From Gekko japonicus (taxonomy: Eukaryota): 64,000 bases of DNA. The stretch is taken from contig NW_015176486.1 in assembly GCF_001447785.1 (NCBI RefSeq), positions 91,862 through 155,861 of the forward strand, written 5' to 3'. Shown one piece after another: positions 1-64,000 of the stretch. Numbering within the stretch: the first letter of the stretch is position 1; every line of letters begins with the position of its first letter. Made by a program: the position numbers and the translations under genes. The notes under the pieces are model-generated. The model did not search any database. It worked only from the letters and a program-made list of their open reading frames with translations, and was not told the origin of the DNA.

Positions 1-14
1 GCATCCTGCCAAGC
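1..14 (-). CDS. TTC38: Start of an internal coding exon of tetratricopeptide repeat protein 38 (rest lies left of the window)
   Basis: Minus strand reads tttttctcttttgtgtctcccatag|GCT TGG CAG GAT GC = strong acceptor followed by A-W-Q-D-A, matching the start of TTC38 exon 2 (human ...RDCQ|AWKDA...). Position and orientation fit the TTC38-PKDREJ-CDPF1-PPARA synteny. Only 14 coding nt are visible. Confidence 0.65.
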
Positions 15-1074
15 CTATGGGAGACACAAAAGAGAAAAATGTCTACAATGTTTCTGATGAAGACAAAACATTAATGGAAATTTCGAAGGCGGGGGAGGAA
101 GGGAAGGTGTGCATCTGTGTTTAAAACAAAAACAGAATGGTGGCAGAAATTAAAACACATGCAAAACAAATTTAAGCATACAAAATGTGTTATGCACAGT
201 CCGGCACTGTTAGACGTGAGGCTTTTATTGCTTTTGAGCCTTGTGTAAACCTGCCCTTTGACAGTCCAGAAAACCTGTGTTGTTAACTCTGACAGCCCAG
301 AAGAGTTCTCCATTATGTGCGGATGTGCCAGGAAGCCCCAGGCAATCCCAGCTGTCTGGTAGGTGCACATTTTGTGTGACTCAGCAGCCAGAAACATGTT
401 TTTGCTGCACTCAGCAATAACAGTTCTGTGCGCAGACAATGTGATGTTGCATGTCTCCTTTAAAAACGAGCCCTACCGTTTTTCTTTTACCAAACCACAT
501 TTTCCAATAAAAATGTCACTGTAAAAAAAAGAGAGAGCCCTATTCATGTCTACTCAGTCAGTAGTAAATTCCAGTGTTCTACAACCTTCTGAGATGACAC
601 TTGATAAGTAATGTTTGTTATACTTTCAACTGGAGGTCTTCCATTTTTGCTTCTTCTTCAGAGAATGCCAAAGTGTAACCTGATACCCGCTAGCCACACC
701 CTGTGCCCACTGAAGTCTGCTGAGCATCATCAGCAGGGCAAGAGGCAGGAACACCAGATCCTGAGAGTTGTGTTTCTCTCTCCATTACCCCCTTTTGTTT
801 TGCTTTAACATCTGGCCTAATGAAGACTTCTGGACAAATCAAAAGCTTGCACAATGTGTAAAACCATTCTGGTTGGTCCCAATAAAAAAGTATTATATAA
901 ATTCAGGTGTTGGATTTTACTACCAGTAGTGGCACCGCGAAATCAAAATTATCATATTGTGTTGTGTGGAATAAACAGGAGATCCCTGAGGAGGGAGGGG
1001 ATTATTTGGCTGCTGAAGCTGTAGCTCTTTTTTACGCCACTAGGTGGCGAGCTATGCTTATTTTTAGGCTGAAA

Positions 1075-1392
1075 GTGCTATGACTTGGCTAAGGTCACCC
1101 GGCTAGCTCGGGAATCGAACCAGCTTCTCCAGCTTAGAGTCCATCGCTCTTAACCACTACACCGTTTGTAGTGTAGTGGTTAGGAGTGTGGACTCTAATC
1201 TGGGAGAACTGAGTTTGATTCCCCACTCCTCCACATGCAGCTGTTTCAGAGCTGTTCTAAGAGCTCTCTCCTCCTTACCTACCTCACAGGGTTTCTGCGG
1301 TGGAGAGGAGAAGGGAAAAGAGATTGTAAGCTACTCTGAGACCCCTTCAGGTAGTGAAGGGCAAGGTATAAATCCAATCTCTTCTCTTCTTC
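1075..1392. mobile_element. Head-to-head pair of Squam3-type tRNA-related SINEs (partial minus copy ~1075-1163, plus copy ~1164-1392)
   Basis: gtgtagtggttaggagtgtggactctaatctgggagaac...ataaatccaatctcttctcttcttc; the same family recurs several times in the window. Confidence 0.8.
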
Positions 1393-1859
1393 AAACTGGC
1401 TCTCTTATGGCACCGCAAATCCATTGCCTTAGGCAACCACTTATGGTTAAGACTGAATGTTTTCTGTAGTTTGGATCAGTGTGGTTTTTACAACTAAATT
1501 TTAAATGCAGAGGTGGATTGGCCATTAGGGCCATCAAGAAGAGTCCCATCCAGGCCCAAAGAGAATATCCGGCACAATATCCCAGCCTCAGCCCCGCCCA
1601 GCAACAGACAGGCCAGTCCCAGCCTCACCTTACCCGGCTGACCCGGCAGGATATCCCTCCTTCCTGCAGGGGGGGCTTTTCCTGTCCCCTCTAAACTGTC
1701 CTTGCTTCAGTGGCATAACCAACCACTAGCTTTTATTCCCCCCAGCATTAAGTCAGGCTTTCCCCAAAGCAAGCAGCAAACAATGTAACCCTCTGCAGAG
1801 TTATTCCAGTAACTCTGAAATCAATGGGCTTAGACTGGAATGACGCTGTACAGGATAAC

Positions 1860-2072
1860 GTTTGAGTCCAGCGGCACCTTTAAGACCAACAAAGTTTAAA
1901 TCTGGCTATAAGCTTTCGTGTGCAAGCACCCTTCTTCAGTCTTCTTCCAAAGAAATGTGCATGCACATGAAAGCTTATGCCCAGAATTAAACTGTGTTCA
2001 TCTTAAAGGTGCCCCACTGGACTCAAACTTTGTTCTGTTGCTTAAGACTAACACGGCTGCCCACCTGGATCT
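1860..2072. mobile_element. Penelope-like element terminal fragment in inverted arrangement
   Basis: gtttgagtccagcggcacctttaagaccaac... is mirrored by ...cttaaaggtgccccactggactcaaac; the minus strand carries CTGAAGA...GAAAGCTT hammerhead-type boxes. Confidence 0.6.
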
Positions 2073-2443
2073 GTACAGGATTGTACTGCAATCACTCTGC
2101 AATACCTTGTCTATCCTACTCAAGGTTGATTCAGAAGCTGCTACCCAGAAATGGCTTCAGAAGGCCTTCAAAGGAATCCCATGACCTTTCAGCCACATAT
2201 GTTTGCACACTCTCCCAGAATGCTCTCATGCATCGCTTGCTTGCAGTGTGTTTTGGACTTTATCCTTTTTTTGTACCCAGGCTAGTAACAATGCTGGCAA
2301 TTGCACACAGGGGAAAGTTCAGCCTCTGTAGTCATCTCCAACTGAATTCACTTCAAATCTATGAATCTCATGCTGACTTCTTAAAAGTGTATTAAGAGAA
2401 AGATTTCTCAACAGCCAGGAATGGGGGGGGGGGGGGCGCCTAC

Positions 2444-2473
2444 CTCTTTATCACACTTGTTCACAGAAACCAT
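2444..2473 (-). CDS. TTC38: Candidate first coding segment of TTC38 (MVSVNKCDKE)
   Basis: ATG at 2473-2471, 10 codons, then phase-0 donor GAG|gtaggc compatible with the phase-0 acceptor at 15/14. An upstream acceptor (cactttttgcag) lies near 2516. Similarity to the canonical MAAASPLRDCQ is weak. Confidence 0.3.
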
Positions 2474-2680
2474 TCTTACAGAGGAGGGGACATATCAGAT
2501 TTTAAAATCTGGCTTCTGCAAAAAGTGTGTGCCTTGATTAGTTAGGCAGGTATTAAAAGCGGCTGAGCCGGTTTGCCTCACTGTGATTATTCACACAGTG
2601 ACTACCTGCAACCTAATGCTAGAAGCCTGTGTGGCACCATTGCAGTCCTGGAGAACTGGGGGAAATCTGCAATCTTTTTA

Positions 2681-2972
2681 AAGAAGAAGAAAAAGAAGAA
2701 GAGATTGGATTTATACCCCGCCCTTCACTACCCAAAGGTGTCTCAGAGCGGCTTACAAACTCCTTTCCCTTCCCCTCCCCACAACAGACACCCTGTGAGG
2801 TAGGTGGGGCTAAGAGAGCTCTTGACAGAAACTGCTCTTTTTCAAGGACAGCTCATATCAGAACTACGGCTTGCCCAAGGTCATCCAGCCAGGTGCAAGT
2901 GGAGGAGTGGGGAATCAAACCCGGTTCTCCCAGATTAGAGTCCGCGCACTTAACCACTACACCTAACTGGCT
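2681..2972 (-). mobile_element. Squam3-type SINE
   Basis: (AAG)n tail then gattggatttataccccgccc...taaccactacacc; reverse complement of the 1164-1392 family. Confidence 0.85.
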
Positions 2973-3439
2973 CTCTTTTAAACACACACACACAAACACT
3001 TAGGCTTTTGTGCAGGCAGATCTTCTCACAGATGCAAACTGGCAGGAGGGAAATAAAACAGATGTCTGGTGACACCTTAAAGATGAACAACCTTGATTTC
3101 AGCATGAGCCTTTATGAGCCAGTATTGAAATAAATGGTGCCACTGGACTATTGTTTTATTTTGCTAAAACAGTCTCACAAGATCTGAGTGGACGGCAGCA
3201 TTTCAGAGAGATTCTGGCCAAAGATGCAAAGGGCACACCTGCATACACACGCACACACAGGCTGCAGGAAGGGGGCCATTACTGCCTCCCCAGCAGCTGG
3301 CCCCATTCTCCTTGGCCCAACAGTCTTAGAGAGCATCATCGGTGCACGTTGCGCTTTCAGGAGCAAATGGGAAAGTCCCAGTGACTTAACAATTAAGAAG
3401 GATGCTTTTACACATCTGCCTCCTATTCTGGCAGGGCCA

Positions 3440-3610
3440 CGGTGGATCAGAGTTGCGTGCGCGTCAGTGTTTAGTCATGCCGACCACATGATCACGGAAA
3501 AAGTCTTCGGACAGTGCTGGCTCTTCGGCTTGGAAACTGAGATGAGCACCATCCCCTAAAGTCGGATTCAACTGGCTTTTGAGCAAGGGAAACCTTTACC
3601 CTTACTCTTA
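3440..3610 (+). mobile_element. Sauria-type SINE, 3' portion
   Basis: gtgtttagtcatgccgaccacatga...ggcttggaaactgagatgagcacc...acctttacccttac tail; matches the minus copy at 31460-31809. Confidence 0.75.
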
Positions 3611-3807
3611 TTTTGACATATTTATTGCTTCACTGTTTCCGCCCCTAATTAAGTCCAAACAAACGGTGACCCTATGAGCTTAGCTTGTTATTGGTGTTTT
3701 GTCTTTGCATATGTCAAAACATCTTCATTAAACTGTGTGCTCATTTGTTGTTCATCTATGTAGAGGCATCTGCCTTATATATATGAACCGTTAACTTCCA
3801 CTTCAAT

Positions 3808-3845
3808 GTATCTGAGGAAGTGGGCGTGCACACGAAAGCTCATAC
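3808..3845 (+). ncRNA. Minimal type-I hammerhead ribozyme motif in a Penelope-like fragment
   Basis: gtat CTGAGGA a gtg-ggcgtgca-cac GAAA gc TC atac: stem I gtat/atac, intact CUGANGA and GAAA boxes, palindromic AGCT stem III, CUC cleavage triplet. Confidence 0.55.
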
Positions 3846-3914
3846 CGCGAATAAACCTTTGTTGGTCGTAAAGCCGCCACTGGACTGGACTCCACTCCAA
3901 CTTTGTTCTGCAAG

Positions 3915-4340
3915 GGGGGGAGCGGCCGGTCAACAACAGCAGGTCCCCGGGAGCAGGTCCCGAGTCACCCCGCGGGGAAATAGCCCTTCGACGGGGAACA
4001 GAGGCGCCCCCGACGCCCAGACTCGTCTGCACACCCCAGAGCCGCCCCGCGGAGCCAGATGTTCCCGGCATCGTCCCGCCAGCTGAGGAACCCTCTGGAG
4101 CCCCGTAACGCGGGGCCTGCCAGAGCCCCTCTGGCGGCCCTGCGGCTCGATTCCAGGAGAAGCTCCTCTCCTTTCCCTCCCCGTCCAGCCCCGGAAGAGG
4201 CTCGGCGAAAGGGAGGCGCCTTCTGCCCGCCCAGAGAGCCACGCAGGGGCACCGCCTCGGGGCGCCAGGAGGGCATTTCGGAAGCCCCCGCCCCGCCCCC
4301 GGAGGCCGGCGGGACCGGGGGACGCGCAAGGCTGAGCCGT
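3915..4340 (-). promoter_or_regulatory. CpG island, probable TTC38 promoter / 5' exon
   Basis: Very high GC and CpG density, tandem GC boxes (ccccgccccgcccc ~4286-4300), possible minus-strand donor GG|gtgact near 3969. Confidence 0.6.
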
Positions 4341-4439
4341 TTTTCAATGGCAGCAGGGAGTTCCCCCAAAAAAGCATTTCTGGGGAGAGCAGAGGTGCAT
4401 AGCAGCAGCATCGCTACCTGTTCCACGCGCATCATGTAG

Positions 4440-4904
4440 ATAGAGCAGGTAGAGAGCAGGTAGAGAAAGAGGTACTTTTCTCCCTTTCTCACAATGCAAG
4501 AACTGGTGGGCACTCCATGAAATTGCTGAGCGGTCGGGTTAGAACGGATAAAAGGAAGTCCTTCTTCACCCAAAGAGGGATTAACACTTGGAATTCACTG
4601 CCACAGGAAGTGGTGGCGGCTACAAGCATGGACGGCTTCAAAAGGGAATTAGATAAGCATATGGAGCAGAGGTCCACCAGTGGCTACTAGCCACAAGGTA
4701 AAGATAGGAACTCTCAGGCTGGGGCAAGCTGTGCTCTGTCATCTTGGTGCTTGGGGGGGTCAACAGTGGGAGGGCTTCTCATGTCCTGGCCCCCCTGGTG
4801 GACCTCTTGATGGCACCTGGTATTTCTGGCCACTGTGTGACACAGAGTGTTGGACTGGATGGGCCTTTGGCCTGATCCAACATTGGCGTCTCTTATGTTC
4901 TTAT
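4440..4904 (+). mobile_element. CR1 LINE 3' fragment
   Basis: Typical CR1 ORF2 end and 3' UTR (ggttagaacggataaaaggaag...cttatgttcttat); closely matches the minus copy from 34775. Confidence 0.85.
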
Positions 4905-5319
4905 ACCTGGCATATTAAGCAGAAATCCCGGAACTCCTGCGCTGACTGCTGCATTAGCTAAAGAAAGCAGCTTGAAACTTGGGGAGCTCATAAATCCTCA
5001 AGATTGAGTCCAGCAGCACCTCAGAGACTAACAAAACTTGTGGCGGGGTCAGGGAGCAGCAAGGGCCACGCTGGGAAACCAAAGGGCAAAGTGGGAGGGG
5101 GGGTTGTCCTTGGCGAAGAACGGCGTGTCCCATCGGACTGCCAGGTCCCTCTTCGTCCCCGCCGGGGGACATTGGAAGGGCGTTCCGGAAGGTGGCGGGG
5201 CGTCCCCGAAGCCACGAAGCCCTGCCAGGGAACTTCCCCGCTCTCAGCCCCCGGCTCCTCCAGGGTCCCGCGATACCTCTAGGAGGTCAGGCGCCTTCGA
5301 GGCCGTGCAAGGCTCCGCC

Positions 5320-5505
5320 GGCATCCACACCGCCCCCCCCCACTTCCGTCTCTTTAAGGACGCGGACTTGTGTCCAGAGACGAATGGGAGGGAGGGAGGC
5401 AAGCGGGAGAAGAAGAGAACGGGGTGAGGGAGGGCGCAACCCGCTTCGGAACACAAATCCGCGCCCTTAAAGTGATGGAAGTCCGGGGGGGGCGGGCGGT
5501 GGATT
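5320..5505. mobile_element. Palindromic MITE (PIF/Harbinger-like)
   Basis: Arms ctttaaggacgcggacttgtgtcc (~5352-5375) and ggaacacaaatccgcgcccttaaag (~5448-5472) are inverted; outer ends atccac / gtggat. Confidence 0.55.
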
Positions 5506-5600
5506 CTCGGGTCAACAGGGAAAGGACTTGAGGCGCAGTCGCGGTGGAGAGTCTCTCTCCCCAAAGGGCCCTGCCTGGGTAACCCAGAGAGAGCAACGAC

Positions 5601-6083
5601 CAGGAGCGGATTAACCATTAAGCAGACTAAGCACCTGTTTAGGGCACCAGGGCCAAAGGGAGCACCACAAAGTTGGGGAAAGGGTGAAAAGGAGAAAAAA
5701 AAACAGGAATGAAGATTTGTAAAAAAGAAAAGAAAAGAAAAGATAAAACCAGTGCACATTGATCACGGTGCACCCTAGGGTTATCTTCTATTTTTTGTTG
5801 GCAGTGTCATAGGCTATGTTTAAAAGTAAAATGATGGAGCCAAATTCAGTTGTCATGACAGGCATTTCAATGACCCTCTCTGCCCCTTTTTAATTTCAGT
5901 CAAAAATGAAGCGAGTGGTGTGCAAAAGAGAAAACCTGCAAAAGAGAATGAGCAAAAGAACCTGTCTGTTGCAGCCAAGACAGGAAAGCTGACAGGTGTC
6001 TTCTTACAAACTGCAGAGAAAGGAGGGGGGGGCACCAAGATTGGTCAGTGCTTAGGGCACCAGTGAGCCTTAATCCGCCCCTG
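5601..6083. mobile_element. hAT-like non-autonomous DNA transposon
   Basis: TIRs caggagcggattaa / ttaatccgcccctg; subterminal ttagggcaccag at both ends; degenerate 8-bp TSD gcaacgac / gcagggat. Confidence 0.65.
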
Positions 6084-6269
6084 GCAGGGATGACCACGCT
6101 AGGAAGGCAAAAGGCAAAGGGGGGGGGGGGTTTGGCTCAGGGAAGAACTGCATGTCCCGCCGCTGGGCTGCCAGGTCCCTGCCGGGGGTCATTGGAGGGG
6201 CGTTCCAGAACTTCTCCGCTCCAGCCCCCTCCGCCGGCATCCTTCCCCCCCTCCCGCGTGGAGGTCAGG

Positions 6270-6655
6270 GGCACCCTGCCGGGCCTTCTGGAGCCAAAGA
6301 ACTCCTTGCGTCTGATCTCACAAGGAGCGCCATTGGCCTTTAGGAGGGCAGGTGTGAATTACAAGGCCTGGGGGAGGCAGGGGAACTTTTCGGGGCCATT
6401 TCCCTGCGGTGCACAAGGCGCTGCGGGCCGTGAGATTTTAAAGAGCGCCTTTCCGGGCCTTCTGGAGCCAAAAGAACTCCTCGGGTCTGATGCCGCTCAG
6501 AGATCAGACGTGAGGAGCGCCCTTGGCCACTAGAAGGTCAGGGGCGCATTGCAGGGCCTGGGGGAGGCGGGGGAACTTTTCGCGGCACCTCAGCACCTCC
6601 CGCCGAGCGGTAAAGCCGCTCGGAGATCAGACACACCATTGGCCATTAGGAGGTT
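6270..6655. repeat. Diverged ~180-190 bp tandem repeat, about two units
   Basis: ccgggccttctggagccaaa(a)gaactcct at ~6279 and ~6453; ggcctgggggaggc(a/g)ggggaacttttcg at ~6365 and ~6555. Confidence 0.7.
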
Positions 6656-8094
6656 AGCCCTGTTCTCTGCTCCTCCCGCTTGCCTCCCTCCCATTCGCTC
6701 TTCTGGCCTCAGGGAAGATGGTCCTGGTGTCGGCAGGGGGGCAGGCTTGGCTGGCCCGGGTTGTGCCTGTGCGCCTGCTGTTGACGGGGTGTGTGTGTGT
6801 GTGGTGGGTCTGGAGGTGCCGAGCTTTGCCGCTGTCTTGGCTCCGTGCGGAGCCATGTGCCGCGTGTTGGGGGGGCAGAGGGTGGCTGTGTGCCCTGGCA
6901 GCTGGGTGAAGGGGAGGGTGTTGCGCCTTGGGACCACTTGCTACCGGCGAGAGTGAGGCTTTCCTCCCATGGGAGGACTTCCTTTCCCCGCTTCCTTTCT
7001 GCCCAGAGGTGACGACCGGCCTTTTGCTGCTGGAGGACGGGAGAGTCTCAGGGCTCAAGCTGGGCCGTAAGAGTGAGGGGGGCACAGCTCGGGAAGGAGA
7101 GAAGACCTCGCTGCACGACCGAGCTCAAAGCACTTCTTCCTCCCAGCGGGGGGCCTCTGGGCGGCTTCTCCTGCTGCCTTGCCGGGAGGGCAGGAGAACG
7201 AACGGGGAGGGCTGCAAAGGGCTCCCCAGCCCCTTCCTGGCTCACTTGCCTTGGCGTGCGGGCGAGGAGTGGGCAGGGCCTCTGGGCGGCTGCTGCTGCT
7301 CGCCTCGGAGGTGGCCGGGCGGGGAAAGGTGGCGCGGAGGTCTCCGGAGGTCGTCTGCGCCCACCCGTTGTGCAGGGAGGGTGAGCAAGGCGGCCCTGAC
7401 AGGGAAGGAGAGGGGTTCTCAACCGCCTCCCCTTCCAGTGGCCTGCTCTGGTCTCCCACAGCTGTGGGGAGGGTGAGAGGCAGGCGGCTCCGAGTGGGAA
7501 GGGGAGGCGGCTCCAACCGCGTCTCCCTCCACGGATTTGCTCGGCTTCCCAGCTGCCAGAGCGTCCATCCTGCCCGGTGGCTCCCCACACACTGAGGGTG
7601 AGAGGCTTGTCTGTGGCTCTGTGGACAGGATGAGCCAACACAGCAAGGGAAGCTAGCCAGTGGCCAGGGACCCACCTGTGAGTGACAGTTGAGGCGGCCA
7701 TCTGATTTTGGCGTGAATGAAATCCTGCCACTCCATAGGAGAGATGCCACCCCAAATCAGCTTTATAATATAGAGAGACTAGGGCGGTGGTAGGCAAACT
7801 GCGGCTCTAGAGCCACATGCGGCTCTTTGGCCCCTTGAGTGTGGCTCTTCCGCTGTAGGCGCTGACAGCCAAACAGGCAACCTGTTTGGGGGCCTGTAGA
7901 ATTGGACCCCCTGGTTCAATGTTCCTGAAACATGGTGGGTATCTTGGGAAGAGGCTCCAGCAGCTACCCTGTGATTCTGGAGCCTCTCCCTCAAACCCCC
8001 TCCCCTCCAGCCCCCAGAATACACCCTATGTTTTCGCCATTGACTTCAATGACCCATAGGATATAATGGGGCCGAACTGCGGGAAGCCCCAGCA

Positions 8095-9050
8095 GCCCTC
8101 AGGCCGGAGCACCTGGTTTAGGAGAGCTTCAGCCATGTCTGAAAATGAACACCTGGTGGCAGCCCGATGCAGAGCTGCCAGGAAATTGGAGGCGGTCTTG
8201 TCGGGACCCTGGACTTTCGCAAAAAAGTCCATGTGCTCCACAGACTTCGTGGGTTTGGGAGCTAGGTGGCCGATCAGCGCCTTGATCAAGGATGTATAAG
8301 ACTTGTCTTTGGTCAGCCGGGGTGCTATTAAGTCCTTAAGCAGGAGATGGGCATCCGTCCCACAGTTTCATATCTGGGTCCGTTACGTTGTGGATTGTGA
8401 AGTGGCTCTTGAGGGTCTCTAGCCAAGTTTCCCACTGCAAGGGTTGGGAAATGTCGAAGGCAGGGAGACTCTCAGGTGCGGCACCCATCTTACGGTTCCA
8501 CGAGGAAGCGAATGGCGGGAACTGTGGGGACGGCAGGAACTAGTGAGCGTAGAGAAGGAGCGGTGCGGTGCTGCTCTCGTGATCAGTGGTGCGATGCTCG
8601 GAGCTGGGAGCGGTGCGATGAGCGGCGCTTTTGAAGATGCACACAATGCCGGCGGCGGCGGCGATTTTGGTGCGGCGACTCAAGGCGATGCCCGGAACGT
8701 GGTCTCTGTTCAAGGGGAGATGAATCCCATCCTTGTCGCCAATGAAAAGTACGCAGACGGAGGAGTGATTTCAGTTTAGCGTACTTTATTAGATCAGGAA
8801 CAAGACAAAGTAGCTGGCTTGCAGGCCGGCTTATATCCCCGAAAATCCACCACCCAGAATACCCCCCCACTTCCCAATAGGTCCTAACTAGTGGCCAAGA
8901 GTCCCATAGGCTCTCGGCCCGGAGCCTAGCCCTCTGGTTGGTGTGGGCTAGGATCCACATCGTCCTTTTTTTATCGGAGCGAAGCTTGACGCTTACTCTT
9001 GACCGCGTGGTGCCCAAGCTGACCACGCGGTCGGAACTTGATGCATTACA
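8095..9050 (-). mobile_element. Truncated Gypsy-type LTR retrotransposon: 5' LTR (8743-9050), tRNA-Ser primer-binding site (8722-8741), decayed gag
   Basis: Minus strand: TGTAATG...AATAAA...gtacttttCA t TGGCGACAAGGATGGGATTC (one mismatch to the complement of the tRNA-Ser(GCT) 3' end); gag-like translation QWETWLETLKSHF...LKDLIAP...SYTSLIKALIGHLAPKP...FLAALHRAATRCSF. Confidence 0.85.
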
Positions 9051-9393
9051 GAGAGACACAGCATTGCCATTTGGGATCCAAGTGCATACAATTGTGTACA
9101 ATTGTACCTTTTACTTTAAGGTGTCTTTCATCCCCCCCCCAAAAAAAACAGACAGATTTTTTGCCCAATGTATTTAAGGCGATAGCTCATCGACCAGCAG
9201 AATTTAGAGCACTCTTGGCTTACTACAACGCCATTTTAAACAAGGAAATAGGTAAGAACCACAGCTCTGGTCAGATTGCAACCAGATGAAAGCTTCTGTC
9301 CTGATGTGACTATCATAAAGCATTACTGGGCCAGGGACCATAAGCCTGAGCCGTTCACCCCGGTTCCTCTCTTTTTCCACGTACACCCCTCAG

Positions 9394-9600
9394 CAGTGTT
9401 CCCTCTCAGCTGAGTTAGTGTGAGCTAGCTCAGAGTTTTTTACCCTCCAGCTCACACATTTTTGTCTTAGCTTAGGAAGGGATGGCTCCAGAGCAAACTA
9501 ATTTATGCAGTAGCCAAATCGCTGGCTCACAACTTTAATGCCAGTAGCTCACAAGGTAGAATTCTTGCTCACAAGACTCCACAGCTTAGAGGGAACATTG
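9394..9600. mobile_element. hAT MITE, copy 1
   Basis: TIR cagtgttccctct / agagggaacattg; 8-bp TSD cccctcag / ccccccag. Confidence 0.85.
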
Positions 9601-9888
9601 CCCCCCAGTATAGCAGACTGTCGCCCCCCTCCCTCGACCACTGCTCTCGAAGACTGCACCCCCAGATGTCCCACAAATATTGCCCCCCCGGTTACTTCCT
9701 GCATTTATATCTTCTTCTCTGCCAGCTGTTATGAATTCGACTGTTTGCTTCTCTGATCTTGGAATAAAAATCATTTAAAAAATGACACACTGCAGTTACT
9801 GACTTGTGATTAAAAGGGGCCTTTGACTTGCCACGTGAGCTGTGCGGTTTATGAATGCAGCATGCTGGGGGCTACTTAAGCTCTTGAC

Positions 9889-10094
9889 CAGTGTTCCCTC
9901 TAAACCGAGTTAGTGTGAGCTAGCTCACAGTTTTTTAACCTCTGGCTCACACATTTTTGTCTTCGCTCAGGAAAGATGGCTCCAGAGCAGACTAATCTAT
10001 GCAGTAGCCAAATCGCTCGGTCAGAACTTTCATGCCAGTAGCTCACAAAGGAGACGTTTTGCTCACAAGACTCCACAGCTTAGAGGGAGCACTG
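9889..10094. mobile_element. hAT MITE, copy 2 (same family as 9394-9600)
   Basis: TIR cagtgttccctct / agagggagcactg; 8-bp TSD ctcttgac / ctcttgat. Confidence 0.85.
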
Positions 10095-10465
10095 CTCTTG
10101 ATCAGAGACTGCCAATGGCTTCCGGTGTGTTTTCAAAGATCCCCAAGGCCACGCTGTATGTCGTATGTAGTTATCACCCCTTTGTTCAGGCAGCACAGCA
10201 GGCCGGTGAGAAGGGCTATCCTGGCTTGAGTGTAAAACTACCTGTGTGCCTGTATACTGCCCTCACAGCGGCCTTGTTCTCCCTCGTGCAGCAATTCAGG
10301 GCCCCACCCTCTATGTGAGAGGGAGGATCGTGCCCCAATGACTGTCCTTCCTGCACCTCATTCATTGCTTTGCGGAGAAGGACTCAGTCAAGCCGGGGTG
10401 ACTCACAAAAGTTCCTACCCTGCCAGTGCTACAAAGTTCGTTAGTCTTCAAGGTGCTGTTGGACT

Positions 10466-10728
10466 TGTTATGTACGTGGACCGCCACCAGGGGTCCGCGG
10501 ACATGCCAGAGCTTGGATCCGAGAACAGTGGAAACTTCGGATCCTGGATCCCCCAGCCCCAACCAATAGCCACCTTGGCGGGACATTCAAACCCTCCAAT
10601 GGGAGTGGGGGGGTTGCCGGGTGGATATGTATATAGTTGGCCCTGTTGGCCATTAGAGTTAGTCTTTGTCTGTGTCAAGTACAATAAACGCGTCCGAGTC
10701 CTCCATGCGGCGAACCCAGTACTTTTCA
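10466..10728 (+). mobile_element. Solo LTR (Gypsy-like) inserted in a Penelope-like tail
   Basis: TG...CA termini, perfect 5-bp TSD GGACT (10461-10465, 10729-10733), CCAAT, TATATA (10630), AATAAA (10683); ends in gtacttttca like the 8743 LTR. Confidence 0.85.
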
Positions 10729-11277
10729 GGACTCTTGCTCTTTTCTCGTGCCACAGGCAGACGAAAAGAGCTACCCATCTTAATCTACCTCATAAATGGG
10801 AGTAGCCTTTCAGGTGCCATGGGACTTCTGTTCCGCTTTGCTACAACGGACTAATCAGCCACCCCTCTGCAACAACAGAGAGGAACGGAGACTCCAGCAG
10901 CATTTCCACCAGGACTGGAACTTAAAGGCAAGAAGGAAGAGAATGAACTTTAACGGCAACCATGAGTTAATATATATACGTGAGAAGTCATGTGTTCCGT
11001 GGAAACACTACTTAAGCTAAATCTTGATCCTCTCAGGTTGCAATGTGCTCCCGTCCACCCTTGGTTTTCACAGTCAAATGTGTTCGGGGAGTCCTGTGCT
11101 GCACTTGGGCCTGGTTTGGGTTGCAACTATGATATGTAGGGACAGAAAGCATCAGCCCCATTCACCCCCCCCCCCAACACAATATATTTCTCTGACCTGA
11201 AATGGCTCCAGGGCCCCACTGAAGAAACTTAATATACTCATCAAAGGAGCAAATAGCAGTTCCCTGCGGCTGATGCC

Positions 11278-11478
11278 CAGGCCCGTAGCTACAGTGGGGC
11301 ATCTTGGGGCTAGGCCCCGACTTATTGGCAAGGCCCCCTCCGACTTCCCATCCAGCCCAGGGCCCCCGAGCAGCGGCAAGTGCAGGGAAGGAGCCGGGTA
11401 TTCCTTTAATTCAATTAACCAGTGCCCCCTAAGAAATTTAAATGCCCCCTGACTTAAAAAATCATGGCTACAGGTCCG
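11278..11478. mobile_element. Degenerate hAT-like MITE
   Basis: Ends caggcccgtagct / ggctacaggtccg are imperfect inverted repeats. Confidence 0.45.
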
Positions 11479-11666
11479 CTTATGCCCCCTTCTGCAAATA
11501 TGAGCCCAATCCAGACTGGGCCGTGTTCATGTGGGAATCATATTCCAAACACAAAACTCCCAGAGCACAGGAATGCAGCGAACACACCAGGGTGTGTGTG
11601 CGTAAATTGGACCACGGGTGACTTTCCCGGAATTCAGGAGTTACTAACCAGCAGTTCATACAAGTG

Positions 11667-11676
11667 TATATAAAAG
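11667..11676 (+). promoter_or_regulatory. Candidate TATA box for PKDREJ copy A
   Basis: TATATAAAAG about 240 bp upstream of the inferred start codon; motif match only. Confidence 0.25.
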
Positions 11677-11913
11677 ACTTAATTTTTTCCCCACAGCACT
11701 CACAGAATAATGGTTTTACGTATGAATGGACAGTCTTTTCCAGCAACAATGATTGGGCCAGGGACCCTTCAGTATAGGGGGTGGGCCACTGTAACCAGTG
11801 CTGCTTCTTGTTGCCTGGGGCAACAGCTGAACAGTTCTAGAATTAACACGGTTACGGAGCCTAGGGGATGGTGGGCAGTTCCGCTTCCGCCAAGATTCCT
11901 TCTCCCACCAAAG

Positions 11914-14900
11914 ATGCATTGCCCCACATGGCTGACCCTCTTCTTGTGGTATTGCTCTCAGAACACAGCGGTTGTATCCCATTCTTTCCTGCCACCCCCA
12001 CTGTCAGTCACCTGTTCGGACCCTCAACACCGAGTCTATCAGAAGCGGGACAATGAACACCATGTCTCATGCTTGTGGGACAGGGACATCCACCTGGAGT
12101 ATTNNNNNNNNNNNNNNNNNNNNNGTGAACAGCAGCCCCCTCCTCACTGCCGCTGGTACCGAGACTCCATCTTGGTTCACCATACAAATAACTGGTCAGG
12201 ACGACTGGTGGTGGGCGCAGGCTTGGTCAGCAGAGCTTCCTATCCACCTTGGGTCTTCACACGTATCACCGTGCAGTGTGTGTCATCTGTGTGCTATGGG
12301 CCCACGTGCCTCCACCACAACCTGAGCATTGAAGTGACTGGGCAGGATGTCCGTCTCTTCCTGCTTCGGCCACGCCAGCTTCCCGTCCGTGAATGGCAGC
12401 CAGTGGAGTTGGGTTGGTGTGCACGCCTTAAGAGATCTACCTGGATCTACCGCTTCAGGAGTCAGGGGGGAAGTCCTGAAGGCCAGCTTATTCCCAGCAA
12501 CCAGCACAGCGAACCAACTGCAGCCACTGTTTACCCCCATGCAGAATTGCACCAAGTGTGTGAATCCTATTATAGCTACCACACGACAGTGAGGTACCCA
12601 GTGCGTGGATTCTACACTGTGTCACTCCACATTGAAAACGGGCCTCAGTCGAGTCGTAGCCTAGAGTTGCAAGTGCAGCCTGCCCTGCTTCATGTCTTCA
12701 CTGCCTCTTCCAAACTGCTGGGCTTCCCCCAGAGGACACTCAGCCTTTCCTGGACCCTCCAACCTCTCAGCTCCAGAATAACAGCTTTCATGTTGGCGGA
12801 GGAGCAGGGTCGGGGGGACTGGGACCACTCATGCAGTTATAACCCATTTGCTCTAGAACGTAATTTCTGTGCTGCACCCAAACCACAACATTCCGGGGAG
12901 AAAGTCATATCCAGCATCTACTTCCATACCAACAAAAGGATATCTGGAGAACTGAGAGGCAAACTCAATTTTGGGAGAGACACCCTACTTTTCACAGCAA
13001 GCAGAACGTCTCCAGCTCATCTCACCCTCAACCCGTGGAAGATAAGGACCGGCATTTACATTTTTAGCCATAAACAGGGCCTCTTCTATTCCACTCAAAA
13101 AAGCAGTGCTGTCAATGCCGCTGGTGACAACGCCAGCTCCCACTACATCTTTTACCAGCAGGAGAGCATCTCTTACCTCATCATCCTTAAATTTCTCCAG
13201 CGGCGATGGTATCGGTTCAACATGCACGTGTATTTGAACCGCAGAGGGATTCTATTCGGGTCTCTAGGAGAAAAAGGTATAGAAGTTCATGTTTTCAGTG
13301 ATCATTCGCCTGATAAAAACTTGGTCTATATTGTGTGGTTTATTCCTGTACAGCATCCTCTGTTGCAGTGTGAGTGGGCCTTCAACTTGCAACTTTTTGA
13401 TTCAAAGAACAACCATCTGGTTTGGAACAATACTTATTCTTACAAGGATCGTGTCAGAAACGCTGCCCGTTTTCTTCCCCAGTCTCTTTTACCTTTCAGA
13501 ACTGCACTCTACACAGGCTTTGTGGCAGAAGTGAACTGCAGAAGGACTGGACTTGCTCGAGCTGTTTTGAAAGCCACAGTCCACACTTACGCATCAAAGG
13601 TCTTAAAACCAGAGGTGCCTTGTCAAAAGAGTTTCTGTCATGAAGTGACTGCCGTAATCCAGAAACCCGATCCTTCTAACCCAGTCACAAGCTACTCAAG
13701 ACAGTCAGCAATTACCTTGAGAGCAACTGCAAAGGCACTGTGTAGGACACGTTCACATGTAGATATAATCTGGGAAATCTCCGGTGTTCATAATTCAGTC
13801 CCATCAGGAGCAACTAGCAGGATAAGGACAGGCGGAGTCACATTTCACATGCCCGGAAAGCTATTAAAGCCCGGCTTATATCGTCTCAGAATGACCATGA
13901 CAGTATACCTACCAGAATATAATATAACCATCAGAGAGTCTGATTCAGTTACCATAGATATTGTAGAAAGCGATCTGCTAGCAGTCATAGCCGGAGGCTC
14001 TTTCAGGACAGTAGGTGTTTCTGATCGTTGGACTTTGGATGCATCCGCTTCTTCTGACCCGGATTCAGACAACCCCCAGGAAGGACTCTTGCTTAACTGG
14101 TTGTGCTCCAAACGAGAATCAGATTTTTTAGAGCGGAAGCTGAGCCCACGTGGAAGATGCCGTCCAGATCAAGAGACTTTGAAATGGACGGATTCCCACA
14201 ATCCAGTCCAAACAGTACAACAAGAAACATTTCAACCAAATAATACGTATTATTTTGTTCTGAGAATTACTAAAGACAGAAAAACAGCAGATGCTTATCA
14301 GACAGTTCAGGTACTGCCTGGCTCTCTTCCTGTGCTGAATTTCACCTGTATTCAAAACTGTGGAAGAAACATTATACCAGCTAAAAGACTAATTCTTTAT
14401 GGGAAATGTTTAAACTGTAAAGGTAAACCGGTCATCTACCACTGGTCTCTTCTTTCATCAAGCTCCAAGAAAATACCCTTTGACTGGGATGCCAAAACTT
14501 CCACTGGGAGGTCAAATCCCTACCTAAGCATCAATCCTTTGGCTTTCAACACTTTGCCACACAAATCTTACACTCTTAGCCTCACAGCAAGCACGCAAGG
14601 AAGCCAAGAAGCTACTTACAAATATTCATTTTCTATTAATGCTCCACCACGGATTGGGAAGTGTAGCATTTATCCAAGGGTAGGCACAGCATTCCTTACG
14701 ACATTTGTTGTCCAGTGTAGTGGATTTGAAGATGAACATGGACCTCTTACATATAAAATCACGGCGCATTCTGACGAAACGAAAATAGGTAAAACGTCAT
14801 TTCTAGAGAATACTTCACTTGGAACAGTAGTATATGTAGGTCATCAGCATAAAATTCTTCCATCTTTTCTTCCCCTTGGTGCACCATCTAAAAATTATGC

Positions 14901-17900
14901 CTTGATAGTGTGTGTTCAAGTGTATGATGCCCTTGGAGCATATTCTCAAGAAAGTTTGCAAGCCACGGTGCATGATCCGAGAAAGAATAAGCCAACTGAT
15001 GGTGTTCTCAATGAACTACACAATTTAATCAGTGGCCCCACGGCAATCTTCTTCGAAGCAAAGGATTACTTTAATATAGGTTATTATACATATATGGCGG
15101 CCTCAGTATTAAACAATATTGAGGCATCACCAGCCATTCATGGCTCTAAAACTGATTTGCGGGAAGCTTTCCTTAATGTGTCTGCAAGGATTCCAATGAC
15201 TGAGGTTGAGGTAATAAGGCAAGTGATTGCCAGTATCTGTCAAATAACACAGGATGTCACAGAAGTAAATGGGAAATCACAGCTTCTCGCAGTGAGAAAA
15301 CTAAAAGAAGCCAGCGAAGCTCTACAAAGGCACAAAACCCAAGACCTGGGTTCTAAGGAAACAGAAATCCTTGTCCATGGTATATTTACTGGGCTGTCAA
15401 ATGTGTTGGCAGCTGCTCTATTAAAAAGTAGGCACGTCAATGTAAATTCAGTTAAGGAAACCATTGCTGTGACAGAGATACTAGCAAACTTAGTATTACA
15501 GGACAAAGTACCTGGAGAGTACGAAACTAATCTAGAAACTAAATACTGGGCCATTCATCTACGGAAAGATGAGAAGCAGGATGTTTCTCACACTTTTAAA
15601 GAAAGAAACTGTAAGAACTGCTTCTATCCCAAACTGAAGAAGGAAAATGACACTGACTTACCGGCAGATGCTGTGGTTTCCACAGTTTTGTATGAATTTG
15701 TTGAGAATCCCTTCCCTTGGCTTTTGGACACAGTAGTTAGTCACACAATAGTGACTGGGTTTAGGATGACCGCCGCGAAAGAAAATGGTGACATCGTAGG
15801 GATCACACCTGAGATTGCAGAAGTGATGATAGACATACAACACAAGGATTCCACCACCTTTGGCCTAACTGTAGGGCCAGCTAAAAATCACCATAAGACA
15901 ACAGGAGGCTTTAGTTTTGAAGTGAAGAGAATCTCCAAAGACGTATTTATCCAGATTGTGAGTAACCTAACGGTTACTTTCAATGTCTCTCTCTACCTTG
16001 GGCTCAATGTCAGCCATCCTCCAATAATTTCTTATATTGCTTCCTCTGACAAACCTCCAGTACTCAGTGGAAAGCATTCTAATATTAGTAACTGTGCAAT
16101 TAAGGCTCCATATATCCTTTGTCTTCCTCAGTCGTTGCTTCGGACTTTAGTGGAAGGCAGCTCAGCAGACAAATGGAACATCTCGGTTGTCTTACAATCC
16201 CATCCTATTGTGAGAGCCCAAACCACAAAGATTGTTCGCATTGCTGTTTTTGCAGCGGAGTGTCTAGATTTAGATGGGGTTCAGAACCAGTGGAGAGAAG
16301 GAACATGCAATCTTGGGTCTCAGACCAGCTGGTCCAAGATACATTGTATTTGCAAATTAAAAGACAGTGTCATAAGAACAAAAAGGTCCAGGTCGACAGG
16401 GACCTCCAGATTGGGTACCAGATTTCTGAGTGGTACATTTCAGCTTTATCCCAATCCTTTGGATATAAACAAGGTCCTTTTAGCAGAATTTGACACAACT
16501 CCAGTGACACTATTTACAGTGTTTTTCATTTTTGCAATCTACATCTTTCTGATTATCTGGGCCACAATCAAAGATAAAGTCGATATGAAAAGAAAAGACA
16601 AAATCCTTGTTTTGCCAGATAATGACCCTTTTCACAGAGTTTGCTACCTGGTCACTGTATACACAGGAAGTCGGCTGGGATCTGGAACCACAGCGGATGT
16701 CTTTATCGAACTGACAGGCCAAAACGCTGTCAGTGATGTCCATCGCTTAGAACACCCAACTTTCCCAATCCTCTTTCGTGCAGCTGTTGACACCTTTCTC
16801 TTAACCACCAAGACAGATTTAGGAGACATTTCCTCTCTTCATGTCTGGCACAATAATGGTGGTGCTTCCCCTAACTGGTACTTAAGCCGAGTTAAAGTAC
16901 AAAATGTACAAACGAAAGAGTCCTGGCTGTTTTTATGTCGAAGCTGGTTTGGTCTCGGTAAGGACTGCAAAATAGAAAGATCGTTTCCTGTTACTGACAA
17001 AGCCATACCTTTAAAAAAGATGGATTACTTCTTGATAAAACTTGCCAAAGACTTGGAAGACAGCCATGTGTGGCTCTCTCTCTTTTCTCACGTTGTCACT
17101 GGTCCTTTCAACAGAGTTGAGAGAATATCTTGTTGCTTGGCAATCATGCTCTCCAGCCTATTATTTAACATCATGTTCTTCAGTGGTGAACAGGACCAAC
17201 AGGTTATTTCGATACAGCTACGTTATATGAAATCTATGTATATTGGGTTTGTGAGTGCTTTCTTTTCTATTCCTGTGCACCTGACAATCATAACTTTATT
17301 TAGATATTCACAAGAAAAGCCTTTGGATCTCCAGACAGATGAGTATGAGCAAAAGAGATGTTTCCTTTTTATGTCTGCAAGCTCTCTCGTAAACTGGAAT
17401 GTCCGATGTCCGTCACCACCAAACACTAATTATAGCAACAATTCTTCAGTGGAGAAGGACACAGACACGAAGACACTAAGGAAGTTCATGCACCGAGTGT
17501 TGCGCTTTATTAAGAGACCACAGTTTCCATGGTGGTGCAGATATGTCTCTTGGACATTGGTCTTTTTAATATCTACAATGGCATCTTTTTTAATCATATT
17601 ATATGGTTTGACCTATGGTTACACAACATCATTGGAGTGGTTTATAGCATCCATGACATCGTTTTTTGAGAGTGTCTTTTTGCTTCAAACTTTGAAGATG
17701 GTTCTTATCTCAGCTATTAGCACTGTATTTACAAAACACTGTAAAAATATCTCCTGGATAAACACAGAAAAATATGAGAAGATGAAGCTGGAGAAAGCAA
17801 TTGTAGATGGTAAAGACATGAGGACGCTGCACCATGAACTTGTACAACTTAGAGGGTCCTGGGAATACGAACCTTTAGAAGAGGATAAAATCATCATTAT

Positions 17901-19539
17901 GAGGGAGAGAACAAAGGCCCAAAACCTAGCCTTTGTTTTTATAAGGGATATTATTGCTCATGTAATCTTCTCATCCTGTGTTTTAAGCATCGCTTACTCA
18001 ACAGATACCACTACTAGCTTTTATTACAATCAAGTTATTTATAATAAATTCTCTGCCAATCTATCCCTAGTAAATAAACTGGAGGATGTGTACAGATGGA
18101 CACGCAATGTCTTTGTGCCACTGATACACAATGATTATCAACCAACCTATCTTTCAGACACTTCAGCTAAAATCTTTGGTTTGCCCAGAATGAGGCAAAT
18201 AAGAGCCACAAATACTGAAAAAAAATGTTTCCATTTACACAGCTTTGTAAATAGTTTTCTGCGTAATGAAAGCCATTGCCATCATAAATATGGAACTGAT
18301 CCAGAAGATGAAGCTGATTATATTGGATCATGGACAAACCCCATGCCTAAATCCACTTCCAAACATTCCAGCAGTATTCAAGGGTTTACCTATGAGCCAG
18401 ACGTTGATAAGTGGAAATATAAATCTTATGGTGTTTTGAACACATATGGGCCAGGGGGGTACAGCTTTTATTTTTTCCCTGGAGAGCAGCGACCCAATAC
18501 AACACTGAGGCTGGATGATATTCAAAGAAACTACTGGCTAGATGAGAAGACCTGGGTAGTGATCTTTGAGCTGACCATTTTCAATCCGGACATAGATCAG
18601 TACTGCAGCATCACAGTCATGTTTGAGACTTCTGGTATTGGAGTTGTGGATGCCAGCTTGTCAGTTCGTACTTATAAACTGTCTACTTTGCATCTTCAAA
18701 CCAAGTCCCAGATAGCAGCATATGGAGTTATGACATTCATTCTGGTCTTTTACCTTGCTGATGAATTTCATATGTTACATCAGGAAAGGATGGGCTACCT
18801 GAAAAGAACAACTAACTTAATCAATCTTGCCATGAAGATCAGCTGTATACTTTTCATAGTGTTAATTGCACTCAAATTCAAACTGGCTTATAACTTAATA
18901 GACTTTTACCTTCTTAATCCAGAAAAATTCGTTCCTTTTCATGTGGTTTCTCAAATTGATCAGCTCTATGGGATGGTTGCCGGATTTTTGACCTTTCTTC
19001 TGCTTTTAAAACCTTATCGCTATTTCAGATTCATGTATGATGTGCGTCTAGCAGCAGCCACCATAGCAGCCGCTCTCCCAGTGTTCGTTTCCTTGACCAT
19101 GCTTACTGGTCTGGTCTTTTTGGTACACATATCATTTGGATACCTATTATTGTGCGAATACGAATGGAGTTATAATTCTGTGATTCATGCTACCCAGACC
19201 GTTGTTTCATATTGTATTCATGTGGCATCACTTCAAGACATTCAGTTTCCATCCAATACATTCCTGGGGATCTCATTCCGAGTCTTATTCATGTTTACAG
19301 TTACTTGTGTTCTCATCAGTTTATGGCGTGCTGTAATTATCTTTACCTACACATCCATGAAAAAGCCTACCTATGAACAGCATTCTGATGAAGCAGCAGC
19401 AGTAGATTTTGTAGTCTATAAAATCCAAAGTCTATGGTTTTTCATCACTCATCAGACACCATCCACAAGGAACAGTGACCTTCTGAACAGTATAATATTT
19501 GGAAAACCAAGAGCACAAAAGTGGAAGGCAGGAAAATGA
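11914..19539 (+). CDS. PKDREJ: PKDREJ-like polycystin-1 family protein, divergent paralogue (copy A), intronless, ~2541 aa
   Basis: Single ORF with signal-peptide-like start (MHCPTWLTLFLWY), REJ module (LDASASSDPDS, CSGFED), GPS-like C-W-C-CxC, TM1, PLAT (YLVTVYTGSRLGSGTTADV, WHNNGGASPNWYL), TOP (GLPRMRQ, YGPGGY, WLDEKT) and channel TMs. Start chosen by homology to copy B (ccaaagATGcat vs cctaaaATGcac). A 20-N gap lies at 12104-12123. Confidence 0.93.
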   Translation: MHCPTWLTLFLWYCSQNTAVVSHSFLPPPLSVTCSDPQHRVYQKRDNEHHVSCLWDRDIHLEYXXXXXXXXEQQPPPHCRWYRDSILVHHTNNWSGRLVVGAGLVSRASYPPWVFTRITVQCVSSVCYGPTCLHHNLSIEVTGQDVRLFLLRPRQLPVREWQPVELGWCARLKRSTWIYRFRSQGGSPEGQLIPSNQHSEPTAATVYPHAELHQVCESYYSYHTTVRYPVRGFYTVSLHIENGPQSSRSLELQVQPALLHVFTASSKLLGFPQRTLSLSWTLQPLSSRITAFMLAEEQGRGDWDHSCSYNPFALERNFCAAPKPQHSGEKVISSIYFHTNKRISGELRGKLNFGRDTLLFTASRTSPAHLTLNPWKIRTGIYIFSHKQGLFYSTQKSSAVNAAGDNASSHYIFYQQESISYLIILKFLQRRWYRFNMHVYLNRRGILFGSLGEKGIEVHVFSDHSPDKNLVYIVWFIPVQHPLLQCEWAFNLQLFDSKNNHLVWNNTYSYKDRVRNAARFLPQSLLPFRTALYTGFVAEVNCRRTGLARAVLKATVHTYASKVLKPEVPCQKSFCHEVTAVIQKPDPSNPVTSYSRQSAITLRATAKALCRTRSHVDIIWEISGVHNSVPSGATSRIRTGGVTFHMPGKLLKPGLYRLRMTMTVYLPEYNITIRESDSVTIDIVESDLLAVIAGGSFRTVGVSDRWTLDASASSDPDSDNPQEGLLLNWLCSKRESDFLERKLSPRGRCRPDQETLKWTDSHNPVQTVQQETFQPNNTYYFVLRITKDRKTADAYQTVQVLPGSLPVLNFTCIQNCGRNIIPAKRLILYGKCLNCKGKPVIYHWSLLSSSSKKIPFDWDAKTSTGRSNPYLSINPLAFNTLPHKSYTLSLTASTQGSQEATYKYSFSINAPPRIGKCSIYPRVGTAFLTTFVVQCSGFEDEHGPLTYKITAHSDETKIGKTSFLENTSLGTVVYVGHQHKILPSFLPLGAPSKNYALIVCVQVYDALGAYSQESLQATVHDPRKNKPTDGVLNELHNLISGPTAIFFEAKDYFNIGYYTYMAASVLNNIEASPAIHGSKTDLREAFLNVSARIPMTEVEVIRQVIASICQITQDVTEVNGKSQLLAVRKLKEASEALQRHKTQDLGSKETEILVHGIFTGLSNVLAAALLKSRHVNVNSVKETIAVTEILANLVLQDKVPGEYETNLETKYWAIHLRKDEKQDVSHTFKERNCKNCFYPKLKKENDTDLPADAVVSTVLYEFVENPFPWLLDTVVSHTIVTGFRMTAAKENGDIVGITPEIAEVMIDIQHKDSTTFGLTVGPAKNHHKTTGGFSFEVKRISKDVFIQIVSNLTVTFNVSLYLGLNVSHPPIISYIASSDKPPVLSGKHSNISNCAIKAPYILCLPQSLLRTLVEGSSADKWNISVVLQSHPIVRAQTTKIVRIAVFAAECLDLDGVQNQWREGTCNLGSQTSWSKIHCICKLKDSVIRTKRSRSTGTSRLGTRFLSGTFQLYPNPLDINKVLLAEFDTTPVTLFTVFFIFAIYIFLIIWATIKDKVDMKRKDKILVLPDNDPFHRVCYLVTVYTGSRLGSGTTADVFIELTGQNAVSDVHRLEHPTFPILFRAAVDTFLLTTKTDLGDISSLHVWHNNGGASPNWYLSRVKVQNVQTKESWLFLCRSWFGLGKDCKIERSFPVTDKAIPLKKMDYFLIKLAKDLEDSHVWLSLFSHVVTGPFNRVERISCCLAIMLSSLLFNIMFFSGEQDQQVISIQLRYMKSMYIGFVSAFFSIPVHLTIITLFRYSQEKPLDLQTDEYEQKRCFLFMSASSLVNWNVRCPSPPNTNYSNNSSVEKDTDTKTLRKFMHRVLRFIKRPQFPWWCRYVSWTLVFLISTMASFLIILYGLTYGYTTSLEWFIASMTSFFESVFLLQTLKMVLISAISTVFTKHCKNISWINTEKYEKMKLEKAIVDGKDMRTLHHELVQLRGSWEYEPLEEDKIIIMRERTKAQNLAFVFIRDIIAHVIFSSCVLSIAYSTDTTTSFYYNQVIYNKFSANLSLVNKLEDVYRWTRNVFVPLIHNDYQPTYLSDTSAKIFGLPRMRQIRATNTEKKCFHLHSFVNSFLRNESHCHHKYGTDPEDEADYIGSWTNPMPKSTSKHSSSIQGFTYEPDVDKWKYKSYGVLNTYGPGGYSFYFFPGEQRPNTTLRLDDIQRNYWLDEKTWVVIFELTIFNPDIDQYCSITVMFETSGIGVVDASLSVRTYKLSTLHLQTKSQIAAYGVMTFILVFYLADEFHMLHQERMGYLKRTTNLINLAMKISCILFIVLIALKFKLAYNLIDFYLLNPEKFVPFHVVSQIDQLYGMVAGFLTFLLLLKPYRYFRFMYDVRLAAATIAAALPVFVSLTMLTGLVFLVHISFGYLLLCEYEWSYNSVIHATQTVVSYCIHVASLQDIQFPSNTFLGISFRVLFMFTVTCVLISLWRAVIIFTYTSMKKPTYEQHSDEAAAVDFVVYKIQSLWFFITHQTPSTRNSDLLNSIIFGKPRAQKWKAGK

Positions 19540-19578
19540 TTTCTCTTTCCACTTAAGAAGAACACTGCTAAAAAAATG

Positions 19579-19584
19579 AATAAA
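19579..19584 (+). terminator. Candidate polyadenylation signal of copy A
   Basis: AATAAA 40 nt after the stop codon, followed by T/GT-rich sequence. Confidence 0.45.
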
Positions 19585-20207
19585 TTCTGTATTTCCATGG
19601 AATTTGTCTGAATATGCTGTCATGTTCAGTTGCCGTCTGTTCCACTTCACAACTATTTCTACTTCTGCTATTCATATGACTCCTGATTCTTTATGCGCTC
19701 TTAAACTATAGTGAACAATTTTTTCTGTGTGTCCTGTTGAGTGTTAAGGCCAAACTAGATTTGATGGCGCCCTCATGGCTGCAACAGGGACACCACCCCC
19801 ACTTTAAAGTGTTTAAAACTGGGGGGGGGGGGAGAGAAGTTCTGTTTACGTGTAGAAAACGGCCAGCCCTTGGCAGAGGTGACTGTGGGACAGAAAGGTA
19901 ATTTGTCATTTCTGATCCAAATGGACCCTTAGACATAAAGTTTGACCAATGACTTGTTCAGTGGCCAACTGTGGCTCTCTGTTTTTACTCATGAAATTGA
20001 CGGTTCTTTCAACAGACTAAAGAAGATGTCCTGTTGCTCAGCAATATTACTGAGTTCTGTGTTGTTTAACAGCATATTCTTCAGTACTGAGAAGAATAAA
20101 GGTAGCATTTCAGTATATCTGAGTTGTGTGACATCCATAAAAATCAGAATTCAAAGTGCCTTGCTTTCCATCCCTGTGGACCTGATTATAACAGCCTTAT
20201 TGAAGTA

Positions 20208-20500
20208 CTAGCAGTAAAGCCCATTGTAGAAGCAATAAAACGAGCTCTAGAAAGATGTGATGCGTAATGAATGCATAGAAAGGTACAGAAGTGGAAGTAA
20301 AGTCTCACACACACAGCCAGGCCACCTGGGGCTCTCCCATCCCCCCCCCCGGTCAAGCCTCCTGCGGCCCAGCCAGGCCGGCCTTGGCTCTCCCCCCCCG
20401 TTCAAGGCCCCTGCGGCCCAGCCAGGCCGGCCTTGGCTCCCCCCCCCCTTCAAGCCCCCTGTGGCCCAACCAGGCCAACCTTGGCTCTTCCACACACACC
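20208..20500 (-). mobile_element. Helitron-like 3' end with internal ~48-bp GC-rich minisatellite
   Basis: Minus strand: gctcgtt...aatgggc hairpin then CTAG|t at 20211-20208; unit cagccaggccggccttggctc(c)n-ttcaag-ccctgcggcc repeated about 3.5 times at 20313-20490. Confidence 0.55.
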
Positions 20501-21269
20501 CCGGCAACACTACCCCTGGGCAAGATGGTGGCCCTCTGAGGCATGGTTGCCTTGGCAAGAGGGGCTTCTGTGGTGGAACTCCAGGGGGAGTGGCGGGGAG
20601 ACCTTGAGAGGCCAACAGGCCGAGGGAGGGAAGGTGGGAACTGCAAGGGCTGTGAAGGCATCTTTAAACCCTCACAGCCCGGGGATCAACAGGAGGTCCT
20701 CACCGAAGCAGCTGAGAGTGAGAGAGAACAAGAGTGGGAACACTGGGAGCATCCCAACATGAGGAGAAGGAATAGGGTGAGCATAAACCTTCTCTCCACT
20801 CCAGAGGCCTTGGGGATCTTGAGCACATCTCACCCCTCCAAGGCAGCAGGGCATTATCTAATGGGCTGCCTATGTAGTCTGCCCATGTGGCAGGGGCTCA
20901 AATCTTGGCAAATGCTGCCATGTTCTGGCCTTTCATTTCACACAGCCCTGTGTTGTGAGATGTCAAACCCCACATGCCATGCAGCAGTTCAGGATTCAGC
21001 AGGTGCCACTCAGTGCCAAGTGAGCCCTGCCCCCCCCCCAGTCCTGGCTGTAAGAGGCTGCATTGGTGAGCTCCCTAGATCATTAGATGCCAAAAAACCC
21101 CTCCCTACATAACAGTGACCCACCCACACTTAATACTGCAGTCAGCATACATTTGTATATTACAAAAATCAAATTATATTAAAAATGGTCTTGTATGTGT
21201 CATGCTTTAAAAAGTGTTGTTTACAAGCAACTCCCAAGGCATAGAGCGCAACCCTTTCAATTGCATTTG

Positions 21270-21430
21270 GGGACAAGTCACAGTTCAGTGGGAGAACCCA
21301 TGCTTTGTACGGAGAAGGTCTCAGATTCAGTTGACACAGGACCTTGGGTACTATGGCTCGAATCCCTGAAACCTTGGAGAGACACCACCAGTCAATGGAC
21401 TAACAGTCTAACTTGGTATAACGCAGCCGC
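21270..21430 (+). mobile_element. Degenerate tRNA-derived SINE
   Basis: Resembles the 55881-56070 element (gttcagtgggaga...aaggtctcagattca...accttggagagacaccaccagt...gtataacgcagc). Confidence 0.55.
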
Positions 21431-21464
21431 AAACATTTATCCATTTCCATTCCTACTGGCTAGT

Positions 21465-21646
21465 CAGGGCTCCTTTTGTAGCAGGAACTCCTTTGCATAT
21501 TAGGCGACACACCCCTAAGGTAGCCAATCCTCCAAGAGCTTACAGTAGCCCCTGTAAGAAGAGCTCTGTAAGCTCTTGGAGGATTGGCTACCTTAGGGGT
21601 GTGTCGCCTAATGTGCAGGGGAGTTCCTGCTACAAAAAGAGCCCTG
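21465..21646. mobile_element. Near-perfect palindromic hAT-like MITE
   Basis: ~81-bp inverted arms (21465-21545, 21566-21646), termini cagggct / agccctg; relatives at ~50720-50878, ~53153-53397, ~58512-58871. Confidence 0.85.
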
Positions 21647-21990
21647 CACAATATTTCAAAAGGAGGTGGGATTTTCTTGGCGGTGTCCTCCAAAGCGTGT
21701 TTGTGTGAGTGTGCACGACCACACACATACTTGTAATAAAACGTGTACGTAAACAAATAAGGACATGGCTTCTTCAGATGAAGGCGAGATGAAATGGAAT
21801 ATTTTATGAGGGCTACAAAGAGGGCAAAGGATGGGAGACATGGCTTTTTGAGAGGGGCAGGGAAGTAGGGACCCTGGTTTCCCAGCAACGCATGGCATTC
21901 TAGAATCCATGTAAATGTTTCATCTATGGCAGTTGGGGATGCTGAGAGCCAGGGACTGCTCCTGATTCCAGCTTTTTGCATCACCCTAAA

Positions 21991-24900
21991 ATGCACCACA
22001 TGTTGTACCCCCTGATCCTCTTCTGGTACTGGGGCTGCTTCCAGTATCCAGCAGCCGTGGCCCCTCATTTACTGCCACCACCACTGCTGGTCACCTGCTC
22101 AGACCAACAAACGCGTTTCTCTCGGCAGCAAAATTACACTCTTTGGACTTCATGTCTGTGGGATGGAGACACCAAGCTGTACTACTGGAGAGACGCTGGG
22201 TTTGTTTCAAGAATTAGGAGGGGAGAGACAGATTTGTCATCTTCTCCTCATTGTAGCTGGTACTGGGGGTCAGCCTGGGTGCACAGCATGATTCTCTGGC
22301 CACGTTCGTGGTTGCCGGGCTCCAGCCTAGAAAGAAGAGCCTTACATTTGCCTTGGGACTCCAGCCGCATCCCTGTACGGTGTGTATCGCTCTCCTGCAG
22401 ACTGCCCTCGTGCCTTCACCGCAGCCTGAGCATTGAAGTGTTTGGCCAGGATCTCCAGCTGCTCCTGCTTTGGACACCCACACGTCCTACCCAAGAACAA
22501 CAACCGGTCCAGCTGGGCTGGTGTGCCCAACTCAACAGTTCAAGACAGCCCTCCCGCTACAGCAGTCAAGGAGATGAACCTGTGGCTTTGCTCCTCCCCG
22601 CTGCCCGCCTGGATTCTCCACACTACCATAGTGGTGACTTGTACCGCATGTGCACCTCCTATTTCAGCTACCACCTGACTGTGCATTATACCCACCAAGG
22701 ACTACATGTCGCTTCCCTCCGCACTAAGCATAGGCCTCAAGCCAGCTTTAGCCCGGACTTTCCAGTGGAACCCATTCTGGTACACATTCTCAGTGCCAAT
22801 TCCAAATGGCTCCATATCACTCATAGCACCATCAGCCTGTCCTGGAGCCTCTTACTTGTAAGCCCCAGAACAATGGCCTATAGGCTCTTGGATGTTGAGA
22901 GCGGGGGGTTCTGGTTTACCTCCTACAATCCATACGCTCTGCAGAACAATTACTCTGTTGGCCGTATTCCAGAGCATTCCAGGAAGAAGGTAGTGGCTGG
23001 CATATACTTTTGCACTGGAGAAGGGGGTACTGGCGAGCTGAGAGGGGAACTCAGGTACTCTGGTGCCACCTTAAGTCTAACATCTAAGAGTGAGCCACCA
23101 TCTCACTTCACTCTCAACATACGCAAAATCAAGACGGGCAGTTACCTTTTTAGCCCTGCCCAGGACCTGTACTATGCCACCCAAGAAGGAAGTGCTCCTG
23201 GTGACCTGTCCAGCATACACTACTTTTTCTACCAGCAACAAAGCATCTCCTACCTATTTACCATTGAGTTTCTCCAACTGCAATGGTACAAGTTCAACGT
23301 ACATCTGTACCTTAACCGAAAGGGAGTCCTTTCACAGAAGTCTTTCCCCGAGAAAAATATAGAAGTTCATGTTTTCAACAGCGGTCCTTCTTTTTTACAA
23401 AGTGTGATCTATATTGTGTGGTTCGTTCCCATCCAGCATCCGCTGCTGCAGAATGAGTGGACCTTCAAGTTGCAGTTGTTTGATTCAAGAGATGAGTTTC
23501 TCATACAGAACAACACTTACACATACAGGGATCGTGTAGAAAATGCTACCCATTTTATTCCTCACTCTGTTTTACCTTTCAATCCTGTCTTGTACACAGG
23601 CTTTGTAGCCCAAGTGAACTGTACCAGAAGCCGATTGATATGGGCTGTTTTGAAAGCTACGATCAACACTTATGCTTCAAAGGAAAGCAACTCCCTGGTT
23701 GCTTGCCTTCAAAAAAATTGTTTTATCAAGAAAGTGAATATATGGAAACCTGATATTTCTAACCGTGTCTTAAAGTACAGTAAAGGGACCTCATTTACTC
23801 TGTCTGCTGACATACAGATGAACTGTCCAAGTCCTAAACAAAGACACAACATCTGGAAAATCTACAAGGTCTCAGACATGAAGACTACTCCTGATTGGTC
23901 AAAACCTTTTTATCCACCTGGCTTTGGAAGGCTAGATCTCGTCATGTTAGAAGTTCCTGGTTCTACTTTAGATGATGGCTTGTATCTCTTTAATTTTACA
24001 GTGAAATTAATCACAGTGGATACTTTGGAGAGTGTAGAAGGCTCTGATTCTGTGTTTGTCCAGATTGGGTCTGGTAGTCTTGTGGCCGTCATTACTGGAG
24101 GCAATTTCCGGACAGTTGGATTTTCGGATCAATGGACCCTAGATGGATCCTCTTCCTATGATGGTGATCCTGCCTTTCCTTCTGAAAGACTCACGTTTAC
24201 TTGGTACTGCACCAAGCAAAAATCAGACTATGTATCTATGACGCTAAGTCTGAAGGGAAAATGTCGCCCAGATCAGGAGGGCTTGAAATGGACAACATCC
24301 TTGGATGCAGTTCAAACAGTGCCGCCTGAAGCACTTCAAGAAAATTCTGTTTATTATTTTTGCCTTGTGGTTCAAAAGGGTGACAGGATAGCTCGGGAAG
24401 AACAAACGGTCCGTGTACAGCCAAGCTCTGTGCCAGCTCTGAACATCACATGCATTGAAAATTGTGGCAGGTCCGTCACTCCCACTGAAAGATTTTGTCT
24501 CTCTGGCAAGTGCACAAACTGTAAGAAACTGAGCAAACCACTCTATCACTGGTCACTTCTCATGGCAAATTTCACTGAGGTAAATTTTGATTGGGATGCC
24601 AAGTCTACAACCGGAAGGTCCAGTCCTTACATATGTATAAAATCACTGAGTTTTGTAAATATGACAGAAGAGACATACATTCTTACTCTAAAAGCAAGCA
24701 TCTGGAGATACCAGACATCCGTTTATAGCTATTTATTTTTTGTAAATTCTCCACCTCAGATTGGAAAGTGCTTGCTTAAGCCTACCACAGGGATTGCATT
24801 TCTAACAAAATTTGTTGTTCGTTGTAGTGGGTTTAAAGATAAACATTTGCCTCTTACATATAAAATCAGAGCAGCATCACACACCCTAACAATTACCAGA

Positions 24901-27900
24901 AAGTCTTCTACAGAAAACAGCAACCTGGGGACAATTGTGTATTCTGGTTATCAGCCTAAAATTCCACCATCTTTGTTACCCATTGGCATCCCCTCTAAGC
25001 AATATGCCTTGCCAATCTATATTGAGGTATATGATGCCCTTGGAGCATTTTCCCAATTAACCTTACAGGCAAAGGTACACGGTCCATTCAAGGGTAAGCA
25101 AACAGAGGTTACTCTAAATGAATTACATAATTTTTCCAGTGGACCAAAGGCTCCAATAACACATTTTCTTGAAAGTGGGGATTACTTTAATGCGGGATAT
25201 TTCATCTACATGGTGGCTTCTGCTTTAAATAACATTGAAGCGCTGAAAAGATTTCACTCCTCTAAGACTAAACTACGGGAAATCCTTCTGAACAGGTTTG
25301 CAGGAATCCCTGCAAAAGGTGTAATGGAACTAAACCAAATGGTCTCAGGAATTTCTCAAATAACTCAGGAAGTCACGGAAGTAAATAGGAAATCACAACT
25401 CCTTGCAGTCAGAAAGCTCAAAGAACTGAGTGAAGAATTGAAAAGGTACAGAGATAAAAACATAGGCTCTAAGGAGACAGAAGTTCTCAGCACCGGTATT
25501 TTTGAAGGGCTGTCTAATATCCTGAAAGCCTCTCTGTTAGACATCAGAAATGTCCATAGAAATGGAGTGGAAGAAACTCTCTCTGCCGCTGAAATTTTAG
25601 CAGAACTCGTCTTACAAGGTAAAGTTCCTGGAGAAAATGAAACTCTTATAGAAACCAGTGATTGGACCATCACCATTAGGAAAGATGAAAAATGGGATGT
25701 TTCTGGTACTTTCTCTAACAGAGAAGTCTGTAAGAATTGCTTTTATTCTAAAATCAAGCCAGAGAGTCATGATGAGTTGCCATCAGATGCTGCAATCTCC
25801 ACTGTTCTTTTTGAGTTTCGTAGAAACCCCTTCTCCTGGTTGTCCCTTTCAGAAGATATGAGCACAATGGTGACTGGATTCAAAATGACAGGAACCAGAT
25901 CTAATGGTGACACAGTGGGGATCATACCTGAAGTAGCTGAAATGATCATGCCTAGAAAAGACAAGGGCCCCGCCATCTTTGAGCTGAAGATTGGACACGG
26001 CAGAGGATGCCACAAAACGACTGGAGGCTTTAGTTTTGAAGTACCTAGGAACTCCAAAGACGTTTTCATCCAGATTGTGACCGAACTGAAGTTTACTTTC
26101 CAAATGTTTGTTTATCTAGACCTCAATACCAGCCATCCTCCTGTTGCATCTTTCAGTGTTTCCCATAACAAGAACACAGTAACGAGAGGAACAAAGTCTA
26201 AGGGCCATGACTGTGCAGCTCAAGCCCCTTATATATTTTGTCTCTCCCGCTCTTTGCTCAGATCCATTTTCCAAGGTAACAGTGCAGAAAAATGGAACGT
26301 CTCTATTGTTTTACAATCAGATCCATTCAAGTGGGACCCAAGCGTTCAGGCCATTGGTATCCGGCTTTTTACTGCCGACTGCTTATCCCTAGATGGAATC
26401 CAGGGTCAATGGAAAAAAGATGTCTGCAGCCTTGGCTCTCAGACGAGCTGGGAGAAGTTACATTGCATCTGCACAGCCAAAAAAAGGACTCCAAGGACAG
26501 CAAGTCCTCAACCAGGAAGAACGTCCAAAAACAACATAAGGTTTTTGGCTGGCAAAATCAATGTGTACCCTGATCCGGTAGATATGAAGGAAGTCTTGTT
26601 GGTACAAACCAACAACAATCCAGTAACGACGGTGACAGTACTTTTCATTTTTGTCATATACATTTGCTTGGCTTTTTGGACAACAAGGAAAGACAGGGCT
26701 GATATGGAAAGCAGGGATCGTGTCATAGTCTTATCAGACAATGATCCCTACGACCAAGTATGCTACTTCGTCACAGTACATACGGGGAGTCGCTTCGGAG
26801 CAGGAACCACAGCCGACGTTTTCATTCAGCTGATAGGCCACCGGGGTGCTAGTGATATACATTGCTTAAGACACCCTGAATACCCAACTCTTGCGCGTGG
26901 AGCCGTCAACACTTTTCTCCTGAGTAGTAAGAATGACCTTGGAGACATTTATTCCTTTCGCACTTGGCACAATAATAGAGGTTCATCTCCTAACTGGTTC
27001 TTGAGCAGAATCAAAGTGCAAAATGTGCTTACCAAACAATCTTGGATGTTCATGTGCCAAAAATGGTTTGCGCTCAATAAGGATGATGGTCTAATAGAGA
27101 GGTCCTTTGTCGTTACTCATCCAACCACACCTTTAAGCAAAGTGGATTTCTTCTTGATAAATCTCACCTATGAGTTGGGAGAGACCCACTTATGGCTTTC
27201 TGTTTTTGCTCACAGCAACATCGGTTCTTTTAACAGGCTTCATAGATTGTCTTCTTGCTTAGCAATACTGTTGTGCATCCTGTTCTTTAACATTATGTTC
27301 TTCGACGCTGACAAGGACGAACTAGTGGTTTCTGAACAGCCATGGTATCTGAGGTCTCTACTGACGGGAATTCAAAGTGCCTTCATTTCCTTCCCTTTGC
27401 AGATGTTTATAACTGCTTTGTTCAAGTACACCCAGCGGGAGCCTTTGCCACAGGAGCCATCTAATACTCAGCCTAAAAAATATTCTGCTCCCATGTCTAG
27501 AAATCTTAGGAACTGGAAAGAGGGTTTGCAGAAATGGTGCGTTGCAGAAATGGCTCCAAAATGTCTAGGCTATCATTTCCAAAAGGACCCTTCCAGTGCT
27601 CCAGATTCACGCAGTCTGGAACAGCGGAGCAGAAAAAGATGGGGGCAGGTGGCAAAAAAAACGAGTAACTGTACCATTTCTGAAGGGGATGCAAACAGAA
27701 TTGCAACGGAAGAGGACGTGGTTCGTGAGGCCAATGCCACCAACAATTTGAATAGTAGAAATGAGAAGAAAGGTCCGTATCCTCAGACAAAACCGCTAAA
27801 TAGTCTCATCATGATCCTTCATAAAAGCCCACAAATAATAATTTCCTGGTGGTATATGTATGTTTTGTGGGTGTTGGTCTTGGCCACTTTGACAGTATCA

Positions 27901-29898
27901 TCATTTTTTATCATATTTTATGGTCTGTCCTATGACTATGAAACGTCCTTTGAGTGGCTTGTGGCATCTAGCATCTCATTTTGTGCGAGTGTGTTTTTGC
28001 TTCAGACCTTGAATGTTGGTTTTTTCCCAACCCTGAGGACTGTCTATCCAAAATTCTGTGAAGACATCCCATGGTCCAGCAGAGAGACCTACTTAGAGAT
28101 TAAACTAGACAATATCACGATGGATGCTGATGAGATGCGAGAGTTACATTACAACCTAGTCAGACTTCGAGGAACCAAGCAATACCATCCCTTGGAAGAG
28201 GAGGAAATCACTCTTTTTAAGAAAAAGCAGAAGATTCAAAGGCAAGCTTTTGTTTTCATAAAGGATGTCATATGTCACTTCATCTTTCTAATTCTTATTT
28301 TAAACATTGCCTGCTCGATAGAAAACAGCACTAGTTTTTACTACAATCAAGATATTCATACCAAATTCTCTCGGGGGCTCGATGATATAAGCAAGTTAGA
28401 GCACGTTTACACTTGGCTGAAGAATGTCTTTCTACACTTGATCCACAACATAGACCACCCAACTTATCTTTCAAAGTCCTGGTCCAAAATCCTGGGGTTG
28501 CCCAGGATGCGACAAATAAGAGCAAAAAACACGTCAAAGGAATGCTTTCACTCACGCAGTTTGGTAAATAGATTTCTGATTAGAAACAGCCATTGCCTTC
28601 ACAAGTATGGACAAGACCCAGAAGATCGACAAGATCACCTTGGGCTGTGGACAGATTTTGCCAATAGATCAGATTCCAACCTTTTTAGCAATTTTTCAGG
28701 CTACACTTACTATTCAGTCACTGATCAATGGAGATATGCTTCATATGGAGAAATGAATACTTATGGAGCAGGAGGGTATACTTTTCATTTCTATCCAGAA
28801 GAACGACAGACCAATTCTACAAAAAGAATTGCTTTTTTAGAACAGAGAAGGTGGCTGGATGAAAATACCTGGGCATTAATAGTTGAGCTGACAACTTTTA
28901 ATTCAGATGCAGATTTATTTTGCAGTATCTCAGTTGTTTTTGAGATGTCTGGCTTAGGCCCTGTTAACACAAGCTTGTCAATCCATTCATACAGACTCCC
29001 AGTTTTCCAGAAGCTAAGCAACACACAAAAGTTGGTGTACATTATTGTTGCTTATATGCTGGTCTTTTATATCATTGATGAAGTTTGCATGGTGGAGCAA
29101 CAGAGACTAAAATACGTCAGAAATATTTCTAACTTAATTAACTTCGGGATAAAGACAGTCTGTCTGTTTTTCCTTTTGTACCTTTCCTTCAAATTTAAGC
29201 TGGCTTCTAGCTTAATAGAGCTTTACTTACATCATCCAAATGAATTCATTCCATTCCATAAAGTTTCCCACGTCGATCAAACAATAAGGGTTACCCTGGG
29301 TTTTTTGATCTTTCTTATCATTTTGAAAACTCTGCGATATTCTCGATTCTTTTACGATGTGCGCCTGGCTCAGCGCTCCATGTTAGCCGCCCTCCCTGGA
29401 ATCTGCTCCATGGCGCTGGTGGTGGCCGTGTACTTTTTTGTCTACATGGCCTTTGGCTACCTGGTATTTGGCCAATATGAATGGAACTACCATACTATGA
29501 TTCATTCTGCTCAGACGGTATTCGCGTACTGTGTTTCAGCTTTTAAAGACACGGCCTTTTCATCCAATAGGGTGCTCGGAAGTCTCTTCCTGTCTTCGTT
29601 TATGATGGTCATGATCTGCGTGCTGATCAATTTATTTCAAGCGGTGATCATGTCCTCCTATGAGGACATGAAGCAACCGGTCTACGAAGAGCCTTCCGAT
29701 GAAGCGGAAGTGGTCAAATTTCTGTGTCACAAGATCCGCAGGATGTGGTTTATTGTGACCTGCAGGACACCACCTGAAAGCGATGCAGAACTTTTCATCC
29801 GAGTCCTCTATGGTCATTCTGAAAGGAGAAACTCACGTCACCTGGGACTCAAAGCCAGGAAAATAAATGGCCGGAAAATGGTTTACCTTGTTGTTTGA
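21991..29898 (+). CDS. PKDREJ: Polycystin family receptor for egg jelly (copy B, canonical-looking orthologue), intronless, ~2635 aa
   Basis: Same architecture as copy A; channel region LKTLRYSRFFYDVRLAQR...GYLVFGQYEWNY...CVLINLFQAVI...MKQPVYEEPSDE and terminus INGRKMVYLVV match mammalian PKDREJ as recalled; lies adjacent to CDPF1 as in mammals. Confidence 0.97.
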   Translation: MHHMLYPLILFWYWGCFQYPAAVAPHLLPPPLLVTCSDQQTRFSRQQNYTLWTSCLWDGDTKLYYWRDAGFVSRIRRGETDLSSSPHCSWYWGSAWVHSMILWPRSWLPGSSLERRALHLPWDSSRIPVRCVSLSCRLPSCLHRSLSIEVFGQDLQLLLLWTPTRPTQEQQPVQLGWCAQLNSSRQPSRYSSQGDEPVALLLPAARLDSPHYHSGDLYRMCTSYFSYHLTVHYTHQGLHVASLRTKHRPQASFSPDFPVEPILVHILSANSKWLHITHSTISLSWSLLLVSPRTMAYRLLDVESGGFWFTSYNPYALQNNYSVGRIPEHSRKKVVAGIYFCTGEGGTGELRGELRYSGATLSLTSKSEPPSHFTLNIRKIKTGSYLFSPAQDLYYATQEGSAPGDLSSIHYFFYQQQSISYLFTIEFLQLQWYKFNVHLYLNRKGVLSQKSFPEKNIEVHVFNSGPSFLQSVIYIVWFVPIQHPLLQNEWTFKLQLFDSRDEFLIQNNTYTYRDRVENATHFIPHSVLPFNPVLYTGFVAQVNCTRSRLIWAVLKATINTYASKESNSLVACLQKNCFIKKVNIWKPDISNRVLKYSKGTSFTLSADIQMNCPSPKQRHNIWKIYKVSDMKTTPDWSKPFYPPGFGRLDLVMLEVPGSTLDDGLYLFNFTVKLITVDTLESVEGSDSVFVQIGSGSLVAVITGGNFRTVGFSDQWTLDGSSSYDGDPAFPSERLTFTWYCTKQKSDYVSMTLSLKGKCRPDQEGLKWTTSLDAVQTVPPEALQENSVYYFCLVVQKGDRIAREEQTVRVQPSSVPALNITCIENCGRSVTPTERFCLSGKCTNCKKLSKPLYHWSLLMANFTEVNFDWDAKSTTGRSSPYICIKSLSFVNMTEETYILTLKASIWRYQTSVYSYLFFVNSPPQIGKCLLKPTTGIAFLTKFVVRCSGFKDKHLPLTYKIRAASHTLTITRKSSTENSNLGTIVYSGYQPKIPPSLLPIGIPSKQYALPIYIEVYDALGAFSQLTLQAKVHGPFKGKQTEVTLNELHNFSSGPKAPITHFLESGDYFNAGYFIYMVASALNNIEALKRFHSSKTKLREILLNRFAGIPAKGVMELNQMVSGISQITQEVTEVNRKSQLLAVRKLKELSEELKRYRDKNIGSKETEVLSTGIFEGLSNILKASLLDIRNVHRNGVEETLSAAEILAELVLQGKVPGENETLIETSDWTITIRKDEKWDVSGTFSNREVCKNCFYSKIKPESHDELPSDAAISTVLFEFRRNPFSWLSLSEDMSTMVTGFKMTGTRSNGDTVGIIPEVAEMIMPRKDKGPAIFELKIGHGRGCHKTTGGFSFEVPRNSKDVFIQIVTELKFTFQMFVYLDLNTSHPPVASFSVSHNKNTVTRGTKSKGHDCAAQAPYIFCLSRSLLRSIFQGNSAEKWNVSIVLQSDPFKWDPSVQAIGIRLFTADCLSLDGIQGQWKKDVCSLGSQTSWEKLHCICTAKKRTPRTASPQPGRTSKNNIRFLAGKINVYPDPVDMKEVLLVQTNNNPVTTVTVLFIFVIYICLAFWTTRKDRADMESRDRVIVLSDNDPYDQVCYFVTVHTGSRFGAGTTADVFIQLIGHRGASDIHCLRHPEYPTLARGAVNTFLLSSKNDLGDIYSFRTWHNNRGSSPNWFLSRIKVQNVLTKQSWMFMCQKWFALNKDDGLIERSFVVTHPTTPLSKVDFFLINLTYELGETHLWLSVFAHSNIGSFNRLHRLSSCLAILLCILFFNIMFFDADKDELVVSEQPWYLRSLLTGIQSAFISFPLQMFITALFKYTQREPLPQEPSNTQPKKYSAPMSRNLRNWKEGLQKWCVAEMAPKCLGYHFQKDPSSAPDSRSLEQRSRKRWGQVAKKTSNCTISEGDANRIATEEDVVREANATNNLNSRNEKKGPYPQTKPLNSLIMILHKSPQIIISWWYMYVLWVLVLATLTVSSFFIIFYGLSYDYETSFEWLVASSISFCASVFLLQTLNVGFFPTLRTVYPKFCEDIPWSSRETYLEIKLDNITMDADEMRELHYNLVRLRGTKQYHPLEEEEITLFKKKQKIQRQAFVFIKDVICHFIFLILILNIACSIENSTSFYYNQDIHTKFSRGLDDISKLEHVYTWLKNVFLHLIHNIDHPTYLSKSWSKILGLPRMRQIRAKNTSKECFHSRSLVNRFLIRNSHCLHKYGQDPEDRQDHLGLWTDFANRSDSNLFSNFSGYTYYSVTDQWRYASYGEMNTYGAGGYTFHFYPEERQTNSTKRIAFLEQRRWLDENTWALIVELTTFNSDADLFCSISVVFEMSGLGPVNTSLSIHSYRLPVFQKLSNTQKLVYIIVAYMLVFYIIDEVCMVEQQRLKYVRNISNLINFGIKTVCLFFLLYLSFKFKLASSLIELYLHHPNEFIPFHKVSHVDQTIRVTLGFLIFLIILKTLRYSRFFYDVRLAQRSMLAALPGICSMALVVAVYFFVYMAFGYLVFGQYEWNYHTMIHSAQTVFAYCVSAFKDTAFSSNRVLGSLFLSSFMMVMICVLINLFQAVIMSSYEDMKQPVYEEPSDEAEVVKFLCHKIRRMWFIVTCRTPPESDAELFIRVLYGHSERRNSRHLGLKARKINGRKMVYLVV

Positions 29899-31198
29899 TT
29901 CTTTGCTAGCCTTACATGCAATCGCCAGAACTGGAAGACAAAGAAAAATGGGAACCACAAAGAACAAAGGGATTGCCTTAATTAGGGATTAAATCTCAAA
30001 TCTCAATTCTAATGAAGCCGTTTTTCATTACTTACATGAGTTGGTTAATTAGTACCATGTAATCAAGGGATAATTACACTGAGTTCACAGCAAGCATTCC
30101 TATAGACAACCTGGATGAAGAATCATAATCAACTCCAGCTTCTTTCATCTTTCTTAAAGTGTGGACTACAATGAAAATCAAGCAAACAAGGGTATTATAA
30201 ATGTGCAGCAAACAACTGGGGAACAAGCCCGTTGTGCATGTCTCTTTTCTTGCAAAGGGATTTTGGTTACCTGAACACACAACACGCTTCTTATCCAACC
30301 CTGTCTTAAGATACAGCGATAGTTATTCAATGGTGTATGTGTGTGATTTGTTTTATTGTCAGATGGACAAGGAAGAAACCTAACAGGAAGTAAAAATACA
30401 CTGCAAATTTTATGAGGTTGTTTTGCGGTTTTGTCATTAACGACACCCTGTATCTAATGCCGAACCTGACCTCCATGCAAATTGATAGTCAGGGGTCAAG
30501 TTGAGAGAGGAGGTGTTCTGCAGACATGGGAGATCCCTCAAGTTTACAGAAAAAAACTGACCCCCCCCTTAAATCAAGTGGGGGGCTACATCTCCCCAAA
30601 ACAGAACTATGTTGACTGAGCAAATGTAAGCCGGAGGAGCCAGCCAAACTGCTGCTGGGCAGGTGGGCAAGGGGTGCCAGCTCCACCACTGCTGCCCCTC
30701 CTCAAAGTCTGTGAGCAAAGGAGAAGGAACAGGAGCCAGCTCACTTGCTGTCCCCTCTGTTGCAGAGGTGGGTAGGGGAGGTGAAGTGGAAGCCCTGCTC
30801 ACCCCACTGACACCTGCCCCACTCTGCCTCCTCCTCTCCTCTGCAGGCAGGTGGGCCTAGAATAGGAATTTCCCAACCTGGATCCCCCCACCCAAGACTT
30901 TAACCCCTTTCTCCCCGGGTGTGCGCTGCTAAAAAGACATAGCTCATCACATGTCCTGTCTGCTGGGGAGGATTTGTGCCTTCCCTGCAGTGTGCAATTG
31001 AGCTCTGGGGGGGGGGGTAACCTCTCCCTGGTTACCACTGAGGAAATTTTTTGAAGTGCACCCCATCATAGATCAGATAAGATTCAGGAAAATGAATTTC
31101 TATCAGCGTCAGTGGAAATATGGGATAGATGTAGAAAGATTCCGGCTCCAGATGTTTCCCAACTATCCCNNNNNNNNNNNNNNNNNNNNNNNNNNNNN

Positions 31199-32650
31199 GA
31201 GCAAGCAGCATTTTCCAAATGGAGATAAGCAGGTATTACGGGAGTAATGGATTTACTAAACAAAGGTCAACCTCTCACTAAAGCAGAATTGGAGACAAAG
31301 ATAGGAGGAAAAAAAAACACCTTGGTTTAGAACCTTCCAAAATGATAAAAACTTTACAAAATAAGAAAATCTTTACCTGACCACCAACAGCCTTGAAAAT
31401 CTTCTAGAGTCAGAAAGGAGAGATTAAAGGTTGTATTGCTTATATTTATAAATTACTTAGTAAAGGTAAAGGTTCCCTTGCTCGAAAGCCAGTCGAGTCC
31501 GACTCTAGCATTGCGGTGCTCATCTCCGTTTCCAAGCCGAAGAGCCACCGCTGTCTGAAGACGTTTCCGTGGTCATGTGGCCAGCATGACTAAACACCAA
31601 GGCGCACGGAACGCTGTTACCTTCCCACCGAAGTGGTCCCTATTTATCTACTTGCAATTTCTTGCTTTCGAACTGCTAGGCTGGCAGGAGCTGGAACTAG
31701 AGATGGAAGCTCACTCCATCATGCGGCACCCGGGTCTTGAACTGCTGAACTACTGACCTTCCACAGCCTGCAGTTCAGCGTCTTAACCACTTGAGCCACC
31801 GCAGCTCCCATAAGTTACTTATCTCCCTGGTAAAAGAGGATAAGCTTAAATTTCAGGCATTATGGCAGATGGATTGTCAAAACAGAATACAAGAAGAGGA
31901 TTGGTTAAGACTTTGGGGATCCCCAAGCAATACCTCTAAGATTTTTAGCTTACGATTTAATTCTTTTAAAATTATACACAGATGGCATTTGCCGCCAATT
32001 AGACTACATCTTATATATATCTCAATCAGTAAAAAATGTTCGAAAAACTGTGGCCAGGATGGAGACTTCTTGCATTGCTCGTGGAACTGCCCAGTCATCA
32101 AAGAATTTTGGAATTTAATCCTGGTACAAATTCGGAATATCACAGGAGATAACTTACCAGCTACACTGGAGATGGTCCTGCTGTGTAACTGGTTGGGCCC
32201 TATGGAAAACAAAGGCAAAATAAATTTCCACTCTATCTTAGCAATAGCCAGAATCGCAATCACGATAAGATGGAGAGATAAAATTGGACCCTCTCTATAT
32301 TTGCAGCAAAATAAACTATAGGAGCATTTTATTTATGGTAAAATTACCAGTCAATCCTTACTTGGAAAGCAACCCAAAAGCATTTCAAGCTATCTGGTTC
32401 CCAGTAGTAGAATACTTGGCTAGGGAGAAAGAAGGTAGGGCCAAAGAATTTGTATTATAGTGACCTGTGACTCTCTTTAGGTTGTCTGATTATTAGAACA
32501 GACTGGCGGTGTTAATGATACTTGAATGTAAGGGCTTGCTTTGAATGTACAAGTAATTGTTAATCTTGAGAAGCTCTTATTAGTATTCTGAATGTTGATA
32601 GTGGTATAAAAAATGATGTCAAATAAAGACTTTAAAAAAAAAAAAAAAAA
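31199..32650 (+). mobile_element. L1/Tx1-type LINE 3' remnant
   Basis: Decayed ORF2 C-terminus (FKIIHRWHLPP..L...CSKNC...DFLHCSWNCPVIKEFW), AATAAA at ~32621 and poly(A) 32633-32650; interrupted by a SINE. Confidence 0.85.
31460..31809 (-). mobile_element. Near full-length Sauria-type SINE nested in the L1
   Basis: (AAAGGT)n tail, tRNA-like head at the right end, 12-bp TSD ataaattactta / ataagttactta. Confidence 0.85.
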
Positions 32651-32654
32651 GAAC

Positions 32655-33250
32655 CCCGTCCCCAACACAGCCTCAATTTGGGCGCCGCTGCTGCGAGGCT
32701 GGTCCTTTAAGGGGAGAGGACACGCCCGCAACAAACGTGTCGATGTCATCCCCATGTGCCCGGAAGTGTCGCGGGCTGCAACAGGGCAGCCCTCCTCGGG
32801 AGTAAGCCAGTGCTTTGGATCGCGGCCTCTACAGCTGGGGCAGGTAAGGGGAGGAAGGGATGGCGTTGCATCTGCGAAGGAAGGGGCCGGGTTCTTTTAG
32901 GCAAAAGCCGCCCAATGGCAAACTTCTCTGTGTGTGTCGGTGGGGAGGGGGGGATATTCGGGGAAAGATGCATTGCCTCCCCTCCAACTCCAGATGCGGA
33001 GATTCCTGGAGACTTTTTTTTTTTTGAGGGGGGGAGGTTGAACATGCAAAGAGTAGGATTTGGGGGAGGGCGGGACCTCGGCGGGATATATATAATGCAC
33101 AGAAGGCCACCTGTCGAAAGTGCCGCTTCCCCCAGGGGAGCTGATCTGTGTAGTTCCGGGACATCTGCAAGACCCACGTGGAGGCTGGGAATCCGAACTG
33201 AAGCCCGGTGCGCTCCGAAGTGCCATGTGCAAGCCCAGTTTGGCGGCCTC
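32655..33250 (+). promoter_or_regulatory. CDPF1: CpG island promoter and non-coding first exon of CDPF1 (donor at 32843/32844)
   Basis: CpG-rich, ETS motif ccggaagtg at ~32760, strong donor cag|gtaagg; only promoter-like island upstream of the CDPF1 coding exons. Confidence 0.65.
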
Positions 33251-33404
33251 CGAACTATTAAGGCTTTTCAGTCACGACTCCTAATCTGCTGGGGGGCTGG
33301 CTGGGCTTTGCTTGTGGCTGGGGAGCCCTGCGGGGCGGGCACAAAAGAAGCCTCTTTTCCTGGCCACGGTTCTCGTCCCCAGCTTTACGGTTGCCTCCTG
33401 CATG

Positions 33405-33601
33405 GAGTTGCCAGCCTCCGGGAGATGGGGGTGGAGATCTCCCGGAATTACCACAGACTGCAGAGATCAGTTCCCCCGGAGGAAATGGCAGCTTTGGAGG
33501 GCGGACTCTGTGGCGCATCATAATCTTGCCGAGCTTCCTTCCCTCCCCCAGGCTCCACCCCCAAATCTCCAGGAATTTCCGAACGTGGACTTGGCAACCC
33601 A
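33405..33601. mobile_element. hAT-like MITE (gggttgcca...tggcaaccc family)
   Basis: gagttgccagcctcc...gagatcagttccccc...cccccaaatctccagg...ttggcaaccc; further copies at ~42727-42931, ~52909-53083, ~62834-63035. Confidence 0.7.
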
Positions 33602-33949
33602 ACGTGAGTCCCACAGCAGGGTCGTCTATGAAGCCTGGGGCCATGTCAGAGGCTGCCAGGTGTCTGTGGCTCTCTGGAGAGCATGAACTGCTGCAGTCTC
33701 CCTGAGGTCCATGCCACCTTTTTTGGTAGGAGATGTGCTTGGGCTGGTTCTGCATTCCAGCCAGCCAGCTTTGGATTTGAGAGAGATCTCCTGGCGGGTG
33801 CCGTGGGGCCCCTCCAGGAGTGGTGCTGGGGCCATTGTCAACGACTTGACTTACTCAGTGACGAATGAGAACCGGGTGCGTCTTTGTGCATGGCAGTGAA
33901 TGGGTGGGGATGGAGAAATCCATTGTAGACTATAAATGTACTTAATTCA

Positions 33950-34172
33950 TTCATTTGTATCCCGCCTCCCCCCCCCGGGGGCACTCAAAGTGGCATACAT
34001 CGTTCTCCTCCTCTCCATTTTATCCTCACAACGACCCTGTGAGGTAGGTTAGGCTGGGAGAGTGTAACTGGCCCAAGGTCACCCAGCAAGCTTCCACGGC
34101 ATGACGGGGGATTCGAACTTGGGTTTCCCAGAAACTATTCCAACGCTCTTAACCACTACACCACACTGGCTC
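33950..34172 (-). mobile_element. Squam3/MIR-like SINE
   Basis: tatcctcacaacgaccctgtgaggtaggtt...cccaaggtcacccagc...ttaaccactacaccacactggc. Confidence 0.8.
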
Positions 34173-34774
34173 TCAGAAGAATCTCTTCAGGTGCAATAAA
34201 ATGGCTCATGAGCTTCAGTGGAAGTGATGCAAGCTGGGACCCCACACAGATGTTGATGGGGTCTGAATTGGCTGGAGTGGATTTCAGGGTTGTGGTGGAT
34301 GGTGTTCAAGGGCCTCACTTGTGTGACCACAGTGACAACGGGGGAGTTTGGAATGATTAGGGAAGGGACTCAAAATGGCACCTGAAGTCTCAGTGATAAA
34401 TGTGGGCTATACGTGAGGTAAATAACTAATGCCTGCCTGCCTACCATTTCTGGGCAGCTGACTTGGGACAGCACTTGAGTTTATCATAGTACATGGGAAA
34501 GGTATAAAAGAGAACAGTTGAACTGATCGGGAGGCTGATGCAACTTTCCAGTGAGGAAAATGCTCACCCGTCTGGATCTTCTTAATTGAAAAAAAAAAAG
34601 GCAGAGATGACCCATCTGCATATGGAGAGAGGTTTCTTCCTGCAGCTTTCCTAAAGTGGTTCCAGGACAGAGAACAGATCGGGTTGTGTGATCCCCCAGG
34701 CCAAGCACTGTCAGCATGTGGGCTGCCACATTCGTGAACAGCACCATCTTAGAGGCTTTTGACGTACCAGCACT

Positions 34775-36103
34775 TAAGAACGTAAGAAGAAGTTCTTAAG
34801 AACACAAGAGAAGCCATGTTGGATCAGGCCAGTGGCCATCCAGTTCAACACTGTGTCAAACACTGGCCAAAACCCAGGTGCCATCAAGAGGTCCACTAGT
34901 GGGGCCAGAACTCCAGAAGCCTCCCCACTGTTGCTCCCCAAGCACCAAGAATACTGAGCATCACTGCCCCGGACAGAGTGTTCCCTCTATACCCTGTGGC
35001 TAATAGCCACTGATGGACCTGTGCTCCATATGTTTACCCAATCCTCTCTTGAAGCTGTCTGCGCTTGTAGTTGCCACCACTTCCTGTGGCAGTTAATTCC
35101 ATATGTTAATCATTCTTTGAGTGAAGAAGTACTTCCTTTTATCCGTTCTAACCCAACTGCTTATTAATTTCATTGAGCGCCCACGAGTTCTTGTATTGTG
35201 AGAAAGGGAGAAAAGTACCTCTTTCTCTGCCATCTCTGTCCTGTGCATAATAAAGCTCTGTCATGTCACCCCTCAGCTGTCGATTCTCCAAGCTAAAGAG
35301 CCCTAGCCTCTTTAACCTTTCTTCATAGAGAAGGTGTTCCGTCCCCTTAGGCATTTTAGTTGCCCTTTTCTGCACTTCTTCCAATGCTAGAAATATCTTT
35401 TTTGCGGTGTGGTGTACAGAACTGTACAGTCTTCCAAATGAGGCTGCACCATAGATTTATACAGGGGCATTACGATACTGGCTGATTTGTTTTCAGTCCC
35501 CTTCCTAATAATCCACAGCACAGCATTTACCTTTTTTTATTGCAGTCACACACTGAGTTGACATTTTCAGTGAGTTATCTATCATGACTCCAAGATCTCT
35601 CTCCTGGTCAGCTACTGCCAGTTCGGACCCAACAACCTATATTTATAGTTAGGATTTTTGGCTCCAATGTGCATGACTTTACGCTTCCCCATGTTGAACC
35701 TTGTTGGGTGTTACAAGTCAAAACACTTCAGTATTTACAAGGTTAATGATGTTTGTTAAGTCACATGTTTGTTTGTAACCAATCTGTTTAGACAACAGAA
35801 TGCCCGGGAACTTTGGAGCTAATTTGCTAGTCTGATTGGAAACCAAGGTGTCAAGTATTCAGCATATTGGTTTCTCCTCCCATTCTTTGTTCTGGCCAGA
35901 GAAGGAGACGCCATTCTGCTCTTCCCGTTTTATCTTTAGCTGTAAGGATGTAGCCATATTAGCTCTTTGTTATTTTCATACCCTGTGTACCTTTTCCCCA
36001 TGTTAGGTTTATAGTAATACACACCATGGACTCAGTCTCTTAATACTCTGCTGACTTACTTAAAAAGAATCCCAACAAACCTCATTTGCCACATTGATGC
36101 CAC
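34775..36103 (-). mobile_element. CR1 LINE 3' fragment, interrupted by a solo LTR
   Basis: taagaac tail, ORF2 C-terminal remnant ([10 protein letters not shown]...[21 protein letters not shown]). Confidence 0.9.
35702..36077. mobile_element. Solo LTR (Copia- or Gypsy-type) nested in CR1
   Basis: Termini TGTTGGG / CCCAACA, perfect 5-bp TSD AACCT (35697-35701, 36078-36082); CR1 sequence resumes after it. Confidence 0.85.
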
Positions 36104-36228
36104 TTTCACAAGGGGTTTAAGAGAGGATGGGGAGTGTGTGTTATTCTTTAGCCTACACTGTCCTGCTCCTGCTACGTTGCCCTCAGTGCTCTGCTGGGCC
36201 TTCGTTTGGCCTGAAAGAATGACATTGT

Positions 36229-36369
36229 GGCTGTGGTCACAAATGCTAAATAATCAGCTTTCAGTGCACTTTCCAACTGGATTTTTACTGTGTGAACTGG
36301 CAAAATCCAGTTGGAAAGTGCACTGAAAGTGCATTGAAAGTGGATTATTTCGTGTGTGTGACTGCAGCC
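36229..36369. mobile_element. Short palindromic PIF/Harbinger-like MITE
   Basis: TIR ggctgtggtcaca / tgtgactgcagcc; internal perfect 28-bp inverted repeat 36258-36285 / 36302-36329. Confidence 0.75.
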
Positions 36370-36854
36370 ATAGAAAAAATCAGTGGAATCAGAATTCCGT
36401 GATCTGTAATTCCCCAGAACGCTCTTTGCCATTCTCATAACATTGCTGTTGCTTTTCTCGGGGAAGAAAATCTGGCAACTCAAGCATTTCCAAGTTTGCC
36501 CTCTAGTGGGCAGCAGTGTTTATAAATCTGCTAGGCCCTTTCCTTACAGTCAAGGTCTATCATGGGCCTGGTGCCTGCTGGTGGCTGGGATCTTGCAAAG
36601 ATGGTTTGATTAGGCCGACTTCCATCTGTGCATGTGTGCTTTGTACATTTAAACACAGTAGGGACTACAGAAATTCCAATAAAAAGAGGAGGGGGAATAG
36701 AACACACACAGCCCGGCTATATTAGACTAAGATTTAGAATTCTAGTTGTGCTCTGGAGTATCATAATAAATGCCCTTTTGCTTGGAACTGATTGGATGTA
36801 TTGTATGTTTCAGATTTCTCTGGGTCCATCCTTCCTTCCTTCCTTCCTCTTTTT

Positions 36855-37761
36855 GCTGCATTCACACGGGCAATTTGATCCATTCCCCTTGCTGTTCCCT
36901 TAATGGATTTAAAGTGCATGATCAGTGAGCAACATCTGTCTGTCGTGCCTGAGTCGTCTGAGTTCCATCCCCCCCTCCCATTGCCCCGTCATTCTTTGAT
37001 ACCTGATAAAGTCTGGTCCCGTTGGTCTGAGCCGCTTCCAAAATGGATTTCCTGTCGTCTAGTCACTCTGTTGCGCAGCCAAGCAGTCAGGCAGGTCTCC
37101 CTGAGCACTTGCTTTCTGGCTGCCATTCCCCCCCCCCCCCCCCAGTTAGCGAGGATCGCATGACTGTCTATATGTCCCCCCCCCCCGGGGGGGGGGGCTG
37201 CTCAAAACCTTGTTTTCGTTTGAAAAACTCTCAAAGAAATACAACCCTTTTCCTGCAGCTTTTTAATATCGTTTGGGGACGGGGTAAATGGAAAAGATTA
37301 GAGGGAGGACGGCAGTGGACTCCATTTCCCAGCAGTCTCTTCACCACTTGTGCAATTGCTCTGTGGACTTAATTTTAAAAGAAAATGGCCGACAGCCCCA
37401 TGAACACCATATCCCAGCATACTGAGTGCTTCTGGGCATGCTCCTAAGAGCAGACTTCTAAAAAAATGGTTGACAGGCTGACTCCCTGGTTTCTGCCGTC
37501 TGGTCATGCAAAGAGGGATAAAACGGCATTGAAGTGTGCTAAAGCGCATGCGTGCATGTGCGCATATGTGCACATGCGCATGCACAAATATATATTTTTT
37601 AATGTGCTGCGCTGCCACTTGGGCAGCGCAGCTGTCTGGACAGTCGCACAAAGCAAGCGGTTGGGCAAGGGATGTGTGATCATCTGAACCCACTTAAAAA
37701 TATCCCTGATCAAATCTACAGCAGGAACAAATCGCAGTAGGCTTGCCGTGTGACCACAGCC
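36855..37761. mobile_element. PIF/Harbinger-like non-autonomous element
   Basis: Ends gctgcattcacacgggcaa / ttgccgtgtgaccacagcc; subterminal atttgatc / gatcaaat. Confidence 0.5.
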
Positions 37762-38700
37762 TGTTACAGGACTCTTAATTTTATTCTGCTGCTACGGACT
37801 AGCACAGCTTCCCACCTGAAACAAAAGTTGCCCAGTATGTGAGCTGAGCTTCTAAGCTGAGTGCAGCTTCCTTTTGGCAACAAACACCATTCAGTGTACT
37901 GAATATTCTGTTGACCTAAATATCAGAATGACGATACAAGAACACCCTGCAGGGGGGAAAAAAGCCCAACAAGTGCCAGTACAGATTTAATTTGGGAAGA
38001 TTGAAGGTGCGTCCATGGAAGATCGCAAGATGATACCATCTCAGCCTGTGCTTTAGACTTGTCTGTACAGAGGACGCTTGTTTATCCTTTCCTCACATGC
38101 AAACCAATTAACTAATCATGCGCGTCTGTGGAGAATAGAAGCCTGCGTCAAGATAAGCACTGTGCAGACTTGTGTAAGAGGCAAAGAAAATCCAGGTAAC
38201 TCACTTTGCCCCTTTGCTCTGCTACCTGATCCACTTGGCTCTGGAATGGTGGTGTGCGTTTCTGGAGTGCGTTCAGTTCCAAAGATGCATCTGGGCAGAA
38301 AGAGCTTAGCGGTTCAAGAGGAAGTGTGAAGAGGCTTCCAGTCGTCCTCTCCCTCCCCTAAAGCTTATTCACTTTAATCTGTGTGTGGATTCTCCCCGTG
38401 TGATAGAAGAGTGGCCCTGCTCACCACCCTCCGTGGTTTTTGTAAGGTCACGAGTCGGGGGGGCGGGGCATGGGAAGTTTGATTTGTGTGATGCTTTCTG
38501 CTTGATCTTTCATCCTTGAATAAATTGGGCCTAAGTCAGAAGCATCAGTATTGCATGTGTGAGGGGCTATGTGCACGCCCATTCCTTCACTGCGGGGGAA
38601 GTGAGCCTCAGTTGGGTGACTGGTCACATGTGATAGTCTGCAGAACTCCATATGGTAGAGCTGATCGGGACCATCCTGACTGTGACATATTGCCAGATGT

Positions 38701-39237
38701 GGGCCCCGGTCACGCAGGCCAGATAACGCGCGGGGGGGGGGAGGCGTGGCTGTTCGCCCCGGAGCAAAATAAAGCATGGTAGCCCGATCACACGGTCCCC
38801 CGAGTCTCCGTGCTTAGGCTGTTAGCTGGCGATCACGTGGCGATGCTGCAGCGTGGCAAAGAAGCGGTGTGGCACGATCACACAAGCGTTTCGCATTTGT
38901 GCGCATGCGCAGTTCCGCGGAGCAGCACTGCTTTCAGTTTCATGTTTGCGTGCATGCGCTTATGAAAAACATCCGGTTTGCGACGGGACGTGGACAGGCG
39001 CTGGATGCCACAGGATACCAGCGCTCCCGTGATCAGAGGCCCGCCTGTGATCAGAGGCACGTTTTCCAGATACTAGTGCACTTTCCTTGGTACTTTTTAA
39101 CTCAGCATCTTCGGCAGGACGCCACGGGTTGGCCATGGGTGCGCTACGCTTCCCAGATGTTGCGGTGTGATCGTGCCCCGAAAATCCGCCCGACATTAGT
39201 GCTTTTCGCGTGGCAAAATCTCCGTGTGACCAGGGCC
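38701..39237. mobile_element. CpG-rich PIF/Harbinger-like MITE
   Basis: Ends ggccccggtcacgc / ccgtgtgaccagggcc; repeated gatcacac / gtgtgatc motifs. Confidence 0.6.
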
Positions 39238-39786
39238 GTGGTTGACTTGCTTTGGAATTTCATTCAGAAACATGGCAAGAGCTAGTGTGCAAAGGCTTCC
39301 CTTCTGATTTTTTTTTCCCTTAAGAGTTTCCTAGGTTAGAATTTTTTCCTCCCTGGAGAGACTTTAATTCAAGAGAGTGTTTGTGCACGGCAGAGTACCC
39401 CGCTCTGAACTCACAGGTGGAATTAGGTAAAATCTTACCTGAGTGGCTTAGCTGAGGTTCATCCCATTGGAAACATGAAAATAACTCTTGAAGGCAGGCA
39501 AATGTTAACGATTACCGAATGAAGGATTCAAAATGCTTTGAACTCTCACCTGTGCTTCCAAGATGCTCTGACTAGGTACACTCATGCCCCTCTCCCTCTT
39601 GCTTACTAACCAAGATACTTGCCACATGAGTTCCACAGATTTGAGTATGATCATAAGAATGCCATTTTGACTCCACTCTGGCTTCTTTGATGTGCTGGGA
39701 AATTAGCTCCCATGTTGAGCAGATCTTGAATCAGGGGTGTCTTTCTTGGATAAGAATAAGGGGTGGGTTATGTGAGTATGAATTTA

Positions 39787-40018
39787 GAAGAGAAGAAGAA
39801 GAGATTGGATTTATACCCCGCCCTTCACTTGGAGTCTCAGAGCGGCTTACAATCTCCTTGCCCTTCCCCTCCCCACAACAGACACCCCTTTTAAGAACAG
39901 CTCTGACAGAACTATGGCTTACCCAAGATCACCCAGCGGCTGCAAGTGGAGGAGTGGGGAATCAAACCCGGTTCTCCCAGATTAGAGTCCGGCCACTTAA
40001 CCACGACACCAAACTGGC
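39787..40018 (-). mobile_element. Squam3-type SINE
   Basis: gaagaagaagagattggatttataccccgccc...cttaaccacgacacc. Confidence 0.85.
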
Positions 40019-40139
40019 CCTCGATTTAGCATTCGATTCCCGTGGCCCAGTACACCTCTGCTGGATTAGACCCTCGCAGTGCTTCCTTCTCCCATCTTCC
40101 CATAAATTGGTTTTCTTTTTGCACTTGCAGCATTCTAAG

Positions 40140-40252
40140 ATGGAGTCCAGCAAAGAGCCTCCTCTTCAGGGCACCTTTGAATGTGAGCTCTGTGGATTAC
40201 GTGTCCCGTACAGCTACTATGGGCAGAAACCTCCAAATACCTACTCTGTTAC
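40140..40252 (+). CDS. CDPF1: CDPF1 coding exon 1 (exon starts at 40131)
   Basis: ttttctttttgcacttgcag|cattctaagATG; MESSKEPPLQGTFECELCGLRVPYSYYGQKPPNTYSV + AC|gtaagt. Confidence 0.93.
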
Positions 40253-40965
40253 GTAAGTATATCCCACGGGTCTCGGACCATTTGTTACTGGTGGCGTTTT
40301 GTGTGGCGATAGGTGCATCTCTGCCACAGCAAGTAACGGCAGTGACTGAAAAAGTCAGCAGGGGTGGGTGTGCCTGCACGCACGCACACACACACGTGTC
40401 CTCACTTACCCTTTCCTCCTGCAGCCTCTCCAGTGGATTTTTTTTCATTCTTCCAAGAACCTCTCAGCCCTCAGGGGAGTCCCAGGATCCCACCAGCGCC
40501 CCTAGAACTGCCTCCCCCCCCCCCAGTTTCTGTAGCAGAGCAGCATCTGTCTTCTCTCTGCTCTTGGCACCCAAGATACTAAAGGCCTCTCATTTGGTGG
40601 GGTGGGGGGGAGAGGAGAGCAGGCAGGCAGCAGGGACTAGTAAACCGGGATTGGGAGGGGAAGAGGAAAAGGCAGGCATGATTTCAAAATGCGTCGCAGG
40701 TTATCAGTCTACTGTATTTACCCCATAGGAAGCTGACCCTGAATATTCTGTTTTTATTATGTAAATCTGCACTCAGCAGATTATTATGGGTTGGGACCGA
40801 GCTCTTTGCACGTCCCTCTCCCCCAGGGACAGGTCAGGGTTGCCAAGCCTGCAGCCCTAAACTTAGTCCCTTTTAATTGTTGGTTACTGGTTTGTTGTGA
40901 GCATGAATTTGTTTCAAATGGAGTGTGGTGACCTGAATTTCAAGCCTGGCACGCTTCTTCCCCAG

Positions 40966-41077
40966 CCTCCTGGAGGACAGCTATGTCATGAGAGATCCGT
41001 TCACCCCTGAGAAGGACAAATTCCTTATCCTTGGATCGGAGTGCAGTTTGTGTAGCAAGCGCGTGTGCGTTGGCACA
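40966..41077 (+). CDS. CDPF1: CDPF1 coding exon 2
   Basis: cttcttccccag|C, LLEDSYVMRDPFTPEKDKFLILGSECSLCSKRVCVGT|gtgagt; contains the DPF motif; phases match; not in the ORF track. Confidence 0.95.
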
Positions 41078-43937
41078 GTGAGTAACATGTGACGCTTGGT
41101 CATTTATATCTCTGAAGTGAATTTTGTGCCCGGCGGCTGCAGGGACAGATGAGAGGGCACCCTCCCCCACTTCCTTGGAAGTGGTTCTGCAACCCTTTTT
41201 TTTTTTGTTCTTTGCCACGGTGTAATAAAAACGAAGCCCTTGGCTATCCCGTTTCTCCCAACGACAGCGCAGAATCATTTTTGTCCCCTAGATTGTGTGT
41301 GATTTTTTTTTTGTCCCGCAGACGCCCAGTTGGTCCATTCAGGATTGATCCTTCCTCCTTAATAGTTGGAGTGTTTATGAATATGCCGTGACATCCCATC
41401 AGCTTGGCAGGTGGGGGCGCGTGTGTGTGATGGATAATGTAAATAACAAATGACAACACACACATGTGGCGCTCTCTGGTGTTAGGTGAGCCGCTTGGTC
41501 TTGGTCTGTTATATATCGAATAGCTTTGAATTTAAAATTGCTAATCATAACAAAACTCTGACCTTGTCGCCTGAGCCATGTGGAGCTCTGTATGACACAA
41601 GCCAGTGATCACACACCCCTCGGTTCCAGCCAATCTCTGAGCAAGGAATGTGTCCATCTGTCTCTTGAGGACACCGTGGAAAACTTCCCGGGATCTCGGA
41701 GTCTGGAGCCTATCATGTCTGCTCTGCTGGAACAGAGCCTGGGGTTCCTGTGAACTCAGTTGTAGGAGGCTTTTATGTACCAAGCCCGTTCAGGAGATGG
41801 GCTGTATGTAGGACACGGTGACAGTTTTTCTGGACTATCTCGTCTGAAAATATTGGAGATCTAGTAACTCTTTAGATACTTGGACAGAGAATAGAAGTGG
41901 GCCTTGTTGTTCAAACCCGCCCGTCAGTTCACCTGAGCCCTAAAAGGCTTATCTTCACTATAAACTGATATTACGTCTATATCAGTTTAAGTTCCATGAC
42001 TTCCCCCACAATGCTCCTGGGAACTGCAGCTTGGAGAAGTGCTGTGAATTCTGCGTTGGTTTTTGGCAACCCTGCGCTGAAATTCCCGTTCCTCGGAGAA
42101 CAGGAGTGACTACGAAAGCAGTTTACACTTGTAGGGCGGATGTCCCTCTGGGATGAAGCTGGCTGGCTCCTCGGGATCTCCTCAGCCGAGCCGTTGCTGC
42201 TGAAACTGAGAGGAGAGTGTCCAGGAGCTTAGCGTAAGGCTCATTTCAGTTCACGCAGAGGACAGCAAAGGCAGGCTATTCCCAAGTGGAAGCTCTTTCT
42301 TCCTTTGGAGAAGTTGCCAGAAGTTGCCCTACTTTGCTTCTGTTCTGATATGGAGGCTCGTGGGTTGCTTGTTTGTGCGGTGTTACCACAGACACGAAAA
42401 GGCTCTGCATCTTGCGTCATGACAGAGAGTCCCAGTTTGGACTGGTTTTCCCAGCTTGCGCATCTTTCATCACATCATGTGGCATTTTCTGGGCAAAGGG
42501 TGTGCCCACGAAGCACAATTCGTAACTCTTTGCTTTCCCCCACCAGTCCCTCTGGCCACCGAGCCCTTTTAAGAGCAGACAGGCAAAAGACCCTGCCGCA
42601 TCCAGGCTTACAGGCTGAGTCTTGCTGGATCAGACCCGGGGGGGGGGTCGGTCCCTCTTGTCCCGGTTCAACAGTGGCCCAACCTGTGCCTCTGGGAAGG
42701 TCATAAGCAGGGCAAGAACAGCAGCTAGACTTGCTGGCGTTGGGTCGGGAAATACCTGGAGATTTGGGGGGTGGAGCCTGAGGAAGGTGGGGGTTTGAGG
42801 AGGGGAGGGACTTCATATAATGCTCTAGAGTCCAACTTCCAAAACAGCCATTTTCTCCGAGTGAACTGATCTCTGTCTCCTGGAGATCATGTGTAATCCC
42901 AAGGGATCTCCACCTGGAGGATCGCAACCCCAACAGCAGCCCACATGTTGGGAGTCTGCTGCCTGTGAACTTGGAGGGGGGGGTCCATTTAGCACTCATC
43001 GTGGCTGACAGCCCTTTTCTCTGGGAATGTCTCCCCATCCATCCCTTGAGCTCAAAGGCAGAATCTACCAAGCCAGCGTGAACAAATCCAGCTCCACCTG
43101 AAGTCTCTTCTGGCTTCTCCTGTCACCGAGGTGATCTGAGGTGGGCCAGTAGCCGGGATCCTGCCCCTCAGGTGGGGGATTCAGACTCGGCTGGGAACCT
43201 TCTTCCTGAGAAGCATCCTGCATCGTGTTCCATGGTTCTTAAGCGTATCAGGAGGTGCTGAAATAGAAACAATAAAATTGTCTTTGGCCGACCTCAAGAA
43301 CCCTGTTGAAAACTGCTGAGAAGCGAGATAACCGCCTGAACGCAGAGTCCAGACAGCTGGAGTGGTTGGTAGTCAGGCAGATGCCAGGTTGCTCAATCTC
43401 CCGTCTCTGTCGGAAGCATCATGTTTAGAGCACCAGGCGAGGCTAGAGCAGGCCATGAAAGAGGCTATCAGGCCTGTGTGGGATGACAGGCAAGGCCAAG
43501 GCTGGGGCTGTGGGGTGCAAATAATCCCCCCCCCCATGAGCCCAGAAATCTGTAGCTTGAAGGGGAACAGAAACCTTGCAACCAGCATTCAGCACCTAGG
43601 GCTGGCTCCAGGCTAGATTGTCCATCAGTGAAACGGGGCTTTCCCACCTCTCCCCCCCCCACACACAACCCCCCAATCTCCACATCTTGGGGCTCCTGGG
43701 GGTTTGCACAAGGGGTTTGCAGCTGGAATGGTAGAAATTGTCAATTTAATCTGGATCTGACCTATCAATTCCACTGGTGGAGGGGAAGACCCTCTCTGGC
43801 TCCACGTCTCAGTTTTTTTTGAGGAGGGACAAGTCAAAACATTCAATTCCCCCCCCCCCTCCGGTTGTTGGGGCAGCAGACGGAAGAAGCTGGACCCTTT
43901 TAAAGAAGTTACAAGGTCACAATGCGGCTCTGACTAC

Positions 43938-44195
43938 TCAGTTTGGTGTGGTGGTTAAGAGTGCAGACTCTAATTTAGGAGAACCAGGTTTGATTCCCCG
44001 TTCCTCCACATGCAGCTGCTGGGTGACCTTTCAGAGCTGTTCTCTCAAGGGCAGTTCTCAAGAGAGCTCTCTCAGTCCCAACTGCCTCACAGGGTGTCTG
44101 TTGTGGGGAGGGGAAGGGGAAGGAGATTTTAAGCCGCTCTGAGACTCCTTCAGGTAGTGATGGGCGGGGTATAAATCCAGTCTCCTCCTCCTCCA
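43938..44195 (+). mobile_element. Squam3-type SINE
   Basis: cagtttggtgtggtggttaagagtgcagactctaat...ggggtataaatccagtctcctcctcc. Confidence 0.85.
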
Positions 44196-44577
44196 CCTTC
44201 AGATCAATTATACACCTTCAGTGGAAGTTAGCTGTGATTGACTCACACTGAAAATAATGGGGCTTAAGTTCATTGCAGTTCACTCCAGTAACTCAGGGGC
44301 GGGGTCAGTGGGTTCTGTGCCCATTGTTTTCAGCAGGCTAAGACTAGAGTCATTTTGCATAGGATTGCACTGTTAATTGGAAGAGGCTGTGCGGCATTAA
44401 AGAAGGGGGTTATCTTATATTTGCCTACAACTTACAAGAACATACAGTAATAAATATTTTGTGTATAACATTGGGGGGGGGGATTGTTTTACATGCAGAG
44501 TTGTCTCCTTTTAGGGTAAAAAATTGTGTTTCCTGAGTGTGTCTTTATTCCGACCCTTTTTCGTTCTTCTCTTTCAG

Positions 44578-44736
44578 GACTGCAGTCTTTTCTACGCAAA
44601 ACGATTCTGCCTCCCATGTGCTAACTTGCACTTAGAGGAGTTTCCTTTGGAAATAAAGCAAGATCTGGAGAAAAGAATCCGTTCCAAACCCCAGTCTTCG
44701 CGGAAAGGAGATTCCAAGGACAGAAAGAAGAAGTAG
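44578..44736 (+). CDS. CDPF1: CDPF1 coding exon 3 (terminal); full protein 127 aa
   Basis: cttctctttcag|GAC, DCSLFYAKRFCLPC...EEFPLEIKQDLEKR...KKK*. Confidence 0.95.
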   Translation, partial: DCSLFYAKRFCLPCANLHLEEFPLEIKQDLEKRIRSKPQSSRKGDSKDRKKK

Positions 44737-47109
44737 GATGTTTTTTAGCTCGCAAGAGAGCCTCACAAGAGGGAAGCCAAGGATTGAAAAGGAACACCAG
44801 CTTCATGTGTCCCCTTCACAGAATTTTGATTATCGTCAAAATCGGCACCTGGAAGCCTCTTGGTAGCCGATGGCGCTGTTGCGGTGCCAGTGCTCGGTGT
44901 GCCCATCTGGTCGCGCCCGCTCAGGTCCAAGCAACAGGGGCTGTCACGGTGGGACACTTCTGCAGAGAGGCCTTGGGTGGCCCGGCGTGCACCACAGAGC
45001 AAGCGGTAGGCTTTACCAACATGTTTTACCCATCCTTCTCGCAGCCATATATGGCTTTGTAATGGAAGTTCAGATGCCCAGGAGACGGAATTCCATTCTC
45101 AGAACAGGCCTTTTTTCTGTACTTGCAGCATTCTGGCGAACACCCCCCCGCCCAGGGAATGGGTCTGAGCTTGCCAAAGTCTGGAAAGTACCTTTCTTTG
45201 CAGGTGTTTATTGTCATACAACGTACTGATTTTTTTTGTGTTGTTGGTTTCCATTATTGATGAACTGCTGCCACTCAGCCGTATTATAAGGAAGGAAATC
45301 ATTACCACGCCCAGAGTTGTTGTGGAAGGCTTCCTGAGACAGCTCCCCAAGAGTTTTGTTTGCATGCTGCATTTTTACACACGCACCCCATTCTCAGGAC
45401 GGCATGCAGGCCCTCCCCCCCAGTTTATTCACAGCAAGACTCTGAGTTAGGATAGGCTGAGAGAGAGAGGCTAGTTGGCCCACCCATTCCTCACTGAGCT
45501 CTGTGGCAAAGCTGGGATTTCCTCCCAACATTACCAGTTTTCCCAGAAGTCTGACACCAGCTGTTATGCTTTTAAGCTTCTCCACTGAAGTTACGTTTGG
45601 CAAGAAAAATGCAGGGCCCCTTGCTTTTTGAGCATTAGTAGTCAGGGGAACTTGGACAGAACCGGCTTTCTCTTGATCCAAAAGCAGATTCTCATTATCT
45701 ATGTCCTGTAAATGGCTCTCAAGCGCACATCTCCCTCCTGTAGTGTTGCCATGCCCACTGCCTATTTGGCTGTGGTTGTATTCCCAGATGCCGAGAAGAG
45801 CACCAATGCTCAGCTGGCAGCTTCTTCTTGGAATGTCATTCTGGTCCCGTGGGTTAGCAGGATGGGCGTGAGAATTACTTTACCCAGGGCCCCATTGCAT
45901 TCTGGGGCAGCTCAAGCAGCCTTCTACTGGCCATCTAGTGGAACTGCAGACAGCTCCAATGGGTCAGGTTTGGCTGGTGATTCGGTTCAGCACAGCTGCC
46001 TTTAAAAATGTTCTAAAACGTTTACTGTGTTTTGATTTCAAGCTGTGGGCTAGCCCCGGTGTTCTAAAACACAACCCAAAGAGAGAGAGAGAGAAAAGAA
46101 TTTGCGTTCCTTCACAATGACTGAACTGTTTTGTTAACTGTTTTTTGTAGTTAGCATTTATTGTAGTAAAAATGTTACAGGCCCTATTGCCTATGGACCA
46201 GATCTTTTATTTTTTGTTTGGCCCTGTCAAAAAACCAGACCCATATCTCATGGATCATAACAGCATTGGATAGAGTTCATGTGAGTCACTACAGGGTACA
46301 TCTGAAAAGCCTAAGAGACAAGTATGCAATTCGCTCATCCTGGTATCTGTGGCTGGGTGTTTTCAAGCTCTTTCCCACACAGCAGTGGGACTCTGCTTTG
46401 AGGTCAGTTCTCAGGCAGAAATGGGGCCTTCTCTCAGGGTGGCACCAGAATTAAGGAATCTCCTTTTTGGGAAGATCCCGTTAGGCTTTCACATCTAACT
46501 AAGAATTCTCAGTCGGCAGACTGACCTTTTTGAAGACACTTTTGCTGTTTAAACTTTGTGTGTGACTGCTGGGCATATGTGCTCCTCTGCGTACATTCCA
46601 GCTCCTTAGGTTTTGCCATTGAGTGCTCAAAATAACATTATGGTTAGATACGAGGCTGGCGTCTACCAAGAGCAAGACTTTTGCAATGGTTGCCCCACTT
46701 GTCTTGGAGCAGAATTTAGATTAGCTGCACACCTAGATGACGCTTTATAAACACAAACGCACCCAGTCCTTCTAGCAATACTTCCCCCAGTCTTCCTCCA
46801 AGGATCTCAAGGCAACATATGCAGTTCTGCCTTTCCCCTTTTGTTTTAGTGAGGCTGAGAGTTACCCCAAGGTCACTGAGCTTTGTGGCGATTTGAATCT
46901 GGGTCTCCTGGTTCCTAGCCTGAGGCACCAGCCAGTGCATCACAACATATCAACAGCAGACTGCTTGGGCGAGGGGGAAACTGGCATCCACCACCCCCTT
47001 ACCTATTGAATTTAAATAGGCTTGAAATAAAATGCAAATTATACTCCTGATGGTTTAGCAACCTCCTTCGGGCTAGTTGGAAGTGGCAAAGTCCAGCTCT
47101 GCAAACATC

Positions 47110-47370
47110 AGAAGAAGAGATTGGATTTATACCCCACCCTTCACTACCCAAAGGAGTCTCAGAGCGGCTTACAATCCCTCCCCCTCCCCACAAGAGACAC
47201 CCTGTGAGGCAGTTGGGGCTGAGAGAGCTCTCTTGAGAACTGCCCTTGAGAGAACAGCTCTGAAAGAACTTCTGACTGACCCAAGGTCACCCAGAAGCTG
47301 CATGTGGAGGAGTGGGGAATCAAACCCAGATTAGAGTCCGCACTCCTAACCACTACACCAAAGTGGCTCT
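47110..47370 (-). mobile_element. Squam3-type SINE
   Basis: agaagaagagattggatttatacccc...taaccactacacc. Confidence 0.85.
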
Positions 47371-48079
47371 CAGGTTTCAGGATGTGCTCTTACAGCACTG
47401 AAGACCTTGGCTGGCTANNNNNNNNNNNNNNNNNNNNNNNNNNNNNNNNNNNNNNNNNNNNNNNNNNNNNNNNNNNNNCGTTAGGAATATTGGTCCTAAG
47501 TGAGCAGACATCTTAAACAAGGCCACTGGGGGAAAAATATTCACAAAGTTAGGTTAGTAAATGCAAAATGAAATCAAAGTCAAGCTTTGGGTTTTAATTT
47601 TCTAAGACGACTGTAGATGTAGTGCATCCCATGCAATCAGACTGAAATTCTCTTGTTATTTGCTGCCCATTCATTTCCCTGGGGCTTCTATGCATAGGTT
47701 TCAAGAGGGACCATGCTTTGTCTTTTTAGTTCAGTGGCAGATGAACAAGTACCACGTGTATTGTATCAATGCGGACCATAAATCCAAGTCAGTCATAACG
47801 TTAAGTCTTGTGTGAACAGCTGTAATTAAGCCGGGGAGGGGGGGAGAGACCATTTTTTTTATATTAGAAGGTGAAACCAGTACTTAAAAGAACAAATTTA
47901 AGCCAACTCTGCTGTAAACCAAATATTTAAGATCATACTGAGCGAAAAGCAGAATTCTGCCAGGTTTCTACCTCTAAGAATACCAAGCAGTGAATCTATA
48001 CATACTCTGGGGTCTTGAGCTCAGATACTAACGACATGTTAAGGTCAGTTAACTGAAAGTTTAAATAATTTTGGAGCAA

Positions 48080-48306
48080 GCAAGTGTGCCACTTGGTGGT
48101 GAAAGTCACACAGCTGACTTAGGGCGAACCCCTCATGGGGCTTTCAAGGCAAGAGACGTTCAGAGGTGGTTCGCCATTGCCTGCCTCCGTGTCACAACCT
48201 GGGTATTCTTTGGTGGTCTCCCTCCCAAATACTGCCCAGGGCCCACCCTGCTTAGCTTACAGGATCTGACAAGATAGGGCTAGCCTGGGCTATCCAGATT
48301 GGGGCT
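48080..48306 (-). mobile_element. 5S rRNA-derived SINE
   Basis: Minus strand gccctatcttgtcagatcctgtaagctaagcagggtgggccctgggcagtatttgggagggagacc resembles the 5S internal promoter region; followed by gaggcaggcaatggcgaaccacctc LINE-like tail. Confidence 0.8.
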
Positions 48307-51300
48307 AGGTGGCACTTACTAAACCTAACTAATTTTGTTATGTTGCCATCAGAGGGTAGCAAGTTGGTATATAAATATTTTTTTTTAAAGCCTCTTATGT
48401 GAAACAGTCATCAATGACCGTTGTATTAAAAAAAAGAGAGCGTGCCGTCGAGTGCCAGCCAACTTATAGTGATGTGACCCTATGAAGCCCCACCTTACGC
48501 AGATTTCAGAGCAAGAGATAAGCAGAGATGGTTTTTCATTGCTTTCCCATTTTATTACGAGAGACAAATCGTATGTCGCTACACTCTTCCTTAAAAAAAA
48601 TACATAATCCATTTTTAGAAATATTTTATTTGAACACATTAAGGCAAAAATCACATTGTGAAATTACCCCTCTTTACATACATTCATCAGTCTTACAGAT
48701 GAGTTTGAAGTGCACAGAGGTTCTAACAAGATCCCAGAGTCATTAAATAACGTCTTATTATTCAGTCCCTTATTATCTGAGCAGGAAAATCAAATGTGAA
48801 ACCAAAAGTTAGAAAAATACACTGTCAGTTAATGGCCACTAGAACATGGATCGATCAGATTATTTTGTTAAAAATGTCCTCACCTGTCTTTTTTTGCAAA
48901 TGAGAAGGAAGAGAGTTCAACTTCTACACCCTTCTCGAAATTGTTTACCTGAGCAGTTTCACCCACCTGTCTGAACGCAACGAAATACACATGCTGTTTT
49001 AATAAATGTAACCTGAGTTAATGTTTCTTCTATGTAGAAGACAAAGGTTTCTCTAACACAGTCAAGGGAACCTACAATACTAGGAAATTAATGGCCACCT
49101 ATCTCCAAGTAGTCCTATTCTTCCCCAGCTACGGTGAACTTATAAGTGCTTCAAACTTTCAGAACAGCAGATGGTTTGATTTGTCACTCCATATAAGTGT
49201 GAACACAGAGATTTTACTTGAAGAACAGACCTCTCATTCCTATTCAACAAACGTATGGACTTTGCGACCTCAGGAAGTTCCCCACAACTGAGTTCAAAAA
49301 CGCCTAAGGGATGCCTTTCATATTAACTCCATTTTAACTAGTTATTTCTATCATTGTTCTCTGTTAACATCTGCATTTCATGTACTTTTAGCCTCAGACC
49401 GTAATCAATCCCTGCACGTGACCCAGGCTGGACCAGCTGGCCTGGTTAGCAACGCACCCCCCCTTCTCCAAGCTGTCAAAGTGACTACACATACGAACCA
49501 AACTGGAACTTGAGTCGTCTCTCGAACTAGTATCTGATGAAGGAAGTGCTGACTCCCAAAAGCTCATACCCTGAAAATCTTGTTGGTCTCTGTGGTGCTG
49601 CTGGACTCGAATGTAGCTCTTCTACGTGGCCACCCTCCGAAACCGTCTTCCTGAACTAGTGGTAGTAAAGTTCCTCGAAAGCTGCCTTGCCATGGAACCC
49701 TGGGAAGCAAGAGGGCTGGTCAACTGGATGGGATTCCATTCCCTTCAAGAGGAGGGACGTGGCAACTCTGCAAGTGGTACAGGTGGAGCCCAAAGACCCT
49801 CGTTTCTCCTTAAACATCCCCTCCCCCCCCCTAAAAAACAGGGCTCATTCTAATCAGATTTTAGATCCCTGTTTAAGGACCGGCTATACAATTAAGAGAG
49901 CACACCATAAAATTTACAGATCAACGTCCCCCCCCCCCCACGATTTTTTTTATCTGCTTCTAGAGATGAATCGTATCACATTTTGCAACCTTAAGCCAGC
50001 AAGGACTTCCAAAGTGCTCTAGGAAGGACTCTCTGGGACTGCGCTGTTGGGGTTGCCATGACTATACTGAGCTCACACAGGCACTTTAACAATGAGTCTA
50101 CAGGACTAAAATGACCAGTAAATCCTTAGGCTAAATCCTTAGATGATGTGTAATCCCGCAAAGAGTCTGTGAAAACTGGTCTACGCACACACGGGGCAGA
50201 TGTGAACTGTCTCCCAAAGCCTTACTCGGCTCCATTCCTCACTGCGTGTCAACAAACCTCGTAAGAAACGGAAGACCACGCAGCGCCACAACCGATTCAG
50301 AAGCAAAACAGCAGAAAGCAGTTATACAACAGTTCAGATACAGTTCAATACATCTGTCTGAGTTCTTTACAGGTTGTTTTATTGCTGCCACAGATTAAGG
50401 GGGAAAGGGGGCAGGAAAATGATCTTACAAGCTGTCACCAGGCGAGTAATCTGTTTGGCAGTTTCTAACCCGCTCCGGGGATTAACACGCGGTCTAACCG
50501 TACACTGCAGTCATCTGTCAGTAATAGTGGTGCCCTGCCCGTCACTTCAGAATGCTCCTAAATAAAACTCTCAGGCCACAGATGTTTAAATTACCATCTG
50601 CCACTTTTCTACACGAGGTCTGTTTCCACATCTTCACACCTGAACGGCTGGGGCTCTCCTGTGGTCAGCAAAGTGACTCTGCAGGAGCTCCACTGTTCTC
50701 TATCGTTAAAGGGCAGAACTTTTTTCCTGGGGGAACGCGCCGGAATGTAGTTCTGGAACCTCTTTGGCAAAATTCTTTTAGAAATGTTTAAAAGTTCATG
50801 AGTTTTCAGGATACCGATTGAAAACCTAATTTCCTTCTTGAGAGTTCCGGCACCTCCCCCCCCCCAAAAAAGCCCTGTTAAAGAGCATGACCCGCCCAGA
50901 ACTGGTGCTTTGCAACCCCCCGCCCATTAATTTTAATGGCGCTAGTGATGGAATCCCACAAATGCAGCTGTGAGTCCAGCAAATGAATAGCCTCAATGTA
51001 CACCTACAGTGAGGGAAGGCACCTGGTCCGTCAGATGATTCCTTTCTTTTTTTAATAAATAGTTTTATTAGTCCATCAGATGATTCCTACTGCACTAGAG
51101 ACCAAATCTCCGCAATGCTGTAAAGTTCCTAACAATCGTAAACGATGCCATTATGGTACCCATTACTACTCTGAGTACCTGCAGTGCACATTAATGGAAA
51201 ATGTAACCCCAAAGTAGTGATCCTGAACCCATAGGTCAGAGACCCTCAGGTCTGTCACGGAGCCCCACCTGCTCCCACAGAACTGCCGTTTTTTGCTATT

Positions 51301-54300
51301 TTCTGGAAGTCCTGCTCCTAGTGCACACATGGGGTGAGGGAGGGGTGCACCACCTCCTGCCTCTTTCAGCACACCTTCAAGGATCCAGGTGGCAAGGTGA
51401 GGCCACGCAATAGTGGAGATAATCCCTCTTTGGCCTGGGCAAGTTATGAGAATCTGACCCTTCCTCGGCTTGGATGTCATGTGGCGCCCACTCACATGCT
51501 TTGCGCGGCAACCTCATGGTTAAGCACCCCCACCCCCACCACCCAAGTTTGGAAGGGCTGCGGACCACTGCTTGAAAGCCGGTATTGCTCATACACTTCT
51601 GATTCCACACCCCCCCCCAGTACTTTTTACTCACATGAAGGCACTCGTATTGCTGACAATTTTTGAATACATAATTTATCACAGTTGTGAATATCTCAGA
51701 TCAACAAATGGCTTTTAATTGTTACTATAGCAATTTTTCTGTATAGTTATTAGTGCTTGATATTTGATGAAATGAAAAATTGATGAAATCCCCATTACAC
51801 TAGACTACACAGTAGCTGAATGTTGTCAATTTTATCATTTAACCACCTCATAAGAGAAACAAGAATGGGAAATGCAACATTATTCGGGGGGGGGGGGTAT
51901 GGCACATGGAAATACCAAGAAATTAAATCCAAGAGAAGACTTTGCAAACAAAGACGTAGGACTGTACAGGCAAATATGGACTCTGTTTCAGTTATTCTTA
52001 TCAAACTACAGTGGGACAGCAGCAGGTGGGGGGAGGCAGAACTTCCTCCCTCCCACAGATAAAGCACTGAGGTTATACAATTTTTGCCTCGATTGCTGAA
52101 TGTCAAAAGATTCAGTAAGGCATAGGAAATGGTAGGCGTAATGAAAGCTCCCCCCAAAAGCAGGCCTCCAGCTCAAAAGCTAACATCAGCTGGAAGTGGA
52201 ACTGTAATTGGTCAGGTTACTTGGAAGGTACAGGAGGAAAATGAACAGCAGTGGTCTATTAACGCAGTTTCTTGCTACACAGTGTTACAATTTGAGCTGC
52301 AGAAAACGTATGAGCCAAGTGCATCACAGGTGCACCGTCTGTCCCCAGGGGCTGGCGATCTCCTAAGAAAGCCACTGGGGGATGCAGGCAGCCCAGGTAT
52401 CCATTAAGCCCTCCCAGACTTAATGGGTAGTGGTAAAGACTCTGCCTGTAATAGTTTTATGCCCCTCCCCCCTTGATCACAAGATCTAGCTAATCTGAGA
52501 GATGCCGAAAAATGTTTCTTTGGCTCGGAGTAGCAGATGATCTTCTTGGCTACCAAATTCTTCTCTCGCTCAAATCATAAATTTGAGCAAATCTGAATCC
52601 CCATCTCTTCTCCATCCCAAGTTATGCTCCCTGTTGATGGGGAGTAATGGAGGAGCAGCTGAGAGGAAAGGAAGTTCTTCCAATTTTCACTCTCCATCTC
52701 TATTTCTTCCTGCTGGTGGATCCTGGGAATTGTAGCTTCCAAAACAACTGGCATTAACCACCTACATTCCCAGAATGCATGACGCTCCCAGTCTTCACTC
52801 CCATATACATTCTGGCCACTACCCTTCCATGAATGCACCAGAGGAAATGAAGTATAGAAGAATAAAGGAGGATGCACCTGTACTGGGAATAGGGAGCTTG
52901 CCCATAGCTTAGGTTTGCAAACCTCTAGGTAGGGCCAGGCCTGGAGATCTCCAGATGACAGAGATCCGTTCCCCCTGGAGAAAATGCCTACTCTATGGCA
53001 GGACAGCCTATTGAGCTCCCTCCCGTCCCCAGGCCCCACCCCCAACATCTCCAGGAATGTCCGCACCCTGAGTTGGTGACCCAATCATAGCTACAGCCTG
53101 AATTTGCTGGTTCCCTGCTAAGGAAGGGCTCTCGGGGCCCCACACTTGTCACCAGGGGTCATTTCCTGTGGGAGCGCACAGGAGCGGAGCTCCGGCGGTA
53201 AGGAGCTCAGGGGGCGGGCACATGCAACAAGCCCCGCCCCATGCTCCCAGGAGCCCTCAGTTGGGCCACAAGGAGCAAGAAGCAGCCAGGTCAGGGGGTG
53301 TGGCATATGCAAACAAGTTACACTAATGAGTTATGCTAATAAGCTCCTGCACCTCTTTTTCTACAAAATGACCCCTGCTTGTCACCAAAAACCTTGCCTG
53401 AATGGCACCACTGCCAAATGCCCCAGCAATATAGGGGCTCCCCCCTTTGTCTCACTCACAATATGGAGTTGGGTGCAATGATTAGCCGTTCAAGGTTACG
53501 AAATGCAGAATTCCAAGAGTCAAGAGACCGAACGGGAGGCAGCAGTGCAACATTCAACAGCTATTTTTCTAAGATTCCTTACACTAAAAATAGAAAGGGG
53601 CACCAGGGCTGCATTAGAGCGGAAACCAATTCCAGGTGCTGCATTTTATTTTCTGTGCTTCTGCTTCGACTGTTTGTTTAGGTTTTCTTCCTGACCTTGT
53701 AGATCTGCAAAAACGGGCTAGAAAGCTCAGGAGGGCAGCCTCCGATGTAGCTGCTGCTGCTGAGCTACCTTTTGGTACTAGACAATAATGCCGTATTAGG
53801 CTTCAAGAAGAAGCCGCGTGGGCCCACGAATCCAAAAATAGTGTACTGAAAGAAATGCACACTTTCTAGTAAGATACTAACACTTTGGCAGAAAGAAAGC
53901 ATCTGGTTGGCTTTCAAATCCTCAGCTTCACATATTTCTCTCTGCCGTTGCCAAAGAGAAAGCTGCCCCCCCCCCCAATGAAGCTTAGTGCAAATTTTCT
54001 GGATATATGAATGGGGAAGAGGAGGACGCAAATGGAAGATTCCAGTTTAAAGCAAGGGTACTCTGCACCAGGAAAAGTGTTGTGCAAAACTGCAGTCTGT
54101 GCTTGGGGAAGTCCTGTTTTATTGCATGTCTTAGTTACCAGGGCTAATATCAATGACGCTTTGGGTTATTCCTGCTTACAAGGAATTCAAACTCATATCG
54201 GAAGATTTTCCTATTAAAATACGTTCAGAAATTCGTATCCATCACTAGAATCCCAACCTGAAGCCATTAATATTGGACACAAATGTGCAAAAAAATAATA

Positions 54301-55108
54301 ATTTCTAAGCCGCTAAACAAAAAATCATTTCATTCTTTCGCATGACAAAAATCAGTGCAGGAACCTCCTTGTGGTTCATTCGGGTTTGCCACACGGACCC
54401 TTTCACACAAGGTGTACATTTTTTGAAGAATCTAATTTGCGTAATCCTATTTCCGTGATCTGTAGAGGTAGCAGATTTCATTTTTGGAAAGCAAAACTAA
54501 AAAACGAAACTTTTGTTCAATATTTATGCTTGTGTTATTGCCCCAGTCCTATGTCTTTCAAATGATAGTGCAAACAGCTTTCCAGTGCATCTAGTAAAAG
54601 TCCATTAACCTATTGCTGACATTTCTACAAGTTTTTAGAGTTCTTTCTGCATTTGCACTTTACAGGCTGCAGCTAAGAATGGCAAGACACCTACACTGGA
54701 TTGGCGGACAAACGAAAACAGGTGGGCGCTCTGCAGATTGCCTCCTAGGTTATTCTGGACTACAAAACAAGGGCACTGCAGAGAAGGGCCCGTGAAACAG
54801 CAAAGCACTAGAAGAACACCCGGACAATTAGAAACCAACAGAACATGGAAATCTCTAAAAAGAAATGTGGTATGAAACAGCTGGGGGGGGGGGGAACAGT
54901 CTGCAAGTCCAGAGACCAATTCTACAGGAAAAACTGTCTTCCAAGTAAGCTTCTTGACCCAAGTATCCTGAGTCAACAATCTCCAGGCAGAGGTTTCAAT
55001 TTGTCTTAATCACAATACACCAATGGCAAGGGAGCTTTTGACCTATCAAATCCTTTTGGGGGCTCTAGAGAAACCAGCGTTATTTTTTGGTACGCAGAGG
55101 TTATGTTC

Positions 55109-55143
<35 letters not shown>
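55109..55143. repeat. (CAAT)n microsatellite
   Basis: Direct tandem tetranucleotide, about 8 units. Confidence 0.9.
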
Positions 55144-55144
<1 letters not shown>

Positions 55145-55880
55145 GAAGGCACATTGATTTATGAGGGGGAGAGAAACTATCTTGCAACTCCCCCTTTTCA
55201 TTAAACAAATTCCCCCACCAACACACACACACACACCTTATGGAAAGACAATGGAAGATGAAACCTGCACGGTTATCACCAACTGAAAGAATTCTGTTCT
55301 CCCCCCCCAAAAATCCCCCCCCAACATGGATTTATAATGTGAAATGTGATTCTGTAAAATGCATCACAAAATAAATTAAAAAGAACTTTCACAATTCTCT
55401 TCAGAACTGTTGTGCAGACGCTTGCACCAGACAGGCAGCCTCCACTAAATGAACACCTTCTGGACCAGCGCCATTTGAAATAACTACTTGCCTTTTTCTA
55501 AAAACACCCTGGCATGTAACAGTAGTGCACACTAAAAACACACACACATACATACACACACACACAGCCAAATGTAGCCGCTTCAAATATTACAGCACTG
55601 TAATATACTCCAGGGACCTTTTAAGAACGTGTGATGTAGCCTTTAGGAGGGGGGAAAAACCCCAGTTTGAGTGGACAGAGTACACAAGTTTGGCATGAGG
55701 AGATCCATGGGCAAGCCTACATCTTACAGGTCACTTTCATACCCACTTAAAGGCCACGTCTTCCCCAAAGGATCTTGGGAGGTTGTAGTACAGTGATGGA
55801 GCTCAGACCTCTGCTAGCAATTCATAGGCACTCTGACAGAATTAGTTCCTAGGGGTCCCCAGAAGCACATATCTGGGAGA

Positions 55881-56070
55881 GGGGCTGTGGCTCAGTGGTA
55901 GAGCATCTGCTTTGCACGCAGAATGTCCCAGGTTCAATCCCCGGCATCTCCAGCTAAAAGGAGAAGAGGTAGGAGGTGATGTGACTAGCCTCTGCTCAAG
56001 ACCTTGGAGAGCCACTGCCAGTACTGACTCCGACAGACCTATGGTCTGATTCAGTATAAGGCAACTTCAA
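55881..56070 (+). mobile_element. tRNA-Ala-derived SINE
   Basis: ggggctgtggctcagtggtagagcatctgctttgcacgcagaatgtcccaggttcaatccccggcatctcca (A and B boxes) plus non-tRNA body and ggtctgattcagtataaggca tail. Confidence 0.85.
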
Positions 56071-56589
56071 GTGACAGTATGGCTATTAAGCCACTATACA
56101 GATAAAGATAGCATGTGTTATATGACAGCAAAGAATCTATGAACGCGAGGTCAAGTGACGAATGCACAGGTTTCAGACAGAGACAGGAGCCAAGATCCAG
56201 AAAGCTGCTCTAGATGCGCCTAGAGAATTGGGTGTGACCTGTGGCACCTCTTTAAAGTGCCCTCCTCCTCCTCCTCCTCCTCCTCCCATCATGTCAGATG
56301 CACTTTTGAGCAAGTTTCAAACGTAGTTTGCCATGCCGCATGGGGTACTCCTACCATGGAAACACAAATCCAATGCCCGCTTGGGCATCCCTGGTTAGAA
56401 CTGCCAGCCATCCTACAGTAGTAAAAAAAGGGAAGGGCTGAAGGCTTGAAATGGCAGAACTTTCTAAAGAACTCTTTGTCAGTACGGTGGTCTTCAACCC
56501 ATGGATCAGGACTCTCAGGAGACACATGGAGCCCCACCAGCTGGGTCATCAGGGCCCTACAGAGCTGCTTTTTTCTGGCAGGTTTTTAA

Positions 56590-56786
56590 ATTTAATGTAT
56601 TTATACCCTGCCTCTCTCCCCCATGGGGGCGGGCCCAGAGTGCCTTACATCACTCTCCTCCATCTTATCCTCACAGCAACCACTGAGGTAAGTTAGGCTG
56701 AGAGTATGACTGGCTCAAGGTCGCCCAGCAAGCTTCTGTGGTATGAGTGGGGATTCGAACCAGATACCAACCCAACACTCCTCTCA
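56590..56786 (-). mobile_element. Squam3/MIR-like SINE
   Basis: atttataccctgcc...atcctcacagcaacc...caaggtcgcccagc...accactacaacacc. Confidence 0.75.
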
Positions 56787-57656
56787 CCACTACAACACCC
56801 TGGCTCTCAGATTTGCGGCAGGACCATTCGTGCTCACGAGCAGAGGGGCACAGGCACTTGACGGTGGCCAGCATTTACTTTCAGTCCAGGCAGGTTCAGA
56901 GGTCATCCCCTTTCCCACAGACGTCTTCCCTTGCACTTTGTTTCCCCTGCCACTCCTGCCAGTCTGCCCTCCGATGCTCTACAAAAGCTTCCCAATAAAA
57001 ATGAAGTTTCACAGGTGTGCGCCTGGGGGCCCCCATGCTAGAATCAGAGCATCGGTAGGAGGGGAATGTCACCTGGCTGGACAGGTGAGGGGGGAAAGAA
57101 GGCAAAGGATAGTGTGTGTGTGTGTGTGGGGGGGGCATATGCATGTTACTCTGAATCCACCTGTCCTGTCTTATTCCTTACTACAGAGAGTTTCCTCGGG
57201 ATGGAAATGCACACTGAGAAATGGCTGTCTTGGTCTGCTACCCATGGCCCTGACCTTGACACTGGTGAGGTCATAACTCTGCTTTGTCTTCTTCCTAGCA
57301 GGTGACCCGTGACATGTCTACATGGGCTGTCATGACATGTGACTTCTATCACATATTTCTGTCTTCTCAGTGCGTCCCACCTGGAGGGGTGGAAGACCAC
57401 GGCCATTGGCAGATTTCAGAGTCGGCGTAACTAATCACCCACTGCTGCCCAAATTTAAAGTCAACCCAGATCGTTGCCCTATTCATAAGCACTACACAAT
57501 CTTGAGTACAAAAATAAGATTCCAGTTTAACCCCTTTTTAGCTTCACTCGTGATTTGAAACCAAAGCACAGCACAGAAAATTGTGCAAAGTAGTTTGTTC
57601 CCATCTGTTAATATTGCCGACGTCTTTACAGATCATACAAAAGCCCCCCAAAAGCC

Positions 57657-57929
<273 letters not shown>

Positions 57930-58511
57930 TCATGTCATTGCACAACGGTCAATTTGCCAAACAAGAAATTATCTGTGGGGAGAGCTGACCGAAAGGCCTG
58001 CCGCTTGCTCGGGGTGGTGGTGGAGGGGGCTGCATGGTCAGCATACAAATATTACAGGAGAGTGGGGAAACACAGGCTTATTTTGCATCACCCGTGAGGG
58101 ATTATTTTGTAAGACGAACATCCCACAGCAATTACTTTACCAGTTTCACTACATGTCATTGGCCCTGGCTGGTGCCTTTAACTGCTTATTGCCTTAAATG
58201 ATTCCGGGTACAATGTCTGTCCTCTTACCTCACTGCTCTTTAATTACTACAGTATGAGCCCTTTGGTGACAGAAACACGTGGGCTGCAACCTGCTCTGGA
58301 GCTACACGTCAGAAGGGTGTGTGTGCACAAAAGGCTCCTCTTTGCTCTTGTACAAGTTGACTGCTTGCAGCGCTTTTTTAACTGATACACTGGGGGGGGG
58401 GGATCTTGCTTGATTCCCCCCCTGCCTTGTGGCACTCTGTCCATTGGGGACGTTAAGCGGATGGGGGGAGGGAAGGCAGTCTTCGAGGACCTAACCTGAT
58501 AATATCTAGAA

Positions 58512-58871
58512 GCAGGGTTTTTTTGTAGAAAAAGCCCAGCAGGAACACATTAGCATAATAGGCCACACCCCTGACAGCGCAGCTCATTAGCATATTAGGC
58601 CGCACCCCCATGTTACCAGAAGTGTGGTCATCCAGCCACACGCGCCTTTTGCTTCTTATTCCGTTTTACCTTGTTTGTTGTCAAAACCCAGAGCTTTTTT
58701 TGTAGCAGGAACTCCTTTGCATGTTAGGCCACACACCTCTAATGTAGCCAATCCTAATGAGTTTCTGCTCTTGGGTGTGGCCTATTATGCTAATGAGTTC
58801 CTGCTGGGCGTGGCCAACTCAGGAGCCAGCCGGAACTCCGTTCCTGTGCGTTCCTGCCCCAAAATAGCCCT
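58512..58871. mobile_element. hAT-like MITE cluster, family of 21465-21646
   Basis: cagggtttttttgtagaaaaagcccagcaggaac..., tgtagcaggaactcctttgcatgttaggccacac..., ends aaaatagccctg. Confidence 0.7.
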
Positions 58872-59509
58872 GTCTACAAGGAATAAAGTTGAGTACTTTG
58901 CGTGTGTACACATGAAAGCTCACACCTTGAATAAAACTTTGTTGGCCTTAAAGGTGCCACTGGACACTAATGTTGTTCTACTTTTTCACCTTGTTCATTT
59001 GAGTGGGAGTGATTTAAGCACTGCTATACCCCTCTCAATGAAATCCACGGCACCTAGATTATGAGAATAGGCATGATCCAGCCAAAGATTTACTGGGATA
59101 TCTTCAAAGCTTCAAGGAAACTGTAACTGTTTTAACAATTTAGTCAAACGTCAAAGAAGTCTGCAGTGAAACTCAGTTGCTCACTGGCTTAAGCATAGCT
59201 TCGGGACAATGTTCAGATGGTGATTATCTGAATAAAGCCACCGGGAGCACCAGAAGTGACTTAATTATAAGAGACCATATTACCCTGTGTGTAACAAGAA
59301 TGGTGATTTAATAAATTACGTGTTTATTGGGTGAAGAAGAGTGACCTAAAAGGAGAAAATTTTAAGCTGTGGATGCTGTATAGAATAAATGACTCTACGC
59401 AACCTCTTAGTGGCAATCATGCCTTAACAGGAGATCACTATACCGAATGTACGTGGCTTCAGTGGACGTTTTGGTAACAGAATGTTGAAATGTGCCCCAC
59501 AGTCTAATG

Positions 59510-59857
59510 GAGATAAAAAAAAATAAGGCCAAGGCCGACGGTGCAAAATCAGGTAAAAATATACTTTATTACTCAATTAAATTTCCAAAAATTCCCTATG
59601 CATTGCGCTGACTGGCTTTTAGGATCTGGATTTCAAATTTTAAGACAATATCTTATTTGTATCATTTTAACTACACTTATGTAAGCTCAGTGTTGTTGTT
59701 AGATATTACAAATTCCCTTGACAAAGCCTGTTGGCGAAACGCGTAGGGAATTTTTGGAAATTCAATTGAGTAATAAAGTATATTTTTACCTGATTTTGCA
59801 CCATCAGCCTTGGCCTTATTTTTTATCTCCTGTGACTGGTGCATCTCTTTATTTTCT
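59510..59857. mobile_element. Penelope-like fragment with ~110-bp inverted repeat and decayed hammerhead
   Basis: 59509-59618 is inverted relative to 59723-59830; gcgaaacgcgta motif; flanked by duplicated tgccccacagtc. Confidence 0.6.
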
Positions 59858-59869
59858 TGCCCCACAGTC

Positions 59870-60386
59870 AAATCAAATCAAATTTATTATTACGGTTCGT
59901 GACCAGCACAAGATCAGTTACAACAATGTAAATGAATCTAATAAGTTTTAGGAAATACGCAATATTTAAAATTACTGAATGGCCTATGCATTCTTAAAAT
60001 CACAAAACAGATTGAACAAAACATTGAACAAAACATCTACATTTTATGATTCAGCTACATTCCGTGTTAATTCCCTGCGGATTCTGCATGATGCTGCAAG
60101 AAATCTGGCACAGGGGAGTGTGAGCTGAGGATTTATGTCTGAAAGGAACTTCCTGGTAATTTCAGATTCAGAGCAGGCAGAAAACCTCCCAAGCAAGGGT
60201 GCAATAATCTTCGCAAGCATTTCCTGGTAGAAACGGAAGTGAAGCAAAATATGCTCATTTGTCTCGACCTTCTCTGCTCCACATGGGCAAACCCTCTCTG
60301 CTAATGGGATCTTCCTATAACGTCCCTCCACTACCACAGAGGGGAGTATATACCATCTAGCCATAGAGTAAGCCCTGCGGTGGGAC
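59870..60386 (-). mobile_element. Non-LTR retrotransposon 3' fragment with (ATTTG)n tail
   Basis: ORF2-like C-terminus GRYRKIPLAERVCPCG..VETNEHILLH..FYQE (decayed zinc knuckle); TSD tgccccacagtc (59858-59869, 60387-60398). Confidence 0.75.
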
Positions 60387-61260
60387 TGCCCCACAGTCTA
60401 ATGCAAGAGTAGGCAAGCGGCATAGCAGACCATTTTGCTAAGGTGCCGGTACTGCAGGGTCCAGCGGTGCAGGAGATGGCCGCAGGGCACGGCTCATGCC
60501 TGTCACCATCACCCAGACCTGCACAGCCATCAGCCAAGGTCAGCGATGCTGCAGTCCCACTGGGGCTTGGTTTGTACAACCCATGGGCCATGTACAACCC
60601 ATACCACCTCCATTCTATCTACCAGGACACCTTCACAGGAAGACAGTGCAATTTCCCCCACACACTTGGCCCAAAAATGTTGCCTATCCCCTGGTCTAGT
60701 GCCCATTCTCCCTCTTCCTCATCATAACTTAAAAATATGAACAAACTCTGTACAATGTAAACAAGTTTTAAAGGGAAAATAAAACATGAAAGCAATACTC
60801 ACCCAAATGAGCTTCCAACAAAAATGTTACCACCTATTACTGAACCAAATGAGCTTTTAACCAAATTCCTACCACCTATTGCTATGCTGTTGTTTGGATT
60901 ATAACTCTTAACCATACTAAACAGAAAGTCTTACTTTAAAAACGCTTATAGTAAAAGCAGAGTGATAACATGATTACGAGGACAGAAACCAATTGTTCTG
61001 GCACAATTTAATGAAAGTAAAAAAAACCTTTGGAAATGGAAGGTTCCACCATTAGAACAGGAAAAGATCCAAAATTGGCTGACAAGGTGTGAAATTTCTA
61101 GAGCCAGCTAAAGAGGTATTCCTTTACCCAAGAGCAATCTCTTATCTTTTTAAAAGGTGATGATGGCTTATATTGCTTTTTACTTCCCTGTAAACCACTA
61201 TGAGTTTCTTTGATGGTCAGAGAAGGATGTAAGCTTTTTTTTTTTTTTTAAAGCAATTTA

Positions 61261-61716
<456 letters not shown>

Positions 61717-63106
61717 CTACAAAGAAAGATGTTTGTAAATGTTTTAAGACAGTACTTTCATTATGACCACTAGGCTTCACACCCCTTCTTAAAGAGTTCT
61801 CTCCAGAACGTAGGTTAATATGACACCACGGAAGATGGGGGATCCCTAACCTAATGGTGCCAAAAATATTTAGAATTTTGATAGCATTACGGAAGTGACA
61901 CTTCCAGTGGATTTCTCCCACCCTCCATGCATTTGCTTACAGACATAATCACACAGTCCTATTAAAGATTCAGGTGGGTAGCAGTAGGCAGGTTGGTCTG
62001 AAGCAGCAAAACAAAGTCTGAGTCCAGTGATGAAGTGTGCTTGCACACGAAAGCTTATACTTTGAATAGAACTTTGTAAGTCTCTTTAAATACAGTCTTA
62101 TCTGCTCACCACAGAAGGTTGGGATGTCCTTTACATTTTAAAGCTTAACTTAGGAAACCATTTATTTCACTTGTCAATATTCCTAAAGGGAATGAGAAAC
62201 TGTCTGCTGTAGCTTTATGCGGGTGAGAAGCTGAGACACCTGGACCTCTAGAACAGCCATGCTACTGCTAAGTTCTGCATCAGTATTCATTCAGGTACCG
62301 TTTCCATTCCTCCTGTTCTTGCATGTAATATTTGAAAGAGCAGAGATGGAAAAGGGTCACTTTCTAAAGACTTTACAAGATTTTTTTTAAAAAAAAACCC
62401 ATACCACAACACTGTTTGAAAGAAGCAGAAATGTTTTGCCAATTCCCTCCAGTGTATAAAAGATATTACAAAATGGCCTATATTGTGCAGAAGGTTCAAG
62501 ATGGGTAGCCGTGTTTGTCTGTCTGTAGAAATAGAAAGGAACAAGAATCCAGTAGCGGCTTACAGACTAACAGAAGAAGTGAGCCGTGACTCACGAAAGA
62601 TCACAGTATAAACACCTCTCACCACTGGGGGGAAGTTTCTTTGGGAATGGCCAGCGTAACCTGAACCCACTTAAAACGGACTGAATGAGGGATCAATTAC
62701 ATGTTACCTTTCTTCATCTGTTTACACTTTTTGTTCAGGCTTGGCCAAGGGCTCCTGCCTCCCCTCCCCAGCAGTTTTTTTGTCTGAAAACTGCACTGCC
62801 ATGTGTGTATGCGCATTATTTTGCTGCTCTGGATGGGTCACCAACCTCCAGGCGGTGGCCAGAGTTCCCCCGCCATTACAACTAATCTCCAGGTGACAGA
62901 GATCAGTTCACCAGGAGGAAACGGTCCCCTTGGAAGGTGAACTCTACGGCATAATACCCTGCTGAGGTCTCCAATCCCTGATCTTCTCAGGATCCACCCC
63001 CCCCCCCAAATCTCTAGGTATTTCCCAGCCTGGAGCGGGGAGGGGGGAGGCAGGAGCCCTTTCCTTCCCCATGGCACTGTTCTGAGCCTGTTTGGGTTCT
63101 CCTTCG

Positions 63107-63131
63107 AAAACAAAACAAAACAAAACAAAAC
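63107..63131. repeat. (AAAAC)n microsatellite
   Basis: Five tandem pentamer units. Confidence 0.85.
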
Positions 63132-64000
63132 AAGAAGCACAAGAAAACAAATGTAAACAAGTGAAGAAAGGTAATATGTTGTTGACCCCTGAGATTCAAC
63201 CATACTTAGGCCAAACCTGCATTTGTCTTTCCCACCGGTGTCCCAGCCTTTTGACTCCGTCTTCAAAAAAGCTGTCTACATTTGGTGTCGTTTTCGCACC
63301 TCAACAGTGCATACACATCCGCATATGGTTATCGCCCTTTCGGGGCGGCTCCACTGTCATTGCACCTCCGCACTGCTTTAAAAGAATCTTCTCCAAACAA
63401 CATTCAAACAAGCATAGAGAAAGACGGCATCACAGCAGCACAAAACGGATTTAAAAATGCAAATGCAGATTTGACCTTAGTTGTCTCCCAATGGAATGTA
63501 CTGAAAATACTAAAGGAATGTACTGAAAATACTGAAGCCCAGCAAAGGTAAGAACTTTTTCAGTTTCAACCAATTAAGCATGTGAGTTACAAGTGGCTGC
63601 AACATCATCCACCAGTTTTCCTCTCCATCCTAAGCATTTACTTGCTTGCTTATTTCATTTAGGGTCTGCCATTATCACAGAGAAAGGTGGTTCCTGGTGC
63701 CAAACATACACGTCGACAGACCTCCAAGGAAAAGAGGGAGTGATCGCTCTCCCTTTCCTCTTTGATCGACTCCCTTTTATGCCTCCTGCCATCCAAACCC
63801 ACTGAGTGATCATTTATACCTAGGGCAGCTGTTCCAGGACAGGTCTCAATGCCAAGTCTGTCTTAATGGGAACTCTGCAAAACAGATGCTGTGAGGATTT
63901 CCCAATTATAGAAGCCGACTCCTCTACCAACATCCAACTATTTGGCAATCAATTAATTAACTTGCACACTATTAGCTCATACTGCCAGTGTTTCCAAACT

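What the first reader, a model, noticed from the sequence alone, without database searches (positions are those of the whole stretch)
11914..29898. Two intact, anciently diverged, intronless PKDREJ genes in tandem
Seen: two uninterrupted 7.6-7.9 kb ORFs, same strand, ~2.4 kb apart, colinear from start codon to tail, roughly half to two-thirds identical by eye (PLAT domain near the upper end), with no visible flank homology. Known: human and mouse have a single intronless PKDREJ at this locus, a testis/sperm-associated polycystin-1 family protein related to sea-urchin REJ. Inference: an old duplication with both copies under purifying selection, giving a two-receptor polycystin system in a reptile lineage, with B conserved and A specialised. 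Automated annotations may list a PKDREJ-like locus, but I know of no functional description.
Basis: partly seen in the sequence, partly recalled or inferred. Interest (0 to 1): 0.85.

Follow-up and report, generated by a model that had tools for sequence, protein, structure and literature searches.

The report
Gecko tandem PKDREJ paralogs, known
The window holds two intact, 47%-identical, intronless PKDREJ (sperm-type polycystin-1 family) genes side by side in a gecko, but they are the survivors of a squamate-wide three-gene tandem set already published in 2019, and a decayed scrap of the lost third gene still lies between them.

Summary
ORF A (11914-19539, 2541 codons as written) and ORF B (21991-29898, 2635 codons) lie on the same strand, 2451 bp apart. 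They are colinear and 47% identical, and both carry REJ, PLAT, polycystin and PKD_channel domains. CDPF1 and PPARA exons downstream reproduce the human 22q13 gene order.

The 21-N gap sits in codons 64-71 of A. Both flanks are in compatible frames, and homologues predict about 42 unread bases, so continuity is plausible but unproven.

Karin et al. 2019 (PMC7038749) already reported three tandem PKDREJ copies in squamates, one of them absent in geckos. RefSeq annotates the "-like" copies.

My trees show B is the tetrapod orthologue. A belongs to a squamate-only clade that is sister to a third clade lacking geckos.

Three results are new here:
- A roughly 370-440 bp pseudogene relic at 19842-20280, best placed in that third clade.
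- A and B orthologues evolve at equal protein rates (median ratio 1.06).
- A's divergence is concentrated in the pore and C-tail, with a clade-wide S6 change of FQ to WR.

I found no RNA support in three runs.

The parts
11914..19539 (+). PKDREJ paralogue A. It is A-type, which by elimination equals PKDREJ_C of Karin et al. 2019. 2541 codons as written. Domains: REJ 13741-15036, PLAT 16645-16986, polycystin/TOP domain 18061-18681, PKD_channel 18709-19359.
   Evidence: ORF. Pfam. Falls in the squamate-only A clade with gecko orthologues at 75-80% identity. Best solved relative is PKD1L3, 7d7e_A, 109 bits.
12104..12124 (.). Assembly gap (21 N) inside codons 64-71 of A.
   Evidence: The flanks are in compatible frames, and homologues have 15 residues across the span, implying about 42 unread bases. 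Not filled and not read.
19324..19329 (+). S6 codons W2471-R2472 of A. This is the A-clade signature 'NLWRA', where B and outgroups have 'NLFQA'.
   Evidence: W in 22/22 and R in 20/22 (plus 1 K) A-type sequences. F in 22/22 and Q in 21/22 B-type. F/Q in 16/17 outgroups. The position aligns with the L of 'NMFLAII' in PKD2L1.
19579..19584 (+). AATAAA 40 nt after A's stop codon. Candidate polyadenylation signal.
   Evidence: Motif only, not verified by reads.
19842..20280 (+). Pseudogene relic of a third PKDREJ copy, covering the end of PLAT to TM3 (about 122 codons). The core is 19842-19931 in one frame and 19939-20208 in another. It has at least one frameshift and several in-frame stops.
   Evidence: tblastn E 1e-27 to Rhineura C-type. 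DNA repeat families D3 and D6 link it to A and B. hmmsearch i-E 2e-34. Translation. Tree places it in the C-type clade at 100/93. A recent copy of gecko A is rejected, p-AU 0.0006.
21991..29898 (+). PKDREJ paralogue B, the orthologue of the single tetrapod PKDREJ (PKDREJ_A of Karin et al.). 2635 codons. Domains: REJ 23806-25209, PLAT 26764-27084, polycystin/TOP 28378-28998, PKD_channel 29008-29670.
   Evidence: ORF. Pfam including Ion_trans. Falls in the B clade with geckos at 77-85% identity. PKD1L3 7d7e_A, 136 bits. The database model from this genome (P0122) covers only residues 652-2635, window 23944-29895.
40176..40250 (+). First coding part of CDPF1 (flank marker).
   Evidence: Weak Pfam C6_DPF match, E 0.008, below the cutoff, at profile positions 1-25. 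ORF seen. Gene order matches human 22q13 as I recall it.
61258..61698 (-). Nuclear-receptor ligand-binding-domain exon, read as PPARA (flank marker).
   Evidence: Pfam Hormone_recep, E 4e-11. ORF. The PPARA assignment rests on my reading of the sequence and on synteny.

Best explanation
The window is the PKDREJ locus of a gekkonid-like gecko. On the squamate stem the single intronless PKDREJ gene was duplicated twice in tandem, giving the order A-type, C-type, B-type on one strand next to CDPF1/PPARA. B-type is the direct orthologue of the tetrapod gene and keeps an almost invariant S5-pore-S6 and C-tail. The A/C lineage changed that region after duplication. A-type then fixed its own S6 signature (FQ to WR at the gate-equivalent position) and has been conserved since. 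Geckos lost the middle C-type gene by deletion and decay, leaving a relic of roughly 370-440 bp in the A-B spacer. Both surviving genes encode full polycystin-1-family receptors: signal peptide, REJ ectodomain, non-canonical GPS region, TM1, PLAT, and a TOP domain plus 6-TM channel-like module. The next step is inferred, not shown. By analogy with the solved PKD1-PKD2 and PKD1L3-PKD2L1 1:3 complexes, each would occupy one position of a heterotetramer with PKD2-family subunits. B would contribute an ancestral-type pore helix/S6, and A would place a positive charge at the gate, as I recall PKD1 does. That would make A a sensor subunit with altered or blocked conduction. A reproductive (sperm) role is extrapolated from mouse and sea urchin only.
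For: ORFs and domains. Synteny. Trees: in the 80-row tree (SH-aLRT only) the squamate, B, A+C, A and C clades each have 100 support. In the 29-row careful tree they have 100/100. Geckos are sister to other squamates in both A and B, and no gecko falls in C. Turtles, a crocodilian (P0124 cluster) and birds are single-copy. Gene order A-C-B comes from fused gene models: Crotalus P0035 is A+C+B and Vipera P0007 is C+B. Consecutive Phrynocephalus locus tags JRQ81_015611/12/13 agree. Relic. Selection: A-B dN 0.40, dS 1.4-1.7, omega 0.24-0.35, with PLAT 0.10 and TOP 0.15. A and B orthologue distances are equal. Full-length or near-full-length A-type proteins are annotated in about 20 other squamate species. 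Pore contrast. Structural relatives. Literature: Karin et al. 2019 report three tandem duplicates, PKDREJ_B absent in gekkotans, and transcripts of all loci in a Correlophus transcriptome.
Against: No RNA reads fell on A's 3' 2.5 kb or B's 5' 1 kb in three RNA-seq runs of this species. Tissues are unknown and only 3-12% of each run was read. The 21-N gap could hide a lesion in A. This genome contributes no A protein to the database, and B only as a 5'-truncated model. Cross-species codon dN/dS could not be computed, so lineage-specific constraint on the gecko A gene rests on protein rates and ORF integrity. The relic's C-type assignment is favoured at 100/93, but AU tests do not reject placing it with all A-type (p 0.17) or all B-type (p 0.09). 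Tuatara was not found, so a 'squamate stem' origin cannot be separated from a 'lepidosaur stem' origin.
Confidence: 0.85

Rival explanations
1. Copy A is a decaying or non-functional duplicate, an unprocessed pseudogene in the making, and only B is a working gene.
For: No RNA-seq coverage of A. No protein model for A from this genome in the database. A has lower PKD_channel bits (113 vs 188) and no Ion_trans hit. The assembly gap lies in its 5' end.
Against: A is a 2541-codon open frame whose orthologues are annotated at or near full length in about 20 other squamates. Its protein rate equals B's. Omega is about 0.28 overall and 0.10-0.15 in PLAT/TOP. The derived S6 residues W and R are kept in 22/22 and 20/22 species. 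The true pseudogene next door (the relic) accumulated stops and a frameshift in about 120 codons. B also had zero reads, so the RNA result does not discriminate between the copies.
Confidence: 0.05
2. The duplication is much older (stem sauropsid or amniote), with copies lost independently in turtles, archosaurs and mammals.
For: Turtle PKDREJ is slightly more similar to A (about 53%) than B is (47%). That could suggest deep paralogy.
Against: All three squamate paralogue clades form one clade, at 100 SH-aLRT and 100/100, excluding turtles, crocodilian, birds, mammals and amphibians. The turtle similarity is explained by short turtle branches (0.04-0.1). Karin et al. list PKDREJ_B and PKDREJ_C as not present in human, chicken, turtle, crocodile and Xenopus.
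Confidence: 0.03
3. The spacer fragment is not a remnant of the lost C-type gene. It is instead a stray partial copy of A or B, or a remnant of an even earlier extra copy.
For: AU tests cannot reject grouping it with all A-type (p 0.169) or all B-type (p 0.093). Only 128 columns are available, and the relic has a long branch (0.5).
Against: The best tree puts it inside C-type at 100/93. Its four most similar sequences are all C-type. A recent copy of gecko A is rejected, p 0.0006. It lies exactly where the C-type gene lies in vipers, on the same strand.
Confidence: 0.12

Closest known systems
Squamate PKDREJ_A / PKDREJ_B / PKDREJ_C tandem paralogues (Karin et al. 2019, Mol Biol Evol 37:904, PMC7038749)
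   Same: Same locus and same genes. Window B is PKDREJ_A, the orthologue of the human, chicken, turtle and crocodile gene. Window A is PKDREJ_C by elimination. The missing middle gene is PKDREJ_B, reported absent in gekkotans. All are single long exons of 7.8-8.1 kb.
   Different: That paper uses the genes as phylogenomic markers. As far as I read, it does not describe the in-situ relic, the equal A/B rates, or the pore/S6 divergence. It contains no functional work.
Mammalian PKDREJ (single intronless gene; mouse sperm-head protein affecting timing of fertilising competence)
   Same: B is its orthologue by tree and synteny. The domain set is the same.
   Different: Mammals have one copy. Expression and function in squamates are untested. 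The mouse function is from my own knowledge (Sutton et al. 2008) and was not checked here.
PKD1L3-PKD2L1 (PDB 7D7E/7D7F) and PKD1-PKD2 (PDB 6A70) 1:3 heterotetramers
   Same: The C-terminal 6-TM modules of A and B match PKD1L3 best (109 and 136 bits), then PKD2L1, PKD2 and PKD1. Neither copy has the PKD2L1 'LGD' filter. A carries a basic residue in S6, as I recall PKD1 does.
   Different: No partner subunit is in the window and no complex was tested. The equivalence of A's R2472 to the PKD2 gate leucine rests on the HMMER alignment plus my recall of PKD2 residue numbering.
Sea-urchin suREJ1/2/3 receptor-for-egg-jelly paralogues
   Same: Several REJ-domain polycystin-1-like paralogues in one genome, with a proposed sperm function.
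   Different: That expansion is independent and distant. Only the 22-25% identical PKD1-like deuterostome hits were seen here. The comparison is from memory.

Membership tests
Polycystin-1 family, PKDREJ subfamily | REJ domain in the ectodomain | tested here: met
   PF02010, E 5e-88 (A) and 2e-97 (B).
Polycystin-1 family, PKDREJ subfamily | PLAT/LH2 domain after the first TM helix | tested here: met
   PF01477, E 2e-19 (A) and 3e-22 (B). TM1 lies just upstream.
Polycystin-1 family, PKDREJ subfamily | C-terminal polycystin (TOP) domain plus 6-TM PKD_channel module, within an approximately 11-TM layout | tested here: met
   PF20519 and PF08016 in both copies. Ten hydrophobic peaks in each by a crude Kyte-Doolittle scan; nine of A's and all ten of B's fall in the expected TM layout. 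Both match PKD1L3 7d7e_A.
Polycystin-1 family, PKDREJ subfamily | GPS motif with the canonical His-Leu-Thr/Ser cleavage triad | tested here: inconclusive
   No PF01825 hit in A, B or any PKDREJ homologue listed. By eye, the Cys-x-Cys is followed by a basic insert instead of HL(T/S) in both copies. A cleavable GPS may not be a PKDREJ feature.
Polycystin-1 family, PKDREJ subfamily | Single uninterrupted coding exon | tested here: met
   For A this is conditional on the 21-N gap.
Orthologue of tetrapod PKDREJ | Groups with single-copy PKDREJ of other tetrapods by species-tree-like topology, and lies next to CDPF1/PPARA | tested here: met
   Met for B: B clade; flanking exons. A does not meet it, because it lies in a squamate-only clade.
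Squamate-only paralogue PKDREJ_C (Karin et al. 2019) | Squamate-restricted clade that includes gekkotans and is distinct from the copy absent in gekkotans | tested here: met
   The A clade has 24 rows including 7 gecko rows. The C clade has 16 rows with no gecko. The naming is matched by elimination.
Sperm receptor function (as for mouse PKDREJ or suREJ) | Testis or sperm expression | tested here: inconclusive
   Zero reads on 17001-19539 and 21991-23000 in three RNA-seq runs of unknown tissue. Karin et al. report transcripts of all their loci in a Correlophus multi-tissue transcriptome.

The most novel reading that the evidence does not exclude
The A-type gene is a roughly 200-My-old squamate-specific polycystin-1-like subunit. 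After duplication its pore module was remodelled, and a Trp-Arg pair was then fixed at the S6 gate position (R in 20/22 species), a change I recall as PKD1-like. Squamates would then run a two- or three-receptor PKDREJ system in which B conducts or gates in the ancestral way while A (and C where present) act as charge-blocked or differently gated sensor subunits. This might be tied to post-copulatory selection or long-term sperm storage. Geckos would be a natural knockout of the third member, with the relic as proof.
Probability: 0.3. Interest if true: 0.5.

Novelty: already known. Interest (0 to 1): 0.25.

Why it matters
PKDREJ is one of the few candidate vertebrate sperm-surface receptors, and it is usually treated as a single gene. 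One example is the Gekko japonicus genome paper, which reports a single omega of 0.25 for it. Analyses that assume 1:1 orthology in squamates can mix three paralogues. Several public gene models already fuse them: Vipera, Crotalus and probably Anolis (the Anolis case rests on the alignment). The existence of the paralogues is published, so the finding itself is not a discovery. What is useful here is a clean paralogue map (A, lost C with relic, B) and a testable contrast between the two survivors. B has a pore that is almost unchanged across the tetrapods sampled, with a few divergent mammals and birds. A has a derived but conserved, positively charged S6.

Tried and rejected
No orthologous DNA could be fetched, so there was no cross-species codon dN/dS, no branch-site test, and no direct look at neighbouring genes in other squamates. 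I used protein distances, the paralogue dN/dS and fused gene models instead.
- Read laying on 17001-23000 with three RNA-seq runs and one Logan run gave no depth on either gene. Only a dispersed repeat at about 21465-21646 collected partial reads from other copies, plus one 151-nt contig at 18919-19069 in a run of unknown type. This is not evidence of silence. I did not lay reads on the N gap.
- AU tests could not exclude relic+all-A (p 0.17) or relic+all-B (p 0.09).
- I considered a chimeric A/C origin of gecko A by unequal crossing-over. It is rejected because A is nearest to A-type in ten of thirteen 200-residue windows and tied in three: with C-type at residues 1-200 and 1001-1200, and with B-type at 2401-2541. 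The relic also lies downstream of A.
- I searched for further relics in the rest of the window with a family HMM and found none.
- Tuatara PKDREJ was not among the hits, so I could not narrow the timing beyond 'after the split from turtles and archosaurs, before crown squamates'.
- A word search of earlier scan notes returned nothing.
- The first MAFFT --auto run timed out and was redone with FFT-NS-2.
- I made no structure or complex prediction, because no binding claim depends on one.

Full report
**1. Observation**

The + strand holds two very long open reading frames: 11710..19539 and 21976..29898. The first ATGs, 11914 and 21991, align with each other. They also align with the annotated N-termini of orthologues (MHC.../MHCV...).

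This gives A = 2541 codons as written and B = 2635 codons, separated by 2451 bp. BLASTP aligns them end to end with 47% identity and 63% positives. Pfam finds REJ, PLAT, Polycystin_dom and PKD_channel in both, and Ion_trans in B only.

A crude hydropathy scan gives ten hydrophobic peaks in each copy. Nine of A's and all ten of B's fall in the polycystin-1 layout. Downstream lie a CDPF1-like first exon (a weak Pfam match) and a nuclear-receptor LBD exon that I read as PPARA. This is the order I recall from human 22q13.

**2. The gap**

N 12104-12124 falls in codons 64-71 of A. The left flank ends one base into a codon and the right flank begins two bases into one. Any gap length divisible by three therefore keeps the frame.

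All ten sequences printed around the gap (window A, five other A-type, three B-type, one turtle) align on both sides of it. The nine homologues each have exactly 15 residues between the anchors. The true unread stretch is therefore probably about 42 nt rather than 21, still in frame.

This makes continuity plausible, and it shows the scaffold join is in the right order and orientation. It cannot exclude a lesion in the unread letters. I neither filled the gap nor laid reads on it.

**3. What it is**

Searching both proteins against the large protein collection returns PKDREJ and 'PKDREJ-like' proteins only. The best hits are geckos:
- For A: Paroedura, Eublepharis, Sphaerodactylus and Euleptes at 75-79%.
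- For B: the same genera at 77-81%.

The window is therefore gekkotan, and by tree position it sits nearest Paroedura.

Most non-gecko squamates sampled have three proteins each, while geckos have two. An 80-row ML tree and a 29-row careful tree (all key nodes 100/100) agree on the following:
- All squamate sequences form one clade, sister to turtles plus (crocodilian plus birds).
- Inside that clade, B-type is sister to (A-type plus C-type).
- Geckos are the first branch in both the A and B clades and are absent from C.

P0124, sister to birds, belongs to an Alligator/Crocodylus cluster. So both duplications happened after the split from turtles and archosaurs and before crown squamates, and geckos lost C. 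Tuatara was not recovered, so a lepidosaur-stem origin is not excluded.

**4. The relic**

Masking A and B and searching the rest of the window with paralogue proteins found one more piece. It lies at 19842-20226 on the + strand and is homologous to the end of PLAT through TM3, with E 1e-27 to Rhineura C-type.

Three further results support it:
- The repeat finder independently links 19964-20045 and 20147-20208 to the matching places in A and B at 66-81%.
- A family HMM scores it at i-E 2e-34 and finds nothing else in the window.
- The translation needs a frame change and crosses several stops.

Its four most similar sequences are all C-type at 52-55%, against 47.5% to A and 45.4% to B. A careful tree on 128 columns puts it inside the C clade with support 100/93.

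AU tests give a mixed picture. They reject a recent copy of gecko A (p 0.0006). They do not reject placement beside all A-type (p 0.17) or all B-type (p 0.09).

Position supports the C assignment. A fused Crotalus model runs A, then C, then B. A fused Vipera model runs C, then B. Phrynocephalus locus tags 015611/12/13 are A, C and B. I read the fragment as the remains of the lost middle gene, with about 0.85 confidence.

**5. Selection and divergence**

Three lines of evidence remain.

(a) *Paralogue comparison.* A versus B over 2521 codons gives dN 0.40, dS 1.4-1.7 and omega 0.24-0.35. The lowest values are in PLAT (0.10) and TOP (0.15). dS is near saturation, so omega is if anything overestimated.

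(b) *Protein rates.* For 66 species pairs, protein distances of A orthologues and B orthologues over identical columns have a median ratio of 1.06, range 0.84-1.38. The genes are adjacent and share the local mutation rate. A is therefore constrained about as much as B, for which a published sauropsid omega is 0.25.

(c) *ORF integrity.* Full-length or near-full-length A-type proteins are annotated in about 20 other squamate species, while the neighbouring relic decayed.

Where the copies differ is regional. Mean within-clade identities for A, B and C are:

| Region | A | B | C |
|---|---|---|---|
| Channel S2-S6 | 0.65 | 0.85 | 0.61 |
| C-tail | 0.52 | 0.78 | 0.48 |

Elsewhere A and B are alike.

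The B-type S5-pore-S6 is almost unchanged from caecilians through turtles, crocodilian and platypus to squamates, with a few divergent mammals and birds. A-type has a fixed derived S6: W in 22/22 and R in 20/22 (plus one K), where B and outgroups have F and Q. That position aligns with the leucine of 'NMFLAII' in PKD2L1. From memory, this is the lower-gate leucine of PKD2.

'B conserved, A specialised' is thus true for the pore module and for the post-duplication stems (A+C 0.11 plus A 0.17, against B 0.14). It is not true for present-day rates.

**6. Mechanism**

*Shown:* domain architecture, paralogy, constraint, and the pore contrast.

*Inferred:* both proteins act like other polycystin-1-family members, as the single odd subunit in a 1:3 complex with PKD2-family channels. 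The closest solved relatives are PKD1L3-PKD2L1 and PKD1-PKD2. On this reading the REJ ectodomain is the sensing part, and A's Arg at the gate would alter or block cation flow, as I recall the basic S6 residues of PKD1 do.

A sperm role is extrapolated from mouse PKDREJ and sea-urchin REJ proteins, from my own knowledge and not tested here.

RNA-seq of this species gave no reads on either gene in the 6 kb I could test, which is uninformative. Karin et al. report transcripts of all their loci in a Correlophus multi-tissue transcriptome.

**7. Known or new**

Karin et al. [quoted passage not shown] They name them PKDREJ_A, PKDREJ_B and PKDREJ_C. They list B and C as not present in human, chicken, turtle, crocodile and Xenopus, and they note that PKDREJ_B is absent in gekkotans. 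RefSeq annotates 'polycystin family receptor for egg jelly-like' genes in several geckos.

No functional study of the squamate paralogues turned up. The finding as submitted is therefore already known as a gene arrangement. The relic, the rate equality and the conserved S6 signature are modest additions.

**8. Verdict**

This is a real, well-supported feature: two intact paralogues plus one fossil. It is correctly recognised as PKDREJ, but it is neither a two-gene invention nor undescribed. Interest is low to moderate. The main residual value is as a clean natural contrast for testing what the pore module of a PKDREJ-type subunit does.

Noticed in passing
window 19842-20280 (+): Pseudogene relic of a third PKDREJ copy (end of PLAT to TM3) in the A-B spacer, with stops and a frameshift.
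   Followed up: yes
window 20340-20485: Three tandem copies of a GC-rich 49-nt unit (82-100% alike), just downstream of the relic.
   Followed up: no
window about 21465-21646: Dispersed repeat upstream of B. It collects hundreds of RNA-seq reads, of which 96-98% run on into unlike sequence, so they are transcripts of other copies elsewhere in the genome.
   Followed up: partly
window 9379-10095: Local direct repeat. Units of about 100 and 121 nt recur at a spacing of 494-495 nt with 84-89% identity (D5/D7), upstream of A.
   Followed up: no
window 23944-29895 (protein P0122): The only database protein from this genome at the locus is a 5'-truncated B model, residues 652-2635. No A model from this genome was returned, so A may be unannotated there.
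   Followed up: partly
proteins P0007 (Vipera latastei), P0035 (Crotalus adamanteus), P0044 (Anolis carolinensis G1KQX6): Public gene models fuse neighbouring paralogues. P0007 is C-type 1-2019 plus B-type 2018-4393. P0035 is A+C+B pieces in that order. P0044 is mostly C-type with a B-like C-terminus. They are useful as evidence of gene order but are annotation errors.
   Followed up: partly
proteins P0086-P0100 (passerine birds): Passerine PKDREJ models are about 2000 aa and carry only REJ and PLAT Pfam hits, with no polycystin or PKD_channel domain. Other birds keep the channel module. This could be lineage-specific loss of the channel part or an annotation artefact.
   Followed up: no
window 4000-8000: CpG-rich block (GC 0.57-0.63) upstream of A, where the TTC38 promoter side would be expected by human synteny. 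No gene was identified here.
   Followed up: no
window 31791-32321 (+) and 60044-60394 (-): ORFs that look like C-terminal fragments of retrotransposon (LINE-type) ORF2 proteins, judged by eye.
   Followed up: no
window 31170-31198 and 47418-47478: Two further assembly gaps (runs of N) outside the finding.
   Followed up: no

Follow-up and report, generated by a model that had tools for sequence, protein, structure and literature searches.

The inner gate of PKD2 consists of two residues, F676 and L677, of which L677 faces the pore at rest, while F676 turns in upon activation (PMC5998024). Exchange of F676 to Trp or Tyr blocks activated F604P, whereas L677N is not blocked. In PKD2L1, the exchange L557Q opens the channel, and polar residues at L557 raise the current; a Lys or Arg mutant at the L677/L557 level is not named in the available part of that article. 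In PKD1L3, F2100 closes the first layer of the gate, and F2100A fails to open the channel (PMC8357825). PKD1 lowers the current of open-gate PKD2, and removal of its basic S6 residues raises the current (bioRxiv 2024.11.22.624889). Heteromers with PKD1 conduct despite the S6 arginines in a gain-of-function setting, with an altered selectivity, and R4090W abolishes the current (PMC6832002). The constrictions of this heteromer were described as pairs of R4100 with L673/N674, A4103 with L677 and R4107 with N681 (PMC13473692).

According to PMC12799467, channel data exist for no PKDREJ heteromer. PKDREJ is reported to be under positive selection in mammals (PMC5553355), has a dN/dS above that of all other sauropsid TRP genes (PMC10776941) and, according to a review, modulates G-protein signalling. 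The absence of the HL(T/S) triplet from the GPS is a feature of this protein (PMC9672506). Squamates possess three tandem copies, one of which is missing in gekkotans (Karin et al., bioRxiv 10.1101/672238); the copies served as phylogenetic markers in that study, whose available part contains nothing on pore sequence or function.

The window analysed here is a stretch of 64,000 nucleotides from Gekko japonicus (contig NW_015176486.1, positions 91,862 to 155,861). Translation of its open reading frames revealed two long single-exon frames, referred to as A and B:

11683..19539, forward strand: PKDREJ paralogue A, an uninterrupted single open reading frame of 2618 codons from stop to stop
19842..20244, forward strand: remnant of a decayed PKDREJ gene between A and B, interrupted by in-frame stops, in the slot of the middle paralogue by position only
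21946..29898, forward strand: PKDREJ paralogue B, an open reading frame of 2650 codons with a likely start at 21991 and the ancestral pore kept
29635..29640, forward strand: Phe-Gln of the B gate

The likely start of A is the ATG at 11914, judged by likeness to the N-termini of its orthologues; residues of A are counted from the start of the frame at 11683, and a run of 21 N lies inside the frame (12104-12124). In both copies, Pfam matches above the cut-off occur in the order REJ, PLAT, polycystin (TOP) and PKD_channel. The length of A lies within the range of about 2200-2700 codons used for single-exon PKDREJ, and its GPS (HCICKLKD, residues 1554-1561) is devoid of the HL(T/S) cleavage triplet. 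A has in common with canonical vertebrate PKDREJ the intronless structure, the REJ, PLAT and TOP domains with a six-helix channel, the missing triplet and the tandem locus. Directly behind the uncleaved GPS cysteines of A, the motif RTKR occurs (16375-16386), a furin-like site; it is also present in the orthologues P0003, P0005 and P0008 and absent from P0004, P0006 and P0007.

At 19500-19556, a deletion after FGKP shifts the frame of the tail of A, so that about 25 last codons are frameshifted in G. japonicus and the conserved end (STKVEGRKMISLST) is found in a different frame. This conserved C-terminal tail is altered in four of the seven gecko A copies and in Elgaria; besides that of G. japonicus, the tails of rows P0005, P0006, P0007 and P0020 are altered. 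As to expression, the reads over 12200-19700 are scattered and may stem from DNA, with five (run X1) and three (run X2) read-sized contigs at a depth of 2-2.5; run X4 gave two near-identical reads and run X5 none, plus a cross-match of 35 bases (14843-14877). One extra A is present behind 19532 in a depth-2 contig of run X2.

All named matches of A were PKDREJ or PKDREJ-like, the closest being gecko PKDREJ-like proteins with 70-76% identity over the channel region. A search with residues 2330-2610 of A yielded 24 proteins, comprising 20 orthologues of A, one paralogue of the middle type and three gene models devoid of S5-S6, which were excluded from all A counts. The A clade set thus comprises 21 copies, namely that of this gecko and the 20 squamate orthologues. 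From the B search, the best 120 of 242 matches were used; B and non-squamate PKDREJ together give 165 canonical copies among the matches listed. In a quick IQ-TREE search on the last 640 residues (58 rows, all outside PKD1L1-3), A (21 rows), B (21 rows) and the non-squamates (15 rows) formed separate clades with SH-aLRT values of 99-100 (100 for A and 99 for B). The A subtree, with orthologues from geckos to snakes, broadly tracks the squamate groups. In Phrynocephalus, A, the middle paralogue and B follow one another in this order, as their locus tags (015611, 015612, 015613) show. Judged by its sequence, A is a squamate PKDREJ paralogue, and the published triplication (10.1101/672238) matches the two intact copies and the remnant found here. 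For the remnant itself, turtle PKDREJ gave the best score, and its sequence provides no assignment to the middle paralogue. At a third-position identity of 0.47-0.65 along the gene, the idea that A and B had recently undergone gene conversion was rejected. Among the public models, P0024, P0033 and P0047 fuse or scramble adjacent PKDREJ paralogues, and the N-terminal piece of P0024 hints that, in Phrynosoma, A is preceded by more PKDREJ sequence.

The features of A relevant to the pore are the following:

19036..19377, forward strand: pore domain of A (S4-S5 linker, S5, pore helix, filter loop and S6; residues 2452-2565), 381 changes versus 44 in B
19150..19155, forward strand: Leu-Cys for Phe-Gly after S5, private to this species (A clade: Phe 18/21, Gly 19/21)
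19216..19263, forward strand: filter loop of A, 16 residues versus 14 in B, with the canonical VSAF (aligned with LGD of PKD2) replaced
19279..19281, forward strand: Arg2533 at the outer end of S6, aligned with F661 of PKD2 (Arg 15, Gln 5, Leu 1 of 21)
19324..19326, forward strand: Trp2548, aligned with the inner-gate residues F676 of PKD2 and F2100 of PKD1L3 (21/21 A copies)
19327..19329, forward strand: Arg2549, aligned with L677 of PKD2 and A4103 of PKD1 at constriction 3 (Arg 19, Lys 1, Gln 1 of 21)

An initial annotation of this DNA had regarded the pore as the most conserved part of PKDREJ. This is true for B, for which parsimony gave 0.39 changes per site in the pore versus 2.50 elsewhere, whereas A showed 3.34 and 2.65, respectively. 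These are amino-acid changes, in which relaxed and diversifying selection look alike, counted on an assumed squamate topology with 17 matched species, some represented by stand-in genera. The 381 versus 44 changes fall on 114 pore sites; the 1477 sites outside the pore carry 3918 changes in A and 3686 in B, including a trimming artefact in the first 40-site window (123 versus 3). Since the rest is about equal, the special constraint on the pore was lost in A alone of the A/B pair. The ratio of A to B is 8.7 in the pore and at most 1.6 in any 114-site window upstream of it; by segment, it is 0.76-1.39 in PLAT, TM2-5, S1-S4, TOP and the post-S6 helix and 5.8-14.6 in the five pore segments. The ratios of maximum-likelihood site rates agree (1.0-1.8 outside versus 3.6-7.7 in the pore; 21 rows per copy, incompletely matched), and by the same method the filter loop of A reaches 8.1 substitutions per site, compared to 8.7 in its hypervariable cytoplasmic loop. 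The identity between A and B is about 40-47% in the pore, similar to several other regions, so that the contrast is visible only through the orthologues. The pore of B is frozen, and that of A evolves like ordinary membrane sequence. All 21 A copies have hydrophobic S5 and S6 helices and a long open reading frame. In TOP, the voltage-sensor-like helices and the post-S6 helix, the constraint on A is equal to that on B. The assembly of TRPP tetramers involves TOP, S4 and the post-S6 helix. Within S4 (about 19009-19026), A has a fixed motif KPYRYF (Pro 16/17, Tyr 17/17, Phe 17/17) versus KTLRYS in B, which puts a Pro kink right before the S4-S5 linker.

The middle paralogue (8 lineages) likewise lacks a frozen pore and is fast throughout the C-terminal region. 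Leu is retained at its Arg2533 site (11/11) and Gln at its Arg2549 site (10/11), and it has gained no Trp-Arg. Its gate Phe is replaced by Ser in seven, Leu in three and Ile in one of 11 copies (P0023, P0147-P0157), representing a third gate chemistry.

The initial annotation had further described the pore of A as rebuilt, and the individual changes are real. Both peptides quoted for this region occur in the translations of A and B, the two codons are CGA (Arg2533) and CGT (Arg2549), Phe-Gly of B is Leu-Cys in A, the loop between YC and the start of S6 is longer by two residues, and INLFQ is changed to ISLWR. As features of the clade, most of them did not hold. Among the 21 copies, Arg2549 is kept, Arg2533 is less well conserved, and the loss of FG, the insertion and the exchange of Asn to Ser are not clade-wide. 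The loss of FG and the insertion were rejected as clade features, because the former is private to the species and the latter is limited to geckos (6/7); the loop measures 16 residues in six geckos, 13 in Eublepharis, 15 in five and 14 in nine copies. Residue 2546 is Asn in 16 copies, Ser in four geckos and His in one. Because these three changes and Arg2533 are poorly conserved, much of the rebuilding looks like relaxed selection, an outcome that the initial annotation had itself counted against its proposal. An obligate pair of Glu2458 and Arg2549 was also rejected, as G. japonicus carries Ala at 2458.

In canonical PKDREJ, VSAF and NLFQ are near-invariant in the 165 copies listed, whereas A replaces both and has Trp-Arg for Phe-Gln; neither the VSAF filter nor Leu at the top of S6 nor the NLFQ gate is found in A. 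Among the matches listed, the Arg2533 site is Leu in 165/165 canonical copies, the Trp2548 site Phe in 160, Leu in 4, Val in 1 and Trp in none, and the Arg2549 site Gln in 155, Arg in 7, His in 2 and Leu in 1. Trp2548 is the most distinctive change and had been underweighted before. Within the 114 pore sites of A, W2548 ranks 10th in slowness, R2549 32nd and R2533 64th (maximum-likelihood site rates); Trp is slow to change in general. A change from Gln to Arg is a single transition, and its occurrence in 7 of the 165 canonical copies listed implies that Arg alone is tolerated. Six of the seven were identified (sloth, seriema in a low-quality model, otter, tenrec, sheep and an unnamed protein; P0118, P0129, P0136, P0196, P0198 and P0200), and they belong to several lineages.

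The S6 helix of A can be aligned gaplessly with those of PKD2L1, PKD1L3 and PKD2 (the L677A/N681A chain among them), and PKD1L3 is the best match of A among solved sequences (E 2.6e-30). The predicted monomer of A (mean pLDDT 76.8; model residues 416-449 below 50) matches PKD2, PKD1L3 and PKD1 with Z values of 29-32 and an rmsd of about 3-5 Å over about 400-445 residues. The structural alignment ends at model residue 492, PKD2 694 and PKD1 4120; gapless reading back from these end points places R2549 at L677 and A4103. By the same reading, W2548 corresponds to F676 and to PKD1L3 F2100 (numbered by counting from M2065/K2069), residue 2546 to N674 and R4100, residue 2553 to N681 and R4107, and R2533 to F661. 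The residue of canonical PKDREJ at the Arg2549 site is Gln, as in the L557Q mutant that opens PKD2L1. The pLDDT is near or below 50 across the pore loop in both copies, and AlphaFold monomers therefore do not distinguish the pore of A from that of B.

Homology of the arginines of A to R4100 and R4107 of PKD1 was rejected, as A has Asn or Ser at the position of R4100 and Ile at that of R4107; with Thr at the position of H4111, none of the three sites is basic in A. F661, at the level of Arg2533, is not among the constrictions in the available part of PMC13473692, and R2533 probably sits behind the filter. Arg2549 may lie on the pore-facing side of the helix, depending on whether S6 adopts its pi or its alpha state. 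In PKD1 (R4100, R4107, H4111), a single polycystin-1-type subunit likewise contributes basic S6 residues on the pore-facing side; a conventional pore helix and filter are missing from PKD1, whereas A is predicted, with low confidence, to keep the pore helix. In PKD1L3-PKD2L1, the gate-closing F2100 is the counterpart of W2548; PKD1L3 conducts and has Lys (K2069) in its filter, whereas A has Arg for Val2101 and no fixed filter residue.

The leading explanation, put slightly short of an even chance, is that A is a gate-plugging, poorly conducting channel subunit. A would still occupy the single polycystin-1-type place beside three TRPP subunits, which the B-like constraint on TOP, S4 and the post-S6 helix would fit. 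With a drifted filter loop and a Trp-Arg pair aligned with the inner gate, such a channel would be shut or conduct poorly. By analogy with PKD2, Arg2549 would meet cations at the L677 level in the resting state and Trp2548 would fill the gate at the F676 level in the activated state, so that one of the two new residues would line the inner gate in either state of S6. The drifting filter may indicate that precise permeation is no longer selected in A. A might then be a receptor that damps TRPP current while retaining signalling or scaffolding roles, and B would be the ancestral pore-lining subunit. The earlier proposal of a pore-altered or non-conducting subunit holds in part: Arg2549 is conserved and aligns with a known constriction, while most of the changes listed for it are unconserved and look relaxed. 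A further-reaching version, which appears doubtful, is that the triplication gave rise to three gate chemistries at PKD2 676-677 (Phe-Gln in B, mostly Ser-Gln in the middle paralogue and Trp-Arg in A, as a two-state lock that would close the pore at rest as well as on activation), and that A is a dominant-negative form competing with B over TRPP calcium entry in sperm, with plugging evolved independently of PKD1.

Several points speak against a plugged gate. The relaxed pore of the middle paralogue, which lacks Trp-Arg, would fit plain relaxation after duplication; F676W was assayed with four copies per channel, of which A would supply one; at the L677 level, polar residues can have an opening rather than a closing effect on the gate; F2100A of PKD1L3 does not open its channel, and PKD1 heteromers conduct with S6 arginines; and R2549 is only moderately slow-evolving, with Arg recurrent in canonical copies. 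A could instead stand outside any working pore and, under relaxed selection, act as a receptor without channel function, for egg-coat binding or G-protein modulation, in which Trp-Arg is only a membrane anchor or packing motif. This is somewhat unlikely, and both readings predict little current. The pore rate of A near that of its remainder, the freely varying filter residues and loop length, the middle paralogue that is likewise relaxed, down to a remnant in this gecko, and the altered C-terminal tails would agree with such a receptor, as would the G-protein modulation reported for PKDREJ and the 15-residue hydrophobic stretch bracketed by Arg2533 and Trp-Arg. However, TOP, S4 and the post-S6 helix of A are constrained like those of B, the fixed new residues coincide with two known gate positions, and S6 of A is hydrophobic beyond Trp-Arg, like a full pore helix.

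It is quite unlikely that heteromers with A conduct and have acquired new properties, the polar Arg preventing the hydrophobic gate from sealing and the changed filter, maybe diversifying under selection, reducing calcium permeability or fitting a different TRPP partner. The increased currents with polar residues at PKD2L1 L557, the conduction of PKD1 heteromers with pore arginines at altered selectivity and the positive selection reported for mammalian PKDREJ (PMC5553355) point in this direction, together with a net charge of the A filter loop of mostly 0 to +2. However, a filter of 13 to 16 residues evolving at a near-unconstrained rate is unlike a tuned one, and activated PKD2 was blocked when F676 was exchanged to Trp. 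The frameshifted tail and the private loss of FG might also suggest that A is a decaying gene or that the changes are errors of this assembly. This is very improbable, and for the clade as a whole it appears largely refuted: the 20 orthologues from geckos to snakes have long open frames and the same Trp-Arg, and their subtree broadly follows the squamate groups. Since the orthologues share the pattern and the depth-2 contig of run X2 (19309-19578) shows no difference at the Trp-Arg codons, an assembly error does not explain it.

The triplication in squamates is already published; the contrast between the pores of A and B is apparently new, as no report on pore divergence of squamate PKDREJ paralogues was found in the mostly open-access literature on PKDREJ that was searched. 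A fast-evolving sperm protein thus has a near-frozen pore in one copy, and this constraint was dropped in the sister copy. Indirectly, this contrast suggests an exacting function for the pore of canonical PKDREJ. A and B offer a natural pair with two named residues (Phe-Gln versus Trp-Arg) for the existing open-gate PKD2 assay in oocytes. The shaping of the pore by polycystin-1-type subunits is an active question, and if A blocks, a polycystin that plugs the pore would have arisen a second time, independently.

Follow-up and report, generated by a model that had tools for sequence, protein, structure and literature searches.

The window analyzed here, a stretch of 64,000 nucleotides from Gekko japonicus, contains two tandem copies of the sperm-receptor gene PKDREJ, termed A and B in the following, both of which are long single-ORF genes on the forward strand. 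Copy A (11914..19539) and copy B (21991..29898) each contain REJ, PLAT, Polycystin_dom and PKD_channel in this order according to a Pfam search, share 47% protein identity and have gecko PKDREJ-like proteins as their closest named proteins. The start of copy A was placed at ATG 11914 on the basis of orthologue starts, which align at residue 69; the first ATG given by the ORF finder is 11710. In a tree of 34 rows, copy B groups with the canonical gene, adjacent to the sequences from turtles, birds and platypus, and lies inside the geckos; its ORF, its domains and a comparison of C-termini also identify it as a canonical-type copy with an intact terminus. Copy A is found inside the geckos (gecko clade 100/100) within a clade consisting of squamates only; domain order, the single long ORF and tree position all identify it as A-type PKDREJ, a paralogue specific to squamates. 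The best tree pairs it with Paroedura as its sister with support (80/89) that is not strong. A 21-N assembly gap inside copy A at 12104..12124 keeps the frame and leaves 8 codons where orthologues have 15, making it 21 nt shorter than the orthologues imply. The copy is followed by an AATAAA at 19579..19584 (forward strand), a candidate polyadenylation signal judging from the sequence. Farther downstream, there is a weak match to the start of CDPF1 at about 40176-40253 (forward strand, E 0.008, below the cut-off) and a nuclear receptor ligand-binding exon at 61258-61698 (reverse strand), the gene of which is not named by the domain match. These flanking matches may correspond to the gene order PKDREJ-CDPF1-PPARA of this block.

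Three tandem, long single-exon PKDREJ copies, termed PKDREJ_A, PKDREJ_B and PKDREJ_C, have been described for squamates, and gekkotans have been reported to be devoid of the middle copy, as stated in the accessible part of Karin et al. (PMC7038749). The locus analyzed here shares both properties with that triplicate, which was used by these authors as a set of phylogenetic markers; the accessible part of their paper is silent on the tail, its loss and a remnant of the middle copy. Copy B matches their canonical PKDREJ_A and copy A is likely PKDREJ_C, an assignment based on rows of Table S4 and on a fused middle-plus-canonical record from Vipera (P0051, 4393 aa), in which annotation joins the first 2000 residues of the middle paralogue to the canonical gene. 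Between A and B, tblastn revealed a broken PKDREJ fragment of 385 nt (19842..20226, forward strand, E down to 1e-25) that spans the end of the PLAT domain and the next membrane segments and consists of two frames with stops. With X inserted at the breaks, this pseudogene fragment joins the middle paralogues of Tiliqua and Vipera (96/89) in a tree of about 123 columns that has these two as its only middle-type references. Trees that put it with gecko A (p-AU 0.016) or with gecko B (p-AU 0.002) are rejected. The fragment implies that geckos lost the third, middle copy by near-complete deletion after the triplication.

The ORF of copy A ends with IFGKPRAQKWKAGK and a TGA at 19537-19539, while the overlapping frame from 19509 reads KSTKVEGRKMISLST followed by a TAA at 19554-19556, both exactly as noted in a preliminary description of this DNA. 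Copy B ends with KARKINGRKMVYLVV and a stop at 29896-29898. From the Gly codon to the Lys codon, B spans 36 nt and A only 5 nt, so that the approximately 31 nucleotides proposed earlier are indeed missing. The shortfall is the same relative to the orthologues of A, among which 16 continue for exactly 27 residues beyond that Gly. The approximate junction of the deletion is located at 19509..19510 (forward strand), after G-K-P, and its placement in the A/B alignment is ambiguous by a few bases, with 120 equally good alignments to B; the orthologues were compared as proteins. As a consequence of the shift, nine new residues (RAQKWKAGK plus TGA, 19510..19539, forward strand) replace 25 and the new stop stands 17 nt before the old one. 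The 15 codons of the out-of-frame relic of the ancestral terminus (19509..19556 including the TAA, forward strand), as recognized by alignment, profile scores and tblastn, had been said to align with the B tail residue for residue. While it is true that the alignment is ungapped and that the stop position is shared, only seven of the 15 residues are identical. Still, the match survives proper alignment: a scan of 127,906 six-frame positions of the window with the B tail gives the relic as the best non-self match, at a score of 41 against 28 for the runner-up, a profile of the 16 in-frame A tails scores it at 41.4 (B's own tail 45.2, next 21.1), and its identity with B at the DNA level (28 of 47 nt) is equalled by one in 10,000 shuffles.

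In order to decide which copy changed, A-clade homologues were collected. The 28 hits comprised 22 A-type proteins with a homologous tail, one A-type protein that ends early and was dropped, one middle paralogue and four canonical outgroups; 13 of the 22 were placed in the 34-row tree and the remainder were assigned by their higher identity to A. The tail is in frame in 17 of these 22 orthologues (27 residues follow the Gly in 16 of them and 28 in the remaining one). Copy A of the window is therefore the derived one, and the proposal that a frameshifting deletion removed its conserved terminus holds. In-frame A proteins from geckos end with KMIYLST (Paroedura), KTVYLSI (Eublepharis) and KMVYLSV (Sphaerodactylus), and LS(V/I/T) is the usual ending in the A lineage. 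Accordingly, the earlier reading of a change from YLVV to SLST as decay of the motif has to be abandoned, since a second-last S or T is present in all 16 in-frame A tails of 27 residues and Paroedura ends with YLST in frame. Copy B was the wrong yardstick for decay of the relic. Identity of the relic amounts to 9/15 with Paroedura and 10/15 with Sphaerodactylus, compared with 5 to 9 residues between any two of the three in-frame geckos; scored on 13 non-gecko A tails, the relic reaches 40.3 and the three in-frame gecko tails 38.3 to 48.5. Old-frame change in the shifted region thus lies within the range of in-frame geckos, as far as 15 codons compared at the protein level can tell. Decay of the relic after the frameshift was rejected as an explanation in view of its score, which is like those of in-frame gecko tails. 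The hydrophobic last residue of A was probably lost while it was still translated, i.e., before the frameshift, since the terminal T is common to the relic and Paroedura, the sister of the window's A in the best tree. It may be that only the exchanges Y to S and K to R post-date the frameshift; Y to S is also seen in frame in two snakes. A record of 15 codons is too short for dating the frameshift.

The 31-nt gap might have arisen during assembly or consensus calling, or represent a rare allele, in a species that normally encodes the full tail. Of the three N gaps in the window, one is the gap in A with its deficit of 21 nt, assemblers commonly use a k-mer size of 31, and no independent copy of the exact tail of copy A turned up among the database proteins compared: it was found neither among the 28 hits nor among 53 shorter candidates, and among 44 cluster representatives none exceeded 48% identity. 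We nevertheless consider an error or rare allele quite unlikely, because more than 7 kb lie between the nearest N and the junction, which is itself no long repeat, and because five of the 22 other A orthologues are altered at the same site. The last 81 nt of A make up 0.5% of the two ORFs, so that a random error would fall there 0.5% of the time.

A and B differ markedly in how well their tails are conserved. In the same 13 taxa, mean identity over the last 18 residues is 55% for A and 91% for B, whereas the gene bodies are similar (67% and 69%, respectively), and the last 300 aligned columns have 69% for A and 83% for B. Among 236 windows along the proteins, the tail ranks in the top 8% for B and in the bottom 17% for A. 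The last 18 residues of canonical PKDREJ, encoded at 29842-29898 of the window (forward strand), are near-invariant in squamates, turtles, birds and mammals. Among 97 canonical proteins, selected from the best 120 of 270 hits plus one more after removal of near-duplicates, primates and most unnamed rows, the conserved end position is reached by 87; nine are partial records that are one residue short and one ends early. The latter is P0106 from Larus, which, be it genuinely or through faulty annotation, stops before the terminal motif. The accessible part of a gecko genome paper gives a dN/dS of 0.25 for PKDREJ, the highest among TRP genes (PMC10776941).

Altered ends occur in six of 23 A sequences and in none of 24 squamate B sequences (Fisher p 0.009, with lineages treated as independent). 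Restricted to named orthologues and leaving out the window, the proportion is 3/20 for A and 0/22 for B (p 0.10), and in geckos alone it is 4/7 and 0/6 (p 0.07). Some of the altered A ends may themselves stem from faulty assembly or annotation. Two of the altered proteins, P0004 (net -22 nt) and Elgaria (net +2 nt), switch to the new frame of the window's copy A at nearly the same place. When P0004 is decoded back, its old frame has F-L-S-I as its end and the stop in the same position, a result that is partly circular as window codons served as guide. Euleptes and P0003 agree less well, needing 9 and 10 substitutions in 11 codons against 12 for the next best, with a shift into the third frame nearer to the tip, and the A tail of Hemicordylus extends three residues beyond the usual end. 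The tail of the middle paralogue from Tiliqua (P0024), which is outside the A tally, is likewise without the conserved terminus. Since the 22-nt change in P0004 nests inside the 31-nt change of the window, it is possible that both derive from one shared shift plus a later loss of 9 nt. The two are split in the best tree; a joint clade is not rejected (p-AU 0.079). All 16 in-frame A tails have G at position -8 and L at -2, and because of this invariance loss of the A tail may carry a cost. The A tail is thus relaxed but not wholly free.

It is also conceivable that selection favored losing or replacing the tail, as this provided copy A with a new localisation or partner, such that repeated entry into the same frame reflects convergence. 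In line with this, the window, P0004 and Elgaria all enter one frame within a few codons, and the window and P0004 share the residues RAQKWKA. On the other hand, chance alone would put three shifts into a single frame in a quarter of cases, shared ancestral DNA accounts for the residues in common, and the altered A tails, with 11, 18, 26, 35 and 37 residues, have no end in common. Furthermore, the preliminary description spoke of a short basic tail, a feature that is not special in the light of five K/R in the new tail and five to eight in the ancestral ones. Di-lysine signals for retrieval to the ER have Lys third from the end and a further Lys at the fourth or fifth position (KKxx, KxKxx). 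The new end of copy A is without such a signal as Ala occupies the third position from the end. Taken together, selection for a new tail is very unlikely.

The lost terminus corresponds to the intact 27-residue terminus of B (29815..29898, forward strand), as delimited by the compared C-termini. Two AlphaFold models of the C-terminal part of B, built with 55 and 81 sequences, both consist of two cytosolic helices followed by a two-strand hairpin (LKARKI-NG-RKMVYL), with a tail pLDDT of about 50 to 59, which is low confidence. Copy A is thus predicted, with equally low confidence, to keep both helices and to lose the beta-hairpin. The preliminary description regarded the hydrophobic terminus as a plausible PDZ or trafficking ligand. 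A class II PDZ ligand has hydrophobic residues at positions -2 and 0 of a free C-terminus, and this pattern fits B and 14 of the 16 in-frame A tails but not those of Paroedura (T) and Candoia (A), nor the relic and the new end. The YxxPhi sorting pattern, defined by Tyr at -3 and a bulky hydrophobic residue at 0, is a putative signal present in B and in nine of the 16 in-frame A tails and absent from the relic and the new end. The approximately 18 conserved residues exceed what either a PDZ ligand or a YxxPhi signal needs. Searches with the B tail yielded no Pfam family, no usable match in the Atlas and no useful match in the PDB (one at E 4.5), and the 1065-residue model (pLDDT 54, pTM 0.46) is too weak a guide to a possible docking of the tail on the PLAT domain. 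In a literature search that mostly lay outside subscription journals, including those with the primary PKDREJ studies, we found nothing on the PKDREJ terminus, its role or its loss in lizards and nothing on a PDZ partner for the tail.

Polycystin-1 resembles PKDREJ in being an 11-TM polycystin with a cytosolic tail after the last membrane helix, and motifs in its tail serve ciliary targeting, G-protein binding and PC2 binding according to the accessible sections of a paper on this subject (PMC9672506). With about 76 aa, the tail of PKDREJ is much shorter; it finds no match in Pfam or PDB and ends in a predicted hairpin instead of a coiled coil. Mammalian PKDREJ is expressed in germ cells, has been located to the sperm head and associates with PKD2-like proteins, and knockouts are less fertile, as summarized in the accessible part of a review (PMC13218627); family background was taken from the accessible part of PMC5318412. 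We tentatively put forward the idea, doubtful on the whole, that a hitherto undescribed, amniote-wide 18-residue beta-hairpin ties PKDREJ to a partner and has been shed independently five or six times by the squamate duplicate, uncoupling this copy and speeding up evolution of the whole protein. If this were true, lizards would offer a natural deletion series for the role of the hairpin module in sperm.

Copy A itself is open over about 7.6 kb, and neither the A nor the B ORF contains another frame break. Three small in-frame deletions of one to four residues are present in A, as in other geckos. Private changes at otherwise invariant columns of the A body amount to 3/54, which is within the range of 0 to 0.10 for 36 rows. 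Neither disabling lesions in the body nor an excess of change at invariant sites, as would characterize a pseudogene, was therefore found. With the species tree fixed, the ratio of A to B terminal branches exceeds that of 12 same-species pairs with intact tails (0.66 to 1.23; p 0.0005) in the four altered-tail species compared, namely the window with 1.25 and P0005, P0016 and P0018, among which the values 1.63, 1.79 and 2.11 are distributed; addition of two cross-species pairs, one at 1.81, gives p 0.002. The comparison was made after seeing the data and its effect is weakest for the window (1.25), so we treat the difference as a lead. It fits a wider relaxation of A but may also be due to slow B rates in those lineages.

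These observations bear on the question of whether the tail lesion marks an early stage of copy A's disappearance, such that A would follow the middle paralogue to pseudogene status in geckos. That the middle paralogue is left here only as a 385-nt fossil and that the A/B branch ratios are higher in the altered-tail species is consistent with such a course. Moreover, the A model from Euleptes is devoid of 73 aa present in the others, the model from Phrynosoma omits a long stretch and the record from Anolis carolinensis ends early. Against it stand the intact reading frame and the lack of excess change at invariant columns. The ratio test is post hoc, the window with 1.25 barely exceeds the intact pair from Tiliqua with 1.23, and an intact cross-genus python pair reaches 1.81. 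In addition, transcripts were reported for all the loci of Karin et al. in another gecko, as stated in the accessible part of that work (PMC7038749). Incipient loss of the whole copy is therefore unlikely.

The explanation that we favor, with a probability of about two in three, is a real deletion of 31 bases after G-K-P that created nine new residues and was tolerated because the tail of the A paralogue was already under relaxed constraint. Single-exon transcripts do not trigger junction-dependent decay; the A mRNA would thus escape it and would presumably retain its AATAAA. The protein made from it would be nearly full-length, with the membrane domain and both juxtamembrane helices but without the predicted terminal beta-hairpin module. 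Canonical B would go on supplying the role of this module, probably partner binding or protein sorting. The new nine residues are likely a by-product without a role, and the loss of the tail is likely the tolerated loss in a spare copy rather than a new function.

C-terminal frameshifts in duplicates are a known kind of event, to which the lesion of copy A appears to belong. In the accessible part of the study by Guo et al., 51 of 69 single-frameshift duplicates have an altered C-terminus, the commonest kind (PMC8872073). Their type C, exemplified by NOTCH2NL and ARHGAP11B, features one shift near the stop of the derived copy, a shorter new terminus and a still readable old frame. The same applies to copy A, which carries one near-stop frameshift, is derived according to outgroups and has a new region that is shorter than the old one. 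In contrast to those cases, an old duplication (47% identity) is here combined with a recent shift that concerns 1% of the protein and is seen again in other lineages, and there is no sign of a new function in A. The lesion as such is ordinary, and its value lies in pointing to the near-invariant last 18 residues of an otherwise fast-evolving gene. As the A paralogue illustrates that the terminal module can go while the remaining protein stays intact, the function of this module is directly testable.

Finally, it could be argued that ribosomes slipping by -1 at the codons GGA-AAA-TGA still produce part of the old terminus of copy A. Translation would then continue into MISLST, and a nucleic-acid hairpin covers the region. 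The site is not a canonical slippery heptamer, the hairpin overlaps it instead of lying downstream, and six residues only would be regained, without the predicted beta-hairpin and with Y replaced by S in the relic, rendering such a slip extremely improbable. The nucleic-acid hairpin (19519..19554, forward strand) is predicted from folding as an imperfect 15-bp structure with the new stop in its loop and may be due to chance. Considered as a putative mutation hotspot, it ranks among the top 11 of 5203 windows as RNA and the top 39 of 5203 as DNA; it was picked post hoc and is missed by the repeat finder. A fold of 141 nt at this hairpin has a z of -3.0 and the corresponding stretch of B does not fold; the base responsible for the Y to S exchange completes one pair of the hairpin.
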